A stretch of 64,000 bases of DNA. It comes from Candidatus Woesearchaeota archaeon. GTDB lineage: Archaea > Nanobdellota > Nanobdellia > Woesearchaeales > ARS49. Of the stretch, positions 1 through 64,000 are shown piece after piece. The DNA lies in assembly GCA_019323015.1 (NCBI GenBank), contig JAHWHY010000002.1:15100-79099 (forward strand), in the 5' to 3' direction. A program made the position numbers and the translations under genes. Below the pieces are notes generated by a model that saw nothing but the letters and a program-made list of their open reading frames with translations, searched no databases and had not been told where the DNA came from. Position 1 is the stretch's first letter, and each line of letters starts with the position of its first letter.

Positions 1-557
1 ACTTCATCCTTGAATTCTGGATAGTCTGTCTTGATTTTTAGCAGGAACCTGTCGCTCTGTGCCTCTGGCAAAGGATATGTTCCTTCCTGCTCTATTGGGT
101 TTTGTGTTGCAAGCACAAAGAATGGCTCTTCCAGCTTGTATGTTGATGTTCCTAGTGTGACCTGTCTCTCCTGCATCGCCTCTAGTAAAGCAGATTGTGT
201 TTTTGGCGTTGCCCTGTTTATCTCGTCTGCCAATACAATGTTTGCAAATATTGGTCCTGGCTGGAACTTGAAGTTTCTTTTGCCAGAGCTTGTCTCTTCT
301 ATGATGTATGTTCCTGTTATGTCTGAGGGCATCAGGTCTGGTGTGTTCTGTATCCTTGAGAATTTCAGGTCCATCAGGTCAGACATTGTCTTGACTGCAA
401 GTGTTTTTGCCAGTCCTGGATATCCTTCTAGTATTGAGTGGGAGTTTGTCAGCAGTGATACAGTCATCTGCTTTAGCACCTCGTCCTGCCCAACAATTAC
501 TTTGCCTAGTTCATGCATTATTCGGTCAAATGCTCTTTTTGTTTCCTCGATTTTCAT
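1..557 (-). CDS. moxR: MoxR family AAA+ ATPase (runs off the left edge of the window)
   Basis: Manual translation from ATG at 557 (GGAGG RBS upstream): [10 protein letters not shown]...[10 protein letters not shown] (Walker A)...[15 protein letters not shown]...[31 protein letters not shown]...[22 protein letters not shown]. Not in the ORF track because it is truncated. Confidence 0.95.
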
Positions 558-584
558 GTTAAATCAACCTCCGATTAATTTGAT

Positions 585-1376
585 TTAGTTTTCTTTCGTA
601 ATCTCGCGAAAATAACTCTTGACGATTTTTTGGTATCCTTTTGGTATGCTTTCTTCATAGCTTGCGTCTGTTGATGCAGCTATTTCTGTCGGCACTGTGC
701 TTCTGAACTTCCTGTGCTCTGGCTCTTTTACTTTGCTTATGTCTGCATCGCTTTTGATGGGATTGAGCTCTAGCTGCAATTGCTCATTTCCCAGTTCTGC
801 TATTGATTTTTCTCCGTATATTTCATCTTCATCTGGGTTTCCTTCTTCAAATGCAAGGAGTGTCTCGTCTATTTCATACTCTTTTGAGTTTCTGGCGAAT
901 TCTTTTACTTCTTGTATTGCCTTGTGTGTGTCCAGGAACCGAACATTATATGCTGATGCTCCTATTATCAGGAATGCAACAACAAAAAGCAAAAACAATT
1001 CTCTGGATAATTTTCCAAAGCTGAAAAAGTATGATGTCATTGTGTGTTTCATTCCTTTAAGCACGTCCTTGTTCAGGCTTTCAACAATCTCATACTCTTT
1101 GTCAGTATTGTCTGCTGCTGTTATGAGTTGTTCTTTTAGTTCAGGGACTTTTTCTTCAACGTGCTTGTATGTCACTTTCTTTCTTCCGTGATACCCGTGC
1201 ACTATTGCGTATATTCCTGTTGGTATGAGTGCATACAGCAAGGGAAGTGTCAGCAAAAAGAAGGCAAGGTTTGATACAAGAAAGACAACAAGCGTGTCAA
1301 GAAACCAGGTTAGTATATTTACCTGTAGTAATGTCAGTTTCAGTTCTCTTAGTGCTTGTTGTATTGGTTTAGCCAT
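585..1376 (-). CDS. Membrane protein of the MoxR/vWA operon, function unknown
   Basis: Two to three hydrophobic segments and an acidic C-terminus. Co-oriented and tightly packed between the vWA genes and moxR. Start taken at MAKP (1376). Confidence 0.7.
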   Translation of the reverse strand: MAKPIQQALRELKLTLLQVNILTWFLDTLVVFLVSNLAFFLLTLPLLYALIPTGIYAIVHGYHGRKKVTYKHVEEKVPELKEQLITAADNTDKEYEIVESLNKDVLKGMKHTMTSYFFSFGKLSRELFLLFVVAFLIIGASAYNVRFLDTHKAIQEVKEFARNSKEYEIDETLLAFEEGNPDEDEIYGEKSIAELGNEQLQLELNPIKSDADISKVKEPEHRKFRSTVPTEIAASTDASYEESIPKGYQKIVKSYFREITKEN

Positions 1377-1378
1377 TT

Positions 1379-1924
1379 TTAGCAAGTATTTTCATCATCA
1401 TCTGCTGTGTTTTCAAGACATTCGACCATGTCTTCAAGGTCTCTTACTTCTTCTTCAAGCTGGTCTTTGTCGTCTTTTAGTATGTCATTTTCCAGTGCCA
1501 GTGCCTCTTTTTCTGTTTCAAGCTGGTTTGCAAGCGCTTTTTTTGCTGCAAGGTCGTTCTGTGTCTTGTAGAGTGTCTGTTCTGTTTTCTCTAGTTCGCT
1601 TTGCAGGCCTTCTTTCTCTGTTGTCAATTTTTTCTTTTGCGTCTCCAGGCTTTCTTTTTCTGTTCTTACCTCTGTGTATTGGCCTGATAATTGCTCTTCT
1701 CTCTGTGATTTCAATGATAGGTCATCGCCCAGCTTTTTCAGTTCAAATTGTTTTGCCTCTAATTCATCGCTTACTTTGTTTAGTTGCTCCATTTTCAGGG
1801 TGTATGCCCCGTTTATCCTGTCAAAGTTCAGCTGAAAATATACTGTTGCCCCGACCAAGGCTGCTGCACTGAAGATTATCAATAACAGCAGAAGCAGGTT
1901 TGCATTTCGTGTTATATAGCTCAT
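1379..1924 (-). CDS. N-terminally membrane-anchored coiled-coil protein
   Basis: TM helix (LLLLLLIIFSAAALVGATVYF) followed by a ~140 aa E/K/L/Q heptad-rich region. Confidence 0.75.
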   Translation of the reverse strand: MSYITRNANLLLLLLIIFSAAALVGATVYFQLNFDRINGAYTLKMEQLNKVSDELEAKQFELKKLGDDLSLKSQREEQLSGQYTEVRTEKESLETQKKKLTTEKEGLQSELEKTEQTLYKTQNDLAAKKALANQLETEKEALALENDILKDDKDQLEEEVRDLEDMVECLENTADDDENTC

Positions 1925-1942
1925 TTTTTCACCATTTATTTA

Positions 1943-4327
1943 CTAATCTTTTCGTGTAATTCTCCTTATAAATATTTCTATAAGCAAGAGTATAATTGCC
2001 GCGATTATGAACGGCTGTCTCACTGTCTCTTTTGTGACAACTGTTCTTTTTGCTCTTGTTTTTGTGAACTGGATTATTGCGTCTATGTCATTCTTTCCGA
2101 ATATTTTTCCTCCTGTACTCTCTGTTATGCTTTTCAGTTCTGGGTTAAAGCCCATCAATTCATATTCTGAAGGGTAGTTTGCTGCAAATGTTGCAGTCAG
2201 TATGTTCTGGAATCCTGTCTGTGTTGGTGTTACTGTTGTTGCATACATGTCTTCATCTATCTTGTAGAACACTCCTTGGTCTGATTTTGGGACTGTTTTT
2301 GATTTTACTATGACTTCTGTTGGCTCATTAACGCGCGTGTCTGGTATCTCTATGAATTCCTGGCTTTTTCTTTCTGGATCTCCTATTGCCCAGTTGAATG
2401 TTCTTGTTAATAGGTTTGAGTTTGCTTTGTTCAGCAGGTCTCCTGCCCAGTCGCTTCCATCGTCTGTTGTTAATGCTGCGATTCTTCCTAATCCAAGCCT
2501 CCATACTGTGAGGATTGGTTCTCCTGTTGATGTTGTTGCAAGCATTCTTGCTGTTGTTTTTGGGACTGCGTTGTTGAAGCCGTATATGAATGCTTTTGGC
2601 TCTATTCCTGCTGTGATGAAATGATTTGAATCAAGTATCTGGAGATTCATCTTGTTTGACTGCTGCTCCTGCTCGTCAAGATCTCCGAATAGTATTTTTA
2701 GTCTTGAGCTCTCTGTTGCCCTGAAGTAGATTCCATTTGCCAGCTGTGCAATCTGCTGCATCAGTTCTTCATTTGTTGTTGGTCCTACTCCTACTGTGTA
2801 GATTTTTATTCCCATTGTTTGCGCTAGTTTTGCTGCTTCTGTTGCAGCTGCTTCTGCCTGTGTCTTGCCGTCGCTTATGAGGATTATGTTTTTTCCTCCT
2901 GCCATTTCTTCTAGTATCTGTATTGCTTTCAATAAGCCTCCGCTCACTAGTGTTCCTCCGCCGTGGGATAACCTGCCTATCTTGTCTTCTAGTCCTTGTT
3001 TTTCATAGACATAGCTTGGTTCTGACACAAGGTATGCTTTTGTGTTGAATGCGACTACTGCCAGCCTTGTGTTCATTGAAAGGTCCTTGTATGCTCCTAG
3101 TGCTAGTGCTTTTTCCATGTCAACTGTTGTTGCATCACCAAATGCTGCGCTTGTGCTGCCGCTGATGTCAACTACTATGACTATGCTTGTCTCTCCTTCT
3201 TTTTTTCCAGGTGCTGCAATGTAGACAGGAAGTATTGTCTCAAATAATGAGCCTTTGTAGTCTCCTCTGTCAAATGAGTTGTCTCCTCCTATCACGACCA
3301 TTCCGTTTCCGTCTGCCACAAAGTCATTCAAGACGTCTGTTGTTGCTTTCAAGGTGTCTGCATGGAGGTTGTTGATTCCAATTGCGTAATAATCATTTAA
3401 TGGCGGAAGGCTGTTTCCGCTCTCGACAACATATACCTGGTCAAGCAGTGTTTTCATTGGTGATGGGTTTTCTGTGTAAAAGAATATTTTTGGTCTTGGA
3501 ACTACCTTGACTGTCTTGTAGAATATGTTGTTTTGCGGGAAATAATCATTTGATTGTATCTGCGCAACTATTTTGTGATATCCTGGTGTTAATAGTTTTG
3601 TGAATTGAAGTATTGGCTCGTCTGTTGTCTTGTCAATCACTGTTTCTCCGTCAAATGTGACTTTTACAGGTATCTTTTTCACAGTTCCTACTGTGTTTAT
3701 GATTATGCTGAACTTGTTTTCTACTCCTTCCTGGCTTTTTGCTGGACCTATTACCACGACTCCAGAATCATCGTGTATTGGGTTGAGGTCTATTGCATTT
3801 ATTGTTGAGTTTAGTTTTCCTGCAAACAAGGCAACGTCTCCGAGGCTTGATCCTTCATTAGAGTTTCCATCTGATATCAAGAGTATGCTGTCCTGTGGTT
3901 CAAGATTGTTCAGTATAGCGTCTCCTATTGCAGAGTGTTCTCCTTCTCCTATGGTCTCTACCTCTACTGTTAGTTTTTTCTCTAGTGCTTTTGCAAGCTC
4001 ATTTGCATTGTTTTCAAATAATTTCATTGATGTGGAATTGTCCACAAGTATTTTTACATAGATATCTCCTTGTATTGTCTTGCTTGTCTGGTGATATGGT
4101 GCTGCAAGTGCAATCAGTAACAGTATGATAATTGCTGCTCTTGTAAAGAAAAGAATCCTTCTTAGGAATTTTTTCTGTTTTACTACATCTGGGTCTTCTT
4201 TTACTTTCACGAATTTTTTCTTTAGGATAAAGTAAAGCACTATTATGATTGGTATGAATAATAAGATTGCCCATGGCTGTTCAAAATACCTGTATGCAAT
4301 TTCCAGTGCTGTTCTTACAAATGTCAT
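1943..4327 (-). CDS. Membrane-anchored vWA-domain protein
   Basis: Two MIDAS-like starts (VDNSTSM, VVDISGST), LLISDG/ILISDG motifs, N- and C-terminal TM helices, and a glutamine-amidotransferase-like middle (GMVVIGGDNSF). Confidence 0.85.
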   Translation of the reverse strand: MTFVRTALEIAYRYFEQPWAILLFIPIIIVLYFILKKKFVKVKEDPDVVKQKKFLRRILFFTRAAIIILLLIALAAPYHQTSKTIQGDIYVKILVDNSTSMKLFENNANELAKALEKKLTVEVETIGEGEHSAIGDAILNNLEPQDSILLISDGNSNEGSSLGDVALFAGKLNSTINAIDLNPIHDDSGVVVIGPAKSQEGVENKFSIIINTVGTVKKIPVKVTFDGETVIDKTTDEPILQFTKLLTPGYHKIVAQIQSNDYFPQNNIFYKTVKVVPRPKIFFYTENPSPMKTLLDQVYVVESGNSLPPLNDYYAIGINNLHADTLKATTDVLNDFVADGNGMVVIGGDNSFDRGDYKGSLFETILPVYIAAPGKKEGETSIVIVVDISGSTSAAFGDATTVDMEKALALGAYKDLSMNTRLAVVAFNTKAYLVSEPSYVYEKQGLEDKIGRLSHGGGTLVSGGLLKAIQILEEMAGGKNIILISDGKTQAEAAATEAAKLAQTMGIKIYTVGVGPTTNEELMQQIAQLANGIYFRATESSRLKILFGDLDEQEQQSNKMNLQILDSNHFITAGIEPKAFIYGFNNAVPKTTARMLATTSTGEPILTVWRLGLGRIAALTTDDGSDWAGDLLNKANSNLLTRTFNWAIGDPERKSQEFIEIPDTRVNEPTEVIVKSKTVPKSDQGVFYKIDEDMYATTVTPTQTGFQNILTATFAANYPSEYELMGFNPELKSITESTGGKIFGKNDIDAIIQFTKTRAKRTVVTKETVRQPFIIAAIILLLIEIFIRRITRKD

Positions 4328-6123
4328 ACATCCCCTCTTATTTTGATATACATTATTTCCAGCAGTATTATGAGTCCTGCTGCAAGGATAAGTAATGGCT
4401 CTAGCTCAAGTTTTCTTGTCTCTTTTACTGGCTTTAGCTCAAACTGTGTTGATTTTGCCCCTATTATTGTTTCTGCATTTATCTCTGACTCTTTTTCATC
4501 CAAAAGATTTGCTGCGATTCTTTTGTCTTCTAGTTCATAAACTCCTGAGCTTTCAAGCATTATTGTTGCCTGCTTGACTGTTTTTATCGGTGTTTTTATT
4601 GTTTGCTCGCTGTCTAATATCACTGTGTCTTTTGTGAGATAATTTAGATTTTTCAGGTCAAGCTGTCCTGTCAGGTATCTCAGCATCTCTGTCCAGAATA
4701 TTGGGTAGCTTGGAGAGTACTTGAAGTCTGCAGTGCTTTCTGGTATGCCGTAATAAACTAGTTTTCCGCTTCCTGCTTTTCCTAGTGATATGATTGTGTC
4801 ATTTCCCAGGGATACGATTGTTGTGAATCCTTGTTCTTGTCCTGTTGTTGTGAAGTGTGATGTTATGCTGCCAAAGTCTATGTTTTTTGTGAACTTGTTC
4901 AATTGTTCAACACCCACGAATCCGCCGTTTCCTTTTCCTGTTAGTTTTAGTGGGAGCAGGTTCTTGTAATTTATTTGATTAGAGTCTTCCTGTACATGCA
5001 CTACCACATTTGCTCCGTTCTGTACTGCGTAATATAGTGCATCAAATGTTCCTGGCAGTACTTCATTCATGTCAAGGTTGTGCAGTATGTAGACGTCATA
5101 GCCTTCCACAGGGACAACTGGTGGTTTTATCACAGTTACCTGCACGTCTCCTGATGCTTCTAGTGCATTTTTCAGGAATACTGATGCATTATTTGTGACA
5201 AGTGCTGCTTTTGTTTTTTCTGTCTCTGGCGCGCTTAGGTATGCGAGGTTGTCTATCTTAAAGTCATCATCTGTTACAAGCATCATTTGTGTTATGCCGT
5301 TTGGTGTCTTGAATGTGAATGTTTCAGAGCTCTTTGGCCCCAGATTGAGTTCTTTTTGTACATCTCCTACTTTTAGTGTTGCAAATCTTGCAGTGTCATC
5401 AAAGTTTTTCACATAAACTGTTGCTTCTTCCCTGTCTGCTTCTATGTTTATGATTCCTATGTTTGATGCTTTTTTCTCTGCAACATTGACGAAGTTTACC
5501 ACTAGTCCTTTTGATTCTAGTATTGATTTTGCGATGTTGGGGTCCTGCCCTCCTGTGTTTATGAAATCACTTAATACTATTACAGCGCCTTCGCTTCCAA
5601 GTGCTTCTCCTGCTAGTATGATTGAGTCTCCTATTCTTGATGTTGATTCTGTTGGCTGGGCTTTATTTAGGTATTTTGCTGCTTCAGCAGATGTTGCTTC
5701 TTTGACAACTATTGAAGGGACTTCTTTTGCAAGTATGATTGTGTTTTTTGCTCCTAGCATCTGTTTTGCTTTGTCTTTTGCCTTGTCAAACCTGCTGTAC
5801 TGTCCTTCCAGGGCCTGCATTGAGGCGCTTGCGTCAAGTACAATCACTGTGTTTTGTGCTGTTATGTCATGCTGGTAGTTTGTGAATGGCTTTGCTATGC
5901 TTAATGCAAGAAGCAGGATTATCAGTAATTGTATCAGGAACAGCCAGTCTCTTATGAATTTCTTGAAAAAAGAGCTTAGCTTGTTTCTGCCAGATGATTG
6001 TATGAAGAACATGAGGCTTGGTATCTCTATTGTCTGCGGTTTTGGGCGTATTAAATAGAGTAAAATAAGAGGAATTAGACTAATAAGTGCTAATAATCCA
6101 AGCATACTCCCTATATGTATCAC
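4324..6123 (-). CDS. BatA-like N-terminal domain plus vWA-domain protein
   Basis: N-terminal LIPLILLYLIRPKP...PSLMF (BatA-like), VLDASASM MIDAS, IVLSDF and a C-terminal TM. Confidence 0.85.
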   Translation of the reverse strand: MIHIGSMLGLLALISLIPLILLYLIRPKPQTIEIPSLMFFIQSSGRNKLSSFFKKFIRDWLFLIQLLIILLLALSIAKPFTNYQHDITAQNTVIVLDASASMQALEGQYSRFDKAKDKAKQMLGAKNTIILAKEVPSIVVKEATSAEAAKYLNKAQPTESTSRIGDSIILAGEALGSEGAVIVLSDFINTGGQDPNIAKSILESKGLVVNFVNVAEKKASNIGIINIEADREEATVYVKNFDDTARFATLKVGDVQKELNLGPKSSETFTFKTPNGITQMMLVTDDDFKIDNLAYLSAPETEKTKAALVTNNASVFLKNALEASGDVQVTVIKPPVVPVEGYDVYILHNLDMNEVLPGTFDALYYAVQNGANVVVHVQEDSNQINYKNLLPLKLTGKGNGGFVGVEQLNKFTKNIDFGSITSHFTTTGQEQGFTTIVSLGNDTIISLGKAGSGKLVYYGIPESTADFKYSPSYPIFWTEMLRYLTGQLDLKNLNYLTKDTVILDSEQTIKTPIKTVKQATIMLESSGVYELEDKRIAANLLDEKESEINAETIIGAKSTQFELKPVKETRKLELEPLLILAAGLIILLEIMYIKIRGDV

Positions 6124-6168
6124 TTTAAAATACGAGTAGAAGTCGGCCTATATATACCTTACGATTTT

Positions 6169-6774
6169 TTATGGTGCTGAAACATGTCTTATTGGCGCGT
6201 CTGGATTTGCTGGTTTTGCAGGTGCTTTTTTTTCATATCTTGCCAGCATTCCTTGCCTAAGTGCCTCTGCTTGCAGAGATAATGGTTCTTCTGGTCCATG
6301 ATAAGCATCCTCTACAGTAGGGGATTCTTCATAATGTGTGCTGTGCTCTTCTAAAGGCATAGCTACATATGTCACTCTGCATCCATTTATTGTGTTTCCA
6401 TTTTCATTTAATTTTGCTTGTAAATCATGAAGATTGTCTAGGGCTGCTTGGTCCATTGCTAGAATCACAAGGTGGTCTGTGCGACTTGGAGGGTTTTGTA
6501 TTGTTCCTGCGATTTCTGCTGCTTTTTCAATGCATTGCAAGAGATTGCGCCTGCTTCCTTCACCCGGCTTAAAACTAACAGGCTTGAACTCAGCTAGGCT
6601 TTCCCCTATTGAATACAGAACTAAATCATGTTCTACAAATTCTTTGCCAGAGTAAAATACCCCCATTAAAGGAGCTTCTCCTCTCTCAATGAGATCCCTG
6701 ATTATTGTAAAGCCTTTTGTAGATTTGTGTCTTGACCCTAAAAATTTTTCTAGTCTTGCTATGTATAAATCCAT
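6169..6774 (-). CDS. Hypothetical protein
   Basis: 201 aa ORF with its own AT-rich/TATA upstream region; no family recognised. Confidence 0.55.
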   Translation of the reverse strand: MDLYIARLEKFLGSRHKSTKGFTIIRDLIERGEAPLMGVFYSGKEFVEHDLVLYSIGESLAEFKPVSFKPGEGSRRNLLQCIEKAAEIAGTIQNPPSRTDHLVILAMDQAALDNLHDLQAKLNENGNTINGCRVTYVAMPLEEHSTHYEESPTVEDAYHGPEEPLSLQAEALRQGMLARYEKKAPAKPANPDAPIRHVSAP

Positions 6775-6860
6775 TTATCTTAACCCACAAATTTATATAA
6801 ATTATATAGAAAGAATATACTAGAGTATATAAGTATTTCGGTTCTATACAAGAAGATTAA

Positions 6861-8465
6861 CTATTTTTTCTTCCATTTGTCAAAATATTCCTTTAGAATA
6901 AAGCTGATGTTCTTCCCCACTTTAATGTAATCTTTGTCATCCAGGTTTGCTACTGAAACCCGCAAAGACCATTTTGGGCCTGCAAATCCTTCTCCTGGAA
7001 GGCACACTGTTGCTTTTTCTTTTGCTAGTTTGAACAAGAATTGGTCTATCACATGGTTTTTTTGCAGGTGTTCTGCAAATGCCTTGCCGTATTTTTTCTC
7101 TGCAGCCCTTGCAAGGTCAATAAGTGCATAATAATATGTGTGCTCTCCTCCTTTTGGAAGAGGAATCTTGAGATTCTTGTAAAGATACTTTACTCTTGTC
7201 TTGAGTATTGACTGTATTGATTTTTTGTATTTCCTTTTCTTGTCCATCAAATAAAAGAGTGAAAATAGTGTCATTATTGTCTGTTGAGGCCCTGATATGC
7301 CTCCTGTGTGTGCAAGTGCTACGTCTCTGCTGTCCATCTCTAGTCTGTCAATGAATTTTATCTTGTCTGGATTTGTTGATGTCATCTGGTATCTTTTTCT
7401 CAGCACTGCTTTGTCTTTTGCAGGAAGTTTTGCAAGCAGCTTATCAATTACATTGTCTTTGCTAAGCATTATCACACCTAGTCTCCAGCCTGTAACCCCA
7501 AAAAATTTAGAGTAGGAATAAACACAGATTGTGTTGCGCGGAACCATTTCTAAAAATGAGTTGAACTTATCAACAAAAGTTGCATAGACTGTGTCAGTGA
7601 GCACAATAAGGTCTTTTCTTTTCTTTATTATTTTTGCAATCTTCTTGAGTGTCTCTTTCTTTAGCTTGATTGATGTTGGATTTGTTGGGTGCACCATGAA
7701 GAATGCTTTTATTTTCTTGTTTTTCAGCTTCTCCATCTCAGAATCAGGCACCTGCCATCCCTTGTCTTCATCTCCTTTGACATATACTTCCACTAGATTA
7801 TAATCTGCAAGTGAAGGTATCTCCAGGTATGGTGAGAATATTGGCGTCATTATTGCAATAGAGTCTTTTTTCTTCAATATCCTGTTCTCCTTCAAGGATT
7901 TAAAGACATACACCATTGCTGCTGTTGCCCCTTCTGTTGCAAATAAGTCAAAGTTTTTTGCAGGATGTTTTTTGTCTGCGCAGAGTATTTCTGTAAGATA
8001 TTCATTCATTATTTTTGCCATGTTTGGAAATACTCTTGGCGGCGATGGATAGAAATCTCCTCTTATTGCGTCTGTCAGTTCATCAACAAAGTTATCTGGG
8101 TTAAGCTTGAATTTTTTCTCTGCAAATGCTATTGATTTTTTCAAGAACAAGGCTCCTTCTCCTTTTTGGTTTCCAAGATATTTCTTGAGCTTGTTTGCAA
8201 TGCCTTTTTTCTCTGGCCTCAGGCCAAGGTCTTTCTTTGATATTTTTTTGCCAGCTTCTTGGGCAGCAAACATGTTCAGGTGGCTGAATCCTTCTCTGGC
8301 AGTTGTGTTGAGAAAGTTTGGGTTTCCCCTGCCTGCATTGAGAAATTTTATCTTGTTTCTTTTTGAAGACGCTTCTGCCATCTTTATGAAGACATTCTTT
8401 ATCTCAAAAGGGCTCATCTGCAGGTATTCCCGCATCTTTTTGTCTAGTTTCATCTTGTCTGCCAC
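6861..8465 (-). CDS. aspD: Aspartate 4-decarboxylase (PLP-dependent, bifunctional aminotransferase/beta-decarboxylase)
   Basis: LNAGRGNPN, GDFYPSPPR, FATEGATAAM, DTVYATF, YSYSKFFGVTGWRLG (PLP lysine), ALAHTGGISGPQQ, SLRVSVANL. Confidence 0.9.
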   Translation of the reverse strand: MADKMKLDKKMREYLQMSPFEIKNVFIKMAEASSKRNKIKFLNAGRGNPNFLNTTAREGFSHLNMFAAQEAGKKISKKDLGLRPEKKGIANKLKKYLGNQKGEGALFLKKSIAFAEKKFKLNPDNFVDELTDAIRGDFYPSPPRVFPNMAKIMNEYLTEILCADKKHPAKNFDLFATEGATAAMVYVFKSLKENRILKKKDSIAIMTPIFSPYLEIPSLADYNLVEVYVKGDEDKGWQVPDSEMEKLKNKKIKAFFMVHPTNPTSIKLKKETLKKIAKIIKKRKDLIVLTDTVYATFVDKFNSFLEMVPRNTICVYSYSKFFGVTGWRLGVIMLSKDNVIDKLLAKLPAKDKAVLRKRYQMTSTNPDKIKFIDRLEMDSRDVALAHTGGISGPQQTIMTLFSLFYLMDKKRKYKKSIQSILKTRVKYLYKNLKIPLPKGGEHTYYYALIDLARAAEKKYGKAFAEHLQKNHVIDQFLFKLAKEKATVCLPGEGFAGPKWSLRVSVANLDDKDYIKVGKNISFILKEYFDKWKKK

Positions 8466-9862
8466 ACTTTTCTTAGTGCAAATATGATGAATGGCACTAT
8501 TAGCAGTGTTGTTATTCCTCCTATTGTTATTGTGAGGTATGCTGTTGCATCAGTGACATGCAGTTGTGCTGGAGGAAGGAATGCTATTATAAAGCCAAAT
8601 ACTAGTGTCGCTAGTCCTACAAGTGATACAAGCCATATGCCGAACCAGCCTCCTGGAATTTTGTATGCTCTTTTTGCTTTTGGCATGGAATATCTTAGTT
8701 TTAGGCATGCAAGTATCATCATTGCATACATGAAGAAGTATATGCAGCACGCCATTGCATTTGCCATCCAGAATGCGGTGTTTAATTTTGGCATAAGCAG
8801 TAATCCACAGCCGATTAATGATATTACTGTTGCCTGCACAATCAATAATCTTACTGGAATTCCTTTTTTGTTTTCTTTGTTAAAGAATTTTGGAAGTGCT
8901 CCTGTTTTTGCACTTGCATAAACTGCTTTTACAGGCCCTAGTGTCCAGGTTGTTATCTCTCCTAATGCGCCTATTGCTGTTAGTATTGCAAGTACTGGAA
9001 CAAGCCAGGCAAGATGGAATTGTCCAAAAAATACCTTGAATGCCTCCATTAGTCCTGCTGCAAGGCTGATTTGCTGTTGAGGAACCACTATTGCGACTGC
9101 AAGTGATCCTAATATGTTTAATGCAAGAGCCAATACGACTACTACTAATATTGCCAATGGATAATTTCTTCCAGGGTTTTTTACCTCGTTTGCGTGTGAA
9201 GCAGACACCTCTATTCCTGTGAATGTTCTCATGAAGCCTACTAATAATACAAGTGTTGTTAGCTTGCTTAGGTCTGGTATTATGTTTTTTGCTGTGAGTG
9301 ACATGTTCATCTGTATTGGGTTGCCAGTCACCCAGTATATTATTCCAAATAAGATTATCAGTACTCCGGGTATCAGCACTCCTAGAAGAAATCCGTATGT
9401 GCTTATTTTTCCAGATGCTTTCAATCCCCGGAAGTTGTATATTGTTGCTGCCCAAGTCACTAATAATACGATTAATGCCATGAATGGTTTGCTGTGTGCT
9501 AGTGCAGGCATCATTACAAATGCAAGTGATCCTGCAATAAAATAAAGCATTGGTACGCTTCCTATCATCATGTAGGTCCACTGGAGCCAGCTGCTCACAA
9601 AACCAAATCTGTCTCCAAATGCTGCTTTTACCCATGCAAATATTCCTCCTTGTTTTGGCAGCAGTGTTGCCAGCTCTGCTGACACTAATGCAACTGGGAT
9701 AAAGAACCCGATTGCAGCAAATAATGCGAAGAATATCATCTGCATTCCTGTCTCTGCTTCTGTTGGGAAATTTCTTACGCTTATCACAAGCGCAGATGAA
9801 ATCATTATCAGTGTAAACAAGCTTATTTTGTGCTTTATTGCAGAAAGTGTTTTTCTCACCAT
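8450..9862 (-). CDS. APC-superfamily amino acid antiporter (GadC/YjeH-like)
   Basis: About 12 TM segments; SVRNFP, PVALVSAELAT, GGIFAWVKAAFG, GIEVSASHANEVKNPGRNYP. Overlaps the aspD start by 16 nt. Confidence 0.85.
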   Translation of the reverse strand: MVRKTLSAIKHKISLFTLIMISSALVISVRNFPTEAETGMQMIFFALFAAIGFFIPVALVSAELATLLPKQGGIFAWVKAAFGDRFGFVSSWLQWTYMMIGSVPMLYFIAGSLAFVMMPALAHSKPFMALIVLLVTWAATIYNFRGLKASGKISTYGFLLGVLIPGVLIILFGIIYWVTGNPIQMNMSLTAKNIIPDLSKLTTLVLLVGFMRTFTGIEVSASHANEVKNPGRNYPLAILVVVVLALALNILGSLAVAIVVPQQQISLAAGLMEAFKVFFGQFHLAWLVPVLAILTAIGALGEITTWTLGPVKAVYASAKTGALPKFFNKENKKGIPVRLLIVQATVISLIGCGLLLMPKLNTAFWMANAMACCIYFFMYAMMILACLKLRYSMPKAKRAYKIPGGWFGIWLVSLVGLATLVFGFIIAFLPPAQLHVTDATAYLTITIGGITTLLIVPFIIFALRKVWQTR

Positions 9863-9902
9863 TTTATTCTCTTTTTGTTTTAATAGTATATAATTTTTAT
9901 GT

Positions 9903-10862
9903 CTACATTAGCTGTGTGACTGTTAATTTTAGTGCTACATATCCTATGTAGACAAGTATGAGTGTGATTGCCTCTCTTTTCTCCAGCTTCATCTTTGTTC
10001 TTAACAAGAAGATTGCCAGGACAGCTACGCCTATCATGAATGGTACGTCAAATTCAAGCAAGGAAGAATTAACATTGAATCCTTTTGCAATTATGGAGCT
10101 TAATCCTAATGTGAATAATATGTCAAATATGTTGCTTCCTATCAGGTTGCCGATTGACAAGCCTCCTGCTTTTTTCATGACTGCATTTGCGCAGATTGAT
10201 AATTCAGGAAGGCTTGTTCCAAATCCTACTATTAATAATCCTATCAATGTTTGGGAGACTCCCCATATGTTTGCTAATACTACTGCATTGTCTACAGTTG
10301 CTCTTGCACCAACTATTAAGAATACAAATCCTGCAAGCAGAGAAGCAACTGACCACACAAATACGCCCCATCCTTTTTGGTTTCTTATCTTTTCTGTTAT
10401 TTTTTCTTCTCTAGCGACTGTCATGAAATAAAAGATGTATATTATCACCATTATTATTCCGTCAAACATAGAGATCTGCCCGTCAAGGCTCATCAATAGC
10501 ATTACTGCTGCTGCCCCTACCATTACTAATCCGTCTCTTAAGAATTCTCTTTTTGATATTATTACTACTCCAAATAATCCTACAACTCCTAGAATAAAGG
10601 TTGTCTGGCTTATGACTGTTCCTACTGTCTCTCCCACTATCAGGCCGGATGTGTCTGCAACGCCGTATAGTTTTTGCAATGCTGCTGTTATGTCAATGAA
10701 TAGTTCTGGCAAGTCACTGCCCATTGCCAGGACAGTTAATCCCATGAACATATGAGATATCTTTAGTCTTTTTGCTATGCTTATTGAGCCTCTTGTCACT
10801 AATTCTGCACCTACCCATAAGCCCACTAATCCCAAGATTAAGTATAATAACTCGTATTGCAA
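9903..10862 (-). CDS. Ca2+/Na+ (CaCA, YrbG-like) antiporter
   Basis: Two alpha repeats: LAMGSDLPELF and VGFGTSLPELSI...GNLIGSNIFDIL. Confidence 0.9.
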   Translation of the reverse strand: MQYELLYLILGLVGLWVGAELVTRGSISIAKRLKISHMFMGLTVLAMGSDLPELFIDITAALQKLYGVADTSGLIVGETVGTVISQTTFILGVVGLFGVVIISKREFLRDGLVMVGAAAVMLLMSLDGQISMFDGIIMVIIYIFYFMTVAREEKITEKIRNQKGWGVFVWSVASLLAGFVFLIVGARATVDNAVVLANIWGVSQTLIGLLIVGFGTSLPELSICANAVMKKAGGLSIGNLIGSNIFDILFTLGLSSIIAKGFNVNSSLLEFDVPFMIGVAVLAIFLLRTKMKLEKREAITLILVYIGYVALKLTVTQLM

Positions 10863-10895
10863 ATAATCACCTTTTTTATATCTTAAACATGCTTA

Positions 10896-11882
10896 TTATT
10901 TATTAAATTTTGGGTATGTTCCTGTTTCCATGAAAACTTTGTGTGTCTTTACTGCAATCCCGCGTTCTTTCTCTATCATTTCATCTGATGCAATGTCTGC
11001 AATTCCTAGTGCAATTAATTCATCTTTCAGGCTCATGATTGCAACAGTGTCTCCTTTTTTTATTCCTGTATTTAGTTTTGATATTCCTGGTGTTTTAAGG
11101 TCAGAGCCGTGGCATACTGTGTCTGCTGCATTGTCAAGTATCCAGACTTTGGGGACTTGTGGTATTGCTTCTTCAACAGGCTTTATGTATTTTTTAATTC
11201 CTTCATCTTTTTTCTTTTTCCATAGCCAGTAGGAATCAGATAGTTCCTGCAGTGTCACCATGTCTTTTTCAGTGAATGGCCCTGCTTTTGTTCTCATGAG
11301 CTGAGCCATGTGCCCGCCGACTTTTAGTTTTTTCCCTACGTCATGGCAGAATTTTCTTATGTATGTTCCTGCCTGGCATCCTATCCTGAAAAGGACATCC
11401 TGTTCCTCTATCTCAAGCACTTCAATGTAATATATTTTTCTTTCACGGACCTGTCTTTTTACTGCTGACTTTATTGGAGGAAGCTGTTTTATGCTGCCCA
11501 CGAATTCATCAAGAACTTTTTTAATTTTATTTTTATCAACAGGCTTGTGCAGGTGCATTATTCCAACATACTCTTTTCCAGCAGGAAGAAGTGTCTGCAC
11601 TATTCTTGTTGCTCTTCCAAGCGCCATTGGCAGAACGCCGGTCACTGCAGGATCCAGTGTTCCAGAATGTCCTGCTTTGTTTATGCAAAGTATTTTTTGG
11701 ACATATTCTGCAACCTGGTGAGATGTCGGGCCTTTTGGCTTGTTTATGTTTACAACACCGTAATTTATCAGGACATCAACTGGCCTTTCTTCTGGTTTGC
11801 AGCCATAGGATGAATCTGTCTCTGATTCTTTTTTAGTTAGAATTTCTCTTTTGATTGTTTCAAAAGGTAACTGATTTTTCAT
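10896..11882 (-). CDS. cbf5: RNA-guided pseudouridine synthase Cbf5 (TruB family, PUA domain)
   Basis: NKPKGPTSHQV, GHSGTLDPAVTGVLP, GTYIRKFCHD, RTKAGPF and a C-terminal PUA domain. Confidence 0.95.
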   Translation of the reverse strand: MKNQLPFETIKREILTKKESETDSSYGCKPEERPVDVLINYGVVNINKPKGPTSHQVAEYVQKILCINKAGHSGTLDPAVTGVLPMALGRATRIVQTLLPAGKEYVGIMHLHKPVDKNKIKKVLDEFVGSIKQLPPIKSAVKRQVRERKIYYIEVLEIEEQDVLFRIGCQAGTYIRKFCHDVGKKLKVGGHMAQLMRTKAGPFTEKDMVTLQELSDSYWLWKKKKDEGIKKYIKPVEEAIPQVPKVWILDNAADTVCHGSDLKTPGISKLNTGIKKGDTVAIMSLKDELIALGIADIASDEMIEKERGIAVKTHKVFMETGTYPKFNK

Positions 11883-11895
11883 CGAGAGTAGTTAT

Positions 11896-12459
11896 TTATT
11901 TTTCAGCAGGTTTTGGTTCTGCTTTAGGAATTTCTTCTTTAGGAGTGTCTTTTTTTGGCTCTTCTTTCTTTTCTTCTGTAGGTTTCGCTTCTTCTGTTTT
12001 CTCTGGCTCTTTCTTGGCTTCTTCTGCTTTAACTTCTTCTTTCTTTTCTTCTGCTGGTTTTGCCTTTTCTTCTTTTTTCTCTTCCTTCTTCTTTTTCTTT
12101 ATTGGCGGTTTCTTGTCTTCTTTCTTCCCTGTTATTGTTTCTTTTACTTTTGTTGCGATTCCTTTCTTTTCTTCTTCTTTTTTCTTCTCTGCAACTATTT
12201 TTTTGCCGAATATTTCAGCTCTTACAACTCCTTTTTCGTCTTTTTGGACATTGACTTTTATTCTGCCTGGCGGATTTTTTATGCCGTTTTTCCATAGTTC
12301 TTCATTTAGGTGTTTGCCAAGCCTTACATCTTCTGATTTCATGTGTTTGATTAGAAAGTCTTTTACAGCTGTGACTGCTTTTTTTGCTCTCCTGTATTTT
12401 GGAGACTTCAGCCACTCTTTTCGTAGAGGTATTGTGTATGTTCTCTCTATTTTTGCCAT
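11896..12459 (-). CDS. rpl31e: 50S ribosomal protein eL31 with a long K/E/P-rich C-terminal tail
   Basis: ERTYTIPLR...RRAKKAV...LNEELWKNGIKNPPGRIKV; next to rpl39e. Confidence 0.95.
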   Translation of the reverse strand: MAKIERTYTIPLRKEWLKSPKYRRAKKAVTAVKDFLIKHMKSEDVRLGKHLNEELWKNGIKNPPGRIKVNVQKDEKGVVRAEIFGKKIVAEKKKEEEKKGIATKVKETITGKKEDKKPPIKKKKKEEKKEEKAKPAEEKKEEVKAEEAKKEPEKTEEAKPTEEKKEEPKKDTPKEEIPKAEPKPAEK

Positions 12460-12460
12460 T

Positions 12461-12634
12461 TTATGCCTTTATCTTTGTCCTTCTCCAGCTTCGCTTTACT
12501 GTTGTGTGTCTTCCTGGATGGACTCTCCTGCCTTTTCCGAATTTTTTTGGCACTGTCCAGTAAGGCGCCCATCTGCACTGCCTTCCTGCTTTTACAAGGC
12601 GTTTTTTTCTGCTTGGGTGCTTGTTTCGTGCCAT
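12461..12634 (-). CDS. rpl39e: 50S ribosomal protein eL39
   Basis: Manual translation (57 aa, absent from the ORF track): MARNKHPSRKKRLVKAGRQCRWAPYWTVPKKFGKGRRVHPGRHTTVKRSWRRTKIKA. Lies between rps19e and rpl31e. Confidence 0.9.
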   Translation of the reverse strand: MARNKHPSRKKRLVKAGRQCRWAPYWTVPKKFGKGRRVHPGRHTTVKRSWRRTKIKA

Positions 12635-12637
12635 TTT

Positions 12638-13267
12638 TTATTCCTCTGGTTTTGCTTTTTCAGCAGGTTTTTCAGGAGCTTCTTCTTTTTTTGCTGCTGC
12701 TTTTTTTGTCTTTTTTTTTGCTGCTTTTTTTCTTGTTGTTCTTTTCTTTGCTTTCTTTTTTCTTGTTTTCTTTTTCTTCTTCTTTACAACAGGGTATTCA
12801 ACTGGAAGCTCTGTTGTGCTTTTCTTTGGAAGCGTGATTTTCTTTTCTTTCATTAGCTCTTCAGAAGCTTTGCCAAGCAGTTTTGATCCTTGCTTTGTTA
12901 TCACTCTTCCTTTGTGTGTTCCTTTCTCTCCTTTTTCTGCAAGTCCTGCTTTCTCTAGCTGCTGAAGTATTTTTCTGATGATGTTTCCTGATGCTCTGAA
13001 GAATTTCTCAGGCTGATGTCCCCTGTTTTTTCTTCCGCCGTATTTTGTCCTTAGTTTTGATACGCCGATTGGGCCTTTTTTCTGTATTGTTAGAAGTATT
13101 GCTGCTGCTCTTATGTGCCACCAGTTCCTTTGCACTGGTGCTCTCTCTTTGTGCACTCCTGTCTTTACAAAGTCAGACCAGCTTGGTGGAGTCAGGTCTG
13201 GTATTTTCTCCAGCTCTGCAGCTGTCTTTAGTATTAGTTCATTTACAGGTACATCGTATAGTGTCAT
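12638..13267 (-). CDS. rps19e: 30S ribosomal protein eS19 with a Lys-rich C-terminal tail
   Basis: PPSWSDFVKTGVHKERAP...WWHIRAAAIL...GVSKLRTKYGGRKNRG...SGNIIRKILQQLEKAGL. Confidence 0.95.
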   Translation of the reverse strand: MTLYDVPVNELILKTAAELEKIPDLTPPSWSDFVKTGVHKERAPVQRNWWHIRAAAILLTIQKKGPIGVSKLRTKYGGRKNRGHQPEKFFRASGNIIRKILQQLEKAGLAEKGEKGTHKGRVITKQGSKLLGKASEELMKEKKITLPKKSTTELPVEYPVVKKKKKKTRKKKAKKRTTRKKAAKKKTKKAAAKKEEAPEKPAEKAKPEE

Positions 13268-13278
13268 TTTTTATCACT

Positions 13279-13327
13279 TATTCCGACCTTTCGGTCTACT
13301 CAGGATGTCCGAAGATCACCCAGAATA
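13279..13327 (-). promoter_or_regulatory. Putative structured 5' leader RNA of rps19e (three-way junction)
   Basis: Minus strand reads UAUUCU-G-GGUGAUC(UUCG)GACAUC-CUGAGUA-GACC(GAAA)GGUC-GGAAUA. It has cUUCGg and GNRA tetraloops plus a closing stem and ends 12 nt before the AUG. Confidence 0.5.
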
Positions 13328-13387
13328 CTGGTATGAAACAATGGTTTGTTTAAAAAGGTTGCGGTTCTACACAAATATTCAGTAAAG

Positions 13388-13397
13388 TTTATATAAA
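13388..13397. promoter_or_regulatory. Palindromic TATA box between divergent rps19e and thrS
   Basis: TTTATATAAA is self-complementary and lies 22 nt upstream of the thrS ATG, consistent with a leaderless transcript. Confidence 0.55.
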
Positions 13398-13418
13398 GGT
13401 GATTTATCTTTTATTATT

Positions 13419-15311
13419 ATGAAAATACTTGCTTTGCACTCGGATTTTATTGAGTTTAAGCCAGAGAAAAAAGCCTTGAAAGATGCAGAAAAAGTAGATA
13501 AAAAGCCAGTTCACGTGGACGAATGCCTTGTGATACTTTCTTCTGTTGAAAAAAGGGATGAGTCTAATGCAAAGGCAGTTGTCAAGAGGCTTGTTGAGGA
13601 GATAGAGTCTGTTGCAGGCCAGGTAAAGGCAAAGAATGTTGTTTTATATCCTTATGTTCACTTGAGCGCAAGCCCTGCATCCCCTGCAAAAGCGCTTTCA
13701 GTTCTGAAGGATGCTGAAAAAGCTTTAAAGAAAAAGTTCAAGGTTACAAGGGCGCCTTTTGGTTGGTATAAGTCTTTTGACATTAAGTGCAAGGGGCATC
13801 CTTTGTCTGAGTTGAGCAGGGAGTTTACTGCAGAAGGTGAAGAAAAAGAAGATGTTAGCAGGGCGCTGAAAGCAGAGGCAAAGGCAGTAAGCAAGTGGTT
13901 TATTCTTGATGAGAAAGGGAAACTGCATGAGTTAAAGATTGAGAAAAATAAGATTGCTGGTTTTGATTTCAAGAAGCATGAGAATCTCAGGAAGTTTGCA
14001 GAGTATGAACTTCAGAAAGTGCGTGTTGCAAAAGGAGAGCCGCCTCATGTTAATTATATGAAAAAGCTTGAGTTGGTTGATTATGAGCCAGGCTCTGACC
14101 CGGGAAATCTTCGGTTTTATCCCAAGGGAAGGATGATTAAGTCGCTTTTAGAGAGGTTTGTGACAGGAAAAGTAAAGGAGTATGGGGGCATGGAGGTGGA
14201 GACTCCTATAATGTATGATTTTGAGCATCCTGCTCTTAAGAGTTACCTGAATCGTTTTCCTGCGCGCCAGTACACTATTCAGACGCCTAACAAGAGGGTT
14301 TTCTTGAGGTTTGCTGCTTGTTTTGGGCAGTTCTTGATGGCTCATGACATGGGTATTTCTTATAAAGACCTTCCTTTGAAATTATATGAGCTTTCCCGTT
14401 ATTCTTTCAGGGTTGAACAGCATGGTGAATTGACTGGTTTAAGGAGGTTGAGAGCGTTTACTATGCCTGACTGTCACGCGTTTTGTGCTGATGTGGGCCA
14501 GGCAAGAGATGAGATGCTTGTCAGGTTTGATATGTGCACAAGTGTACTGGACAATATTGGCCTTAAGATTCCTGATGAGCTTGAGATGGATGTCAGGATT
14601 GTCAAGGGATTTTGGGAAAAGAACAAGGAGTATGTCAAGAGTCTTGTCAAGAGATGGGGAAGGCCTGCTCTTGTGGAGATGCATGATGAACAATATGCTT
14701 ATTTCTTGATGAAGTATTCCTGGAATTTTGTTGATGTTCTGGGCAAGGCTGCTGCGTTGACAACTGATCAGATAGATGTTGAGAATGCCAGGCAGTATGA
14801 TATTACTTATGTTGATAAACACAGCAAAAAGCAGAATCCTATTATACTGCACTGCTCTCCCAGTGGTGCTATTGAAAGGGTGATGTGGGTCCTGCTTGAG
14901 AGGGCGCATTTCATGGAAAAAGCAGGCAAGCCGCCAATGCTTCCTGTGTGGCTTTCTCCTTCGCAGGTCAGGATTATCCCTGTTTCTTCTGAGAATCATT
15001 TTAAGTTTGCTGAAAATCTTGCGCAGGAGTTCAAGAAAGAGGATATTCGCGCTGATATTGATGATAGGGAAGAGAGTGTTGGCAAGAGAATAAGGCAGTC
15101 TGCTACTGAGTGGGTTCCTTACACTCTTGTTGTTGGTGATAAAGAAGCAGGGGAAGACAAGCTTATGGTGCGGGTCAGGAAGACTGGAAAAGAGATTAAG
15201 ATGTCTAAAAAAGATTTGATAAAAGAGATTAAGTCTGAAATAAAAGACATGCCGTTTGAGCCTGTTCCAGAGAATGTTTTATTGAGCAAGAGGCCTATTT
15301 TTGTGGGATGA
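13419..15311 (+). CDS. thrS: Threonyl-tRNA synthetase, archaeal type with N-terminal editing domain
   Basis: MKILALHSDFIEF, LYPYVHLS, APFGWYKSFDIKCKGHPLSELSR, LRFAACFGQF, LRRLRAFTMPDCH, LHCSPSGAIER. Confidence 0.97.
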   Translation: MKILALHSDFIEFKPEKKALKDAEKVDKKPVHVDECLVILSSVEKRDESNAKAVVKRLVEEIESVAGQVKAKNVVLYPYVHLSASPASPAKALSVLKDAEKALKKKFKVTRAPFGWYKSFDIKCKGHPLSELSREFTAEGEEKEDVSRALKAEAKAVSKWFILDEKGKLHELKIEKNKIAGFDFKKHENLRKFAEYELQKVRVAKGEPPHVNYMKKLELVDYEPGSDPGNLRFYPKGRMIKSLLERFVTGKVKEYGGMEVETPIMYDFEHPALKSYLNRFPARQYTIQTPNKRVFLRFAACFGQFLMAHDMGISYKDLPLKLYELSRYSFRVEQHGELTGLRRLRAFTMPDCHAFCADVGQARDEMLVRFDMCTSVLDNIGLKIPDELEMDVRIVKGFWEKNKEYVKSLVKRWGRPALVEMHDEQYAYFLMKYSWNFVDVLGKAAALTTDQIDVENARQYDITYVDKHSKKQNPIILHCSPSGAIERVMWVLLERAHFMEKAGKPPMLPVWLSPSQVRIIPVSSENHFKFAENLAQEFKKEDIRADIDDREESVGKRIRQSATEWVPYTLVVGDKEAGEDKLMVRVRKTGKEIKMSKKDLIKEIKSEIKDMPFEPVPENVLLSKRPIFVG

Positions 15312-15315
15312 TTGC

Positions 15316-15642
15316 TTAAGTTCTTGCTTTTACTTTTTGTTTTAGTTGTTTTTCTGTTTCTTTTTTTGTTGTTGTCCAGTAAAGTTTTCTGAATTGCTGC
15401 ACAATAGGATTTTGTTTGTTTAACTTGTATAGTTTTGCTTTTCCAATTGTTCTTGTCTGCACCACTATTTTGTGCTTGACGAGATTTTTCCAGAATATTT
15501 TAAGGGTTGAATACCCAACTCCTGAATTTCTTGCTATGTCAACCATGGAGTAATCAAAATCCTCATACACCATGAAAAAATCAAGCACCCTGAGCAGGGG
15601 GCTGTCACCAAATATTTTCAAAAACAATGATTTGTTTGCCAT
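15316..15642 (-). CDS. Small winged-HTH DNA-binding protein
   Basis: FGDSPLLRVLDFF...DYSMVDIARNSGVGYSTL...LVKHKIVVQTRTIGKAKLYKLN. Start taken at MANK (15642). Confidence 0.75.
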   Translation of the reverse strand: MANKSLFLKIFGDSPLLRVLDFFMVYEDFDYSMVDIARNSGVGYSTLKIFWKNLVKHKIVVQTRTIGKAKLYKLNKQNPIVQQFRKLYWTTTKKETEKQLKQKVKART

Positions 15643-15778
15643 ATTGTTCAGAAAGCACAGCAAATATTTAAGACTTTCTATTTTTAACCTTTAAAGGCTA
15701 ATAATAACAATTATAATCTGTAAGTTTTCCGGATTTCTGAGGGCAAGGCTGATAAAGGGAAAACACAGGAAAAAAGCC

Positions 15779-16039
15779 ATGCAGGAGATTGAATTAGTCA
15801 AAAAAGCAGTTATCAGGAAGCTTTATTCAGCAGGCTGCTGGGGAAAAGGGCATATGCTTGTTGACAGGTTCAAGTCAGGCCTCCCTCCGCATTTTAGAGG
15901 CATTGTTTCAAAAGCAGTAAAAGAATTAGTCAAAGAAAGGCTTGTCTGTGTTTATGGCCGGACAAAACATGGATTGGCAGTTTACTTGAATGTTACAAAA
16001 AAAGAGCGAATTGATGCATTGATAGAGAAAGAATTATAA
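15779..16039 (+). CDS. Small basic hypothetical protein, divergent from the wHTH gene
   Basis: 86 aa ORF with a purine-rich RBS; helical N-terminus and a C-terminal beta hairpin-like VCVYGRTKHGLAVYLN. Confidence 0.6.
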   Translation: MQEIELVKKAVIRKLYSAGCWGKGHMLVDRFKSGLPPHFRGIVSKAVKELVKERLVCVYGRTKHGLAVYLNVTKKERIDALIEKEL

Positions 16040-16062
16040 ATTAAAGGCAAATTCTATGTGCT

Positions 16063-16413
16063 ATGAAAGAATACAAGCAGGTAATTCTGATAAGAAAAGA
16101 TTTGAAATTGTCTAAGGGAAAGATGTCTGCTCAGGCAGCTCATGCCTCTACAGATGCTTTGCTTAAGTCGCACAAGGATGACATTAAGAATTGGAAAGAT
16201 CAGGGAATGAAAAAAGTGATTCTTGGTGTTGAGAATCAGGAAGAGCTGCTTAAGTTAAAAGTGCAGGCAGAAGATGCTGGTCTTGTTACTGTAATCATTG
16301 CAGACGCAGGCAGGACAGAACTTGCTCCTGGCACAGTGACTGCTGTTGGCATTGGCCCTGATGATGAAGATAAGATAGATAGAGTTACTGGGCATCTAAA
16401 ACTTATTTCTTAA
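16063..16413 (+). CDS. pth2: Peptidyl-tRNA hydrolase Pth2
   Basis: KQVILIRKDLKLSKGKMSAQAAHA...KKVIL...IADAGRTELAPGTVTAVGIGP. Confidence 0.97.
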   Translation: MKEYKQVILIRKDLKLSKGKMSAQAAHASTDALLKSHKDDIKNWKDQGMKKVILGVENQEELLKLKVQAEDAGLVTVIIADAGRTELAPGTVTAVGIGPDDEDKIDRVTGHLKLIS

Positions 16414-16652
16414 ATGCAGCTCCTGCTCTCCATCTCTACTCTTAATCCTGCACAAATAGGCTGTTCTGGCCGCCAGTTGCAGTTATACTTTTGGTAATCA
16501 TTGTGTAATTGTTGGCAAGAGTAATAAACTGCTTTTCCTGACGCTGCTGCTGTTGTTCCGCTGTAGTGCAGTGCGACTGCGCCTACTGCTGCAATGACTA
16601 TTATTAAGACTGTCATGAACAGTAAATAATCGTGTTTTGGGTGTGGTATCAT
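16410..16652 (-). CDS. Small exported Cys-containing hypothetical protein
   Basis: N-terminal TM, AASGKAVY linker and four Cys; overlaps the end of the peptidase gene (coupled). Confidence 0.55.
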   Translation of the reverse strand: MIPHPKHDYLLFMTVLIIVIAAVGAVALHYSGTTAAASGKAVYYSCQQLHNDYQKYNCNWRPEQPICAGLRVEMESRSCI

Positions 16653-17335
16653 TCTAGTTTGCCTTGTATTATTATTATGTCATTGTCTGTTCCAGGTGCG
16701 TTCCATGCATCAATAAAGTCTTGTTTTAATGCTTTTTGGTTTGGCCCGCGTGCACTGTTGTGGAACAAGACGTGTGTTTGGTTGATGTATGTTATTGTGA
16801 CTCCGTGTCCTGAGTATAATCCTGGCCTGCCCATTACCGTGTTATAATCAATTATCATTAGGATTACATCTCCTTTGTTGAATGCGTTTTCAACTGCTTG
16901 CCAGTCTAGTTTTGTGTTTTGATATCTGTTGCTTGTCCTAAGAAAATCAATTGACTGCATCAGCAATGGCCAATCTGTGACTTCATTTATCAATGGCCCG
17001 TCTTCAGGACCGTAATATTCCATCACAAATTCTGGAGTGAGTTGATAATATGGTGTTGTTGAGAAATAATATGCATCCAGTCCTTCATTTAACAGTACTG
17101 GCATTGCTTGTGAGAACCAGGTCCATTTTTCTCCTGTCCTTCCTATCATGTTGTCGATTTGTTCTAGTGTGTATTTTCTTTCTGCAAAATAATAATTCAG
17201 TGCCATTGTTACCTGGCTTGGAACACAAGACGGCCCTTCTTGGCGGGTATAAGGAATATCTAATGGTGTTCTGGTTATGGTTGCGCAGGAAGTAACAAGC
17301 ACTAAAACTAGGAGTATCACCAGTTCTTTTTTCAT
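16649..17335 (-). CDS. Exported papain-like (peptidase C39-like) cysteine protease, possible lipoprotein
   Basis: Signal with LVTS-C; YTRQEGPSCVPSQVTMALNY (Gln and catalytic Cys); GHGVTITYI (His); VLFHNS. Confidence 0.7.
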   Translation of the reverse strand: MKKELVILLVLVLVTSCATITRTPLDIPYTRQEGPSCVPSQVTMALNYYFAERKYTLEQIDNMIGRTGEKWTWFSQAMPVLLNEGLDAYYFSTTPYYQLTPEFVMEYYGPEDGPLINEVTDWPLLMQSIDFLRTSNRYQNTKLDWQAVENAFNKGDVILMIIDYNTVMGRPGLYSGHGVTITYINQTHVLFHNSARGPNQKALKQDFIDAWNAPGTDNDIIIIQGKLE

Positions 17336-17381
17336 ATCTGCTTTTTATCAACTGTAGTATAAATATTTTGCCATATTTAGT

Positions 17382-17512
17382 AAGTATTGTGTGGTAGGTA
17401 GTAAGTAGTTGCCGAACATCAATTCCCGAATAACCGAGAACCACAAACTACAAACTAAGAACTACTAACAGAATAACCACAAACCCAAGACCATTAACTA
17501 AACAACCACAAA
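17382..17512. repeat. Intergenic element copy 1: 42-bp core flanked by inverted degenerate heptamer arrays
   Basis: Core 17409-17450 TTGCCGAACATCAATTCCCGAATAACCGAGAACCACAAACTA is identical to 18748-18789. Left arm is NNGTRGT repeats; right arm is AACYRNN repeats. Confidence 0.85.
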
Positions 17513-17553
17513 AGACCGCAATATTTATAAACAACTGCCAAATCTAATATTCC

Positions 17554-18018
17554 ATGGTCGGTTTCAAAGTTGTTATAGGAACTAAAGAAGGTAAATGCCA
17601 CCAGAAAGAGATTCCTGAAGAGGATTCCAAGAATTTGATTGGCAAGAAAATAGGGGATACTATCAAGGGTGAATTGATAGGCCTTACTGGTTATGAGTTT
17701 GCTATAACAGGCGGTACTGACTATGCTGGCTTTCCTATGAGAAAGGATATTGTCGGTACAGGAAGAAAGCGTATCCTTGCAGTTGCAGATATTGGCCTTA
17801 AGAAGAAGGCCAGAGGCATAAGAAAACGAAAGACTGTCTGCGGAAACACGATTCATGCAAAGATTTCTCAAATCAACCTAAAGGTTATGAAAGAAGGCAA
17901 GGAAAAGCTTGGCGCTGCTCCTGAAGCAAAAGAAGGAGAGGCACCTAAGGAAGAAAAAAAAGAAGCTCCTAAGGAAGAAAAGAAAGAAGAAGCCCCTAAA
18001 GAGGAGAAAAAGGAATAA
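17554..18018 (+). CDS. rps6e: 30S ribosomal protein eS6 with a repeated APKEEKKE tail
   Basis: FKVVIG...LIGKKIGD...GYEFAITGGTDYAGFPMRKD...RKRKTVCGNTI...QINLKV. Confidence 0.95.
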   Translation: MVGFKVVIGTKEGKCHQKEIPEEDSKNLIGKKIGDTIKGELIGLTGYEFAITGGTDYAGFPMRKDIVGTGRKRILAVADIGLKKKARGIRKRKTVCGNTIHAKISQINLKVMKEGKEKLGAAPEAKEGEAPKEEKKEAPKEEKKEEAPKEEKKE

Positions 18019-18073
18019 TTCTCAGAAAAATAGTAAAGTTTATAAATAAGTCTCTCTAAGATTAGTAAAAAGG

Positions 18074-18712
18074 GTGGTAACAATCGATAAAGTTGATCTC
18101 ATTCACAAATTTGTTCAATCATATAATTCTGCTCAAGACAGCATAGATTCAAATAGGATGGATGAAGCTAAGCTGAAGTATAAGGAATTGATGTCTGTTT
18201 ATAAGCAGATTGCTGATTCTGACATGGAGTCTGTTCACAAGGAGCTTGCTTATGACCAGGTAATGAAGGTCTTTAATGGTGTCAAGGGAATGCGGCCGAA
18301 ATCCAATTTTCACGTAAAGTCTGTTGCTCTTGCTGTTGTTGTGATAATCATCAGCTTGGTTATTTTCATAAAGCCTGAGATTATAGGCATGGTTGTGTCT
18401 GACATAAACCAGGCGCCTGCCTGGAATAGTGACAGCAGCTTGTTTGTGATTTCAGGGGTTTCGCAGGATACAATGTTTGCTGGAAACAGCGGCGGAACCA
18501 TTAATCTTGATGCTTTCTTTAGTGATGCTGATGGTGATGAATTGACGTATCTTGCAACATCAACAAGCGGCCTTGATGTGAAGATTAATGGGGATTTTCT
18601 TTCATTCATTCCTCAGCCAGGTGTGTTTGGGGAAAGGATGATAACTGTTGTTGCTTCTGATGGTGAAGAAGTTGTTCAGCAGGAGCTTGTGGTAAGGATT
18701 GTCAAGAGATAG
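18074..18712 (+). CDS. Membrane protein with a C-terminal cadherin/Ig-like domain
   Basis: Cytoplasmic helical N-terminus, one TM, then NQAPAW...INLDAFFSDADGDELTY...LSFIPQPGVFGERMITVVASDG. Confidence 0.7.
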   Translation: MVTIDKVDLIHKFVQSYNSAQDSIDSNRMDEAKLKYKELMSVYKQIADSDMESVHKELAYDQVMKVFNGVKGMRPKSNFHVKSVALAVVVIIISLVIFIKPEIIGMVVSDINQAPAWNSDSSLFVISGVSQDTMFAGNSGGTINLDAFFSDADGDELTYLATSTSGLDVKINGDFLSFIPQPGVFGERMITVVASDGEEVVQQELVVRIVKR

Positions 18713-18713
18713 T

Positions 18714-18808
18714 TTGTGGTAAGTGGTAAGTAGTATGTAGTCAGTATTTGCCGAACATCAATTCCCGAATAACCGAGAACCACAAACTAATAACTAAAAA
18801 CCAACCAA
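18714..18808. repeat. Intergenic element copy 2
   Basis: Same 42-bp core (18748-18789). Arms: ttgtggt|aagtggt|aagtagt|atgtagt on the left and aaccgag|aaccaca|aactaat|aactaaa|aaccaac on the right. Confidence 0.85.
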
Positions 18809-18865
18809 AAGTTTATAAATAAAACCTCTATTCATTTTCTTATTTATGTAAAAAGGGGGATTTGC

Positions 18866-21800
18866 TTGAACTTACTTAGATTTGCAGCTGTTTTTATGTT
18901 GTTTCTAGTGCTGTCTCTGCCAGTTTGTATTGCGCAGTCTCTTGAGATTGAAAGTTTTGCTGGCAAGGATAATGTTCAGAATTATGCAAGGCCTGATGAT
19001 GATGTCACTATGAATGTCAAGGCCATGATTCCAAGGGATTTAGTCATCAGTGATTCACAGGTTAAGGTGTGCAGGGGAGGGAGTTGTTCTTATCCGTCTT
19101 GCTCTCCTGGAGAAAGTTTTAAGGCAGATGTGTTTAATGAATGCATATACAAGGAAACTTTGGCAGATGAAAAAGGCATCTTTCCGTATACTGTCCAGCT
19201 TTTTGATGATGACAATAATCCAGTAAAGACGCTCTCAACAGAGTTAGGTATTGATAAGGTTCCCCCGAATATTCTTAATTTCAGGATAACGCCGCCTGCA
19301 ACAAAGGATGCTGCTGTTATTGAGATTGATGCGCAGGATTATGGCTCTGAAAAAGGTGATGCAAGCTATTGCGCTGGCATAAAGCAGGTTGATTTTTATG
19401 ATGAGGCTACTGGAACTGTCTTGTTTACAAAAGAGTTTGGTTATGAAGAGTGTGATATAAGTGATTCTTTTGAGTACAGGCATCAAACAAAAGAAAAATC
19501 AGAAAAACTGGTTGTTTGTGCAAAAGCTATTGACTTGTTTAATCAGGAAAGCGAGCCTGTCTGCAGGGATTTTGTTTATGATGAAGAAGGCCCGAAGTTT
19601 ATCAGTCTGGGCATGGCTGATACAGAAGGCAATCCCATTAGCCACATAACAAGTTCAGGCGCAGATGTTGAGATGGTTGTCGAGATTGATGATGCTTCTG
19701 ATTTGAGTGCTGTCACTGCAGATTTGTCAAAAATTTCAGGAAAATCCTCTGATAAGAGCAGGAAATTTAATTACAAAAAGGATGGTCTGTTTTATTGGTC
19801 TGGTTTTAGGGTTAATCCTGGTACTGTTTGTTCTGTTGATGTCAGGGCTGTTGATGCCTTGGATAATTCTGCTAATGCTTCTTTGTCTTGTGATGTTCTT
19901 GTTGATGATGCAGGTCCTGAGGTTCAGGAATTGATGTCTAGTTATGAGGATTATACAGGCTCTTACATAATGGCGCCTGGCACGCAGATAAAGGCAAGGA
20001 TTCTTGAGCCTGGTGTCGGACTGCACAAGCACGAGGTTTATCTTGACTTGTCAGAGGTTAACCTTGGCACTCTTCAGGCAGATTATTGTGAAAAAAAATC
20101 AGATAAGCTCTGGGTTTGTTACTGGAATGACATAACCCCTGAAGTTCGTGATGGTGATTATCAGATCAGGATTACAGGGGATTCAAGAGATGACTTGGGT
20201 AATCCTGTTCTTGAAACAGCAGGCCTTGATGTTGAGACATACACAAAGGCTGCGCGGATTACTGCAATAAGCCAGTATCCTGTCTCGCCTTCTTATGAAG
20301 ATACTCTTGAGTTCACTCTTCGTGTTGAGAATGCAAAGACAGAGCCGAGTGTTTTTGTTGATGCTTCCCAGATAAGCAGTGATGCATTTCCAAAGCAGGC
20401 TCTCTGTACTGGTGCAGGTATTGAGGAATGGGAGTGTTCTGTTGATGTGGGAATGCTTAATCAGGTGTATATGAAGGAAATGATTACTTTTTCCACAAAA
20501 GGGGATTCTATGCAGGAGGTTCCTTTTGAGGTCACTGTTTATGAGCCAGAGCCTGCTGGGCGTGTTGACTTTTATACAATCACTGCAACTAGTGTGATGC
20601 CAAGGAAGGGCTTTGATAAGAGTATGATGGAAAGTGATATTCCTGTTCCTGTTTATTTGCAGCCAAGGCTAAAGAAAAAGGCGCCTGATTCAGACATGTC
20701 TATTCTTGAGACAAGTGCAGATTGCACTGCAGAGGGGGCTTCTGATGTTTATCTGGTTCAGGGAAATCCTGAAAAGCCGTATATTGTTGTGAAGGGTTCT
20801 TCTGACCTTGCTGACCAGGACACGCCTGTAAAGGTTGACTGCACTCTTTCATTGAGGCTGCGGGAGGGCGAGAGGGTTTTCAAGAATCTTGAGACAGAGT
20901 CTTTTAGTGTTAATATTCCTGTTTATGGCAATCCTTTGGGGACAATTGATGAGAATGCAAAGGCGCAGATTACTGCCATGGATGACAGGGTGTGGGATTT
21001 GCAGAAGAGAACCACCCGCTGGTCTGATGTCAATGATTGGGTCGGCACTATTGTTTGGCTTGCCCAGTCTCTTGCGCAGATGGATTCAACTAATAATTAT
21101 ATTGGGAGCATTCTTTGGCTTGTTGCTGTTGTGCTGTATGAGCTTAGGGTCATAAAGCCTTTGGGTATTGGTGATGCCTGCAAGGCAGCTTCAAAGTTTT
21201 TATGGAAGACTGTTGCCTGCAGTATGCTTACTGATTTAAACATGCTTGTTTTGGATTATGTCTGGAATCCTGGAATGATTGGGTCTGAGATTTTTTCAGC
21301 AAAGGCAAGTGTTGCAGCAGAGGGCTTGTGGACTACGCTGATAAAGACTGTTTCAATTATTTATTCCTGCCAGATGTGTGATTACAGCAGTTCTCTTTAT
21401 GCTGGAACTAAAAAGATTATTTATGGTGACACTAGTTTTGATATAGGTGCAAGCAGGGGCAAGCCGACTGAGATAGAGCGTTTTACTGTTTATGATTGGG
21501 ATCCTTACAGGAGCATGCATATTGCGATGGGCTGCTTGTGCATTCCTGGTATTGTTTATAATATGAGAAAAGAGGTTCAGGTCAATTGTATTTATCGTAA
21601 TTGCATTGAGCAGAATGCAGAGCTTGGTCTGCCGTTTGATTCCTGCCAGCAGACTTTCAAGGAGCAGAATTGTTTGTATGTTGATGGTGCTGCCTGGCGT
21701 GTTGCAGGTGGTTCTGGGATTGCTTTTACATTGAACAGCCTGCTTACAGTCATACTTGACCAGCTTCCTATGATGGTTACCAGTAAGGCATGGAGCATGG

Positions 21801-22069
21801 TTTGTGACCCAGACTGCGGCATGTTTGGTAAAGAGCAGACATCTGAAGAGAAGAATTGCGGAGAGTATGGGCTGGCGCTGAATAAGGGAAGCGGAGAGAG
21901 CGCGTATCCTGATAAGTGCAGGGATTATCCTGAGGATGACTGGCGTGTTCCTTTCTGTGCTTTGTGGACAGGAACAATGCTCTTGCAGGAGACTGATTTT
22001 TTTGGGACAAACAAGTTTGGCTGGGATAGGTATTATGCAGAACTGGAAGGTGAGGATTATTGTGATTAA
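18866..22069 (+). CDS. Family A1: giant secreted Ig-like protein with a Cys-rich helical C-terminal domain
   Basis: Sec signal ending PVCIAQ; DxxPP/DxxGP-linked beta-rich repeats; GCLCIPGIVYN motif. Collinear with 29022-32204. Confidence 0.85.
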   Translation: MNLLRFAAVFMLFLVLSLPVCIAQSLEIESFAGKDNVQNYARPDDDVTMNVKAMIPRDLVISDSQVKVCRGGSCSYPSCSPGESFKADVFNECIYKETLADEKGIFPYTVQLFDDDNNPVKTLSTELGIDKVPPNILNFRITPPATKDAAVIEIDAQDYGSEKGDASYCAGIKQVDFYDEATGTVLFTKEFGYEECDISDSFEYRHQTKEKSEKLVVCAKAIDLFNQESEPVCRDFVYDEEGPKFISLGMADTEGNPISHITSSGADVEMVVEIDDASDLSAVTADLSKISGKSSDKSRKFNYKKDGLFYWSGFRVNPGTVCSVDVRAVDALDNSANASLSCDVLVDDAGPEVQELMSSYEDYTGSYIMAPGTQIKARILEPGVGLHKHEVYLDLSEVNLGTLQADYCEKKSDKLWVCYWNDITPEVRDGDYQIRITGDSRDDLGNPVLETAGLDVETYTKAARITAISQYPVSPSYEDTLEFTLRVENAKTEPSVFVDASQISSDAFPKQALCTGAGIEEWECSVDVGMLNQVYMKEMITFSTKGDSMQEVPFEVTVYEPEPAGRVDFYTITATSVMPRKGFDKSMMESDIPVPVYLQPRLKKKAPDSDMSILETSADCTAEGASDVYLVQGNPEKPYIVVKGSSDLADQDTPVKVDCTLSLRLREGERVFKNLETESFSVNIPVYGNPLGTIDENAKAQITAMDDRVWDLQKRTTRWSDVNDWVGTIVWLAQSLAQMDSTNNYIGSILWLVAVVLYELRVIKPLGIGDACKAASKFLWKTVACSMLTDLNMLVLDYVWNPGMIGSEIFSAKASVAAEGLWTTLIKTVSIIYSCQMCDYSSSLYAGTKKIIYGDTSFDIGASRGKPTEIERFTVYDWDPYRSMHIAMGCLCIPGIVYNMRKEVQVNCIYRNCIEQNAELGLPFDSCQQTFKEQNCLYVDGAAWRVAGGSGIAFTLNSLLTVILDQLPMMVTSKAWSMVCDPDCGMFGKEQTSEEKNCGEYGLALNKGSGESAYPDKCRDYPEDDWRVPFCALWTGTMLLQETDFFGTNKFGWDRYYAELEGEDYCD

Positions 22070-22553
22070 TCATAAGAAAGTGGTTGTTGTTTTGGCTTTT
22101 GCTGTCTTGTTTTTGCTAGTCGTGCTTTCTAATAATATTACTGCTCCTACTCCTACAACTCCTTGGTATCAGGTTGAGGATTGGGAAAAAGAGGTTTGCT
22201 CTAAATGGGGCGGCACTCAGTTTTCTGGCCAGGCTGCAGTCACTTCTGGAAGAAAGTTTTCTTTTGCAGCGCTTACAGCTACTGTGCAGGGCAAAAGGCT
22301 GAAGACGCCTGAGAATTTTTATCTTTATGAGGTTGCCTGGTATATTGACTCTTTTGCAGAGGACATTGATTATGAGATTTCCTTGTTTCATCCTGACAAT
22401 GCAGAAGTTTTCAAGATTGTTGAGGCAGGAAGGCTTGTTCCTGAGGCAGGGACAACAGGGTATCAGGTTTATAACCTTACGCAGGATTTCACGCATATTA
22501 AATTCAAGTATACGGGCGGGCAGGTTGTCACGCCGATAATACAGGTGAGATGA
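22062..22553 (+). CDS. Family B1: exported hypothetical protein
   Basis: GTG start at 22062 with GGTGAGG RBS, overlapping the A1 stop. N-terminal TM; ATVQGKR...YLYEVAWYI resembles B2. Confidence 0.7.
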   Translation: MINHKKVVVVLAFAVLFLLVVLSNNITAPTPTTPWYQVEDWEKEVCSKWGGTQFSGQAAVTSGRKFSFAALTATVQGKRLKTPENFYLYEVAWYIDSFAEDIDYEISLFHPDNAEVFKIVEAGRLVPEAGTTGYQVYNLTQDFTHIKFKYTGGQVVTPIIQVR

Positions 22554-22554
22554 A

Positions 22555-23319
22555 ATGAAGTTATTGTTTGTTGAAAGCTTTAGGAAGATTGACAAGAGAT
22601 TTGTTTATGTTGTGTTGTTTGATTTCTTGTTTTATGCAGGGCTTGCGCTCTCTGTTATTTTGTTCCTGAAACTGCTTGCATGGGGGCTTGGCTCGCTTCA
22701 CCAGCTTCCTGGAAAGTTTCTTGCAATGAGCAGGATGTCTGATTTTGGGCAGTTGGGTGCTGGTGCAGAGGACCTGGGTTTGTTGTTGAATCAGTTCAAG
22801 GCAAAGCTTTTTGTTGCTTTTGTCGTGTTTTGGCTCTTTGTTGTTCTTGTTTTTACTTTTTTCAAGGGTCTTGCATGGAGTTTTGTTTTAGGGCAGAAGA
22901 TTGATAGGAAATTCTTGATTAAGTTTTTTAAGCTTAATCTGTGGTGGCTTGGTATTATTGCAGGAATGTTTTTGGTTGTGTTCTGGCTGACAAAGCCTGC
23001 TGCAACAGGTTTTTCTGTAATGCTGCTGCTGGCGCTTGCATTGTATTTTACTCCTGTTTTTTATGCATTGTTTAATCCAAAGAAAGATGTCAGGGATTTG
23101 TTTGCCCGGTTGTGGCATGTTGGTATTGAGAGATTTTATTTTTTTATTTTGCCTTTTATTGCTGCAAAGCTTGTTTTGTTTGTTTTTCTTGCTGTAATGG
23201 CTGTTGTTTTGCTTGCAGTTGTTCCTGATATTGCGCTTTATGGCTTGTTTGCGTGTTTTGTGGTGTGGCAGTCCTGGTTCAAGTATTATGTTTGTCTGGT
23301 TGCAGGGAGGATTAAATGA
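22555..23319 (+). CDS. Family C1: multi-pass membrane protein
   Basis: About 6 TM segments; FRKIDKRFVYVVLFD and FKGLAW...KFFKLNLWW motifs shared with C2 and C3. Confidence 0.8.
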   Translation: MKLLFVESFRKIDKRFVYVVLFDFLFYAGLALSVILFLKLLAWGLGSLHQLPGKFLAMSRMSDFGQLGAGAEDLGLLLNQFKAKLFVAFVVFWLFVVLVFTFFKGLAWSFVLGQKIDRKFLIKFFKLNLWWLGIIAGMFLVVFWLTKPAATGFSVMLLLALALYFTPVFYALFNPKKDVRDLFARLWHVGIERFYFFILPFIAAKLVLFVFLAVMAVVLLAVVPDIALYGLFACFVVWQSWFKYYVCLVAGRIK

Positions 23320-25880
23320 ATAAGAGGGCTCAGGTAACAATTTATATCATTATCGGGATAGTGATATTGTTTTCAATAGCCACTGCAGTTTATGTTGCGC
23401 ATAGATTGTTGGTTTCTCCTGAGGAGATTGCTACTGTTGACAGGCCGATTAAGGATTATGTTGAGGCGTGCATACAGCAGGTTGGTGAGCAGGCCTTGCT
23501 TCCTGTGGGAGCTTCAGGCGGTTATCTTGATCCTGGTAATCCTGTTTTGTCTGGTCAGGATTTTTTTGTCTCTAAAGATCCTGCAGAGGGTGATGCTTTG
23601 CTTGTCTCTGAATTAACTGGTGACTTTATTCCTTATTGGTTTTACATGTCAACTGGGAATGACTGCAAGCAGTGCATGATGGAGTCTATGCAGCCTTCTA
23701 TTGAGCAGGTCAAGAGCCAGATTGATGGTTATATGGAGGAGCATCTTGAAGAGTGCATTCACTCTTTTGAGCCGTTTCTTGAGCAGGGCTATATTTTTGA
23801 GACAGGTGATGTGCAGTCAGATATTTTGCTTGCTGAGGAGAGCACGAGGTTCTTGGTTAATTATCCTGTGACTGCAAAAAAGCTTGATGTGACCACGAAA
23901 ATGGAGAATTTTGTTGGTGTTGTTGATGTTCCTTTCAAGAAGATGTATGATTTGGCAGGCAGGATAACTAAAGAGGAAAAAGAAAAGGCGTTTCTTGAGA
24001 GTGTCTTGTTTCATTTTATCTCGCTTCATACTGGCCTGGAGATGTCAAAGCTTCCTCCGCTTGGAGGTGTTACGCATGACAAGATTCTTGTCAATTGGTT
24101 CAGGCCTATGGTTGAGATGAATGTTCAGCAGCTGCTGCTTAGTTATATTCCTTTGATTCAATTGTATAACACTAAGGATGCAAGGCAGGTTTCTGCTGGA
24201 GATAATGTTTTTGAGGAGGGCTTTTACAAGGGGCTTTACCTTAAGTTTTTGAAGGAGAAGCATCCGTTTAATGTTAATTTCATGTATCTTGAGTGGCCTT
24301 TTTATTTTGATATAACTCCTCGGTCAGGAGAGATTTTGACAGGTGAGGCGCATATCCAGGAGTGGCCGTTTAATTTTGCAACTGCATTCCAGACAAATTA
24401 TTATGAGTTTTATTATGATGTTTCTGCTCCTGTGATGGTTGAGATAAGGGATCCAGACGCCCTGAAAGGAAAAGGTTATTCCTTTAATTTTGCTCTTGAG
24501 TTGAATGTGCGCGATAACAAGGATTTTGTTGAGTGGAACAGGGGTGAGGGGACTATTGGCTACTGGGATTCTTCAAAAGCAGGTATTGAGACAAAGGATG
24601 TTGAGACGCAGACAGGCGTGTGTTCAGAGCAGGGCAGTATGTGGAAATGTGATATTTCAGGCAGGTCTTATCCAGGCCAGGTGGAGTGTGTGCAGAATTG
24701 TTATGTCTCAACGTCAAGACGGGTTCCTTTTAAGCCGGTGAAGAAATTGTTTGCAGATGAGAATCAGAAAGTAAGTGATACGCATATAATTTCTGTTTTT
24801 GATGCTGTCACAAAACAAGGAGTAAATGAGGTTAGTATATTGTTTACCTGTGGAAAATACAAGACTGTTATTCTTGGCGGGACAGATTTACGGGGGCGGC
24901 TCAAGACCAAGCTGCCTATGTGCATTAATGGCCAGCTTTCTTTTGACAAGGATGGTTATGCAAAAAAGATTATTCCTTTGACAGTCAAGCCAGATGACAG
25001 GAAAGAGATAGATGTTTTCATGGAGCCAGAGGCACAGGTAAAAGCCACGATTAAGAAATACCCTATTCAGATAAGGAATTTGAGGGAGCTTGAGTATTCA
25101 CAGGAGCCAGAGGCACAGCTTTCAGTTAGTTATGCAGAGATTGACAGCTGGGAGGGCCTGGGCATGTCTGCTCTTGGCGGTTTTCAGGAGGTATTGAATC
25201 CTATTTCATTGAGCATTCACTGGGAAGAGGAAGGCTATAAGGTTGGGAAAGAGCAGAAGAACATGAAGATTTATGATAGGTATTGCTGTGATGCTCCTGA
25301 AAAATTAAATGCAAGTTACAAGGCGATTTTGATGGTTGAGAAGATTCCAGAAGAGCTTCTTGAGCCTGCTTATTTTCAGGCAATGATGCTTGAGAAAGGT
25401 GTTTCAGAGGATGTTATATCGCTTGTTCCTGGATTGTATAAGGTTACTGGGATGCTTATTGATGTGGATGGTTTTGTGATTGAGCCGGGGTGTCAGGAGA
25501 TTTGTCTTGAGTATGATACTGGCACTGAGTTTTATGTTGAGGAGATTGTTGGAGGAGTCATTGACCCTCTTGGCGCTATTCCAGAGGAAAAGCCTGAATG
25601 CAAGGAGTGGGGTTATTTCCCTGAGGAGGAGATTGTTGCAAAGCCTTCTTTGATGGGCGGTGTAATGCTGGATAATGCCACTGGTTACTGGAATGTGACG
25701 CGGGCAGACCTTAACAAGGGTGCTGTTGAGTTTTATTTTATCCAGACTCTGAAGCCGACATGCACTGCTGTTCAGGATTGTGTTCTTGATGTTTGTGTTG
25801 ATGTTGGTGAGACTCAGGCAACAAATTCATATTCTGCCAAGTACAGGGAGTATCTTGAGCCTGTGTTTAGTAGGCAGTGA
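23316..25880 (+). CDS. Family D1: large protein with class III (type IV pilin-like) signal peptide
   Basis: MNKRA|QVTIYIIIGIVILF; conserved blocks shared with D2 and D3. Confidence 0.8.
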   Translation: MNKRAQVTIYIIIGIVILFSIATAVYVAHRLLVSPEEIATVDRPIKDYVEACIQQVGEQALLPVGASGGYLDPGNPVLSGQDFFVSKDPAEGDALLVSELTGDFIPYWFYMSTGNDCKQCMMESMQPSIEQVKSQIDGYMEEHLEECIHSFEPFLEQGYIFETGDVQSDILLAEESTRFLVNYPVTAKKLDVTTKMENFVGVVDVPFKKMYDLAGRITKEEKEKAFLESVLFHFISLHTGLEMSKLPPLGGVTHDKILVNWFRPMVEMNVQQLLLSYIPLIQLYNTKDARQVSAGDNVFEEGFYKGLYLKFLKEKHPFNVNFMYLEWPFYFDITPRSGEILTGEAHIQEWPFNFATAFQTNYYEFYYDVSAPVMVEIRDPDALKGKGYSFNFALELNVRDNKDFVEWNRGEGTIGYWDSSKAGIETKDVETQTGVCSEQGSMWKCDISGRSYPGQVECVQNCYVSTSRRVPFKPVKKLFADENQKVSDTHIISVFDAVTKQGVNEVSILFTCGKYKTVILGGTDLRGRLKTKLPMCINGQLSFDKDGYAKKIIPLTVKPDDRKEIDVFMEPEAQVKATIKKYPIQIRNLRELEYSQEPEAQLSVSYAEIDSWEGLGMSALGGFQEVLNPISLSIHWEEEGYKVGKEQKNMKIYDRYCCDAPEKLNASYKAILMVEKIPEELLEPAYFQAMMLEKGVSEDVISLVPGLYKVTGMLIDVDGFVIEPGCQEICLEYDTGTEFYVEEIVGGVIDPLGAIPEEKPECKEWGYFPEEEIVAKPSLMGGVMLDNATGYWNVTRADLNKGAVEFYFIQTLKPTCTAVQDCVLDVCVDVGETQATNSYSAKYREYLEPVFSRQ

Positions 25881-26550
25881 TGTTAAGCATTAGAAGTTGT
25901 GTGCAGGATTTTTTGGTTGTTTCGTCTTTTATCTTGCTGCAGGTGTTGTGTCCTGCTGCTGCTAGATTAAAATAACATTGGTCTCTTACTTTTTGCTCGC
26001 TTATTTTTGCGCAGAATTCCGGCTTTGCAGCTGTTCCTGCAATTTGTGCATAACAGCTGTCTTTTTCCATTCTTGTTTTTAGGTCGCTGCAGAGGGCTTC
26101 TGCCCTGTCTGGTTCTGTTGTGCTTATCTCTCTTATTTCTGCTATTTTCATTGAGCTCTCAAATTCCTGTGTGTCTTCTGCAGGCGGTATTTTTATTTTT
26201 TCTGCAGGGGGTACTGGTATTTTGTCCAGGTCTATTTCTTCTTCTGTGATGATTTCTTCTTTTTGAAGCTCTTCTTTTTCTGGTATTGGAATTTCTTCTT
26301 TTGGAAGAAGTATATCTTTTTCAGGTGTCTGCATTTTTACATAAACAAGAACAGTTAGCACAATGATTACAAGTATAATCAGGGCTATTGCAATCCATAT
26401 CAAGGGCGGTTTTGGTTTTGCCTCTTTTATTGCTGCATCAACAACAGATGTGTTATTTCCTTGTCTTAGAAGAGTTTGTCTTATTTCAGTTGTACTATAC
26501 CCAGCTTTTAGCTGATCCTTGATATACTTCACCAAGCTCGCATTTGCCAT
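25867..26550 (-). CDS. Membrane protein with a small helical N-domain and C-terminal Cys repeats
   Basis: LVKYIKDQLKAGYSTTEIRQTLLRQG N-domain, TM, Pro/Glu linker, then repeats of C..I.....(R/K)D.CY...A. Confidence 0.75.
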   Translation of the reverse strand: MANASLVKYIKDQLKAGYSTTEIRQTLLRQGNNTSVVDAAIKEAKPKPPLIWIAIALIILVIIVLTVLVYVKMQTPEKDILLPKEEIPIPEKEELQKEEIITEEEIDLDKIPVPPAEKIKIPPAEDTQEFESSMKIAEIREISTTEPDRAEALCSDLKTRMEKDSCYAQIAGTAAKPEFCAKISEQKVRDQCYFNLAAAGHNTCSKIKDETTKKSCTQLLMLNITAY

Positions 26551-26699
26551 ATATTTGGTAAGAATATGATTTGTATTATAAAAATTGTTTGTTATTAAAT
26601 GATAGTTAATTTTTGCACGGGTGTTTATATACGATTTTCCAATAAATTTATAAATAGAACCAAGATAAGCATATATTATAGTAAAAAAGGGTTGATTGT

Positions 26700-28931
26700 G
26701 TGGTTTTGAAAAAGGGGCAGGTTACAATATTCATAATTATTGGCATAATTCTTGTGATTAGTGTAGGTATTTTTATCTATCTTTATCAGGCAAAGGTTAT
26801 CAGGCCTTTTGAGGAGGTTGTTATTCCTACTGTTGCAAAGGCTCCTTCAGAAATTCGGCCTGTGCAGGATTTTGTAACTGCGTGTGTTGAGACTGTTGGC
26901 AAAGAGGCTTTGAGAAAGGTTGGTGATTATGGCGGTTATGTTGATACTTCGCAGTTCTTGTATAATCCTTTTATTCCTACAGAGGGTGATGCTGTGCAGT
27001 TTAGTCCTGATTCTGAGCTGGTGATTCCGTATTGGTGGTACTTGAAGTCCTCTAATGACTGCACTGGCAAGTGTGTTTTTTCTAGTCTTCGGCCAGAGCT
27101 GCATAGGGTTTCTGGAAAGATTAGTGTTGAGGGCCAGCTTGACAAGTACATGAATGAGCATCTTAAGGATTGTCTTGCTGGTTTTGCACCTTTTGTTGCG
27201 CAGAATTTTGAGTTTAAGGAGCTTGGCCCTGTTGAGACAGAGACTACTGTTTCAAAGGACACTGTTTATTTTCTTGTGAATTATCCTTTAAGGATATCTC
27301 GTGCAGACCAGAGCTGGGATATCAGGGAGTATCTTGCAGAGCTTGATTTGAATCTTGGCAGGATGTTTGAGCTTGGCACTGACTTGGTTAATCTTGAGTC
27401 AGAGCACCGCATGATTGAGAAATTTACTATTGAGCTGGTTTCTTCTTTTTCAGACCTTGACAAGAACATGCTTCCGCCGACTAATGACGTGGATGTCCAG
27501 TTTGGGCAGGGCATTATTTGGTTTAAGTCAAGGATTGCATCTGCGCTTCAGGAGATACTGGCAAGTTATATTCCTATGATGCAGGTCGGTAATACTCGAT
27601 TGTACATGCCTGTTTTTGCTCCTGAGGATGAAGATATCCGTGACAAGGAATTGTATGAGGCGGTTTATAACCGTAACATGATAATTCCTCTTGAGAAAGA
27701 GTACAGGGACATATCTGCATCTCTTTCTTATATTCCTTGGTGGCCTATTTATTTTGATGCTAATTGTGAGGGTGAGGTGTGCATGGCGCAGAGTGTTTCA
27801 TCTAACCTGAAGTTTTTGCAGATTGGCTTGCATAAGTATGCTTTTGCTTATGACGTGAGTTACCCTGTGCTTGTTGAGTTAAGGGATCCTGATGCTTTCA
27901 AGGGAGAGGGTTATTCATTCAAGTTTTTTATTGAGGTGAATATGAGGAATAATTTTCCAATGCCTTCTGTTTTTGAGCCGTTGGAGGCATTTGATATTTC
28001 TTTTAACAGCATGCTTTGTGACCCTTACCAGAAGACTTCTGGCAATGTCACTATTACTGTTAAGGATGCAAGAAACAAGAGGGGTGTTGATGAGGCATTG
28101 GTTGGCTATACCTGCGGCAGGGAGTCCTGTACCCTGGGCCAGACCTCTAATGGCACTCTTGTGACTCAGCTTCCGAGGTGTCTTGGTGGATTGCTTAGTG
28201 CTTCCAAGATAGAGTATGAGACGCGTATGGTTCCTCTTGATGTTCTTGATAACAGGTCTTTGGAGGCAGAGATTCTGCTTGAGCCTTATCGTTACATGGA
28301 TTTTGCTGTCAAGAAGTACCTGCTTAGCAAGGGTTCTACAGAATGGTCTCTTGATGCTAACAAGACTGTTAATCAGGCCAGGGATGAGGATACTATGATA
28401 ATGTTAAGGAGAATAACAGATCAGTTTTCTCCTTCTTTTGCTGCAATTGGCGAGGTATGCGGCTTGCCTAATGCAAAGTCAGCTGCTGCGTGCGGCTCTC
28501 CTCCTTCAGATAATTCAGAGCATATTGCCTTGATTCCAGGCGAGTATCAGGTCAGTATTTATTCAGTGAAGTATCCGCGGCCGAGCATTGAGATTCCGCG
28601 TGACTTGAGGACAGCTGGAAGCGGCCTGACAAAAGAGGAGTTTTATGTTCCAGAAGAGCCTATTGTTTTTGATGAACGCAATCCTTTCCCTGCTGGTTTT
28701 GCAAATTTTAACTGGACTTTAACTGCAGAACAGCTGGATAGCGGTGATGCTGTTGAGTTTTATTATATTAATATTGCTTTGGACAAGGTTCCTAAGCGCA
28801 GAAGAAAGATTGAGGACTTGGGTGAGATTGGCAAGGCCATTGATTATTCCACTCTTTATAGGAAGGCTCTTGAGCCAAGGGTTTTTCGCAAGTCAAAAGC
28901 AAAGGAGAGTACCATTACTGTTAAGATATAG
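26700..28931 (+). CDS. Family D2: large class III signal peptide protein
   Basis: MVLKKG|QVTIFIIIGIILVI; paralogue of D1 and D3. Confidence 0.8.
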   Translation: MVLKKGQVTIFIIIGIILVISVGIFIYLYQAKVIRPFEEVVIPTVAKAPSEIRPVQDFVTACVETVGKEALRKVGDYGGYVDTSQFLYNPFIPTEGDAVQFSPDSELVIPYWWYLKSSNDCTGKCVFSSLRPELHRVSGKISVEGQLDKYMNEHLKDCLAGFAPFVAQNFEFKELGPVETETTVSKDTVYFLVNYPLRISRADQSWDIREYLAELDLNLGRMFELGTDLVNLESEHRMIEKFTIELVSSFSDLDKNMLPPTNDVDVQFGQGIIWFKSRIASALQEILASYIPMMQVGNTRLYMPVFAPEDEDIRDKELYEAVYNRNMIIPLEKEYRDISASLSYIPWWPIYFDANCEGEVCMAQSVSSNLKFLQIGLHKYAFAYDVSYPVLVELRDPDAFKGEGYSFKFFIEVNMRNNFPMPSVFEPLEAFDISFNSMLCDPYQKTSGNVTITVKDARNKRGVDEALVGYTCGRESCTLGQTSNGTLVTQLPRCLGGLLSASKIEYETRMVPLDVLDNRSLEAEILLEPYRYMDFAVKKYLLSKGSTEWSLDANKTVNQARDEDTMIMLRRITDQFSPSFAAIGEVCGLPNAKSAAACGSPPSDNSEHIALIPGEYQVSIYSVKYPRPSIEIPRDLRTAGSGLTKEEFYVPEEPIVFDERNPFPAGFANFNWTLTAEQLDSGDAVEFYYINIALDKVPKRRRKIEDLGEIGKAIDYSTLYRKALEPRVFRKSKAKESTITVKI

Positions 28932-29011
28932 CAAAAGCAACAAATTTCAGAATATAGAAATTGCTTTTGCTTATTACGAAAAGCAAGCAAATACTAAATT
29001 ATTATTTGCTT
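28930..29011. other. Tandem inverted repeats (two stem-loops) between D2 and A2
   Basis: AGCAAAAGCAA (28930-28940) / TTGCTTTTGCT (28961-28971), and AAGCAAATA (28985-28993) / TATTTGCTT (29003-29011). Confidence 0.6.
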
Positions 29012-29021
29012 TGAGTATAGA

Positions 29022-32000
29022 ATGAATAAAAGAATTAGGTTTGCGGCATTTGTCATGATTTTTCTAGTTTTGTGTATGCCTGTTGCTTTTGCGCAGAAGC
29101 TTGATGTGACCAGGTTTAGTGGAAAGGATGAGGTTGAGGATGTTGTGCGCCCTGAAGGTGATGAATTGTATATTGTTGTGTCTGCAGAGATGCGTGGAGA
29201 CCCAAGCCCTGAGGTTGCAAGGACAAGGCTTCTTGTAAGGCATGGTGGTGATGAAGAGTATTTCAGTGAATGCTCTCGCCAGGATTCATTTTATACTTGC
29301 ACTTATGTTTCAGATGATTTGATTAATTATGATTCTGAGGATTATGTCATTACTTTGGTGGATTCTGAGAATAACGAGCTTAAGTCTGTCAAGAAGATAT
29401 TGGGTGTTGACAGGACTGCTCCTGAGATAATACAGTATTCTGTTGAGCCGAGGATGTCAAGGACAGGTGAGATGAAAATTTCTTATTTGGTTGAGGATTA
29501 TGGGACTGATGTTGGAGACAGTGCCTTTTGTTCAGGTGTAAAGGAGATAAGGGTTACTGCTGGTGATTCTCTTGTCAAGAAGATTGATTATGATTCTCCA
29601 AAGAAGTGTGATATAGAAGAACAGAAGATTGATTATAAATATTCCACAACAGATAAGTTTGTTGGCCTGGATGTTTGTGTTGTTGCAAAGGATTATCTTG
29701 GGCAGGAGAGTGATATTGCGTGCAGGTCTTATGATATTGATAATTCTCCTCCAAAAATAAAGTCTGTTGGATTTAGTGATAATAAGGGTTATGCTTTGTC
29801 TCATATCAAGACAGGTCAGAAGGTTGTTGCAGACATGTCTGTTGTTATTGAGGGCGAGGATGATGTTGTTCTTGAGAATGTCAAGGCAGACCTTTCAAAG
29901 ATTCATCCTGGTGCTGGTGTGCGTGCTGCTGATGACAAGGTGGGTGATACTTTTATCTGGAATAATGTTGAGATTACCAGTCCTTCAACTTGCGAGGTTC
30001 CTGTGACTGCAGTGGATGAGATTGGCAATAATGCCTCTGCTGTCTTGAAGTGTTCTCTTCCTGTTGATGATACTGGTCCTGTTGTAGAGGGGATTTATGC
30101 GAGCTCTGCAGGTTCTAATGCTACTCCTTTGATTGGTGTTAACGGGACAATCTATGTTGATTTGCTTGAGGAGGGTTCTGGAATGGACAAGAGAAATGCT
30201 TTCCTTGATTTGCATAATATCGGGCTTGGCACTCTTGTTCAGGCAGATGAGTGTGCTGACCAGGGCAGTGGTGTCTGGAGGTGTGAGTGGAAGGTTGTTC
30301 CTGATATTGGCACTGGCAGGCATAAGATTGTGCTTATTGATGGTACAAGTGATGACCTTGGTAATTATGTGAGTGCTCCTGTGAGTGCAGAGATTCTTGT
30401 TGATACAACTCCGCCTGACATTAATTCAATTGACATCACTTTTATTCACGAGAATGCAGATTACGGCCCTAATGCTGTTTATGGTGACACTATTGAGTTC
30501 TTGTTTAATGTGACTGATGGTGTTGAGGGTTATGTGAATCTTTCAATGGTTGGAGGTAATTACTCCCCTGCCACAGAGTGCACTGGGAGGTACTGCAAGT
30601 TTTATACATTGATTGATGTTTCCGGCCCGTTGAATGCCACGCTTCATTTTGATTTTTTTGATCTTGCCGGCAACAAGGAGTCTTATGATTATGACTTTTT
30701 TATTTATGGTGTCTTGCTTAATGATACTGTCACGAATTACTGGGATGCTAATGTTAGGTGCTCTCCTAAGATGATTGACAGGCACACTGCTGAATTGTAT
30801 AATCACCCTCTTTATTGTCATATAAAATTGACTCCTAATAATCCAGAGGCAGAGACTGTGTATGTTTCTCTTGGAGATCTTGGGGAGTGTCTTGGAGAGG
30901 GTGTTGGTTATGTTGTTGACCTTGAGGTCATTAATAATAATTTTGGCTCAAAAGACCCTTATGCTGTGTTTACTCTTGCTGCAACTCCTTTTACGATTAA
31001 TAAATTAAAGTTTAATTGTCCTTTGTATGTTGCCACGCGTGTTGGTGATTTTTTCTCTCCTGTTGTTGAGGTTGAGAACATTACTGCAAAAGTGGATTTT
31101 TATAATCTTCCTTATGGAGAGGCTTATGATAATATTGAGGAGAGGATACAGCACTCTATGGAAAAGGCTGTGGAGGATTGGGAGTGGGTTGGCACTATTG
31201 AGGATGTCATGGATACTTTGCGCTCTTTGTGCAATACCAAGAACACGATTTATTCTTTGGTTTCTGTTTTTGAGGCTGCAATTGATTTGTTGACTACTTT
31301 GGGTATTGTTGTGGGTCTTGTGAAGAAAAATACAGGAGAGAAGATGATAAAGCAGGCTCAGAATTTGTGCAACAAGGGTGTTTCACCTATTGAGCGATAT
31401 GTTACAGGAAAGCCTAAGCCTAATCAAAAAAAGTCTGTCCTTAACTTGTTTAATCTTTTTGATTTGGCTTGCAAGATGGCTAACTGCCAGTTGTCAAGAG
31501 AAGATGCTAAAGAGTATGATTCTGAGCTTGTTGTTGGTGCTTCTTATTTTTTTGGTGAAGGTTGGGAAGATGCGTGTACGTTTTACAAGGATGTTGTTGC
31601 AGGAGGGTATTTTTTTGCTGATTATGACAAAATAATGGAGGGCTCTGAGATTGGTGATACTAAAAGCCCTGTTAATGTGAAAGAGAGCATTATTGGCAGC
31701 TTGATGTGCACCTGTATTCCTGGAATCACTTATAACCTGAACAAGATTAGGCAGATTCACTGCGGTTATGCTTATTGTCTTGGCAAGAGGGTTCTTGAAG
31801 AGGGCTTGCCAAGGTCTTATTGTGATAATGAGAAAGCTTACATGACTTGTAATTATGTCACTGGCCAGATTTTTGAGGTGTTTCCTTTTGCTTCTGTTGT
31901 TGACAGGTATATTAATATGATTCAAGAGGCTTATGCTAATCCTATTTCCTTGGTTACTATCTTGTCTTCTCTTATTTGCGGAGGTGACAAGGGCACTGGG

Positions 32001-32204
32001 GGATTTTATGATTACTGCATGGATAGGCGTTCATTTGAGATTAATGGCCCGAACATGATCCTGTACGTCCTTTGTTCTCTTCCAAAGACAGCTGCAAAGA
32101 TTGGTGATGCTGTTGCTAGTTATCAATTAAGTGAGTCAGAGGGTTTTGGCACAAAGCCTGTCTCAAATAATTATTGTGAAATGGCTGAGGATTTACTGGA
32201 ATGA
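29022..32204 (+). CDS. Family A2: giant secreted Ig-like protein with a Cys-rich helical C-terminal domain
   Basis: Signal ending PVAFAQ; SGKDEVEDVVRP, DYGTDVGDSAFCSGVKEI and MCTCIPGITYN motifs. Confidence 0.85.
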   Translation: MNKRIRFAAFVMIFLVLCMPVAFAQKLDVTRFSGKDEVEDVVRPEGDELYIVVSAEMRGDPSPEVARTRLLVRHGGDEEYFSECSRQDSFYTCTYVSDDLINYDSEDYVITLVDSENNELKSVKKILGVDRTAPEIIQYSVEPRMSRTGEMKISYLVEDYGTDVGDSAFCSGVKEIRVTAGDSLVKKIDYDSPKKCDIEEQKIDYKYSTTDKFVGLDVCVVAKDYLGQESDIACRSYDIDNSPPKIKSVGFSDNKGYALSHIKTGQKVVADMSVVIEGEDDVVLENVKADLSKIHPGAGVRAADDKVGDTFIWNNVEITSPSTCEVPVTAVDEIGNNASAVLKCSLPVDDTGPVVEGIYASSAGSNATPLIGVNGTIYVDLLEEGSGMDKRNAFLDLHNIGLGTLVQADECADQGSGVWRCEWKVVPDIGTGRHKIVLIDGTSDDLGNYVSAPVSAEILVDTTPPDINSIDITFIHENADYGPNAVYGDTIEFLFNVTDGVEGYVNLSMVGGNYSPATECTGRYCKFYTLIDVSGPLNATLHFDFFDLAGNKESYDYDFFIYGVLLNDTVTNYWDANVRCSPKMIDRHTAELYNHPLYCHIKLTPNNPEAETVYVSLGDLGECLGEGVGYVVDLEVINNNFGSKDPYAVFTLAATPFTINKLKFNCPLYVATRVGDFFSPVVEVENITAKVDFYNLPYGEAYDNIEERIQHSMEKAVEDWEWVGTIEDVMDTLRSLCNTKNTIYSLVSVFEAAIDLLTTLGIVVGLVKKNTGEKMIKQAQNLCNKGVSPIERYVTGKPKPNQKKSVLNLFNLFDLACKMANCQLSREDAKEYDSELVVGASYFFGEGWEDACTFYKDVVAGGYFFADYDKIMEGSEIGDTKSPVNVKESIIGSLMCTCIPGITYNLNKIRQIHCGYAYCLGKRVLEEGLPRSYCDNEKAYMTCNYVTGQIFEVFPFASVVDRYINMIQEAYANPISLVTILSSLICGGDKGTGGFYDYCMDRRSFEINGPNMILYVLCSLPKTAAKIGDAVASYQLSESEGFGTKPVSNNYCEMAEDLLE

Positions 32205-33313
32205 AATCAAATAAATTGAATAAATTATTGTTTGTGGTTTTGGTTGCGGTTTTGTTAAGTTCAAGTGTTATTGCTGATGACCAGCCGAAGAAAACAGAAA
32301 AACACAGAGATAAGACTGGTGAGCGTGTAAGTCACTTGAAGGCAGGATATGATCATTTAGGCGGTGCTGTTGTTCGGGAAGTGGGTGCTTCTGTTAGAGA
32401 AGCCATGGCAGATGTTCATAGAGGCATGGGGGGGATACTTAATACTGCAGATTCTGTAGAAAAGTTAGAAACTGATGCGGCAAGGCTAAGAAAAGAGGCA
32501 AAAGAAGAAAGGCGTGCTGCAAAAGCTGAATTTGAGGTTGCAGAAACCTATCGTGAACGTATCTGGCAAAGAGGATGGTATTCTTTCTATGACATAATTG
32601 ATGCTTATGAGGATTATTCTGGTATTAATCAGTATAGTGCATTGTTTTTTGGTGAGGAGTGGCTTGCCAAGAGGCGTCAGATGGCTGCTGAGTATTTTTG
32701 TGAAAAGACATTGATTCTTGGTGGAAAGCAGTGCTGGCAGTCAAGGATTTGCGAGCCGTATTATAATGATAGGGAGCCTCCTGTTGGAAGAAGTGTTTTG
32801 GTTGCCCAGACAGGTATTGGCGGTTATTTACCTGCTGTCTCTATTCAGGGCGAGAGGTCTCTTCCAATGTCTTATAAGGTGGGCGGGCAGCCTAGGAATA
32901 GTTATGTTTACAAGATTACTTATTTCATTGCAAACCCGCATGATGTTGCCTTGACTTATCACATAAAGCTTGTTGGTCCTGCAAAAGAGTTTACCTCTCC
33001 TGCAATGACTATTAAGCGCACAGAAGGAGATACTGTTTACAGGGAGGAGCGCCTGGGCAATAATCCTTTGATTACAGATAGTGATAATTATTATCATACT
33101 GTTTGCCTGACTTTTAGTCCTAGGATGGCTGTTGCAAGCGGCAGGTTGTTTGGTGCAAAGAGAGTTTCAGAGGTTTGTGCTCCGCTTGTTGAGTATGAGG
33201 GTGCTGCCACGCGTCCTTACACAACAGTTCCTGATGAGGACTTGCCTGGTGGGCAGGAAGAAGATGAGGTGGAGAGGCCTGAACCTGAGTCAAATCCATT
33301 GAAAGATGCGTAA
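32201..33313 (+). CDS. Family B2: exported hypothetical protein
   Basis: Signal peptide, coiled-coil N-half, then AVSIQGER...YVYKITYFI; overlaps the A2 stop. Confidence 0.75.
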   Translation: MKSNKLNKLLFVVLVAVLLSSSVIADDQPKKTEKHRDKTGERVSHLKAGYDHLGGAVVREVGASVREAMADVHRGMGGILNTADSVEKLETDAARLRKEAKEERRAAKAEFEVAETYRERIWQRGWYSFYDIIDAYEDYSGINQYSALFFGEEWLAKRRQMAAEYFCEKTLILGGKQCWQSRICEPYYNDREPPVGRSVLVAQTGIGGYLPAVSIQGERSLPMSYKVGGQPRNSYVYKITYFIANPHDVALTYHIKLVGPAKEFTSPAMTIKRTEGDTVYREERLGNNPLITDSDNYYHTVCLTFSPRMAVASGRLFGAKRVSEVCAPLVEYEGAATRPYTTVPDEDLPGGQEEDEVERPEPESNPLKDA

Positions 33314-34145
33314 GTTAACAATTCAATTGCCGAGAATTATTGGAATCATTTTGTTAGTCTTGTCAATGGCTGCTCATAAGTATTTTGGCTCGTATGTTGT
33401 TGCTGTTGTTCTTGCAGGCCTTGTCTTGATTATTTTTGACAAGGAGAAGACTTCCAGAGAATTCAGCAGGTTTCTTGACTCTTTTAAATTAATCAACAAG
33501 CGTTTTGTCTTGATTGCTTTTTATGACATGCTTTGCCTTGCTGTTTTTTTCTTTGTTGTTCCCTTGTTTTCAGCGTGGTTCATGAAAAGCATAAGCAGTG
33601 TTGAAAGTATCAGCGGATTAGTGTATGTGTTGTTTTTGCTCTGGATTTATTTTTTTGCAGTGGCTTTGATATTGTTGATTATTTATTCTGTTTTCAGGGG
33701 CTTGATTTGGCTCACGATATTGAAGAAAAAGCCAAGCGCCCTTTATTTCAAGAGGTTTTTCCTGCTTAACTTGTGCTGGTGGCTTATATTGATTATCCCT
33801 TTCTTCATTACAGTGTTTGGTGTCAAGCAGAATTACTTGTTTTATGCTGTAATCTTGTTTGCTGTTGCATATGCTCATGTGACTTCTGTCATGCATTATG
33901 TTTTTACAAAAGATTTGCGTATTGGCCTTTCGCTTAGGCAGGCTTTTGTTGTTGGGTGTGCGGGAATCAAGGAGTTTTTTGTTCCTTATTCATTTATTGT
34001 GGTTGTTTATTTTGTTTTGTTGCAGGTTTTTTGGATTGTTCCAAAGGATACTAAGACAATGTTGTTTGCTTCATTGTTGTTCACTGTTTTTTTCCTTGCC
34101 TGGTACAGGCTTTATTTGAGTACTGTTTTAAGGAGGCTGGCTTGA
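33306..34145 (+). CDS. Family C2: multi-pass membrane protein
   Basis: FKLINKRFVLIAFYD; FRGLIW...KRFFLLNLCWW. Confidence 0.8.
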   Translation: MRKLTIQLPRIIGIILLVLSMAAHKYFGSYVVAVVLAGLVLIIFDKEKTSREFSRFLDSFKLINKRFVLIAFYDMLCLAVFFFVVPLFSAWFMKSISSVESISGLVYVLFLLWIYFFAVALILLIIYSVFRGLIWLTILKKKPSALYFKRFFLLNLCWWLILIIPFFITVFGVKQNYLFYAVILFAVAYAHVTSVMHYVFTKDLRIGLSLRQAFVVGCAGIKEFFVPYSFIVVVYFVLLQVFWIVPKDTKTMLFASLLFTVFFLAWYRLYLSTVLRRLA

Positions 34146-34166
34146 ACTTTTGCGAAAAAGTTCAAG
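34141..34166 (+). terminator. 11-bp stem with GCGA (GNRA) tetraloop at the end of C2
   Basis: CTTGAACTTTT-GCGA-AAAAGTTCAAG, followed by a T-rich tract. Confidence 0.55.
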
Positions 34167-34264
34167 TCTTTAGATTTTTGCCTGATGAGTATATATAAGC
34201 AAAAATCTAATTTACATAACATTTTTATATATAAACATTAAAAATTGTTAAAAAGGGGTTATTT

Positions 34265-36259
34265 ATGATAAAAAAGAGGGCGCAGGTCACTGTATTCATA
34301 ATAATAGGCATAATTCTTTTGCTTAGTGCTGTGTTTGTTGGTTACTTGATTTACCGCCAGAGTGCAAGGCCTGTTGAAGAGGCGATTATTGTTCCTGAGG
34401 ATGTTAAGCCTGTTCATGAGTTCATAACTACTTGCCTTTACCAGACCTCTAAGAGGGGTGTTGCTTTGATGGGACAGCAGGCTGGTTTTATTTATGTCCC
34501 TGCGATTATCAGCAATACTTATGAGGCGCGCATTAATCTTGATAATAAGGGGGCTTTTGTGGTTCCTTTTTGGTATTATGAGGGTGAGGACAGGACTCCG
34601 AGCCTTGATTTCATGCAGAAAGAGCTTCAGAGGTATGTTTATGAGCACTTGAATGAGTGTCTTGGTGATCTTGAGTCTTTCAAGGGTGAGTATGATATTG
34701 TTGAGAAAGATGATTTGCTTCCTTCTGTCACGATTGCAGAGGAGGATGTTGTTGTTAAGCTGAAGTGGCCCCTGCAGTTGACTTCTCTTGGAAAGACGAC
34801 TTTTATGGAGGATTATGTTGCAAGGCTTGATGTGAAGCTGAAAAAGGCGCATGAGATTGCCTCTAAGGTCATGAAGTATGAGAATGATAATTCTTTTTTT
34901 GAGAATTTCACTATTAATTCAATGAGTGCTGATACAGAGATTCCTACTGATGATATGCGTTTTGAGTGCAAGCAGAGAAAATGGCATCTTGATGATGTGA
35001 CAAAGCGGCTTCAGAAGATTTTGTATTATAACCTGCCTATTGTGCGTGTTGAGAACACGCAGTATGTTCCTTTTGTTGCGCAGAGAAAGTATTATGAGCG
35101 TCTTGAGGATGCAAGGGAAGATATGTGGGAGGAATTGTCAGAGGGTGCTGAGACACCTACTCCTCCAAAATATACTCCGAGTGATGCTATTGAGTTTTTC
35201 AAGTACAGGATTGAGGCTGGTGTTTCGCCTAATGATCTTAAGGCTAGTTTTGATTACCAGCCTGGCTGGGGCATGAGACTGAGTGCTGTTCCTAATTCAG
35301 GGGGCTGGCTTAAGTCTAATACTGGAAGAGGGGACAGGAGCATGATTGGTTTCTTGTGCATTAACCAGTGGCATTTTACTTATGATGTTATTTATCCTAT
35401 TCGCTTGACTGTTAAGGATGATTCTGCATTTGCAGGAGAGGGCTTTATTTTTCAGATGGCTTTTCCTGTTCTTGTTAATGATAATATTCCTGAGAGAAAG
35501 TATTTTGGTGTTCGCCAGTTCACTGCTGTTGATTTTGACAAGCCTTTTTGTGCAGTTACTGGAGAGCAGGCTGTTGATATCAGGGCCACTGGTTTTACAG
35601 AGGCAAGCCCTATTGAGACAGAGATGGATAATGTTTCCTTTACATACCGTTGCTTGACAGAGGAGTGTATCCTTGGTGAGTCTGTTGCAGATGATGGTTA
35701 TTACAGGTTGAGAACAACTGTTCCTACTGCCTGTATTAATCCTGTTATTGTTGCTGAAAAAGATGGTTACCTGCCTGCAGAGGGCGTGCTTAAGGGTGAT
35801 GAGTTGACAATACCTATGAAAAAGGTGAGGCCTTTTGATGTTGTGCTTGTTGTGCACCCGTATGCTTCTTATGCAGGGGAGTGGAATCCTCCAAGGTATA
35901 AGTTAAGAAATTCTGAAAAGGCCTTGGTGCACGTGGGCTTGAAGGGCGCGCCGTTTGAGCAGTACATTGAGTTCCCTTCTAATGGTACTGTTCTTGAGTT
36001 TGTGGAGGGAAAAGAGGAGTATAATATTGATATTACTTTATTGTCTGTTGATAATCCTACTGGAGGTTATCTTGCAAGAGATGTGGAGATTGAGTATGCT
36101 GATTTTGCAGATGCTGATACAGTTGAACTGCACGTGTTTGAGTATGTTCCAAACCCTACAAAGGCAGCAACGCCTTCTGCAGAGCAGTTGAGGATGGACA
36201 TGTATACTTTTATGGTTAATGGAAATTATACTGAAAAATTGAGGCCTACATTCAGATGA
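34265..36259 (+). CDS. Family D3: large class III signal peptide protein
   Basis: MIKKRA|QVTVFIIIGIILLL; paralogue of D1 and D2. Confidence 0.8.
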   Translation: MIKKRAQVTVFIIIGIILLLSAVFVGYLIYRQSARPVEEAIIVPEDVKPVHEFITTCLYQTSKRGVALMGQQAGFIYVPAIISNTYEARINLDNKGAFVVPFWYYEGEDRTPSLDFMQKELQRYVYEHLNECLGDLESFKGEYDIVEKDDLLPSVTIAEEDVVVKLKWPLQLTSLGKTTFMEDYVARLDVKLKKAHEIASKVMKYENDNSFFENFTINSMSADTEIPTDDMRFECKQRKWHLDDVTKRLQKILYYNLPIVRVENTQYVPFVAQRKYYERLEDAREDMWEELSEGAETPTPPKYTPSDAIEFFKYRIEAGVSPNDLKASFDYQPGWGMRLSAVPNSGGWLKSNTGRGDRSMIGFLCINQWHFTYDVIYPIRLTVKDDSAFAGEGFIFQMAFPVLVNDNIPERKYFGVRQFTAVDFDKPFCAVTGEQAVDIRATGFTEASPIETEMDNVSFTYRCLTEECILGESVADDGYYRLRTTVPTACINPVIVAEKDGYLPAEGVLKGDELTIPMKKVRPFDVVLVVHPYASYAGEWNPPRYKLRNSEKALVHVGLKGAPFEQYIEFPSNGTVLEFVEGKEEYNIDITLLSVDNPTGGYLARDVEIEYADFADADTVELHVFEYVPNPTKAATPSAEQLRMDMYTFMVNGNYTEKLRPTFR

Positions 36260-39200
36260 GAGCAAAGTCAAGGATTCAGTTGATTGCCTTGTTTATGATA
36301 GTTTTAGTTCTCGCGCTTCCTTTTGCTTTTGCACAGAACATGTCTGATGTTAATCAGACTTCTGTTCCTGAAACCCTTTCTTTGGAGATTTCTGTAAATC
36401 CTGTCAGCAAGGACAAGTATGTTGAGGTGAACGGCACTACTGCCCCTAATGCGCGTCTTGAGTATTACATAGGCCCTACAAAAGTAAAGGTCAGCAGGGC
36501 TAAGCAAGACGGCACTTTTACGACAACAAGGGTTCCTATGATAAAGAAAGGGGATAATGATTTGCTGGTTAAGGCTTCTATTGAGGATAAAACTGCGCAA
36601 AAGTCTTTTACAGTGCTTTATGACCCTGTGCCTCCTGACTTGAATGTTTCTTCAATTCCTGAGTTTACCACAAAGACTTCGCTTGAGGTGCATGGTGATG
36701 TTTCAGAGCCTGTGGTGGTTAAGTATACGAGTTATCCTAAGAAGGATTCTGATGCTCCTTCTGAAGTGGGTGGCCTGGAGATAAGGGATGTTAAGGATAA
36801 TCAGGTTACTATGGTGTGGACTCCTTCAGATGCTCTTGATTTGCTGGAGTATGCTGTTTACAGGGATGACACAAGGGTTGGTGTTGCGCGTTCTGCTATT
36901 TTTGTTGACAATAATGTTGCCAGTGGAAAAGAATACACTTACAGGGTGAGTGCTGTTGACACGAGCTGTAATGAGGGTGTAAAGTCTGCACCTAAGAAGG
37001 CAGAGACTTCTTCTGGCGGAAGTCCTGAGGAAAAGGCAGTTGCTGTTCCCTTGAGCTGTGTTCCTGCTTATGAGTCTCTTGATACTGCTGTTCCTTTTGA
37101 TATTACTTTGTCCTTGCAGGCTGGCGGTAATGTTGTTGAGATTATTGCTTCTGACAAGGCAGGTAATACTGCGAAGATTGAGAAGCTTGTCACTGTTGAT
37201 ACAGGTCCTCCGCAGTTTATCACCACTAATCTTGATAATATAGGCACTACTTATATTCCTGAGGTGACTGTTCGAGGTAATCTTTCTGAGAAAGGCACTG
37301 TTTTTGTTTATATTAATAATGAGAAAAACCCGAGTCATTTTGGGACTACAAATGATCAGGGTGGTTTTGAGATACCTGTAAAGCTGAAGTCTGATGTTAA
37401 GGTGGAGTCTGGCCAGGCTGCAGAGCTGGATACTGGTGTTGGCTGGCAGAACAAGATTAAGCTGAAGGCAGTTGATCTTGCAGGCCAGGAAGCCTGGTAT
37501 CCTGGGCAGCAGCAGACTAAAGATGTTGTTTGGGCTATTTGCGGTTATGGTTCATGGTTTGATTTTGATGTTGAAGAGGTTACTCCAGAGACACTTACTC
37601 CTCGGTTGTTGATGCAGGGCATTCAGCAGGTTGGTGTTCCTTTTACACTGAAGTATATTGGGGGCCAGGATGATGCAGAGATTGCTGGTGTTGTCAATGC
37701 TGTTCCTGTTCGCATATCTGCTGACCTTGAGGATTCTTTTGATAATGACAAGATAAGTGCTTCTCAGGTTTGGATAAAGCCAAGGCCTGGTGTCAAGGGT
37801 GTCTGGGATGGTTATGTTCAGATTAATTTTGCAGAGTGGCCTGTTGACCAGCTTGAGCTTGAGGGCAATGAGACTGCTGCTGCTATTGAAGAGGGCATCA
37901 GCAATTGGAGAAAAGGCACAGAGCATTTTCATGAGGCAGGCGTGTCTGAAAGAGGTGTTTATCTTAAGCCTGGCTGTCTTAATCCTTTGCTTGGCTGTGT
38001 AAAGCTTTATCTTGAAATAGATATTCCTTTAAAGGAAAAAAGCAGGATTTATGACCCGAACACTCAGCAGGAAAGGTTTGAGTGGAAGACTGTGAGGCAG
38101 AGGAACTGTCTTCCATTGGTGCTTGATATTGACCAGGTCATTCCTCCTGATGTCATCAGAAAAGATGCTTTGGAAGGCACTTCGCAGTTTTTGGGAAATG
38201 CCATTGATTTTATTGATGAGATTCTTGATCCTTTGTATACTTTTACTGAGAACATGGTTTACTTGTGCACAGCTGCTGCTGCAACCTTGTTCATAATGAG
38301 TCTTGCAAAAAGAGTTACCTGCAGTCCTGTTCTTGAGGCAATTGGTCTTTCAGAGAAGTTTGACCCTGAGATTGCCAGTGCCGGCCTTTGCCAGATGGCT
38401 TATGGGGGTCCGGAAGAGCAGGAAACAGATGAGTACCAGAATGAGGCAAAAAAATTAAATCTTAAGAAGACAGATATGTACAAAAGCTGTAATTCCTGTC
38501 AAGACATGCTGCAGGCTTACCGTGATGTTTTGCAGGATTTTTACCAGCCTATCTGTGACAGGATTGCCTGTCCAAGTGCTCCTACTGTTCAAAAGTATAT
38601 TATTGACAAAAGAGGCTCTACAAAGAAGATAACAACAAACATCAAGAATCTTAAGGTTGATGACAAGCCAGACACAACAAGACAGGACTGGATTATTAAA
38701 GAATGGGGTGTCAAGGGTGATGTTTATTCTGGCAGTGGCTGCGGCTTCAAGGATTTAGTCAGCACTAGTTATACTGTTTCAAAGGCAGAGCCAAAGCCTG
38801 TTGAATCATTGCCTACTGAGGAAGAAAAAGAAGCTAAACAAGAAGTCCTGCAGGAAGAAATGGCACAAACAGGAACCCCTACAGAACCAGCGTCATTGCA
38901 AGGTGCTGAATCAAATATTCCTGATTTAAATTTTGTGACAGGTGCAATGCCAATGGATGTTGTTGGTGCTTTTGCAACTGGTTCTGCTATTGCAAGTGCA
39001 AATGCAAAGGATAACAAGCCTGCTGCTGCTGGTTCAGTAAGTAAAGGAACTGCAAGTCCTCATGCTAACAAGATTTGTGGTATTGATATTGGAAAAGCTC
39101 CTTTAAGCGGCACTGGCGGCAAAATAGGCATAAAAGATATTTATGAGATTTACAAGGGGGATTATAAGGAATTAAAGGAAAAGTGTACAAAGCCTTCTTT

Positions 39201-42200
39201 CCATCCTGCCTGTCCATTCTGTTGTGGTATTGATTACATGTGGGAGTGGAACAGTGCTTGTGGTGTTGGTAATTTCCTTGGAATCACAAATGCTGGTCTT
39301 GATATTGATACTTATGATGAGTTAAAGCACAGCACAAAGCTTGCTGCTGAGAAAGTCGGCCGCGGTGATGATATTGGCGGTGATGGATTGTTAGGTATTT
39401 TTAATTCCTTGTCAGGCTTCTGCACAGCAGATGGAAACCCTACGCCTGATATTGTGAGCACTCACCTGAATTTTAATCCTAAGATTCAGGAGGCAGAAGA
39501 GAACTTGATGCAGGTTTTTGTGTTCCCAAATGCTGCAAGAATCGATAGTGGTGATGATTTCAAGTACCTGGTTTACAGGGGTTATCTTGCAAAGAAATTT
39601 GTTATTGAGAATGCTGTGAAAGAAAAAGGCAAGAAATATGACTTGTATAGTTTCTCAAGCACATTGAGTGCTGTCAAGGAAAAAGATCTTACTAAGTATT
39701 TCGAGCATCTTGGCACTGATAAAGAGGCTGCTGATAAAAAGGCATTTGCTACAGAACTGTGCAAGCCATTGGGTAATTCTAAATTTACTGGAAGCAAGTC
39801 CTGCTCTGCAAGGGCTCCTGAGGTTTTTGAAAAAGTTAAGGCGCATATAAGTACTGTTGATGAAGAGTATATAATAAGGCCTGATTCAAGCATAATCAAC
39901 AGCGTAAGATGTATCTGCCTGAGCTCGCTTATTGCTTTCTTAGAGCAGTGGAGGCAGATTGCTCAGGCTATCAAGAACTGCATTGATACAATTATCCTTA
40001 CTGGTGATGGTGAAGAGGGCATGTGCAGGTCAATGTTGAGCAATTATGTTTGTGATTTGTTGTGGGAGATTATTACTTGTTTTGCAAATAAGTGGAGCAA
40101 GCCGACTGGTACAAGGATTAGTGGTGACGTTGGTCCTGGTGATGTTCTTGGCTTGGTTACTGGTGCTGGTACAGATGTCTCAAATCAGGTTAAGGGAAGG
40201 TATGGCGAGACAGCAATGTTTAATGCAATGTTTAATGAGAAAGAGATTGTGCATGGCTTGTGTTTCCTTGCGTTTGGTCTTGAGTGGAATCTTGATGTTA
40301 GTGCTATGGTCAAGCAGAGCATTGAGTCTGTTCCTGTTGAGACAATGGTGCTTGGCCCTGCTCCTGCGCAGGCAAGGTTTATTGCCTGGAATCCTGTAAC
40401 TAATCCGCGGGGCTTGACTACATGGGAGTATCATTTTGGCTTGATGATTTCAGCTGGTGCTGACATTAACACAAGGGTTAAGCTGAAGTGCAGTACTGGC
40501 TTTGGATGCAGTGAGGCAGACGGCTTTGTCGGCGGAGAGTGTGACTGCAACAAGCTTGGCTCTGAAAAGATTATCTCTATTAATCCTACGTGCAAGCCTG
40601 CGTGGAAAGGAAGGCTTAACAAGAATGAGCTTGCAAGTTATGATTGCTCTTATCTTGTTCAGGCAGGCAAGTACAGGTATGACACTATTATTTTTGAGTA
40701 TGACTGGCAGGATCCTGGAACAAAGCAAAAAAGGTCTGATACCTCAGAAGCTTCATTGAACAGGATTGGCGCGTCTCCTCCTGCTTTCTGTAATTTTGAT
40801 TTGTTAAGCTTGAGTTTCAGGTGCAAGTTTGGGGAATCCCCTAGCGGGATAAAGATTGAGAAAGTAGAACCGCAGTATGGGTATAAAACAAAGAGTGACA
40901 AGCCGGTTTTTGCAATGGATGAAGACCTTGAGTTTGAGTTAAGTGTTGTGCAGGTCATGCCTGATGTTGCTGAAGAGCAGCAGCAGGGCATCAAGTATTT
41001 GGGTTATAAGGTCCTGAATTCTGAAAACAAGGTTGTTGCAGAGCTTGACCCAAGAACAGGGGAGTTTGCGCAGCATTATCAGTTCAAGACAGACGGTGCT
41101 TACAAGCAAAAAGTAGAGGTCAGGAGAGGCACTCAAACCACTTGGGAGAATTCTTTTGCAAAAGGCGGAGGAACAAGTGGTTCAAGATACCAGGTTGAGC
41201 CTAGGTCAGATGATATTCCTGTCCTGAATAAGATAAAAGCAGACCCTTCAAAATACATTGATGGAATCAGCATAACAGCAACCAAGGATGGCAAGACAGT
41301 CACTCCTGCTGCCAGCAAGAGATTCTTTGTCAGCATAATGGATAATGCTGTTGCAGCATATGAAGCTAAAGGAGCCACATCTTCTGGTTTGTTTACCAAG
41401 TCTGATGAAAATAGGCTTTTGGGAGACGTGCAGGAAGCAAAGGCTGGCCAGAAATATACTTTTACGCATATTGATGACAATAGCGGTATTAAATATGAGA
41501 TTTCTTTCAGGCTCAAGACCATTGACTTTGGAAGTGCAACAAACACCCAGTTCTTGATACAATATGTTGCTGGCAAGGCTTCTGGCGACCCTTGTGCAGG
41601 TGCTTTAGGCCAAAGAAGCCCTATGACCTGGAAGGTTACATTCACTTCTTATGATGCAGATAAGTATGGCAGGGTAACAGACCAAAAATCAGTTGATCCG
41701 ACAACAGGAGAAGTTCAGGAAAAAACAATTCCAATACAGGTTGTTTGTGATCCTAAACAAGAATTAAAAGCAAAAGGCGCAGAACCAACTCCTGTAACAC
41801 CTGTTGCTGGACCAAAGATATCTTCAGTTGTACTCTTGCCAGAAGGCGTGAGAACTCGGGGTGACACGCTTGTGTCAGACAGTAAAAATGTGCTAATTGT
41901 TTCCAAAGACCAGGAAAATGTTTTACTGCAGGTCGTGCTCTCAGAGCCTGCTGATGAAGTCAAGGCAGACATTACATATGATTCAACCACAGTTTCATGG
42001 ACCTTGCAAAAAGATGCTTCAGAACCTAAAAAGTATGTTTCCGCTGAAAAACTAAACTTGAAAAGCGCTGCACTAAGCAAGATTGTAATTACAGTCAAGA
42101 AAGACAGTAAAGAAACTGACAGTAAAACATATGAGTTTGGTGAGGCAGAACCAACTCCTGCAGCTGCTGGACCAAAGATAGAATCCGCAAAATTAGGAGA

Positions 42201-43725
42201 TATGGATTTAGTACCAGATAAGATGGCATATGTTCTTCCTGGAACTCAAACATTGTTTATTGCTGTTACAGACTACGCCACCAAAGTTGAGGTAGATGGT
42301 ACATTAATTAAAGGCGATTTAGAAAAACACCCTGGAATTAAAAATTTATTCATCAAAGAAATGATTGATATTAAGCCAAAACAATCAGATGAAGTAACAG
42401 TTACTGTTTATAAAGATGACAAAATAACTGATCAGAAAAAATATTTGTTTAGCGCCCCTTCTGATAAAATCGTAAATATGGAATTACTTGTAAGCTATAG
42501 CCCAGAAAGATATGACGGAATTAAGATGAAAAAAGAACAGACTGACAGTAAGTATGTTTTTTATATTGATAAATTAGAAGATAACTATGAATTAAAAATG
42601 TATTTCGCAAATGGGACAGGCGTTAAGGTTAACGATGAAACTTTTAATACAGGCCCCCCAAATACTATTGCAGACAGCGGCAAAGGAAGCGAATTAGTAG
42701 GTCAGCAAATCCAAATAACTTTACTGGGCGAAGAAAACAAAGAGTTAGATACAGCGCAAGTTCATTATTTGGCTGCAGAAGAGGTTTCATCACGTGAAGC
42801 AGAATGGGATACAGATTGCGACGGCATTGAAAAATGCGAAGATTATACTTCTCTTCAATACAAAAAAGTATATGATCATAGTATACAAGAAGGCTGTGAA
42901 CAAAATAAGTGTAATGTGGAGGGTTTGTGTGGTTATAAACTTAATAAGTGTATTACAGTAGATTGTAGTAGAGTTGATGCTTGTACAGATTATACTGTTG
43001 CAGGGGAGTATGTTTGTGTTAATGATGCTTGTAAGAAAAGATTGTCTTGCTTGTGGAATCATGAAAAGAATATTTGTGCTCCAAAAAAAGGCATCATAGA
43101 AAGCATAACTTTGGGCGGCGTAGACTTAAAAGAAGAAGAGGAAGTTACTGTTCCAAAAACAGGAATGCAGGATTTAATAATTAAATTAAATCAAGAAGTT
43201 GATAGGGTGTATGTTTATGGAAGTTATGGTGCTAGTCTTTTGATGGGTGATTTAAAGCAAAAAATAGATCCTACAACATATGGCCCAATGAAACTGAACT
43301 TGTCAAAAGTCATAACAGCACCAAAAGGCAGGAAATACGGCAATATAGGTGTGGATGTATACAAGGATGGGATGCAGATAGATCATAAGAGGGTTAGGTT
43401 TACGGTTGTGCCTTTGAGTGTGGGTAGTTACTGGACTTCAATGAGCGTCTCTGACTGGACAGAATCTTCTGATTTATTACAGTTAGTAAAAATGTTGGAT
43501 ACACAACCAGACCTGCTTCAATTCAAAATAATAACGGGTAAAAAAAAAGGCAGTGAAATCAATATACCTGTCAAAGAATTGGGTGTATTAGTTCCAGATC
43601 CTTGTTCAAGATTAACAGATTGTTCTGATTATGCTGTTAAGAATACTTGCTTTTACGATCCTTGCAGTTTTACTTGCCAATGGAACGATGCCACGAAGAA
43701 ATGTGAAAAAGGCTGGGCAGGATAA
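36256..43725 (+). CDS. Family A3: 2489-aa secreted protein with Ig-like and FN3 domains, a Cys-rich helical domain and an extended repetitive C-terminus
   Basis: Signal ending PFAFAQ; FN3 (VTMVWTPS...YAVYRD...YTYRVSAVD); RCICLSSLIAFLEQWRQI motif; C-terminal beta repeats and two Cys-rich modules. Confidence 0.85.
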   Translation: MRAKSRIQLIALFMIVLVLALPFAFAQNMSDVNQTSVPETLSLEISVNPVSKDKYVEVNGTTAPNARLEYYIGPTKVKVSRAKQDGTFTTTRVPMIKKGDNDLLVKASIEDKTAQKSFTVLYDPVPPDLNVSSIPEFTTKTSLEVHGDVSEPVVVKYTSYPKKDSDAPSEVGGLEIRDVKDNQVTMVWTPSDALDLLEYAVYRDDTRVGVARSAIFVDNNVASGKEYTYRVSAVDTSCNEGVKSAPKKAETSSGGSPEEKAVAVPLSCVPAYESLDTAVPFDITLSLQAGGNVVEIIASDKAGNTAKIEKLVTVDTGPPQFITTNLDNIGTTYIPEVTVRGNLSEKGTVFVYINNEKNPSHFGTTNDQGGFEIPVKLKSDVKVESGQAAELDTGVGWQNKIKLKAVDLAGQEAWYPGQQQTKDVVWAICGYGSWFDFDVEEVTPETLTPRLLMQGIQQVGVPFTLKYIGGQDDAEIAGVVNAVPVRISADLEDSFDNDKISASQVWIKPRPGVKGVWDGYVQINFAEWPVDQLELEGNETAAAIEEGISNWRKGTEHFHEAGVSERGVYLKPGCLNPLLGCVKLYLEIDIPLKEKSRIYDPNTQQERFEWKTVRQRNCLPLVLDIDQVIPPDVIRKDALEGTSQFLGNAIDFIDEILDPLYTFTENMVYLCTAAAATLFIMSLAKRVTCSPVLEAIGLSEKFDPEIASAGLCQMAYGGPEEQETDEYQNEAKKLNLKKTDMYKSCNSCQDMLQAYRDVLQDFYQPICDRIACPSAPTVQKYIIDKRGSTKKITTNIKNLKVDDKPDTTRQDWIIKEWGVKGDVYSGSGCGFKDLVSTSYTVSKAEPKPVESLPTEEEKEAKQEVLQEEMAQTGTPTEPASLQGAESNIPDLNFVTGAMPMDVVGAFATGSAIASANAKDNKPAAAGSVSKGTASPHANKICGIDIGKAPLSGTGGKIGIKDIYEIYKGDYKELKEKCTKPSFHPACPFCCGIDYMWEWNSACGVGNFLGITNAGLDIDTYDELKHSTKLAAEKVGRGDDIGGDGLLGIFNSLSGFCTADGNPTPDIVSTHLNFNPKIQEAEENLMQVFVFPNAARIDSGDDFKYLVYRGYLAKKFVIENAVKEKGKKYDLYSFSSTLSAVKEKDLTKYFEHLGTDKEAADKKAFATELCKPLGNSKFTGSKSCSARAPEVFEKVKAHISTVDEEYIIRPDSSIINSVRCICLSSLIAFLEQWRQIAQAIKNCIDTIILTGDGEEGMCRSMLSNYVCDLLWEIITCFANKWSKPTGTRISGDVGPGDVLGLVTGAGTDVSNQVKGRYGETAMFNAMFNEKEIVHGLCFLAFGLEWNLDVSAMVKQSIESVPVETMVLGPAPAQARFIAWNPVTNPRGLTTWEYHFGLMISAGADINTRVKLKCSTGFGCSEADGFVGGECDCNKLGSEKIISINPTCKPAWKGRLNKNELASYDCSYLVQAGKYRYDTIIFEYDWQDPGTKQKRSDTSEASLNRIGASPPAFCNFDLLSLSFRCKFGESPSGIKIEKVEPQYGYKTKSDKPVFAMDEDLEFELSVVQVMPDVAEEQQQGIKYLGYKVLNSENKVVAELDPRTGEFAQHYQFKTDGAYKQKVEVRRGTQTTWENSFAKGGGTSGSRYQVEPRSDDIPVLNKIKADPSKYIDGISITATKDGKTVTPAASKRFFVSIMDNAVAAYEAKGATSSGLFTKSDENRLLGDVQEAKAGQKYTFTHIDDNSGIKYEISFRLKTIDFGSATNTQFLIQYVAGKASGDPCAGALGQRSPMTWKVTFTSYDADKYGRVTDQKSVDPTTGEVQEKTIPIQVVCDPKQELKAKGAEPTPVTPVAGPKISSVVLLPEGVRTRGDTLVSDSKNVLIVSKDQENVLLQVVLSEPADEVKADITYDSTTVSWTLQKDASEPKKYVSAEKLNLKSAALSKIVITVKKDSKETDSKTYEFGEAEPTPAAAGPKIESAKLGDMDLVPDKMAYVLPGTQTLFIAVTDYATKVEVDGTLIKGDLEKHPGIKNLFIKEMIDIKPKQSDEVTVTVYKDDKITDQKKYLFSAPSDKIVNMELLVSYSPERYDGIKMKKEQTDSKYVFYIDKLEDNYELKMYFANGTGVKVNDETFNTGPPNTIADSGKGSELVGQQIQITLLGEENKELDTAQVHYLAAEEVSSREAEWDTDCDGIEKCEDYTSLQYKKVYDHSIQEGCEQNKCNVEGLCGYKLNKCITVDCSRVDACTDYTVAGEYVCVNDACKKRLSCLWNHEKNICAPKKGIIESITLGGVDLKEEEEVTVPKTGMQDLIIKLNQEVDRVYVYGSYGASLLMGDLKQKIDPTTYGPMKLNLSKVITAPKGRKYGNIGVDVYKDGMQIDHKRVRFTVVPLSVGSYWTSMSVSDWTESSDLLQLVKMLDTQPDLLQFKIITGKKKGSEINIPVKELGVLVPDPCSRLTDCSDYAVKNTCFYDPCSFTCQWNDATKKCEKGWAG

Positions 43726-43726
43726 A

Positions 43727-44542
43727 ATGCCATCTAAACTCTTCCTATCCCAACTAAAACCTGCATTTAATCTTTGTAAAAAAAACAAAGGTTTCTTCCT
43801 ATTATCTTGTTTCATTGACCTTGTTTTCTTCTTGATATTGTTGGCTGTGAATTATTTTTTTCTTATGAGTGTTAAGGATTTTATTGTTGGGTTTATTGAT
43901 GCTGTTCAGGAGAATTTTGCAGGTGTTTTGGAAAAAAACCTTACTGTGATTTCTCCTGGTATGATTAAGACTCCTGAGTTAATGAGTGCGTATCATTTGA
44001 TACTTAAGTATGTTGTTGTTTTTGTGTTGATTGCTTTGCTTGTCTGGATTGTTTTCAAGGGGATTAATTGGTTTATTGCGAATAGATTGATAAGAAAAGT
44101 TAAGCCAGGGGATTTCATCAAAAGATTTATTGCTCACACTTTTCTTGCCTGCATCTGTTTATTTATTATCATGGTTATTGCAACTAATCTTGTTGCTTAT
44201 TCTTCTTCTAGCTTTCTTCCTTTGTTTGGCTCAACTACTGCAAGGTTTATCACGCTTGTTTTAATCTGGCTTCTTTCTTACTTCCTTGCTGTTTCATACT
44301 CAACAAACTTGACTTGTAAAGAACTCATGAAAGCAGGAATTAAGCATTACAAAGAGCTAGTTCCTGCGCATTTATTCATTTTCATTGGTTTTCTTTTGTT
44401 GTCTTATCTTACTGTGGAGTCAATCAAGCTTGATTTCTGGGCTCCTGTTTTCTTTGCTTTAATCATAACAATCCCCTTCGTGACATATGGAAGAATTTAT
44501 ATAGTAGTAGTTGTAAATAAAGTGTTAAAAAGAGGACGATGA
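43727..44542 (+). CDS. Family C3: multi-pass membrane protein
   Basis: ATG 2 nt after the A3 stop; FNLCKKNKGFFLLSCFID; FKGINW...KRFIAH. Confidence 0.8.
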   Translation: MPSKLFLSQLKPAFNLCKKNKGFFLLSCFIDLVFFLILLAVNYFFLMSVKDFIVGFIDAVQENFAGVLEKNLTVISPGMIKTPELMSAYHLILKYVVVFVLIALLVWIVFKGINWFIANRLIRKVKPGDFIKRFIAHTFLACICLFIIMVIATNLVAYSSSSFLPLFGSTTARFITLVLIWLLSYFLAVSYSTNLTCKELMKAGIKHYKELVPAHLFIFIGFLLLSYLTVESIKLDFWAPVFFALIITIPFVTYGRIYIVVVVNKVLKRGR

Positions 44543-45129
44543 GAGCTGAATCATTTTTTATGGTTATTGTTGGCATCTTTGCATTAGTTATTGTAGTGCA
44601 CAGTACTCCGACAGGCATGGCTATGAAGCAGCCGTTTAGTATTTTTATTCCTGGCGGCTTGGATATCCGTGATTTGATTATTCCTGGTGCAGGCCAGGCT
44701 GTTCAGGTTGAGATGCCTTCTGCTGCAGGCGGTGTTCCTGACTGGAACAATTTAAGGCCGGTTAATGTTGAGTTTTATGCTGACAGCATCATGGTTCCTC
44801 CTGTGATGAATGAATATAATTTTTTGCCTTTGAAAAAGGATGATATGAGGACTTTTTCAGGCAAGTTTGGCCCGTATTCAGAGGATTACAGAAAATATTT
44901 TTATGTAGAGCTTTGTTCATATGTCCTCTCCCAGCCAGAGATGTTTGGTTGTGAAAAAATAAGGGACTTGAATTTCATGGATGGGTATATTACCTTTGCG
45001 AGAGGTTACGACTATGACGAGTTTATTGCTGGTTTGGCTATGCGGAATTTTGGTGCTTATTATGTTGTACAAAGCACAGAATTCGGTCCGTTAGCTACAA
45101 GTAACAAGGCTGTGATTAATTTAGTTTAA
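44539..45129 (+). CDS. Exported hypothetical protein (possible class III signal)
   Basis: MRA|ESFFMVIVGIFALVIVV...PTGMA; coupled to C3. Confidence 0.65.
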   Translation: MRAESFFMVIVGIFALVIVVHSTPTGMAMKQPFSIFIPGGLDIRDLIIPGAGQAVQVEMPSAAGGVPDWNNLRPVNVEFYADSIMVPPVMNEYNFLPLKKDDMRTFSGKFGPYSEDYRKYFYVELCSYVLSQPEMFGCEKIRDLNFMDGYITFARGYDYDEFIAGLAMRNFGAYYVVQSTEFGPLATSNKAVINLV

Positions 45130-45274
45130 ATTCCGAGAAAACTGAAAAATTTACGATTTCTTATTTATATGCCGGAGTGTGCTTGTTTTTTTCTGAAAAT
45201 ATTTTAATCTGCTTGAAATATTTCCGGATTTTAAGCAAAAACGCATTTTAATATCAAAATCAGTTTTTATTTCT

Positions 45275-45724
45275 ATGAGAGCAATAGCTACTGCAGGGAT
45301 TATTGCATGGTCTTTTTTTCTTACAGTTCCTTTCATTGGCAGGCAAATATATCGTGAGAATTTCAAGAAGCAGGAGTGTGTTGTTGAGAGTAAGGAAATT
45401 GTGCCTGATGAAAGTGTTCTTGAAAAGACTGTTTCAGATGTTAAGATTTCACTGCCTTGGAAAAAGTACAGCAATGTTGTTGACTGTTGTTCTGGAATAT
45501 CTCCTTTTAGGGGTATTTGCTTTTTTATGAAGGATGATACAAGGGTTATTTATAAGTTTGATGCTGTGTCAGAGAAGTATCTTGACAAGTCTCTTGAAGT
45601 ATTGCAGATATGGGCGTCTGATGATCTTTACAGCATGTACAGGCATATTGATAAGAATAAGAATAGGATTATTGAAGCTTCTGAAGCAAAAGGCTTGTAT
45701 GCTAGTCTTTCAGGGCAGAGGTAA
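45275..45724 (+). CDS. Hypothetical protein
   Basis: 149 aa ORF with an N-terminal hydrophobic stretch and plus-strand codon bias. Confidence 0.5.
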   Translation: MRAIATAGIIAWSFFLTVPFIGRQIYRENFKKQECVVESKEIVPDESVLEKTVSDVKISLPWKKYSNVVDCCSGISPFRGICFFMKDDTRVIYKFDAVSEKYLDKSLEVLQIWASDDLYSMYRHIDKNKNRIIEASEAKGLYASLSGQR

Positions 45725-46412
45725 AGTCCTCTAATATGTCTTCTGTAGATTTATTTTCTGCTGGTATTTCTTCAGCAGTAGGCTCAACAACAGTTTCATT
45801 TGTTGTGTTTTCCTGCAGTATCTGCGTTAGATTTATCATTTCAGGCGTGACCACAGCACCTGTTGGCTGTGCAGGCTCTTTGAAATAAATATACCCAAAT
45901 GCTGAAGCAATTATTGCTATCAGTATGATTGCAATTGTGATTATCCATTTTTTTCTGTTTGATTCCTGTTCTATGATTATTTCCTTGTTGTTGTTTTTCT
46001 TGTTTTGTATCTCTTCATGTTCTTTTGATTCTCTGCTGAAGCTTTCTTCAAGAAATTCATTTATGTCCTGTTCATCTTCCTCCGGCTCTTTTTCTTCTGG
46101 TTCTTCTTTTTTTTCTTCAGGCTTTTGCTCAAAATCAGAAATCAGTTTTGCTTTTTCAAAGCTTATTGGCTTTATCTCTACTTTGCTGTCTGAGGATGCA
46201 GGCTTTTGAGGTTCTGGGTTTTCTTCGGCTTTTTCTTCAGGAACATTCTCCAGTTGTTCTTCTTCAACAGGCTGTTCTTCATCTCCTGGTGACTTTTCAG
46301 GCGGCTTTGGTGCACTGCAGCAGCCTTCTGGCTGTTCTTTCTCTAGTTCTTTTATTTTCTCATCAGTTTCTATGGACTTTCCTACATCCAGAGAGTAGTC
46401 ATATCTTGCCAA
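45702..46412 (-). CDS. Acidic low-complexity membrane-anchored protein
   Basis: E/P/K-rich region, TM near the C-terminus, QPTGAVV linker. Confidence 0.65.
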   Translation of the reverse strand: MARYDYSLDVGKSIETDEKIKELEKEQPEGCCSAPKPPEKSPGDEEQPVEEEQLENVPEEKAEENPEPQKPASSDSKVEIKPISFEKAKLISDFEQKPEEKKEEPEEKEPEEDEQDINEFLEESFSRESKEHEEIQNKKNNNKEIIIEQESNRKKWIITIAIILIAIIASAFGYIYFKEPAQPTGAVVTPEMINLTQILQENTTNETVVEPTAEEIPAENKSTEDILEDFTSALKD

Positions 46413-46478
46413 AATCCCACCTAGAGCCTGAGAGTTGAGGATAGTATTTAAATCTTACTTCAATAGAAAGTGTTTTTT

Positions 46479-55551: not shown

Positions 55552-55599
55552 ATGCTGAAAACACAAAGCTTTTATACTTCGTGAATATTATTTCTTATT

Positions 55600-55652
55600 A
55601 CTTGGGAGTGCAACTTGATTTCAGTCGTGCGTTGGCCAAATTCAGCCACTTC
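55600..55652 (-). pseudogene. Decayed partial copy of the adjacent tRNA (5' half to variable arm)
   Basis: GAAGTGGCTGAATTTGGCCAACGCACGACTGAAATCAAGTTGCACTCCCAAGT aligns with GGAGTGGCGGAATTTGGTAAACGCGCTCGACTGAAGATTGAGCAGCACCCCCAAGT. Confidence 0.6.
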
Positions 55653-55790
55653 TTTTTTATTCTTAACAGAAATTATTCTTTATATGTGTTTACGAGAAAA
55701 ATCCGGAAGAATTTCGAGGCAAAATAACGGTTTTGGTGTATATGTTGCGTATCAATAATATTTTTATACTTACGAGTTTTCTCTTAAATT

Positions 55791-56294
55791 ATGTTCCAAT
55801 TAAAAAACTCTGGCAGATTATATGTTCCTTTGGATGACATTGAGCTGGCAAAGTATTTGTTTTTTGAGAGAATAATTGCCTCTGCAAGAGACCGGCCTGA
55901 TTTTGAGGTTGTTGATTTTGAGGAGAGCGGGCATGTGGGACCGAATAAGGCGCATTTCTTTTTGTTTAGGAAGGATTCCCTGCCTGAGACATATTTCAGG
56001 AGAAGGATTTTGTTCCGTGACGAGCCTGTTTATCATGCTGGAAAAAGAGTGGAGCATTCTTTTGAAGTGGATATTGCAGCGTATGTCGGAAATTGGCGCA
56101 TGGTCAGCAGTCTTGATTTTGAGAGGGACTTATTCGGGCCAAAGCACTGGGGCTGGATTGAGGATCCTTTGGATCTGGATGACAATCCTTGTGATTCTTC
56201 AGTCATTCATGCATATTGTTCTCAGAAATTAGACAATGCCCGGATGGCTAGGCTTGAGGAAAAAGTTGATAAGCTTAGGCATCTGCTTAACTGA
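55791..56294 (+). CDS. Hypothetical protein
   Basis: 167 aa ORF with TTTTATA upstream; no family recognised. Confidence 0.55.
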   Translation: MFQLKNSGRLYVPLDDIELAKYLFFERIIASARDRPDFEVVDFEESGHVGPNKAHFFLFRKDSLPETYFRRRILFRDEPVYHAGKRVEHSFEVDIAAYVGNWRMVSSLDFERDLFGPKHWGWIEDPLDLDDNPCDSSVIHAYCSQKLDNARMARLEEKVDKLRHLLN

Positions 56295-56297
56295 AAT

Positions 56298-56696
56298 CTA
56301 TTCCTCTCCAGGTTTTGCCATGTGCGTTCTCATGCTGTCCATCATGCCGTAGACTTTTACTCCTGCAAGGACTTTTTTGTCTGGCTGTAATAGTCTTGGT
56401 TTGTCGTCAAGCATTGTGACCAATAGTAATGCCGTGCTTTCTACGCCGTCTACTTCTTCAGAGCAAATGTTTAGTATCACAATGCACTGCTGTCCTATTA
56501 ACTCTTCTATCTTGTAGCTTTCTTTAAGGTCTGCAACTACTTGTGTGTCTCTCTCTGCAGGCCCTAGGTCAAGAAGTAATATGAATTCATCTTTAGTAGG
56601 GTGTTGTTCTGCGCCTTTTATTGTTGCAGCTCTGATTTCAAAATCATCAAAATCTTTTAATCTTTCTTTTACAGGGTCACATTTCATGATTATCAC
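56298..56696 (-). CDS. Trbp111/CsaA/MetRS-C-type OB-fold (tRNA-binding domain) protein
   Basis: FDDFEIRAATI...HP...LLDLG...QVVADLK.SY..EELIG...ILN...GVES..LLL. Confidence 0.8.
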   Translation of the reverse strand: MIIMKCDPVKERLKDFDDFEIRAATIKGAEQHPTKDEFILLLDLGPAERDTQVVADLKESYKIEELIGQQCIVILNICSEEVDGVESTALLLVTMLDDKPRLLQPDKKVLAGVKVYGMMDSMRTHMAKPGEE

Positions 56697-56720
56697 CTTT
56701 TCTTTTCTAATTTTCTTTAT

Positions 56721-57542
56721 CTATTTAAGTTTTTTCCTGACTACATAAAATATTTCATTTCCTTCTTTAATAAGCTTAAACTCATAACCAAGCCTTGTGA
56801 GCATCTGCTCAAGCCATCTCCTGAATGGGTACTTCATTGGCTTTCCTGTGACTTTTTTTGTTGCAAAACTTATCACGAGCCAGTCTGCATTGATTGCTTT
56901 TATCAAGGCTTCGCTTGTTTTTCTTCCTTTTTTTCTTTCAATCTCGTCCAGCACTTTAAAGAGAAAACAAATATCTGCTTTTGGAAGTTGCTTAAGCATC
57001 TCTGGATTATTGGCAGCTTCAATAAGATTCAAGGGTGTTGCTTTTCCTTTTATTCCCAGTTTCTTGAAGCATTTGTCGAGGAAATCGCAGTCAGCCTCTG
57101 TAAGGTCTGATGCATAGTATTCTGCGTCTGTTTTCATGAAAGGATAGCTTACTGGATTCATGCCGCATCCTAAATCTAAAATCACTTTCGGCTCTCCTGT
57201 TATTGCAAATATTTTTGCATAAATTACAGGATAAATTGGTAATCTTTCTTTGGTTGACAGGTGCGTCTCTAATATTTTTTCATAATCTCCGGATTCAAGA
57301 TATTTTTCTCTTTCTTGTGATGCTTTTGTGAGGAACACGCCGTACACTCTTCTTAATACAGCTCGAACGTGTTTTACCGCCTGCTTATACTCCTCAGACC
57401 TTGCCCTTCCTTCCTGCACAGCCTGCATTGCTTTAGGATTCTGCTTGAAATACTTGATGACTTCTGCCCTGACAAATCGGTCTTCTATTGCATTAAACTC
57501 TTTTTTTTCTTTTATTTTTGCAATCAGTTCTTTTACACTCAT
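56721..57542 (-). CDS. 16S rRNA methyltransferase of the FmrO/ArmA/Rmt/Sgm (m7G1405) family
   Basis: LETHLSTKERLP (HxSTxER), ILDLGCGMNPVS, YYASDL, FLFKVLDEIE, LVISFATK. Confidence 0.8.
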   Translation of the reverse strand: MSVKELIAKIKEKKEFNAIEDRFVRAEVIKYFKQNPKAMQAVQEGRARSEEYKQAVKHVRAVLRRVYGVFLTKASQEREKYLESGDYEKILETHLSTKERLPIYPVIYAKIFAITGEPKVILDLGCGMNPVSYPFMKTDAEYYASDLTEADCDFLDKCFKKLGIKGKATPLNLIEAANNPEMLKQLPKADICFLFKVLDEIERKKGRKTSEALIKAINADWLVISFATKKVTGKPMKYPFRRWLEQMLTRLGYEFKLIKEGNEIFYVVRKKLK

Positions 57543-58819
57543 ATGGGTGTTCCTCTTAAATCAAATTTTGTTGTGTTTGTTATCCTGACTTTGATTGTCT
57601 GTCCTAGAATAAAATCACCAGATACTATGACTGGTTTGTAAGCATGGTTTCTTCCGACAAATGTGCCGTCTTTGCCGTGCTCGTCGATGATTATCTCTCC
57701 TTCCCAGTTTTTCCATTTTCTGTTCTGGCTGAATGCTGTCCACTCAAATTGTGAGCTCATCTTTCTTGATCTGTCTTTTGTCTCTCCTCCAGGTATTTGA
57801 TTCTCTCTTTTTTCTGCTCTTGTTCCTGGTCTTGCGACAAATCTTGATATGTTCAGCACATCTGGTTTTATCTGGTCTATTAGAAGTAAGCTGTCCCTGA
57901 ATTGTTCCTCGCTTTCTCCTGGAAATCCGACTATCATGTCTGTTGATATGCTTATCTCCGGGATTTCTTCCCTGAATCTTTCAACAACGTGCTTGAAGTC
58001 TGCTATTTCATATGGCCTGTTCATTGATTTCAGGACCTTATCATTCCCGCTCTGCACAGGAATATGTAAAAATTTAAACATTTTTTCATGCTTGAAGACC
58101 TTGATTAGTTCTTCAAGGTTTTGCAATACACTTTTGGGATTTGCCATTCCTAGTCTTATCTTGAACTCCCCTGGAATCTCAATTATTTTTTTCAGCAGCT
58201 CTGCAATGTTTGTGCCGATATCTACGCCATAGCATCCTGTGTCTTGTGCAGTTATCCAGATTTCCTTGCACCTGTCTTTGATGCACTGCCTTACTTCTTC
58301 TATTATTGCTTCAACAGAATAAGATATCAGGTCTCCTTTTATGAGTTTTACAGAGCAGTATGCGCATCGCCCTATGCATCCTGTTGCAATCGGCACTATT
58401 CCTACTACAGGGTTTTTTCTGACGCGGGGAAGGTTTATTTTGGGTTTCTTGTTGCTTGCAAGCACAGATATTGAGTTGTCGTGTATTGTTTCCTCTACAA
58501 CAGAGACTATCTTGTTGATGTTGTGCGTGTTGATTAAAGACGCCTCTGGAACTAGCTCTCTTAATGGCTCGACAAGGTGTTTTGGTATGCATCCAGAAAC
58601 TATTATTTTTTTGTAGGGGTGTTCTTCTTTTACTTTTCTTATTTCTCTTAGTGCAGAATCATCTCCTTTTACAGTGCAGATGTTAAGTATTACGATAAAT
58701 GCATCTTCCACAGAATCAACTATCTTGAAGTCTGCTTCTGCGAGAAGCCCTTTCATCATCTCTGCTTCTGCAAAGTTTGCACTGCAGCCATATGTTTTTA
58801 TGCATATGTTCGTGGTCAT
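57539..58819 (-). CDS. mtaB: MiaB-like radical-SAM tRNA methylthiotransferase (archaeal/eukaryotic MtaB type)
   Basis: KTYGCSAN...LNICTVK...SGC; CIGRCAYC; AQDTGCYG; LHIPVQSGND; DMIVGFPGE; C-terminal TRAM domain. Confidence 0.92.
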   Translation of the reverse strand: MTTNICIKTYGCSANFAEAEMMKGLLAEADFKIVDSVEDAFIVILNICTVKGDDSALREIRKVKEEHPYKKIIVSGCIPKHLVEPLRELVPEASLINTHNINKIVSVVEETIHDNSISVLASNKKPKINLPRVRKNPVVGIVPIATGCIGRCAYCSVKLIKGDLISYSVEAIIEEVRQCIKDRCKEIWITAQDTGCYGVDIGTNIAELLKKIIEIPGEFKIRLGMANPKSVLQNLEELIKVFKHEKMFKFLHIPVQSGNDKVLKSMNRPYEIADFKHVVERFREEIPEISISTDMIVGFPGESEEQFRDSLLLIDQIKPDVLNISRFVARPGTRAEKRENQIPGGETKDRSRKMSSQFEWTAFSQNRKWKNWEGEIIIDEHGKDGTFVGRNHAYKPVIVSGDFILGQTIKVRITNTTKFDLRGTPI

Positions 58820-58864
58820 GTAAAAAAGAATAGGCAGGGAGTATTTAAAGTTTAAGAAAGAAGT

Positions 58865-59023
58865 TTAGTTAAGTTTAGGTGAGCCATTCCTTTTTGCAAG
58901 CTTTCTTGCCTTGGCCTGCTCTAGGCTAATTGCATGCCTGCACTCAACACACCACTTGCGCATAGGAGAATAACTCTTTATCTCTGCTCCGCATCTTTGG
59001 CATTTAACTAATTCATCCCCCAT
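58865..59023 (-). CDS. Small zinc-finger protein (52 aa)
   Basis: Manual translation MGDELVKCQRCGAEIKSYSPMRKWCVECRHAISLEQAKARKLAKRNGSPKLN; two CxxC pairs. Confidence 0.6.
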   Translation of the reverse strand: MGDELVKCQRCGAEIKSYSPMRKWCVECRHAISLEQAKARKLAKRNGSPKLN

Positions 59024-59199
59024 ACTCTTGCATAGTACTGCATTATTTATAAAGCTATGCTTTTAGTGTTACTTTCAAGTAATTACCTATGCAAAACTTT
59101 CTATTTGGAAAGCAATATTAGAGAAAAACTTTTATATTTTAAGATTATTCCACTTTTTGATAGGGTTTTTCCACATTAAAACATAAGAGAATTTACCAT

Positions 59200-59739
59200 A
59201 TGGAAAACAACAATTTGAGCAGTAATGAGAAAAAAGTTCTAGATAAAATAGGTGGTTGTATCAAGGTAGATGTTCCTTCATTAGCTGAGAAAACAGGCCT
59301 TAGCAAGCCTACTGTAAGAAATATAGTGAACAAACTTACTGCTTCTAAATGCATCACACCAAAGGTATTAATGGGCCCTGCAGCACTAGGTCTGAAGCTT
59401 ATGACAATATATGAGATTAGTTATCCTGCTTCTGTTGCTGCAAAAAGAGATATTGTAGAGCAGCACATTACTACAATGTTGCCTATAACACCTAATATTG
59501 CTTCTATCATAAAGATTAATCCAACACAGGCATTGGTGATATCATTTTATACCGGTCTGGAGCAGAAAGATTATGCTTTTAGCAAGACAATGGAGTGTTT
59601 TTTCAATAAAGTTGGAAAAGATTTTCCTATCAGCACTAAAGAATTATGGACGCGTCCTGCAAAGGACTTTTATTATGATCCAGACATATCCAAGTTTTTG
59701 AAAGGCATTGATGATTTTAATAAAAATTCAAAAAAGTAA
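59200..59739 (+). CDS. Lrp/AsnC-like HTH transcriptional regulator
   Basis: LSSNEKKVLDKI...VPSLAEKTGLSKPTVRNIVNKL...PAALGLK, followed by a putative effector domain. Confidence 0.7.
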   Translation: MENNNLSSNEKKVLDKIGGCIKVDVPSLAEKTGLSKPTVRNIVNKLTASKCITPKVLMGPAALGLKLMTIYEISYPASVAAKRDIVEQHITTMLPITPNIASIIKINPTQALVISFYTGLEQKDYAFSKTMECFFNKVGKDFPISTKELWTRPAKDFYYDPDISKFLKGIDDFNKNSKK

Positions 59740-59753
59740 GGAGGAAAGAATAT

Positions 59754-60053
59754 ATGGAAGAAATCCAGCAGCTCGGAGGCAATATTGAGCTTGCAGGTTT
59801 CAGGGAGCTTGATGGCGGCTCTATGATTATCCTGAAAAAGGTAATCGGCAGTTATGCAAGAAAGTTCTCTGACAGGCTTAATGGTATAGACAAGCTGTCC
59901 ATTCGGATGAAAAAGGTCGGCAACAGCCAGTTTGAGCTTAGCGGCATGCTGGCTAAAGAAGGACAGCAGTTTAATTCAGAAGTCATTGAATATAATTTGT
60001 TTGTAGGCATGGACAAGCTTCTGAAAAAGATGGAAAGCTCAGCTTTAAAGTAA
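59754..60053 (+). CDS. Small protein, possible HPF/RaiA-like fold
   Basis: Predicted beta-alpha-beta-beta-beta-alpha pattern ending NLFVGMDKLLKKME; GGAGG RBS. Confidence 0.55.
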   Translation: MEEIQQLGGNIELAGFRELDGGSMIILKKVIGSYARKFSDRLNGIDKLSIRMKKVGNSQFELSGMLAKEGQQFNSEVIEYNLFVGMDKLLKKMESSALK

Positions 60054-60093
60054 AAACCGAAACTTTAAATTATGTCTGTTATTTCTGGTAATT

Positions 60094-60471
60094 ATGGATG
60101 CAGGTACTTTTGTTGGCGATGTTTATTATGAATTAGGTATGGAAATTGTGCCTGAATATGAGACCGCAGGTCGTATTGTACTTAAGATGGCTTGGGGGTA
60201 TTACAGGAGCGCAGAGAATATGGAAGGCATGAGACAGTGCGAGGAGTTTCTTAAAGGTGATTTAAGTCCAGAAGCAAAAGCAATTTCTGTTGAGCAGGGG
60301 TTTGATAAGCTGCGCGCATTTAGCGAAGTGATGCAAGACGATCTTGGTCAAAAGCTACTTAATCATGCAGATGGAATTAGGTTATTAAAGATGAAGATCA
60401 AGCCCAAGGTAAAAGAGAGCATAACTAATTTGATTAGGTTTCTTGACTCTGAAGAGTTTCGTGGCTTCTAA
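60094..60471 (+). CDS. Hypothetical protein
   Basis: 125 aa ORF; helical. Confidence 0.5.
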   Translation: MDAGTFVGDVYYELGMEIVPEYETAGRIVLKMAWGYYRSAENMEGMRQCEEFLKGDLSPEAKAISVEQGFDKLRAFSEVMQDDLGQKLLNHADGIRLLKMKIKPKVKESITNLIRFLDSEEFRGF

Positions 60472-60613
60472 TAACAAATCTCATTAATAATAGAACATTT
60501 GTGAGATTTGCTAAATAGCACATCTCGTATAGAGAAAACGCCAAAAGCAAAAGTTAACGAGATATGCTATAAAACTGAAAACATTTATAAATAGTTATTT
60601 TATTCTCCTGTTT

Positions 60614-62326
60614 ATGTTCCAGAACCATATAAAAGAACTATTGAAAAAAACATTAAAGGCAAAAGAGATAGCTCTAGAGATTCCTCCAGACTCTAAGCTT
60701 GGTGATTTTGCTTTTGCTTGTTTTGCTTTTTCTAAAGAGCAGAAAAAGAGCCCTGTTGACATTGCTAAAGAGCTTGCTGAGAAGATAAAGCCAGATGATT
60801 TCATAAAAGAAGTAAAGGCCACTGGCCCTTATGTTAATTTCTTCATTAACAAGGCAAAGCTTGCAGAGAATACTTTGCAGGATATTTCAAAAAAGAAGGA
60901 TAAGTATGGCCATTCTGGTATTGGCAGCAAAGAAGTTGTTGTAGTGGAATACCCTGCCCCTAACACAAACAAGCCTTTGCATCTTGGGCATATGAGGAAC
61001 ATGGCTCTTGGTGTGAGCATGGCAAATATTCTTGAGAGCCAGGGATGCAAGGTCCAGAGAGTTAACTTGAATAATGACAGGGGAATTCATGTTTGTAAGA
61101 GCATGCTTGCTTACCAAAAGTGGGGTAATGGAAAAACTCCTGAAAAAGAAAAGAGAAAGCCAGATCATTTTGTTGGGGATTACTACGTTATGTTCTGTCA
61201 GAAAGCCAAGGAAGATCCTAAGTTAGAGGATGAAGCGCAGGAAATGCTGAGAAAATGGGAGGCTGGTGACAAGGAAGTAAGAGCTTTATGGAAAAAGATG
61301 AACACCTGGGCTTTCAAGGGTTTTAAAGAGACTTACAAGCATTTTGGGCTTCCTAAGTTTGACAAGGAATACTTTGAGAGCGAAACATACAAGCAGGGCA
61401 AGGAGATTGTCATGCAGGGTGTTGAAGACGGGATTTTCAAGGAAAGAGAAGATGGCGCAATTGTTGTTGACCTGAAAAAGCAAGGTCTTGGTGAGAAAGT
61501 CTTGATTAGGGCAGATGGCACAAGTGTTTATGTTACTCAGGATTTGTATCTTGCTCAGTTAAAGCACAAGGATTTTAATTTTGATAAGTCTATTTATGTT
61601 GTTGCTACAGAGCAGAATTATCATTTTAATGTATTGTTTACTTTATTGAAGAAATTAAAGTATTCTTGGGCAGATGGTTGTTATCATTTTGCTTATGGAA
61701 TGGTTCTCTTGCCAGAGGGTAAGATGAAGTCAAGGGAAGGCACTGTTGTTGATGCAGATGACTTGATGCTTGAGATGGAAGATCTTGCAAGAGAAGAGAT
61801 AACAAAAAGGCACAAGGACTTAGAGGAAGAGACTGTTCATGAAAGAGGAACAATAGTTGGCTTGGGCGCGATTAAGTTTTATTTGCTGAAGATTGATGCA
61901 ATAAAAGACATGACTTTTCTTCCAGAAGAAAGTATTTCTTTTGAGGGGGATACAGGCCCTTATTTGCAGTACACTCATGCAAGAGCTTGCTCTGTCTTGA
62001 GAAAAGCTAAAGAAAAGAAAATGATGCCTGATGTTAATATTAAATATAGTCTGCTTTGTGCTCCTTCAGAGATTGCATTGATGCAATTGCTTTCAGAGTT
62101 TCCTGATAAAGTTGCAGATGCTTGTGTATCACTAAGGCCGCACATTATTGCGCAATACTTGCTGGCTTTAGGCCGTGCTTTTAATGAGTTTTATCATGCA
62201 TGCCATTGCTTGAAAGAAGAAGATGAAGAATTGGCTAAAGCAAGACTGTTATTGATTGATTCTTCAAGACAGGTCATAAAGAATGGCTTGAATTTGTTGG
62301 GTATTCACGCTCCTGAAGAGATGTGA
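60614..62326 (+). CDS. argS: Arginyl-tRNA synthetase
   Basis: PNTNKPLHLGHMRN (HIGH), NDRG, RADGTSVY, GKMKSREG (KMSK), FEGDTGPYLQYTHAR, APEEM C-terminus. Confidence 0.97.
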   Translation: MFQNHIKELLKKTLKAKEIALEIPPDSKLGDFAFACFAFSKEQKKSPVDIAKELAEKIKPDDFIKEVKATGPYVNFFINKAKLAENTLQDISKKKDKYGHSGIGSKEVVVVEYPAPNTNKPLHLGHMRNMALGVSMANILESQGCKVQRVNLNNDRGIHVCKSMLAYQKWGNGKTPEKEKRKPDHFVGDYYVMFCQKAKEDPKLEDEAQEMLRKWEAGDKEVRALWKKMNTWAFKGFKETYKHFGLPKFDKEYFESETYKQGKEIVMQGVEDGIFKEREDGAIVVDLKKQGLGEKVLIRADGTSVYVTQDLYLAQLKHKDFNFDKSIYVVATEQNYHFNVLFTLLKKLKYSWADGCYHFAYGMVLLPEGKMKSREGTVVDADDLMLEMEDLAREEITKRHKDLEEETVHERGTIVGLGAIKFYLLKIDAIKDMTFLPEESISFEGDTGPYLQYTHARACSVLRKAKEKKMMPDVNIKYSLLCAPSEIALMQLLSEFPDKVADACVSLRPHIIAQYLLALGRAFNEFYHACHCLKEEDEELAKARLLLIDSSRQVIKNGLNLLGIHAPEEM

Positions 62327-63010
62327 TTATGCTGAATACGGTTTTGCTTCAAATGGCTCTTTTATTAGGCGGCCTGCATATGTTAAGAATAGTTTTCTTA
62401 GCTTTTTTTTGTCTAAAGGTTTTGAAGTAACTGGAAATAGCGGAAAATCATCAGGTATGCGTTTTATTTTTTGGAAAGCCAAAGCAAGCATGTAGTTATC
62501 AAAGCCGCCGTGTTTCTCTTTTGTCCAGGGTATAAGCTTATCAAGCGAATATAGTTCTCTGTGAATGAGGTAAACGTCTACAAAGTCTCTTATCTCTGAA
62601 CGATCATAAAGTGCAGATAATTTGTTACAGGCTATATCAACTGAATTCTCGACCCTGATTCCTAAATCTGTTTCAGATGTTGGCAGAAAGCGGAATGGCG
62701 CATCAACGCAGAACTCTACTTTTATCAGCTCTCCGTCTAGGCTGCCGGTCAGCCTTGCAAATGTTGCGCTGATATTATCTGCTGTTAATGGCACGCCTTT
62801 ATCTTGAGCATATTGCATGAATTCTCTGACTGACGCTTTGAAGCCGTCTTTTTCATCTGTGAAGAAGTCTAAATCTCTGGATGTCCTGTGATTAAGATAG
62901 AATTCTGACAATGCTGTTCCGCCTGAAAGCCAAAAGTTATCTCTAATTAAAGGCGTTTCAGATGCTATTGCAATGAGTTTCTTCTGGGGTTTTGTTATCA
63001 CTGTGTTCAC
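62327..63010 (-). CDS. AbiEii-family nucleotidyltransferase (type IV TA toxin)
   Basis: FWLSGGTALSEFYLNHRTSRDLDFF, IACNKLSALYDR, RDFVDVY. Confidence 0.88.
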   Translation of the reverse strand: MNTVITKPQKKLIAIASETPLIRDNFWLSGGTALSEFYLNHRTSRDLDFFTDEKDGFKASVREFMQYAQDKGVPLTADNISATFARLTGSLDGELIKVEFCVDAPFRFLPTSETDLGIRVENSVDIACNKLSALYDRSEIRDFVDVYLIHRELYSLDKLIPWTKEKHGGFDNYMLALAFQKIKRIPDDFPLFPVTSKPLDKKKLRKLFLTYAGRLIKEPFEAKPYSA

Positions 63011-63224
63011 CTTTGTTAAAGTACCATTCCCAAAAATCCCTTCTGTCCTGGGGGATTGTGACTATTGGTAAGTATTTTTCTATGCTGTCCAGTCCTATGT
63101 CTTGTATGTCCTGCCATGTACCCTTGGTTAAGACTCTGGCTATATAACATATTCTGACATCTTCTCTCTCAAGATCTGCTTCTGTAATATTGCAGTCTTG
63201 CGTGAGATAAGGGTTTATTTTCAT
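62958..63224 (-). CDS. Putative cognate antitoxin/partner of AbiEii
   Basis: Small gene upstream of and overlapping AbiEii; YIARVLTKGTWQDI...RRDFWEWY. Confidence 0.6.
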   Translation of the reverse strand: MKINPYLTQDCNITEADLEREDVRICYIARVLTKGTWQDIQDIGLDSIEKYLPIVTIPQDRRDFWEWYFNKGEHSDNKTPEETHCNSI

Positions 63225-63324
63225 AGTATTATTGTTGTTTTCTGCATTTATAAAGCTTTCGGCATATTAAATAGCCTGTTTTAAGCAAGAAAGCTTTTAA
63301 ATAAGCAAGGTATTAATGCTAAAT

Positions 63325-64000: not shown

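Follow-up and report, generated by a model that had tools for sequence, protein, structure and literature searches.

A GadC/TyrP-like carrier paired with aspartate 4-decarboxylase in a woesearchaeotal genome: a candidate Asp:Ala decarboxylation cycle of probable bacterial origin

In the window analysed here, a stretch of 64,000 nucleotides from a Candidatus Woesearchaeota archaeon, two minus-strand open reading frames, a permease followed by an aspartate 4-decarboxylase (AspD), lie exactly where the initial annotation had placed them, with the overlap and the neighbouring CaCA antiporter gene that it described (Table 1). The AspD frame (8465..6861) opens at a GTG at 8465, from which the overlap measures 16 nt, and the alignment of the AspD homologues begins at the ATG at 8453. 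The resulting ATGA overlap suggests that the carrier and the decarboxylase may be translationally coupled, and the TTATATA element upstream of the permease may represent an archaeal promoter whose transcripts have little or no leader.

Table 1. Features of the permease-aspD locus, in window coordinates
Feature	Coordinates	Strand	Description
CaCA Na+/Ca2+ or H+/Ca2+ exchanger	9903..10862	(-)	PF01699 and TIGR00367; upstream of permease
TTATATA, TATA-box-like	9887..9893	(-)	About 28 nt 5' of the permease ATG, inside the 40 nt between the CaCA gene and the permease
Permease	8450..9862	(-)	470 aa; APC-superfamily GadC/TyrP-like carrier; proposed aspartate(1-):alanine(0) exchanger
ATGA start/stop overlap	8450..8453	(-)	In-frame ATG at 8453 against permease stop at 8452-8450; read from the sequence
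AspD/AsdA aspartate 4-decarboxylase	6861..8453	(-)	530 aa from the ATG at 8453; annotated as bifunctional transaminase/beta-decarboxylase
201-aa soluble ORF	6169..6774	(-)	Fills the slot of the exported type II asparaginase of sister genomes

The host genome is of the Woesearchaeota type, 1.15 Mb in size and 95% complete. The pair is flanked by archaeal core genes recognised through Pfam/NCBIfam matches (Cbf5, S19e and an archaeal-type ThrRS), and the proteins closest to it are named Candidatus Woesearchaeota, in agreement with the DPANN host that had been proposed. Contamination or misbinning can be rejected, given these archaeal flanks, the synteny shared with the related loci L003, L133-L136 and the shorter L138, and a GC and GC3 content of the pair that is typical for the host genome. 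The CaCA gene adjoins the pair throughout the genus (L003 and L133-L138), and no such neighbour was seen at the bacterial loci that carry the cassette, for which reason it was discarded as a component of the module; it is possibly a user of the gradient. The 201-aa ORF gave no Pfam or NCBIfam match, and it presents no similarity to L003 over that interval.

The enzyme scores well above the cut-offs of two curated equivalog models, NF006755 (704 bits, cut-off 321) and TIGR03801 (645 bits, cut-off 435), and it aligns with the solved AspD structures 2ZY2/3FDD at 444 bits across residues 5-528. The Arg of the N-terminal NAGRGNP motif, the PLP Lys (SYSK) and the carboxylate-binding Arg are all retained, and all three align identically with 2ZY2/3FDD; we assume for these residues the roles attributed to them in AspD, the NAGRGNP Arg corresponding to R37 of the Pseudomonas enzyme. 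The proposed identity is thereby upheld at the level of the family: judged by its sequence, this is a bona fide AspD-family member, predicted to convert L-aspartate into L-alanine by beta-decarboxylation.

The carrier belongs to the GadC/TyrP-like (GGA) branch of the APC superfamily, with a 12-TM LeuT-type fold in which TM1 and TM6 are unwound, a fold that can be considered settled because of the sequence identity to GadC. It matches PF13520 (AA_permease_2) at 236 bits, and its best NCBIfam matches are the GadC and TyrP models, at 410, 373, 358 and 333 bits, all of them under the equivalog cut-offs of 630-673; for the GadC models TIGR00910, NF053662 and TIGR03813, the scores of 358, 373 and 410 bits do not reach the respective cut-offs of 673, 640 and 650. 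The alignment with the GadC structure 4DJI (E=5e-87) covers GadC residues 12-467 of 511, and the G-[IV]-E motif of TM6 aligns with both GadC and AdiC. In the AF2 model (pLDDT 80.6), TM1 is broken at residues 27-30 and TM6 at residues 214-216. The C-terminal plug of E. coli GadC, which we take to comprise about residues 477-511, is missing, given that the protein ends at residue 470 and the alignment stops at GadC 467. A profile search with the AspT model TIGR03802 found no match anywhere in the 95%-complete genome, and the carrier is, as had been proposed, of the APC type rather than AspT.

In the carrier tree, the permease falls within a clade of 20 GadC/TyrP-like carriers (support 100) that includes every aspD-linked carrier, and the neighbouring clades consist of carriers linked to tyrosine decarboxylase (TyrDC; 21 carriers) or to ornithine, lysine or arginine (OKR) decarboxylases (3 carriers). 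As these sister clades are all linked to decarboxylases, the family context is that of precursor/product antiport. The position of the TM6 gate, W202 in AdiC, and that of A96 were located through what we take to be the substrate-binding residues of AdiC. The W202 column contains Arg in exactly the 20 carriers of the clade and in no others of the set, Phe in 21/21 TyrDC-linked carriers, and Leu in the OKR-linked carriers and GadC. The A96 column contains Glu in the OKR-linked carriers, which may serve as an internal control, suggesting that the two columns reflect side-chain chemistry. In the AF2 model, the Arg of the permease, Arg212, is found where TM6a ends, beside the unwound segment, and the alignment to AdiC suggests that it may contact the substrate. 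An Arg at the substrate gate throughout the clade would be consistent with an acidic substrate.

The search for the same pairing elsewhere recovered a conserved linkage, co-inherited across phyla, with parallel gene trees. Among the best-matching genome loci, nine have aspD immediately after the permease (Woesearchaeota, Dependentiae, three unclassified bacteria and four Chlamydiota), and aspD also comes after it in 6/6 close metagenomic relatives that have downstream sequence. Of the 120 best relatives of the permease, 33 have a longest contig equal in length to that of one of the 120 best relatives of AspD, which suggests that the two lie on the same contig. The pairing recurs in at least three phyla, in Woesearchaeota, Dependentiae-like bacteria and Chlamydiota. 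Among 300 sampled genomes of the Chlamydiota, 11 have AspD, with an APC carrier upstream in eight, AspT in one and neither in two. Carriers of the clade also occur without AspD, as tandem copies adjoining a peptide-binding-protein gene in four chlamydial genomes where no AspD was found, and in an Omnitrophota genome, where one stands beside an asparaginase only, the AspD of that genome having AspT as its partner at another locus. Obligate Asp:Ala exchange is, then, not a necessary property of the carrier. Nothing relevant was found in the literature on an APC-type Asp:Ala exchanger or on the pairing of an APC carrier with AspD.

The topology of the AspD tree parallels that of the carriers, and a branch with a support of 100 separates the APC-linked from the AspT-linked enzymes, to which the APC-linked type of the host is 38-47% identical. 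The APC-type clade of AspD also includes enzymes from Planctomycetes, Syntrophales, Sulfurovum and others. The archaeal copies nest inside bacteria in both trees, and AspD was found in only 2/401 genomes of the phylum, which makes the transfer of a cassette from bacteria to the archaeon likely. The acquisition from bacteria that had been suggested thus agrees with both gene trees and with the phyletic pattern. Within the family, AspD was found in 1/28 other members sampled, and the relatives manage without the module.

Further evidence on the substrate comes from the asparaginases. In sister genomes (L003/L083 and L134-L136), aspD is followed by a type II-like asparaginase that bears a signal or a lipobox at its N-terminus, and in the Omnitrophota relative an OprB-type porin gene precedes the carrier, which is followed by a signal-bearing asparaginase. 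These apparently exported enzymes point to external aspartate as the probable substrate. No asparaginase lies beside the pair in this window or in L133, and a free asparaginase elsewhere in the host genome was also ruled out, given that its sole asparaginase-fold gene is GatD and the 201-aa ORF is unrelated.

With respect to the energetics of the cell, neither A/V/F-type ATPase A/B subunits (PF00006) nor V_ATPase_I (PF01496) were found in the host genome, nor was an H+-pyrophosphatase (PF03030). PF00006 is also missing from the genome of the same genus and from 29/30 other family members, with a real A/B pair in 1/31 family genomes. No Rnf, Mrp, Nuo or decarboxylase sodium pump was recognised among the 50 multi-TM ORFs, about one third of which have no family match. 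No proton or sodium pump was recognised among these ORFs, and the sole recognised primary pump is a P-type ATPase that was rejected as a candidate for this role, being of the SERCA Ca2+ type by NCBIfam. The carriers that use gradients comprise four CPA-type cation/proton antiporters, two CaCA exchangers, four MFS carriers, one HAAAP permease and SecDF. Given that there is no ATP synthase, the aspartate loop cannot make ATP here, and any proton-motive force could only power secondary transport and pH homeostasis, so that the energetic benefit of the module is indirect. Of the chemiosmotic module envisaged in the initial annotation, the AspD, the APC-type carrier, the conserved pairing and a probable bacterial origin are supported, and the check for an A/V-type ATPase that it proposed gave a negative result.

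Taken together, we consider it probable that the two genes form one operon, gained as a bacterial cassette by the ancestor of the genus, and run an Asp:Ala decarboxylation cycle that energises the membrane. The substrate pair, the antiport mode, the electrogenicity and the physiological role of the carrier are inferred, and the exchange of aspartate for alanine, with charging of the membrane, is the most likely function that its sequence suggests. In this cycle, the carrier, a distinct GadC/TyrP-family branch with its invariant TM6-gate Arg, would take up the L-aspartate anion, which AspD would turn into L-alanine and CO2 with the use of one cytoplasmic proton, and the alanine would leave through the same carrier in exchange for the next aspartate. 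Each turnover would thus bring in one negative charge and use one proton, setting up a pH gradient along with a membrane potential; the scheme is that of AspT/AspD, with a carrier that is not orthologous to AspT. In this cell without ATP synthase, the secondary carriers and pH homeostasis would be the direct consumers of the gradient.

The most readily envisaged alternative is nutritional: the carrier would act as an aspartate uniporter or proton symporter, and AspD would supply alanine or, via its transaminase activity, other amino or keto acids to a cell unable to make amino acids itself. The chlamydial carriers found beside a peptide-binding-protein gene in genomes without AspD would fit this role, as would the existence of symporters in the APC superfamily, the bifunctional annotation of AspD and the general lack of amino-acid biosynthesis in Woesearchaeota (PMC11606122). 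Nevertheless, it is improbable, given that precursor/product exchange is typically recognised by a carrier and a decarboxylase that are tightly linked, apparently coupled in translation and repeatedly transferred together, that every sister clade of carriers is linked to a decarboxylase, and that the direct import of alanine would cost less. It is also improbable that the main role is acid resistance or the buffering of cytoplasmic pH, as in GadC/GadB and AdiC/AdiA, with the membrane potential as a by-product. The absent plug, which gates GadC transport by pH, argues against this role, together with the gate Arg, which suggests that the carrier binds the anionic aspartate dominant at neutral pH (GadC has Leu), and with the sources of the relatives, which, by record titles only, are seawater, groundwater and sediment; none of this is decisive, and GadC is indeed the nearest characterised relative of the carrier, aspartate decarboxylation does use up a proton, and many of the bacterial hosts of the cassette are, according to record titles, intracellular symbionts that may be exposed to acidic vacuoles.

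An exchange of asparagine for aspartate or alanine, comparable to the import of glutamine by GadC for the glutaminase YbaS, has very little probability. It would account for the asparaginase gene after AspD in the sister genomes and directly after the carrier in the Omnitrophota genome, but the signals or lipoboxes of these type II-like enzymes would place deamidation outside the cell, and this window, L133 and the remainder of the host genome contain no asparaginase other than the GatD fold. Returning to the favoured Asp:Ala cycle, a broader version of it is doubtful, if conceivable. In this version, the cycle would be the main source of the membrane potential, with chemiosmosis uncoupled from ATP synthesis and serving transport alone; lineages that are unrelated but have in common a dependence on hosts and a reduced genome (DPANN, Dependentiae, Chlamydiota) would have come to share the cassette as a portable battery for the membrane; and the carrier clade, marked by the TM6 Arg, would constitute a substrate class new to the GadC family. 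The host also has no recognised respiratory chain or Rnf/Mrp-type complex, an observation that belongs to this broader version.

Among the systems closest to this one is the asp operon of Tetragenococcus halophilus, along with the widespread TIGR03802/TIGR03801 pair, in which the electrogenic exchange of Asp(1-) for Ala(0) and the beta-decarboxylation result in a proton-motive force (PMC12462496; Abe 2002, PMC135062). The enzyme family, the proposed cycle and the adjacent, co-oriented genes are the same, and reference AspT-AspD pairs were seen in Listeria, Bacteroides, Ruegeria and Pantoea plasmids; the carrier here, however, has the APC/LeuT fold rather than being of the AAE family, in a genome without AspT, and the host lacks an F/A-type ATPase that could convert the gradient into ATP. 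The GadC-GadB system of E. coli, with YbaS, provides the closest solved structure and family models for the carrier and the same logic of a carrier with a PLP decarboxylase, and differs in the GadC equivalog cut-offs that the carrier does not reach, the plug, the Leu at the gate and a partner that is a group II glutamate decarboxylase, whereas AspD is a fold-type I, aminotransferase-like enzyme. The asparaginase of the sister genomes parallels YbaS, but this amidase is exported rather than cytoplasmic.

In the TyrP-TyrDC and CadB/PotE/AdiC-type systems, the sister-clade carriers, some of which occur in Micrarchaeota and methanogens, are likewise followed directly by genes for TyrDC or Orn/Lys/Arg decarboxylases; their partner enzymes differ from AspD, their gate residue is Phe or Leu, and Gln or Glu occupies their A96 position. 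The AaxABC system of Chlamydia, which we take to be a porin, an arginine decarboxylase and an APC antiporter, also unites a decarboxylase with an APC exchanger in host-dependent bacteria, and its porin is comparable to that upstream of the Omnitrophota carrier, but its chemistry is that of arginine and agmatine, and its pyruvoyl enzyme is unrelated to AspD.

To our knowledge, AspT is the only carrier described for aspartate decarboxylation and exchange, and we know of no simpler route to a proton-motive force than amino-acid decarboxylation with precursor/product exchange. The job of AspT appears to have been taken on by a second family of carriers, unrelated to it, whose one-residue signature at the TM6 gate (Arg, Phe or Leu) provides a natural experiment on substrate choice in APC antiporters. 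Finally, the locus would represent the transfer from a bacterium to an archaeon of a bioenergetic cassette that is also common to obligate symbionts of eukaryotes, and it offers a testable answer to the question of how some DPANN archaea without an ATP synthase could energise their many secondary transporters.

The two ORFs described in the initial annotation were confirmed on the minus strand, and their coordinates proved exact. The downstream ORF is unambiguously assigned, by its profile scores, as an aspartate 4-decarboxylase (AspD), which matches the solved AspD structures 2ZY2 and 3FDD at 444 bits and, when aligned to them, keeps the NAGRGNP arginine, the PLP lysine and the carboxylate-binding arginine. 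Among curated family models, the upstream carrier matches those of the GadC and TyrP antiporters best (410, 373, 358 and 333 bits), at scores far under the equivalog cut-offs of 630-673. With the in-frame ATG at 8453 as its start, AspD has an ATGA overlap with the stop codon of the permease, and a TTATATA element some 28 nt 5' of the permease ATG is a probable archaeal promoter. The cassette lies between a CaCA exchanger and Cbf5 upstream and S19e and an archaeal ThrRS downstream.

Features of the cassette and of related loci (window positions unless a contig or locus is named; G000, the window's genome)
Feature	Coordinates	Strand	Remarks
APC-superfamily permease	9862..8450	-	upstream ORF; 470 aa; PF13520 236 bits
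Aspartate 4-decarboxylase	8453..6861	-	downstream ORF; NF006755 704 bits (cut-off 321); TIGR03801 645 (cut-off 435)
201-aa soluble ORF	6169-6774	-	no family match; own AT-rich upstream region
BatA-like and VWA/GATase1-like genes	1943-6123	-	BatA-like: DUF7406/7407/7408 + VWA
Sister-genome asparaginase	L003:8996-10087; L134:~8005-9087; L135:7996-9084; L136:5015-5614		operon extension
Omnitrophota locus	L010:4583-8507		OprB porin, carrier, asparaginase
Second CaCA exchanger beside Ca2+-ATPase	G000:C13:40734-44358		outside window
Three tandem paralogous ORFs	G000:C22:13905-15676		outside window; ~190 aa and five predicted TM each; no Pfam match

The cassette is a resident chromosomal locus of this assembly (1.15 Mb, 22 contigs, 95% complete), and the nearest relatives of both proteins are from Candidatus Woesearchaeota. 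A binning artefact is ruled out by the genome-typical GC and GC3 (GC of 0.40 and 0.38 for the cassette, with a long-ORF genome mean of 0.393 +/- 0.025) and by synteny, as the order Cbf5, CaCA, carrier, AspD, ..., BatA-like is repeated in the same-genus record L003 and the metagenome contigs L133-L136, while the shorter contig L138 holds the CaCA-to-carrier segment. The BatA-like and VWA/GATase1-like membrane protein genes downstream of the module are syntenic across all sister contigs. An unpublished same-genus genome, G243 (the source of locus L083), was included in the AspD phylum count and the ATPase family count; given that the operon is also found in the public L003 record and in contig L135, no conclusion rests on G243 alone.

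When a single genome of each species was scanned with aligned relatives of the carrier, 80 loci were recovered, and the same pairing was found elsewhere, with aspD (by tblastn) directly downstream and co-oriented in nine: one from Woesearchaeota, one from Dependentiae, three from unclassified bacteria and four from Chlamydiota. It also follows the carrier in all six close metagenome relatives with downstream sequence, and, among the best 120 matches of each protein search, 33 carrier relatives agree with an AspD relative in the length of the longest contig. AspD is present in 11 of 300 sampled Chlamydiota genomes, eight of them with an APC carrier upstream, one with AspT and two with neither within 1.5 kb. 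In other loci of the scan the next gene is a tyrosine decarboxylase (21) or an Orn/Lys/Arg decarboxylase (3), and the surrounding family may thus be regarded as precursor/product exchangers whose partner enzymes have been switched. The tyrosine decarboxylase follows related carriers, with Phe at the gate position, in Micrarchaeota/archaea (L028, L042, L053, L060, L070), Methanoregula (L032, L075) and loci L020, L047 and L065, some loci being arranged carrier, decarboxylase, carrier, which suggests tyrosine/tyramine cycles in DPANN Micrarchaeota and methanogens.

In the maximum-likelihood tree of 86 carriers, all of the aspD-linked members fall within one clade of 20 (SH-aLRT 100, stem length 0.4), together with an Omnitrophota copy next to an asparaginase and ten chlamydial paralogues, mostly in tandem pairs. 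The carriers were aligned with E. coli GadC and AdiC at positions which we take, from the AdiC structure literature, to be those of substrate and gate. At the column of AdiC Trp202, which ends TM6a immediately before the G-[IV]-E motif, Arg occurs in exactly these 20 members, Phe in 21 of 21 tyrosine-decarboxylase-linked carriers, and Leu in GadC and the Orn/Lys/Arg-linked carriers. The AdiC Ala96 position has Tyr in the Arg clade and Glu in the basic-amino-acid-linked carriers, the latter suggesting that these columns follow side-chain chemistry. An AlphaFold2 model of the carrier (pLDDT 80.6) places Arg212 on the last turn of TM6a, beside the unwound residues 214-216, and a cationic gate residue would fit the recognition of anionic aspartate.

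The bacterial acquisition proposed in the initial annotation is supported by both gene trees. Sampling of 401 genomes from the phylum turned up AspD in 2 (1 of 281 genera), and a branch with support of 100 divides the AspT-linked enzymes (Listeria, Bacteroides, Ruegeria and Pantoea plasmids, one chlamydia) from a clade with all of the APC-linked ones, where the Woesearchaeota AspDs (99) are nested within a Dependentiae-like bacterial group (95) with the chlamydial group as sister. The topology of the carrier tree agrees with this and, given the matching nesting and the rarity in the phylum, the two genes appear to have moved together, most likely from bacteria to this archaeal lineage. The transfer is old enough for composition to have equilibrated and for relatives to have diverged down to 65-89% identity.

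A type II-like asparaginase of 363 aa follows AspD in the same genus (L003/L083) and in L134-L136, with an N-terminal hydrophobic signal and, in the L003 copy, a lipobox-like LAC. It is absent after AspD in the window and in L133. The window's slot is taken by the 201-aa ORF, which neither L003 nor L133 carries and which is ruled out as an asparaginase, being unrelated in sequence; the sole asparaginase-fold gene of the genome is GatD. The asparaginase of the Omnitrophota locus, beside an Arg-clade carrier, also bears a signal. Exported asparaginases would yield extracellular aspartate, an indication that this is what the carrier imports.

The ATPase check suggested in the initial annotation was negative, as no ATP-synthase A/B domain (PF00006), V_ATPase_I or H+-pyrophosphatase was found in the window's genome. 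A real A/B pair occurs in one of 31 genomes of the family, the subunits being missing from the window's genome and 29 of the 30 other sampled members, among them the same-genus genome and that of L003; the bacterial hosts of the cassette possess such ATPases. The 50 multi-TM ORFs annotated include four CPA cation/proton antiporters, two CaCA exchangers, four MFS carriers, a HAAAP permease, and SecDF, EamA, ZIP and ABC-2 proteins, the sole recognised primary pump being a SERCA-type Ca2+-ATPase, with the second CaCA exchanger directly beside it. Gradient-consuming proteins thus abound in this genome and recognised gradient-generating ones are few, although a pump of unrecognised type may exist, since roughly one in three of these ORFs lacks a family match.

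The best-supported mechanism, which we consider somewhat probable, would be an AspT/AspD-like cycle with a non-orthologous carrier: aspartate(1-) would be imported by the carrier, a proton consumed by AspD and alanine exported, with the gradient spent on transport and pH control, not on ATP synthesis. The chemiosmotic loop of the initial annotation is retained in this form, with no ATP synthase found. One rival is acid resistance; GadC, the carrier's nearest characterised relative, has a C-terminal plug and Leu at the gate, whereas this carrier has no plug and Arg212. Another is plain aspartate uptake, with alanine supplied by AspD. A caveat to the Asp:Ala cycle comes from the Arg-clade carriers of four chlamydial genomes (L017, L018, L019, L023), in which AspD was not found.

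A second caveat comes from the Omnitrophota genome, where the carrier adjoins only the asparaginase and AspD forms a canonical pair with AspT at a separate locus (L149); asparagine-based exchange is the third rival. Both carrier types thus occur in that one genome. In the four chlamydial genomes (Anoxychlamydiales/Parachlamydiales), the tandem carriers lie downstream of an SBP_bac_5 peptide-binding-protein gene.

The described system pairs AspD with AspT (PMC12462496, PMC8508797), whereas here the carrier is APC-type and its AspD belongs to a separate clade, with no AspT found in the window's genome (95% complete). In the literature searched, no publication was found that describes an APC-type partner for AspD or reports the pairing from Chlamydiae, Dependentiae or Woesearchaeota. 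What is new here is the archaeal instance and its probable bacterial origin, the Arg/Phe/Leu gate signature, the putatively exported asparaginase, and the occurrence of such a cassette in a genome with no ATP synthase detected.

Follow-up and report, generated by a model that had tools for sequence, protein, structure and literature searches.

In the FimU-PilVWX-PilY1 tip complex, adhesion involves a non-pilin protein of ~1000 aa carried by pilin-like partners. Bacterial modular pilins (Streptococcus sanguinis PilB) join pilin-type N termini to large functional modules (PMC8179133). In the bindosome of Saccharolobus solfataricus, which comprises BasEF and sugar-binding proteins with class III signals, large globular non-pilin proteins are displayed at the surface, with genes located apart from those for the type IV filament base machinery (PMC13705601). 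The pilin genes of Epd pili ("system 1") of Methanococcus maripaludis also lie away from the motor locus (PMC3875500; PMC13705601), and substrates of EppA are defined by a leader ending in Gly, followed by Gln at +1 (PMC3875500). The Epd motor consists of one ATPase and two separate membrane components, and the pilins are 60-250 aa long.

A large fraction of archaeal diversity belongs to the DPANN archaea, whose presumed way of life is attachment to other cells. To our knowledge, no attachment or exchange structure has been identified in Woesearchaeota to date. We analyzed a window of 64,000 nucleotides (the whole stretch of DNA studied) from Candidatus Woesearchaeota, a tiny DPANN archaeon. 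Within it, a block of ~26 kb (18866-45129) contains 13 genes in the order A1-B1-C1-D1 / X(-) / D2-A2-B2-C2 / D3-A3-C3-E3, and the block is three old sister sets of four unannotated families.

A1, 18866-22069, plus strand: 1067 aa, from the ORF call
B1, ~22035-22553, plus strand: ~170 aa; the ORF is open from 21936, with the likely start at 22035 inside the 3' end of A1
C1, 22555-23319, plus strand: 254 aa, polytopic by hydropathy, family C by profile
D1, 23316-25880, plus strand: 854 aa, class III-type N terminus
X, 25867-26550, minus strand: 227 aa, divergent, membrane-anchored
D2, 26700-28931, plus strand: 743 aa, class III-type leader
A2, 29022-32204, plus strand: 1060 aa, secreted giant
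B2, 32201-33313, plus strand: 370 aa, secreted or anchored
C2, 33306-34145, plus strand: 279 aa, polytopic, family C
D3, 34265-36259, plus strand: 664 aa, class III-type N terminus
A3, 36256-43725, plus strand: 2489 aa, secreted giant
C3, ~43727-44542, plus strand: ~271 aa; the ORF is open from 43631, with the likely ATG 1 nt past the A3 stop
E3, 44539-45129, plus strand: 196 aa, with a 4-nt overlap with C3

All genes except X are on the plus strand, with strong GC skew, and overlaps within the block are mostly 4-8 nt. Junctions measure -35 (A1/B1), +1 (B1/C1), and -4 nt (C1/D1) in module 1; +90 (D2/A2), -4 (A2/B2), and -8 nt (B2/C2) in module 2; and -4 (D3/A3), +1 (A3/C3), and -4 nt (C3/E3) in module 3, with +119 nt between C2 and D3. 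This ORF analysis agrees with the gene order, strands, and sizes given in a first-pass annotation and adds E3, a further coupled gene absent from its list. The flanking genes are housekeeping genes, and the chromosomal site is conserved, with rpS6e or MetRS adjoining the locus.

Sequence and profile comparisons show strong paralogy for D, for the A1/A2 pair, and for C; that of A3 is moderate and that of B is weak. The D pairs gave BLASTP E values of 4e-63 (D1/D2), 5e-38 (D2/D3), and 6e-26 (D1/D3), and hhalign E values of 1e-129 (D1/D2) and 1e-96 (D3/D2). A1 and A2 are similar by both methods (BLASTP 2e-73, hhalign 5e-114). The N-terminal part of A3 matched A2 at profile level (2.5e-12), and a CxC core that the two appear to have in common is moderately supported (74 columns; hhalign probability 70%, E 3.9e-5). 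C1 and C2 matched by BLASTP (3e-7) and hhalign (2e-31), and an HMM of C2 matched C1 (3e-33) and C3 (1e-16). The paralogy proposed in the first-pass annotation holds for D, A, and C. In contrast, B1 and B2 resemble each other only weakly (HMM 3e-4; hhalign probability 42%, P 2.6e-4), which makes "family B" a single family only tentatively. Several of the motifs quoted in that annotation were recovered as regular expressions: IPYWxY, EHLxxC, FKGxxW, the CxC(I/L)P-type motif, and the signal ends (V/F)(C/A)(I/F)AQ are present in all three members. Taken literally, the patterns CxxxxG..GG(Y/F) and YDVxxP...D.xA..G.G(Y/F).F had zero matches in any D, F..i.K.F.....D in any C, and QGxR...YxYx(V/I)x(W/Y)xI in any B, four failures that we attribute to loose dot spacing. 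The D and C motifs are visible by eye in the translations (the D consensus contains YDxSYPVLVEIxDPxAFxGxGYSFxF), but the B motif was not confirmed.

The class III-type signal noticed earlier on D proved to be very strongly conserved. Across 215 D sequences the site follows the consensus [KR][GAS]|Q-x-[TS]-x-[FY]-I-I-I-G: K or R is found at -2 in 209, and G, A, or S at -1 in 214 (G 177, A 28, S 9), while Gln at +1 and T/S at +3 are present in all 215; F/Y occupies +5 in 214 and Gly occupies +9 in 213. The N termini are MNKRA|QVTIYIIIGIV (D1), MVLKKG|Q (D2, site KKG|Q), and MIKKRA|QVTVFIIIGII (D3), and 9-11 of the first 14 mature residues are identical among the three. Since D1-D3 are otherwise 24-32% identical, this points to a shared constraint on the D helix. 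A short basic leader, a polar +1 residue, and an uninterrupted hydrophobic helix of ~20 residues are all present (Kyte-Doolittle peaks of 2.65-3.17 within residues 7-30). An invariant small residue followed by Gln exceeds what a signal anchor needs and so counts in favor of a class III-type site; from these features, D proteins are predicted to be cut before Gln by a prepilin-type peptidase. Lengths of 664-854 aa had been regarded as unheard-of for class III substrates. This was overstated: both bindosome binding proteins (PMC13705601) and modular pilins (PMC8179133) are documented large proteins with such signals.

D resembles Epd pilins in its basic leader, small -1 residue, Gln+1, Ser/Thr+3, and hydrophobic helix, and in being encoded away from a motor locus (PMC3875500; PMC13705601). 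In contrast to Epd pilins, D proteins are 660-850 aa long, have no DUF361 or class III Pfam match and no pilin fold in the model, and carry F rather than E at +5; the Glu of QxSxE is replaced by F/Y in 214 of 215 sequences, with Q+1 and S/T+3 kept. The Epd locus has nothing that corresponds to A, B, or C.

The AF2 model of D2 (pLDDT 89.3) comprises an N-terminal helix (residues 4-38; the hydrophobic helix is coded at 26700-26815), a low-confidence linker (39-49), an alpha/beta head of ~380 residues (~50-430), and three C-terminal CnaB/transthyretin-like beta sandwiches. A pilin fold is absent from the model, in which a flexible linker follows the helix, and no pilin was among the Foldseek matches in the PDB. 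Only the beta sandwiches matched PDB entries in this search; the head was without a structural match. The sandwiches matched CnaB-type stalks of sortase pili and adhesins (BcpA, SpaC, GBS52, TIE proteins) with E values of 1e-8 to 1e-4, a likeness at domain level only (TM ~0.1-0.15 over the whole of D2), and the block has no sortase, LPXTG, or archaeosortase signal. Among S-layer proteins (SlaA/SlaB, PGF-CTERM types), the only match was that of beta sandwiches to SlaB (E 1.4e-4, TM 0.11), with no match in Pfam. D1-D3 had no Pfam family at E <= 0.1, pilin and class III models included, and every one of the 177 D2 homologues found is unnamed. Unlike bindosome proteins, D has no substrate-binding-protein fold or Pfam match (Foldseek, Pfam), no ABC transporter is adjacent, and D is accompanied instead by giant Ig/Cys-rich proteins together with a small membrane protein of polytopic type. 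We found no sequence or fold similarity to modular pilins or PilY1 either; D has no complete pilin module, and the present set is archaeal and duplicated into modules with dedicated membrane proteins.

A1 and A2 each have a Sec signal (..PVCIA|QS and ..PVAFA|QK, respectively), an Ig-like region, beta-rich in A1, and a C-terminal cysteine-rich helical domain (~20921-22066 in A1; all-helical, 31074-32201, with 10 invariant Cys in A2). In A3, a Sec signal (..PFAFA|QN) and fn3/Ig-like domains precede a central cysteine-rich region (~38113-40815) that holds the CxC core common to A1/A2, and further Ig-like repeats and Cys-rich end modules lie downstream; its 22 homologues are 1600-2489 aa long. A3 matched Pfam weakly (fn3, Glucodextran_B), A1 had no Pfam or NCBIfam match, and a Big_3_3 domain was found in 16 of 46 A2 homologues. 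Numerous Cys positions are invariant in the A proteins. Unlike S-layer proteins, the A proteins have no convincing membrane helix or PGF-CTERM end by hydropathy or in the AF2 model. B1 has an N-terminal membrane helix and a beta-rich ectodomain; in B2, a Sec-type signal and a coiled-coil stretch accompany a conserved domain of ~270 aa at the C terminus, and B2 orthologues range from 360 to 1200 aa. C1 has ~5-6 hydrophobic helices by hydropathy, and C3 is likewise a polytopic member of family C. The suggestion that C forms a platform found no backing, the family being without similarity to T2SSF or anything else, Pfam and PDB included. Apart from the weak A3 and Big_3_3 domain matches, families A-D had no match in Pfam, NCBIfam, PHROGs, or PDB sequences; with literature searches also yielding no matching family or system, the earlier view that no described system has such a composition stands.

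As the first-pass annotation anticipated, the four families co-occur in synteny in many other genomes, those of related, uncultured archaea. Among 77 Woesearchaeota/Nanoarchaeia loci, the order D2-A2-B2-C2-D3-A3 is found in most, down to 28% identity, and the locus is near-universal in the sampled lineage. Where loci have room for the step, D is followed by A in 62/66, then B in 43/47, C in 40/46, D3 in 39/45, and A3 in 35/42; the median junction across loci is -4 nt. A C3 orthologue follows A3 in locus L084 and, at 45% identity, in L086, and in L087 a 271-aa gene without detected similarity to C3 occupies this position. In the D tree, each of D1, D2, and D3 forms an old clade of its own, with good support and with orthologues in distant genomes (D1, sister to D2, support 99/97; D3, support 100/100). 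The D1 clade is patchily kept, and module 1 occurs in few lineages. Old separate D clades and co-inheritance of modules 2 and 3 argue for distinct, co-functioning subunits rather than swappable cassettes.

Most likely, the products of the block form a single cell-surface complex that has not been described before, and not three adhesins that can stand in for one another. We give a probability of roughly 0.5 to a surface complex that is specific to the lineage, is anchored by substrates of a prepilin peptidase, and probably serves adhesion or host contact. It would be a multi-subunit complex of Woesearchaeota-type DPANN archaea, built of repeated D-A-(B)-C modules. D would be exported, and a signal peptidase for class III (prepilin) substrates, similar to EppA/PibD, would cut it before the invariant Gln; its hydrophobic N-terminal helix would then keep it in the membrane or make it part of a short helix bundle resembling a type IV filament. 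Such a bundle would be assembled by machinery encoded elsewhere, presumably with dependence on a type IV filament motor. Each D would display an alpha/beta head of unmatched fold and a CnaB-like stalk. The A proteins would be Sec-secreted giants combining an Ig-like stalk with a disulfide-stapled helical domain; having no membrane anchor of their own, they would need D, B, and the small polytopic C to hold them, and A-D are expected to associate physically. Modules 2 and 3 would be distinct, co-inherited parts of one apparatus, and module 1 a third old paralogous set kept by few lineages. The domain types and the presumed lifestyle of the organism suggest adhesion to, or contact with, partner cells or surfaces as the likely role.

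The cluster is large, tightly coupled, and conserved in order over many genomes, with families all absent from Pfam, NCBIfam, and the PDB, and it offers concrete candidates for the surface apparatus of Woesearchaeota. It adds to the emerging view that, in archaea, class III signal peptides serve for displaying large non-pilin proteins, and it contains two confidently modelled domains without recognisable structural relatives, the D head and the A helical cysteine domain.

Somewhat unlikely, in our judgment, is that D proteins are uncleaved signal-anchored (type II) proteins and the cluster a static, housekeeping S-layer-associated or canopy-type layer without type IV machinery. Motor and peptidase are indeed missing from the window, as stated in the first-pass annotation for assembly ATPase and TadC-like genes: profile searches found no T2SSE, T2SSF, or A24 peptidase gene within the 64 kb, and neither the window nor the related loci retrieved contained an A24-like gene or a GxGD motif. 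The flexible linker and lack of a pilin fold in the D2 model, the housekeeping surroundings at a conserved spot by rpS6e or MetRS, the near-universal occurrence in the sampled lineage, and the single Foldseek match to SlaB beta sandwiches are also consistent with a static layer. However, the invariant [GAS]|Q junction and near-invariant QxTxFIIIG helix exceed signal-anchor needs, operon-bearing genomes encode type IV filament cores and Gln+1 pilins, and scattered type IV filament parts are reported in most DPANN genomes (PMC13705601). In loci L041, L043, L051, and L053, a T2SSE ATPase gene (5e-39) lies 4-6 kb upstream of D2, in the same stretch as two single-domain T2SSF platform genes (~1e-11) and a gene for a 175-aa pilin (KRKA|QAAMEF), the layout of the Epd motor. 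Such a core is near the operon in one clade only (4-5/77 loci), with MetRS and other genes in between, and no small major pilin is conserved in the operon.

The following observations were counted against the prepilin-peptidase-anchored complex: the absence of motor and peptidase from the window, the filament core in 4-5/77 loci, F at +5, and the lack of a pilin model match, a pilin fold, and a conserved major pilin.

A more elaborate version of this complex is doubtful. In it, D-A-B-C would be a new kind of envelope machine specific to Woesearchaeota/Nanoarchaeia. The near-invariant QxTxFIIIG helices of D2 and D3, joined by that of D1 in genomes that have it, would form a short heteromeric pilus-like stalk, nucleated at C and carrying the A giants, and the A helical domain would engage or insert into the partner envelope. 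If true, this would be the long-sought host-contact/exchange organelle of episymbiotic archaea.

It is improbable that A is itself the active part, its helical domain inserting into the partner membrane as a pore or bridge for metabolite uptake while D and C dock or anchor it. The C-terminal domain of A2 was modelled by AF2 (pLDDT 81, pTM 0.75) as a wholly helical bundle that includes long hairpins and stretches of moderate hydrophobicity, and A has no anchor of its own. With 1,512 representative clusters in public data, this conserved domain family is very large, and the domain has no fold match in the PDB or BFVD. The alpha-pore-forming toxins ClyA and AhlB were among non-significant Foldseek matches, but these (E > 2, TM ~0.15) are noise, and the stretches are of borderline hydrophobicity (Kyte-Doolittle 1.6-2.0), with a polar second arm in the hairpin.

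The earlier proposal that the three sets are interchangeable adhesin cassettes, serving host attachment with host-range switching, is very improbable. Three paralogous sets do lie in a single block, their ectodomains are strongly diverged (24-32% identity), and A3 has a long extra region missing from A1/A2. Yet each D paralogue is its own old clade with distant orthologues, and modules 2 and 3 are inherited jointly in fixed order. The sets also differ in composition, module 3 having no B and A3 being twice the size of A1/A2, and neither inverted repeats nor a recombinase nor any shufflon-type feature was noted in the block.

The one-strand layout of the 26 kb, the strong GC skew, and the lack of annotated families might suggest an integrated virus or mobile element that codes for receptor-binding proteins. 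This reading is effectively refuted: in distant genomes the block occupies the same place on the chromosome, with housekeeping genes around it; PHROGs gave nothing beyond a 0.0077 noise match, and IMG/VR contigs gave no relatives; and the block borders have no integrase or tRNA gene.

Two further genes accompany the modules. The N terminus of E3, MRA|ESFFMVIVGIFALVIVV, fits the class III pattern, and from this sequence E3 may be a small pilin-like subunit. It was seen in close relatives only: an orthologue 57% identical occupies the same position in L086, and E3 is absent after C3 in L084 and L087. X is made up of a small helical domain at the N terminus, a single membrane helix, and a C-terminal part with Cys repeats. 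X-like genes recur upstream of D2 across many related loci, which makes X a recurrent neighbour and at most a candidate member of the system.

Thirteen genes make up the block at 18866-45129, twelve of them on the plus strand and one on the minus strand; the last, E3, is missing from the list in the first-pass annotation.

Gene order in the block (lengths in amino acids)
A1, plus strand, secreted Ig/Cys-rich giant, 1067
B1, plus strand, tentative family B
C1, plus strand, small polytopic membrane protein, 254
D1, plus strand, protein with pilin-type N-terminus, 854
X, 25867-26550, minus strand, inserted gene, 227
D2, plus strand, protein with pilin-type N-terminus, 743
A2, plus strand, secreted Ig/Cys-rich giant, 1060
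B2, plus strand, tentative family B, 370
C2, plus strand, small polytopic membrane protein, 279
D3, plus strand, protein with pilin-type N-terminus, 664
A3, plus strand, secreted Ig/Cys-rich giant, 2489
C3, plus strand, small polytopic membrane protein, about 271
E3, plus strand, last gene, 196

Run by run, the junctions measure -35, +1 and -4 nt; -4 and -8 nt; and -4, +1 and -4 nt. Because genes overlap or abut inside each run (-35 to +1 nt), the tight coupling proposed earlier is borne out. None of the 13 block proteins gave a meaningful match in Pfam, NCBIfam or PHROGs, and profiles of D, the A C-terminal domain and C found nothing significant among PDB sequences. The best-supported reading is that the block encodes a lineage-specific surface complex made of D-A-(B)-C modules, in which D proteins, processed at their class III sites, would serve as anchors or as subunits of a short filament, A proteins would be anchorless, disulfide-rich giants held by other subunits, and C would be a dedicated small membrane partner.

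The paralogy that had been noticed by eye stands for three of its components. BLASTP comparisons of D1/D2, D2/D3 and D1/D3 gave E-values of 4e-63, 5e-38 and 6e-26, and hhalign gave 1e-129 (D1/D2) and 1e-96 (D3/D2); by these alignments the D proteins are paralogous beyond doubt. The relationship of A1 to A2 is equally clear (BLASTP 2e-73; hhalign 5e-114). The C2 HMM matches C1 at 3e-33 and C3 at 1e-16, which places all three C proteins in a single family. For A3 the claim receives moderate support: A3 and A2 have in common the signal peptide and first Ig-like part (hhalign 2.5e-12) and, with a profile of 23 A3 sequences, a core of ~75 residues around CxC(L/I)P...RQI (70% probability, E 3.9e-5). 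B1 and B2 resemble each other slightly (HMM 3e-4; hhalign probability 42%), and B is treated as one family tentatively. Fusion of B into A3 was rejected by HMM and hhalign comparison.

The N-terminus of D was analyzed in 215 non-redundant sequences, obtained from a protein search and 77 genomic loci. Numbering from the Gln after the predicted prepilin peptidase site, position -2 is K or R in 209/215 and position -1 is G in 177, A in 28 and S in 9; +1 is Q and +3 is T/S in all 215, +5 is F/Y in 214 and +9 is G in 213. In Methanococcus maripaludis, EppA substrates are defined by a leader ending in Gly, Gln +1 and Glu +5 (PMC3875500); D proteins are alike in leader end and Gln +1 but carry Phe at +5 instead of Glu. 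No Pfam pilin or class III model matched D at E <= 0.1. Given the conserved site, Phe +5 and the lack of a model match, D proteins are very probably prepilin-peptidase substrates, but they do not belong to any described pilin family. The main rival, less likely but plausible, makes D an uncleaved anchor within a static envelope layer, and has to be set against the conservation of that site. D1-D3 share 9 to 11 of the 14 residues that open the mature proteins, compared with 24-32% identity elsewhere, and within the fetched loci the helix motif is confined to D proteins. Since the helix is extremely conserved across paralogues, whereas the module-specific C proteins are poorly conserved, it may be constrained by a common partner (the peptidase, an assembly platform or other D helices) rather than by C.

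With 69 sequences as input, AF2 gave a confident model of D2 (mean pLDDT 89.3): residues 4-38 are helical and lead, through a linker modeled with low confidence, into an alpha/beta head (~50-430), and three beta sandwiches complete the protein. Foldseek of the full-length model against PDB returned CnaB/transthyretin-type sandwiches only (TIE protein, BcpA, SpaC, GBS52, SlaB), with whole-protein TM scores of ~0.1; there was neither a pilin nor a binding-protein match, and no counterpart of the alpha/beta head. The A2-type proteins are Ig-like over their N-terminal two-thirds, with Big_3_3 in 16/46 homologues and Big_13 in 5/46, and A3 homologues match fn3, Big_13 and Glucodextran_B. A model of the C-terminal 376 residues of A2, based on 59 sequences, is all-helical (pLDDT 81, pTM 0.75); this domain has ten invariant cysteines, and Foldseek found nothing for it below E 0.1 in PDB or BFVD. 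Its hydrophobic stretches are borderline and its hairpin has a polar partner arm, and hence we do not regard A as an integral membrane protein. A membrane-inserting role for the domain is conceivable but improbable. C proteins have five or six hydrophobic helices, with no conserved catalytic-type residues and no match in Pfam or PDB.

The first-pass annotation saw no assembly ATPase or TadC-like gene in the window, and the searches agree: T2SSE ATPase, T2SSF platform and A24 peptidase genes are all absent from it. Pfam was run on 114 representative flanking ORFs of related loci and brought up T2SSF matches, and in four of these loci (L041, L043, L051 and L053) a divergent type IV filament core, encoded on the minus strand, lies 4-6 kb upstream of D2:

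L041:337-6062, minus strand, type IV filament core

The core comprises a 485-aa T2SSE ATPase (5e-39), two single-domain T2SSF proteins (about 1e-11), a 175-aa pilin with Gln +1 and Glu +5 (N-terminus MVTKRKA/QAAMEFLMTYGW, the slash preceding Gln +1) and an unannotated protein of 595-655 aa. One ATPase with two platform genes is the defining layout of archaeal system 1 (Epd type), which is reported to be the most frequent type in DPANN, whose type IV filament components tend to be dispersed over the genome (PMC13705601, PMC3875500); the core near D2 has the same ATPase/platform layout. Organisms with the operon therefore do possess a filament core and Gln +1 pilins. The linkage occurs in one Woesearchaeota clade only, with MetRS in between.

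One genome per species was scanned with a degenerate pattern, which yielded at least 410 stretches encoding D relatives; 79 loci were fetched, and all their ORFs were classified by HMMs made for each family. Counting from D2 in loci with enough downstream sequence, A is directly next in 62/66, followed by B in 43/47, C in 40/46, D3 in 39/45 and A3 in 35/42. The four families stay together in order in many other genomes. The median junction is -4 nt, and synteny is kept down to 28% D2 identity. C3 follows A3 in the extended loci L084 and L086, and an E3 orthologue was found only in a close relative (57% identity). In one distant genome (L087:4570-15072), D3 and A3 stand alone, without D2-A2-B2-C2 directly upstream, together with a 271-aa gene that occupies the C3 position and has no detected similarity to C3; this suggests that module 3 can be separated as a unit. 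Module 1 occurs in the close relatives L005, L006, L009 and L011 and partly in the distant L046 and L058. Searched exhaustively, the profile of the A C-terminal domain matched 1,512 representative clusters at E <= 1e-3, of which 774 reach E <= 1e-30; nearly all the clusters are 1000-1100 aa long and carry the domain at their C-terminal end.

In a maximum-likelihood tree, 52 D proteins fall into three well-supported groups, D3 (support 100/100), D2 (98/91) and D1 (99/97), with D1 sister to D2 and the distant L058 sequence inside the D1 group. By this tree all three paralogues are old, and D1 was lost from most lineages. Together with the co-inheritance of modules 2 and 3, it contradicts the earlier proposal of three alternative versions for host-range switching. 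A viral or mobile origin was rejected, as no PHROGs match was meaningful and IMG/VR viral contigs held no D relatives. Many MAG records titled 'uncultured Methanosarcinales archaeon' (L005, L008, L014, L017-L022 and others) carry the DPANN operon; they interleave with Woesearchaeota and Nanoarchaeia in the D tree, so the title looks like a submission-level mislabel. The A3 homologue P0298 is labelled Aenigmarchaeota.

The absence of any described system with this composition, noted in the first pass, is upheld: we found no description of the D/A/B/C families or of the gene set in Pfam, NCBIfam, PHROGs, PDB or the literature. Large proteins displayed via class III signals are known from the bindosome (PMC13705601) and modular pilins (PMC8179133). 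We therefore do not claim a wholly new concept. That the block is a distinct type of envelope machine seems to us unlikely.

Two kinds of gene upstream of D2 were compared with the families of the block. Genes of ~700 aa found there in many loci, considered as diverged D1, encode MetRS, and ~250-aa membrane proteins belong to family C in L074 only. Genes like X adjoin D2 on either strand in L005-L014, L026, L029, L034 and L038-L058. In X, about 45 aa at the N-terminus form a helical domain, followed by one membrane helix and a Cys-repeat tail that varies (94-526 aa in relatives); the gene could encode a partner or regulator, or simply a common DPANN domain caught by the HMM. In one genome (L003/L070:5424-9142 and 16525-17427), an IS4-type DDE transposase and an IS605 OrfB/TnpB (Cas12f-like) gene lie just upstream of the operon, and three genes, one of them a TPR gene, interrupt the stretch from the B to the C position.

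The window flanks carry rpS6e, rpS19e, ThrRS, Cbf5/TruB, eIF2-gamma and ArgRS genes, the ThrRS being of archaeal type with the archaea-specific editing domain. Judged from its sequence, the DNA is from an archaeon; relatives of the focal genes all come from Woesearchaeota or Nanoarchaeia (DPANN) metagenome-assembled genomes. An odd tRNA had been put forward at 55439-55551; ARAGORN detects zero tRNAs across the whole window, and Rfam at gathering thresholds finds no RNA family in it. A search of public runs for RNA-seq turned up only DNA metagenomes, from sediment and seawater. Three further features lie outside the block:

3-6123, minus strand, Bat-like (aerotolerance-type) MoxR-VWA cluster: MoxR-type AAA_3 ATPase, DUF7502, coiled-coil, VWA and BatA/VWA/DUF7406-7408 proteins
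18074-18712, plus strand, 212-aa protein with a Big_9 Ig-like domain, between rpS6e and A1
62327-63010, minus strand, AbiEii-family nucleotidyltransferase toxin gene (type IV toxin-antitoxin), directly after ArgRS

At the position upstream of A1, the distant relatives L001 and L037 have an Ig-rich protein of 987-1007 aa and a signal-peptide-bearing protein of unknown family (923-1134 aa). The right end of the contig lies ~2 kb past the window, and in the sister contig L085 an 88-aa ORF follows the AbiEii-family gene.
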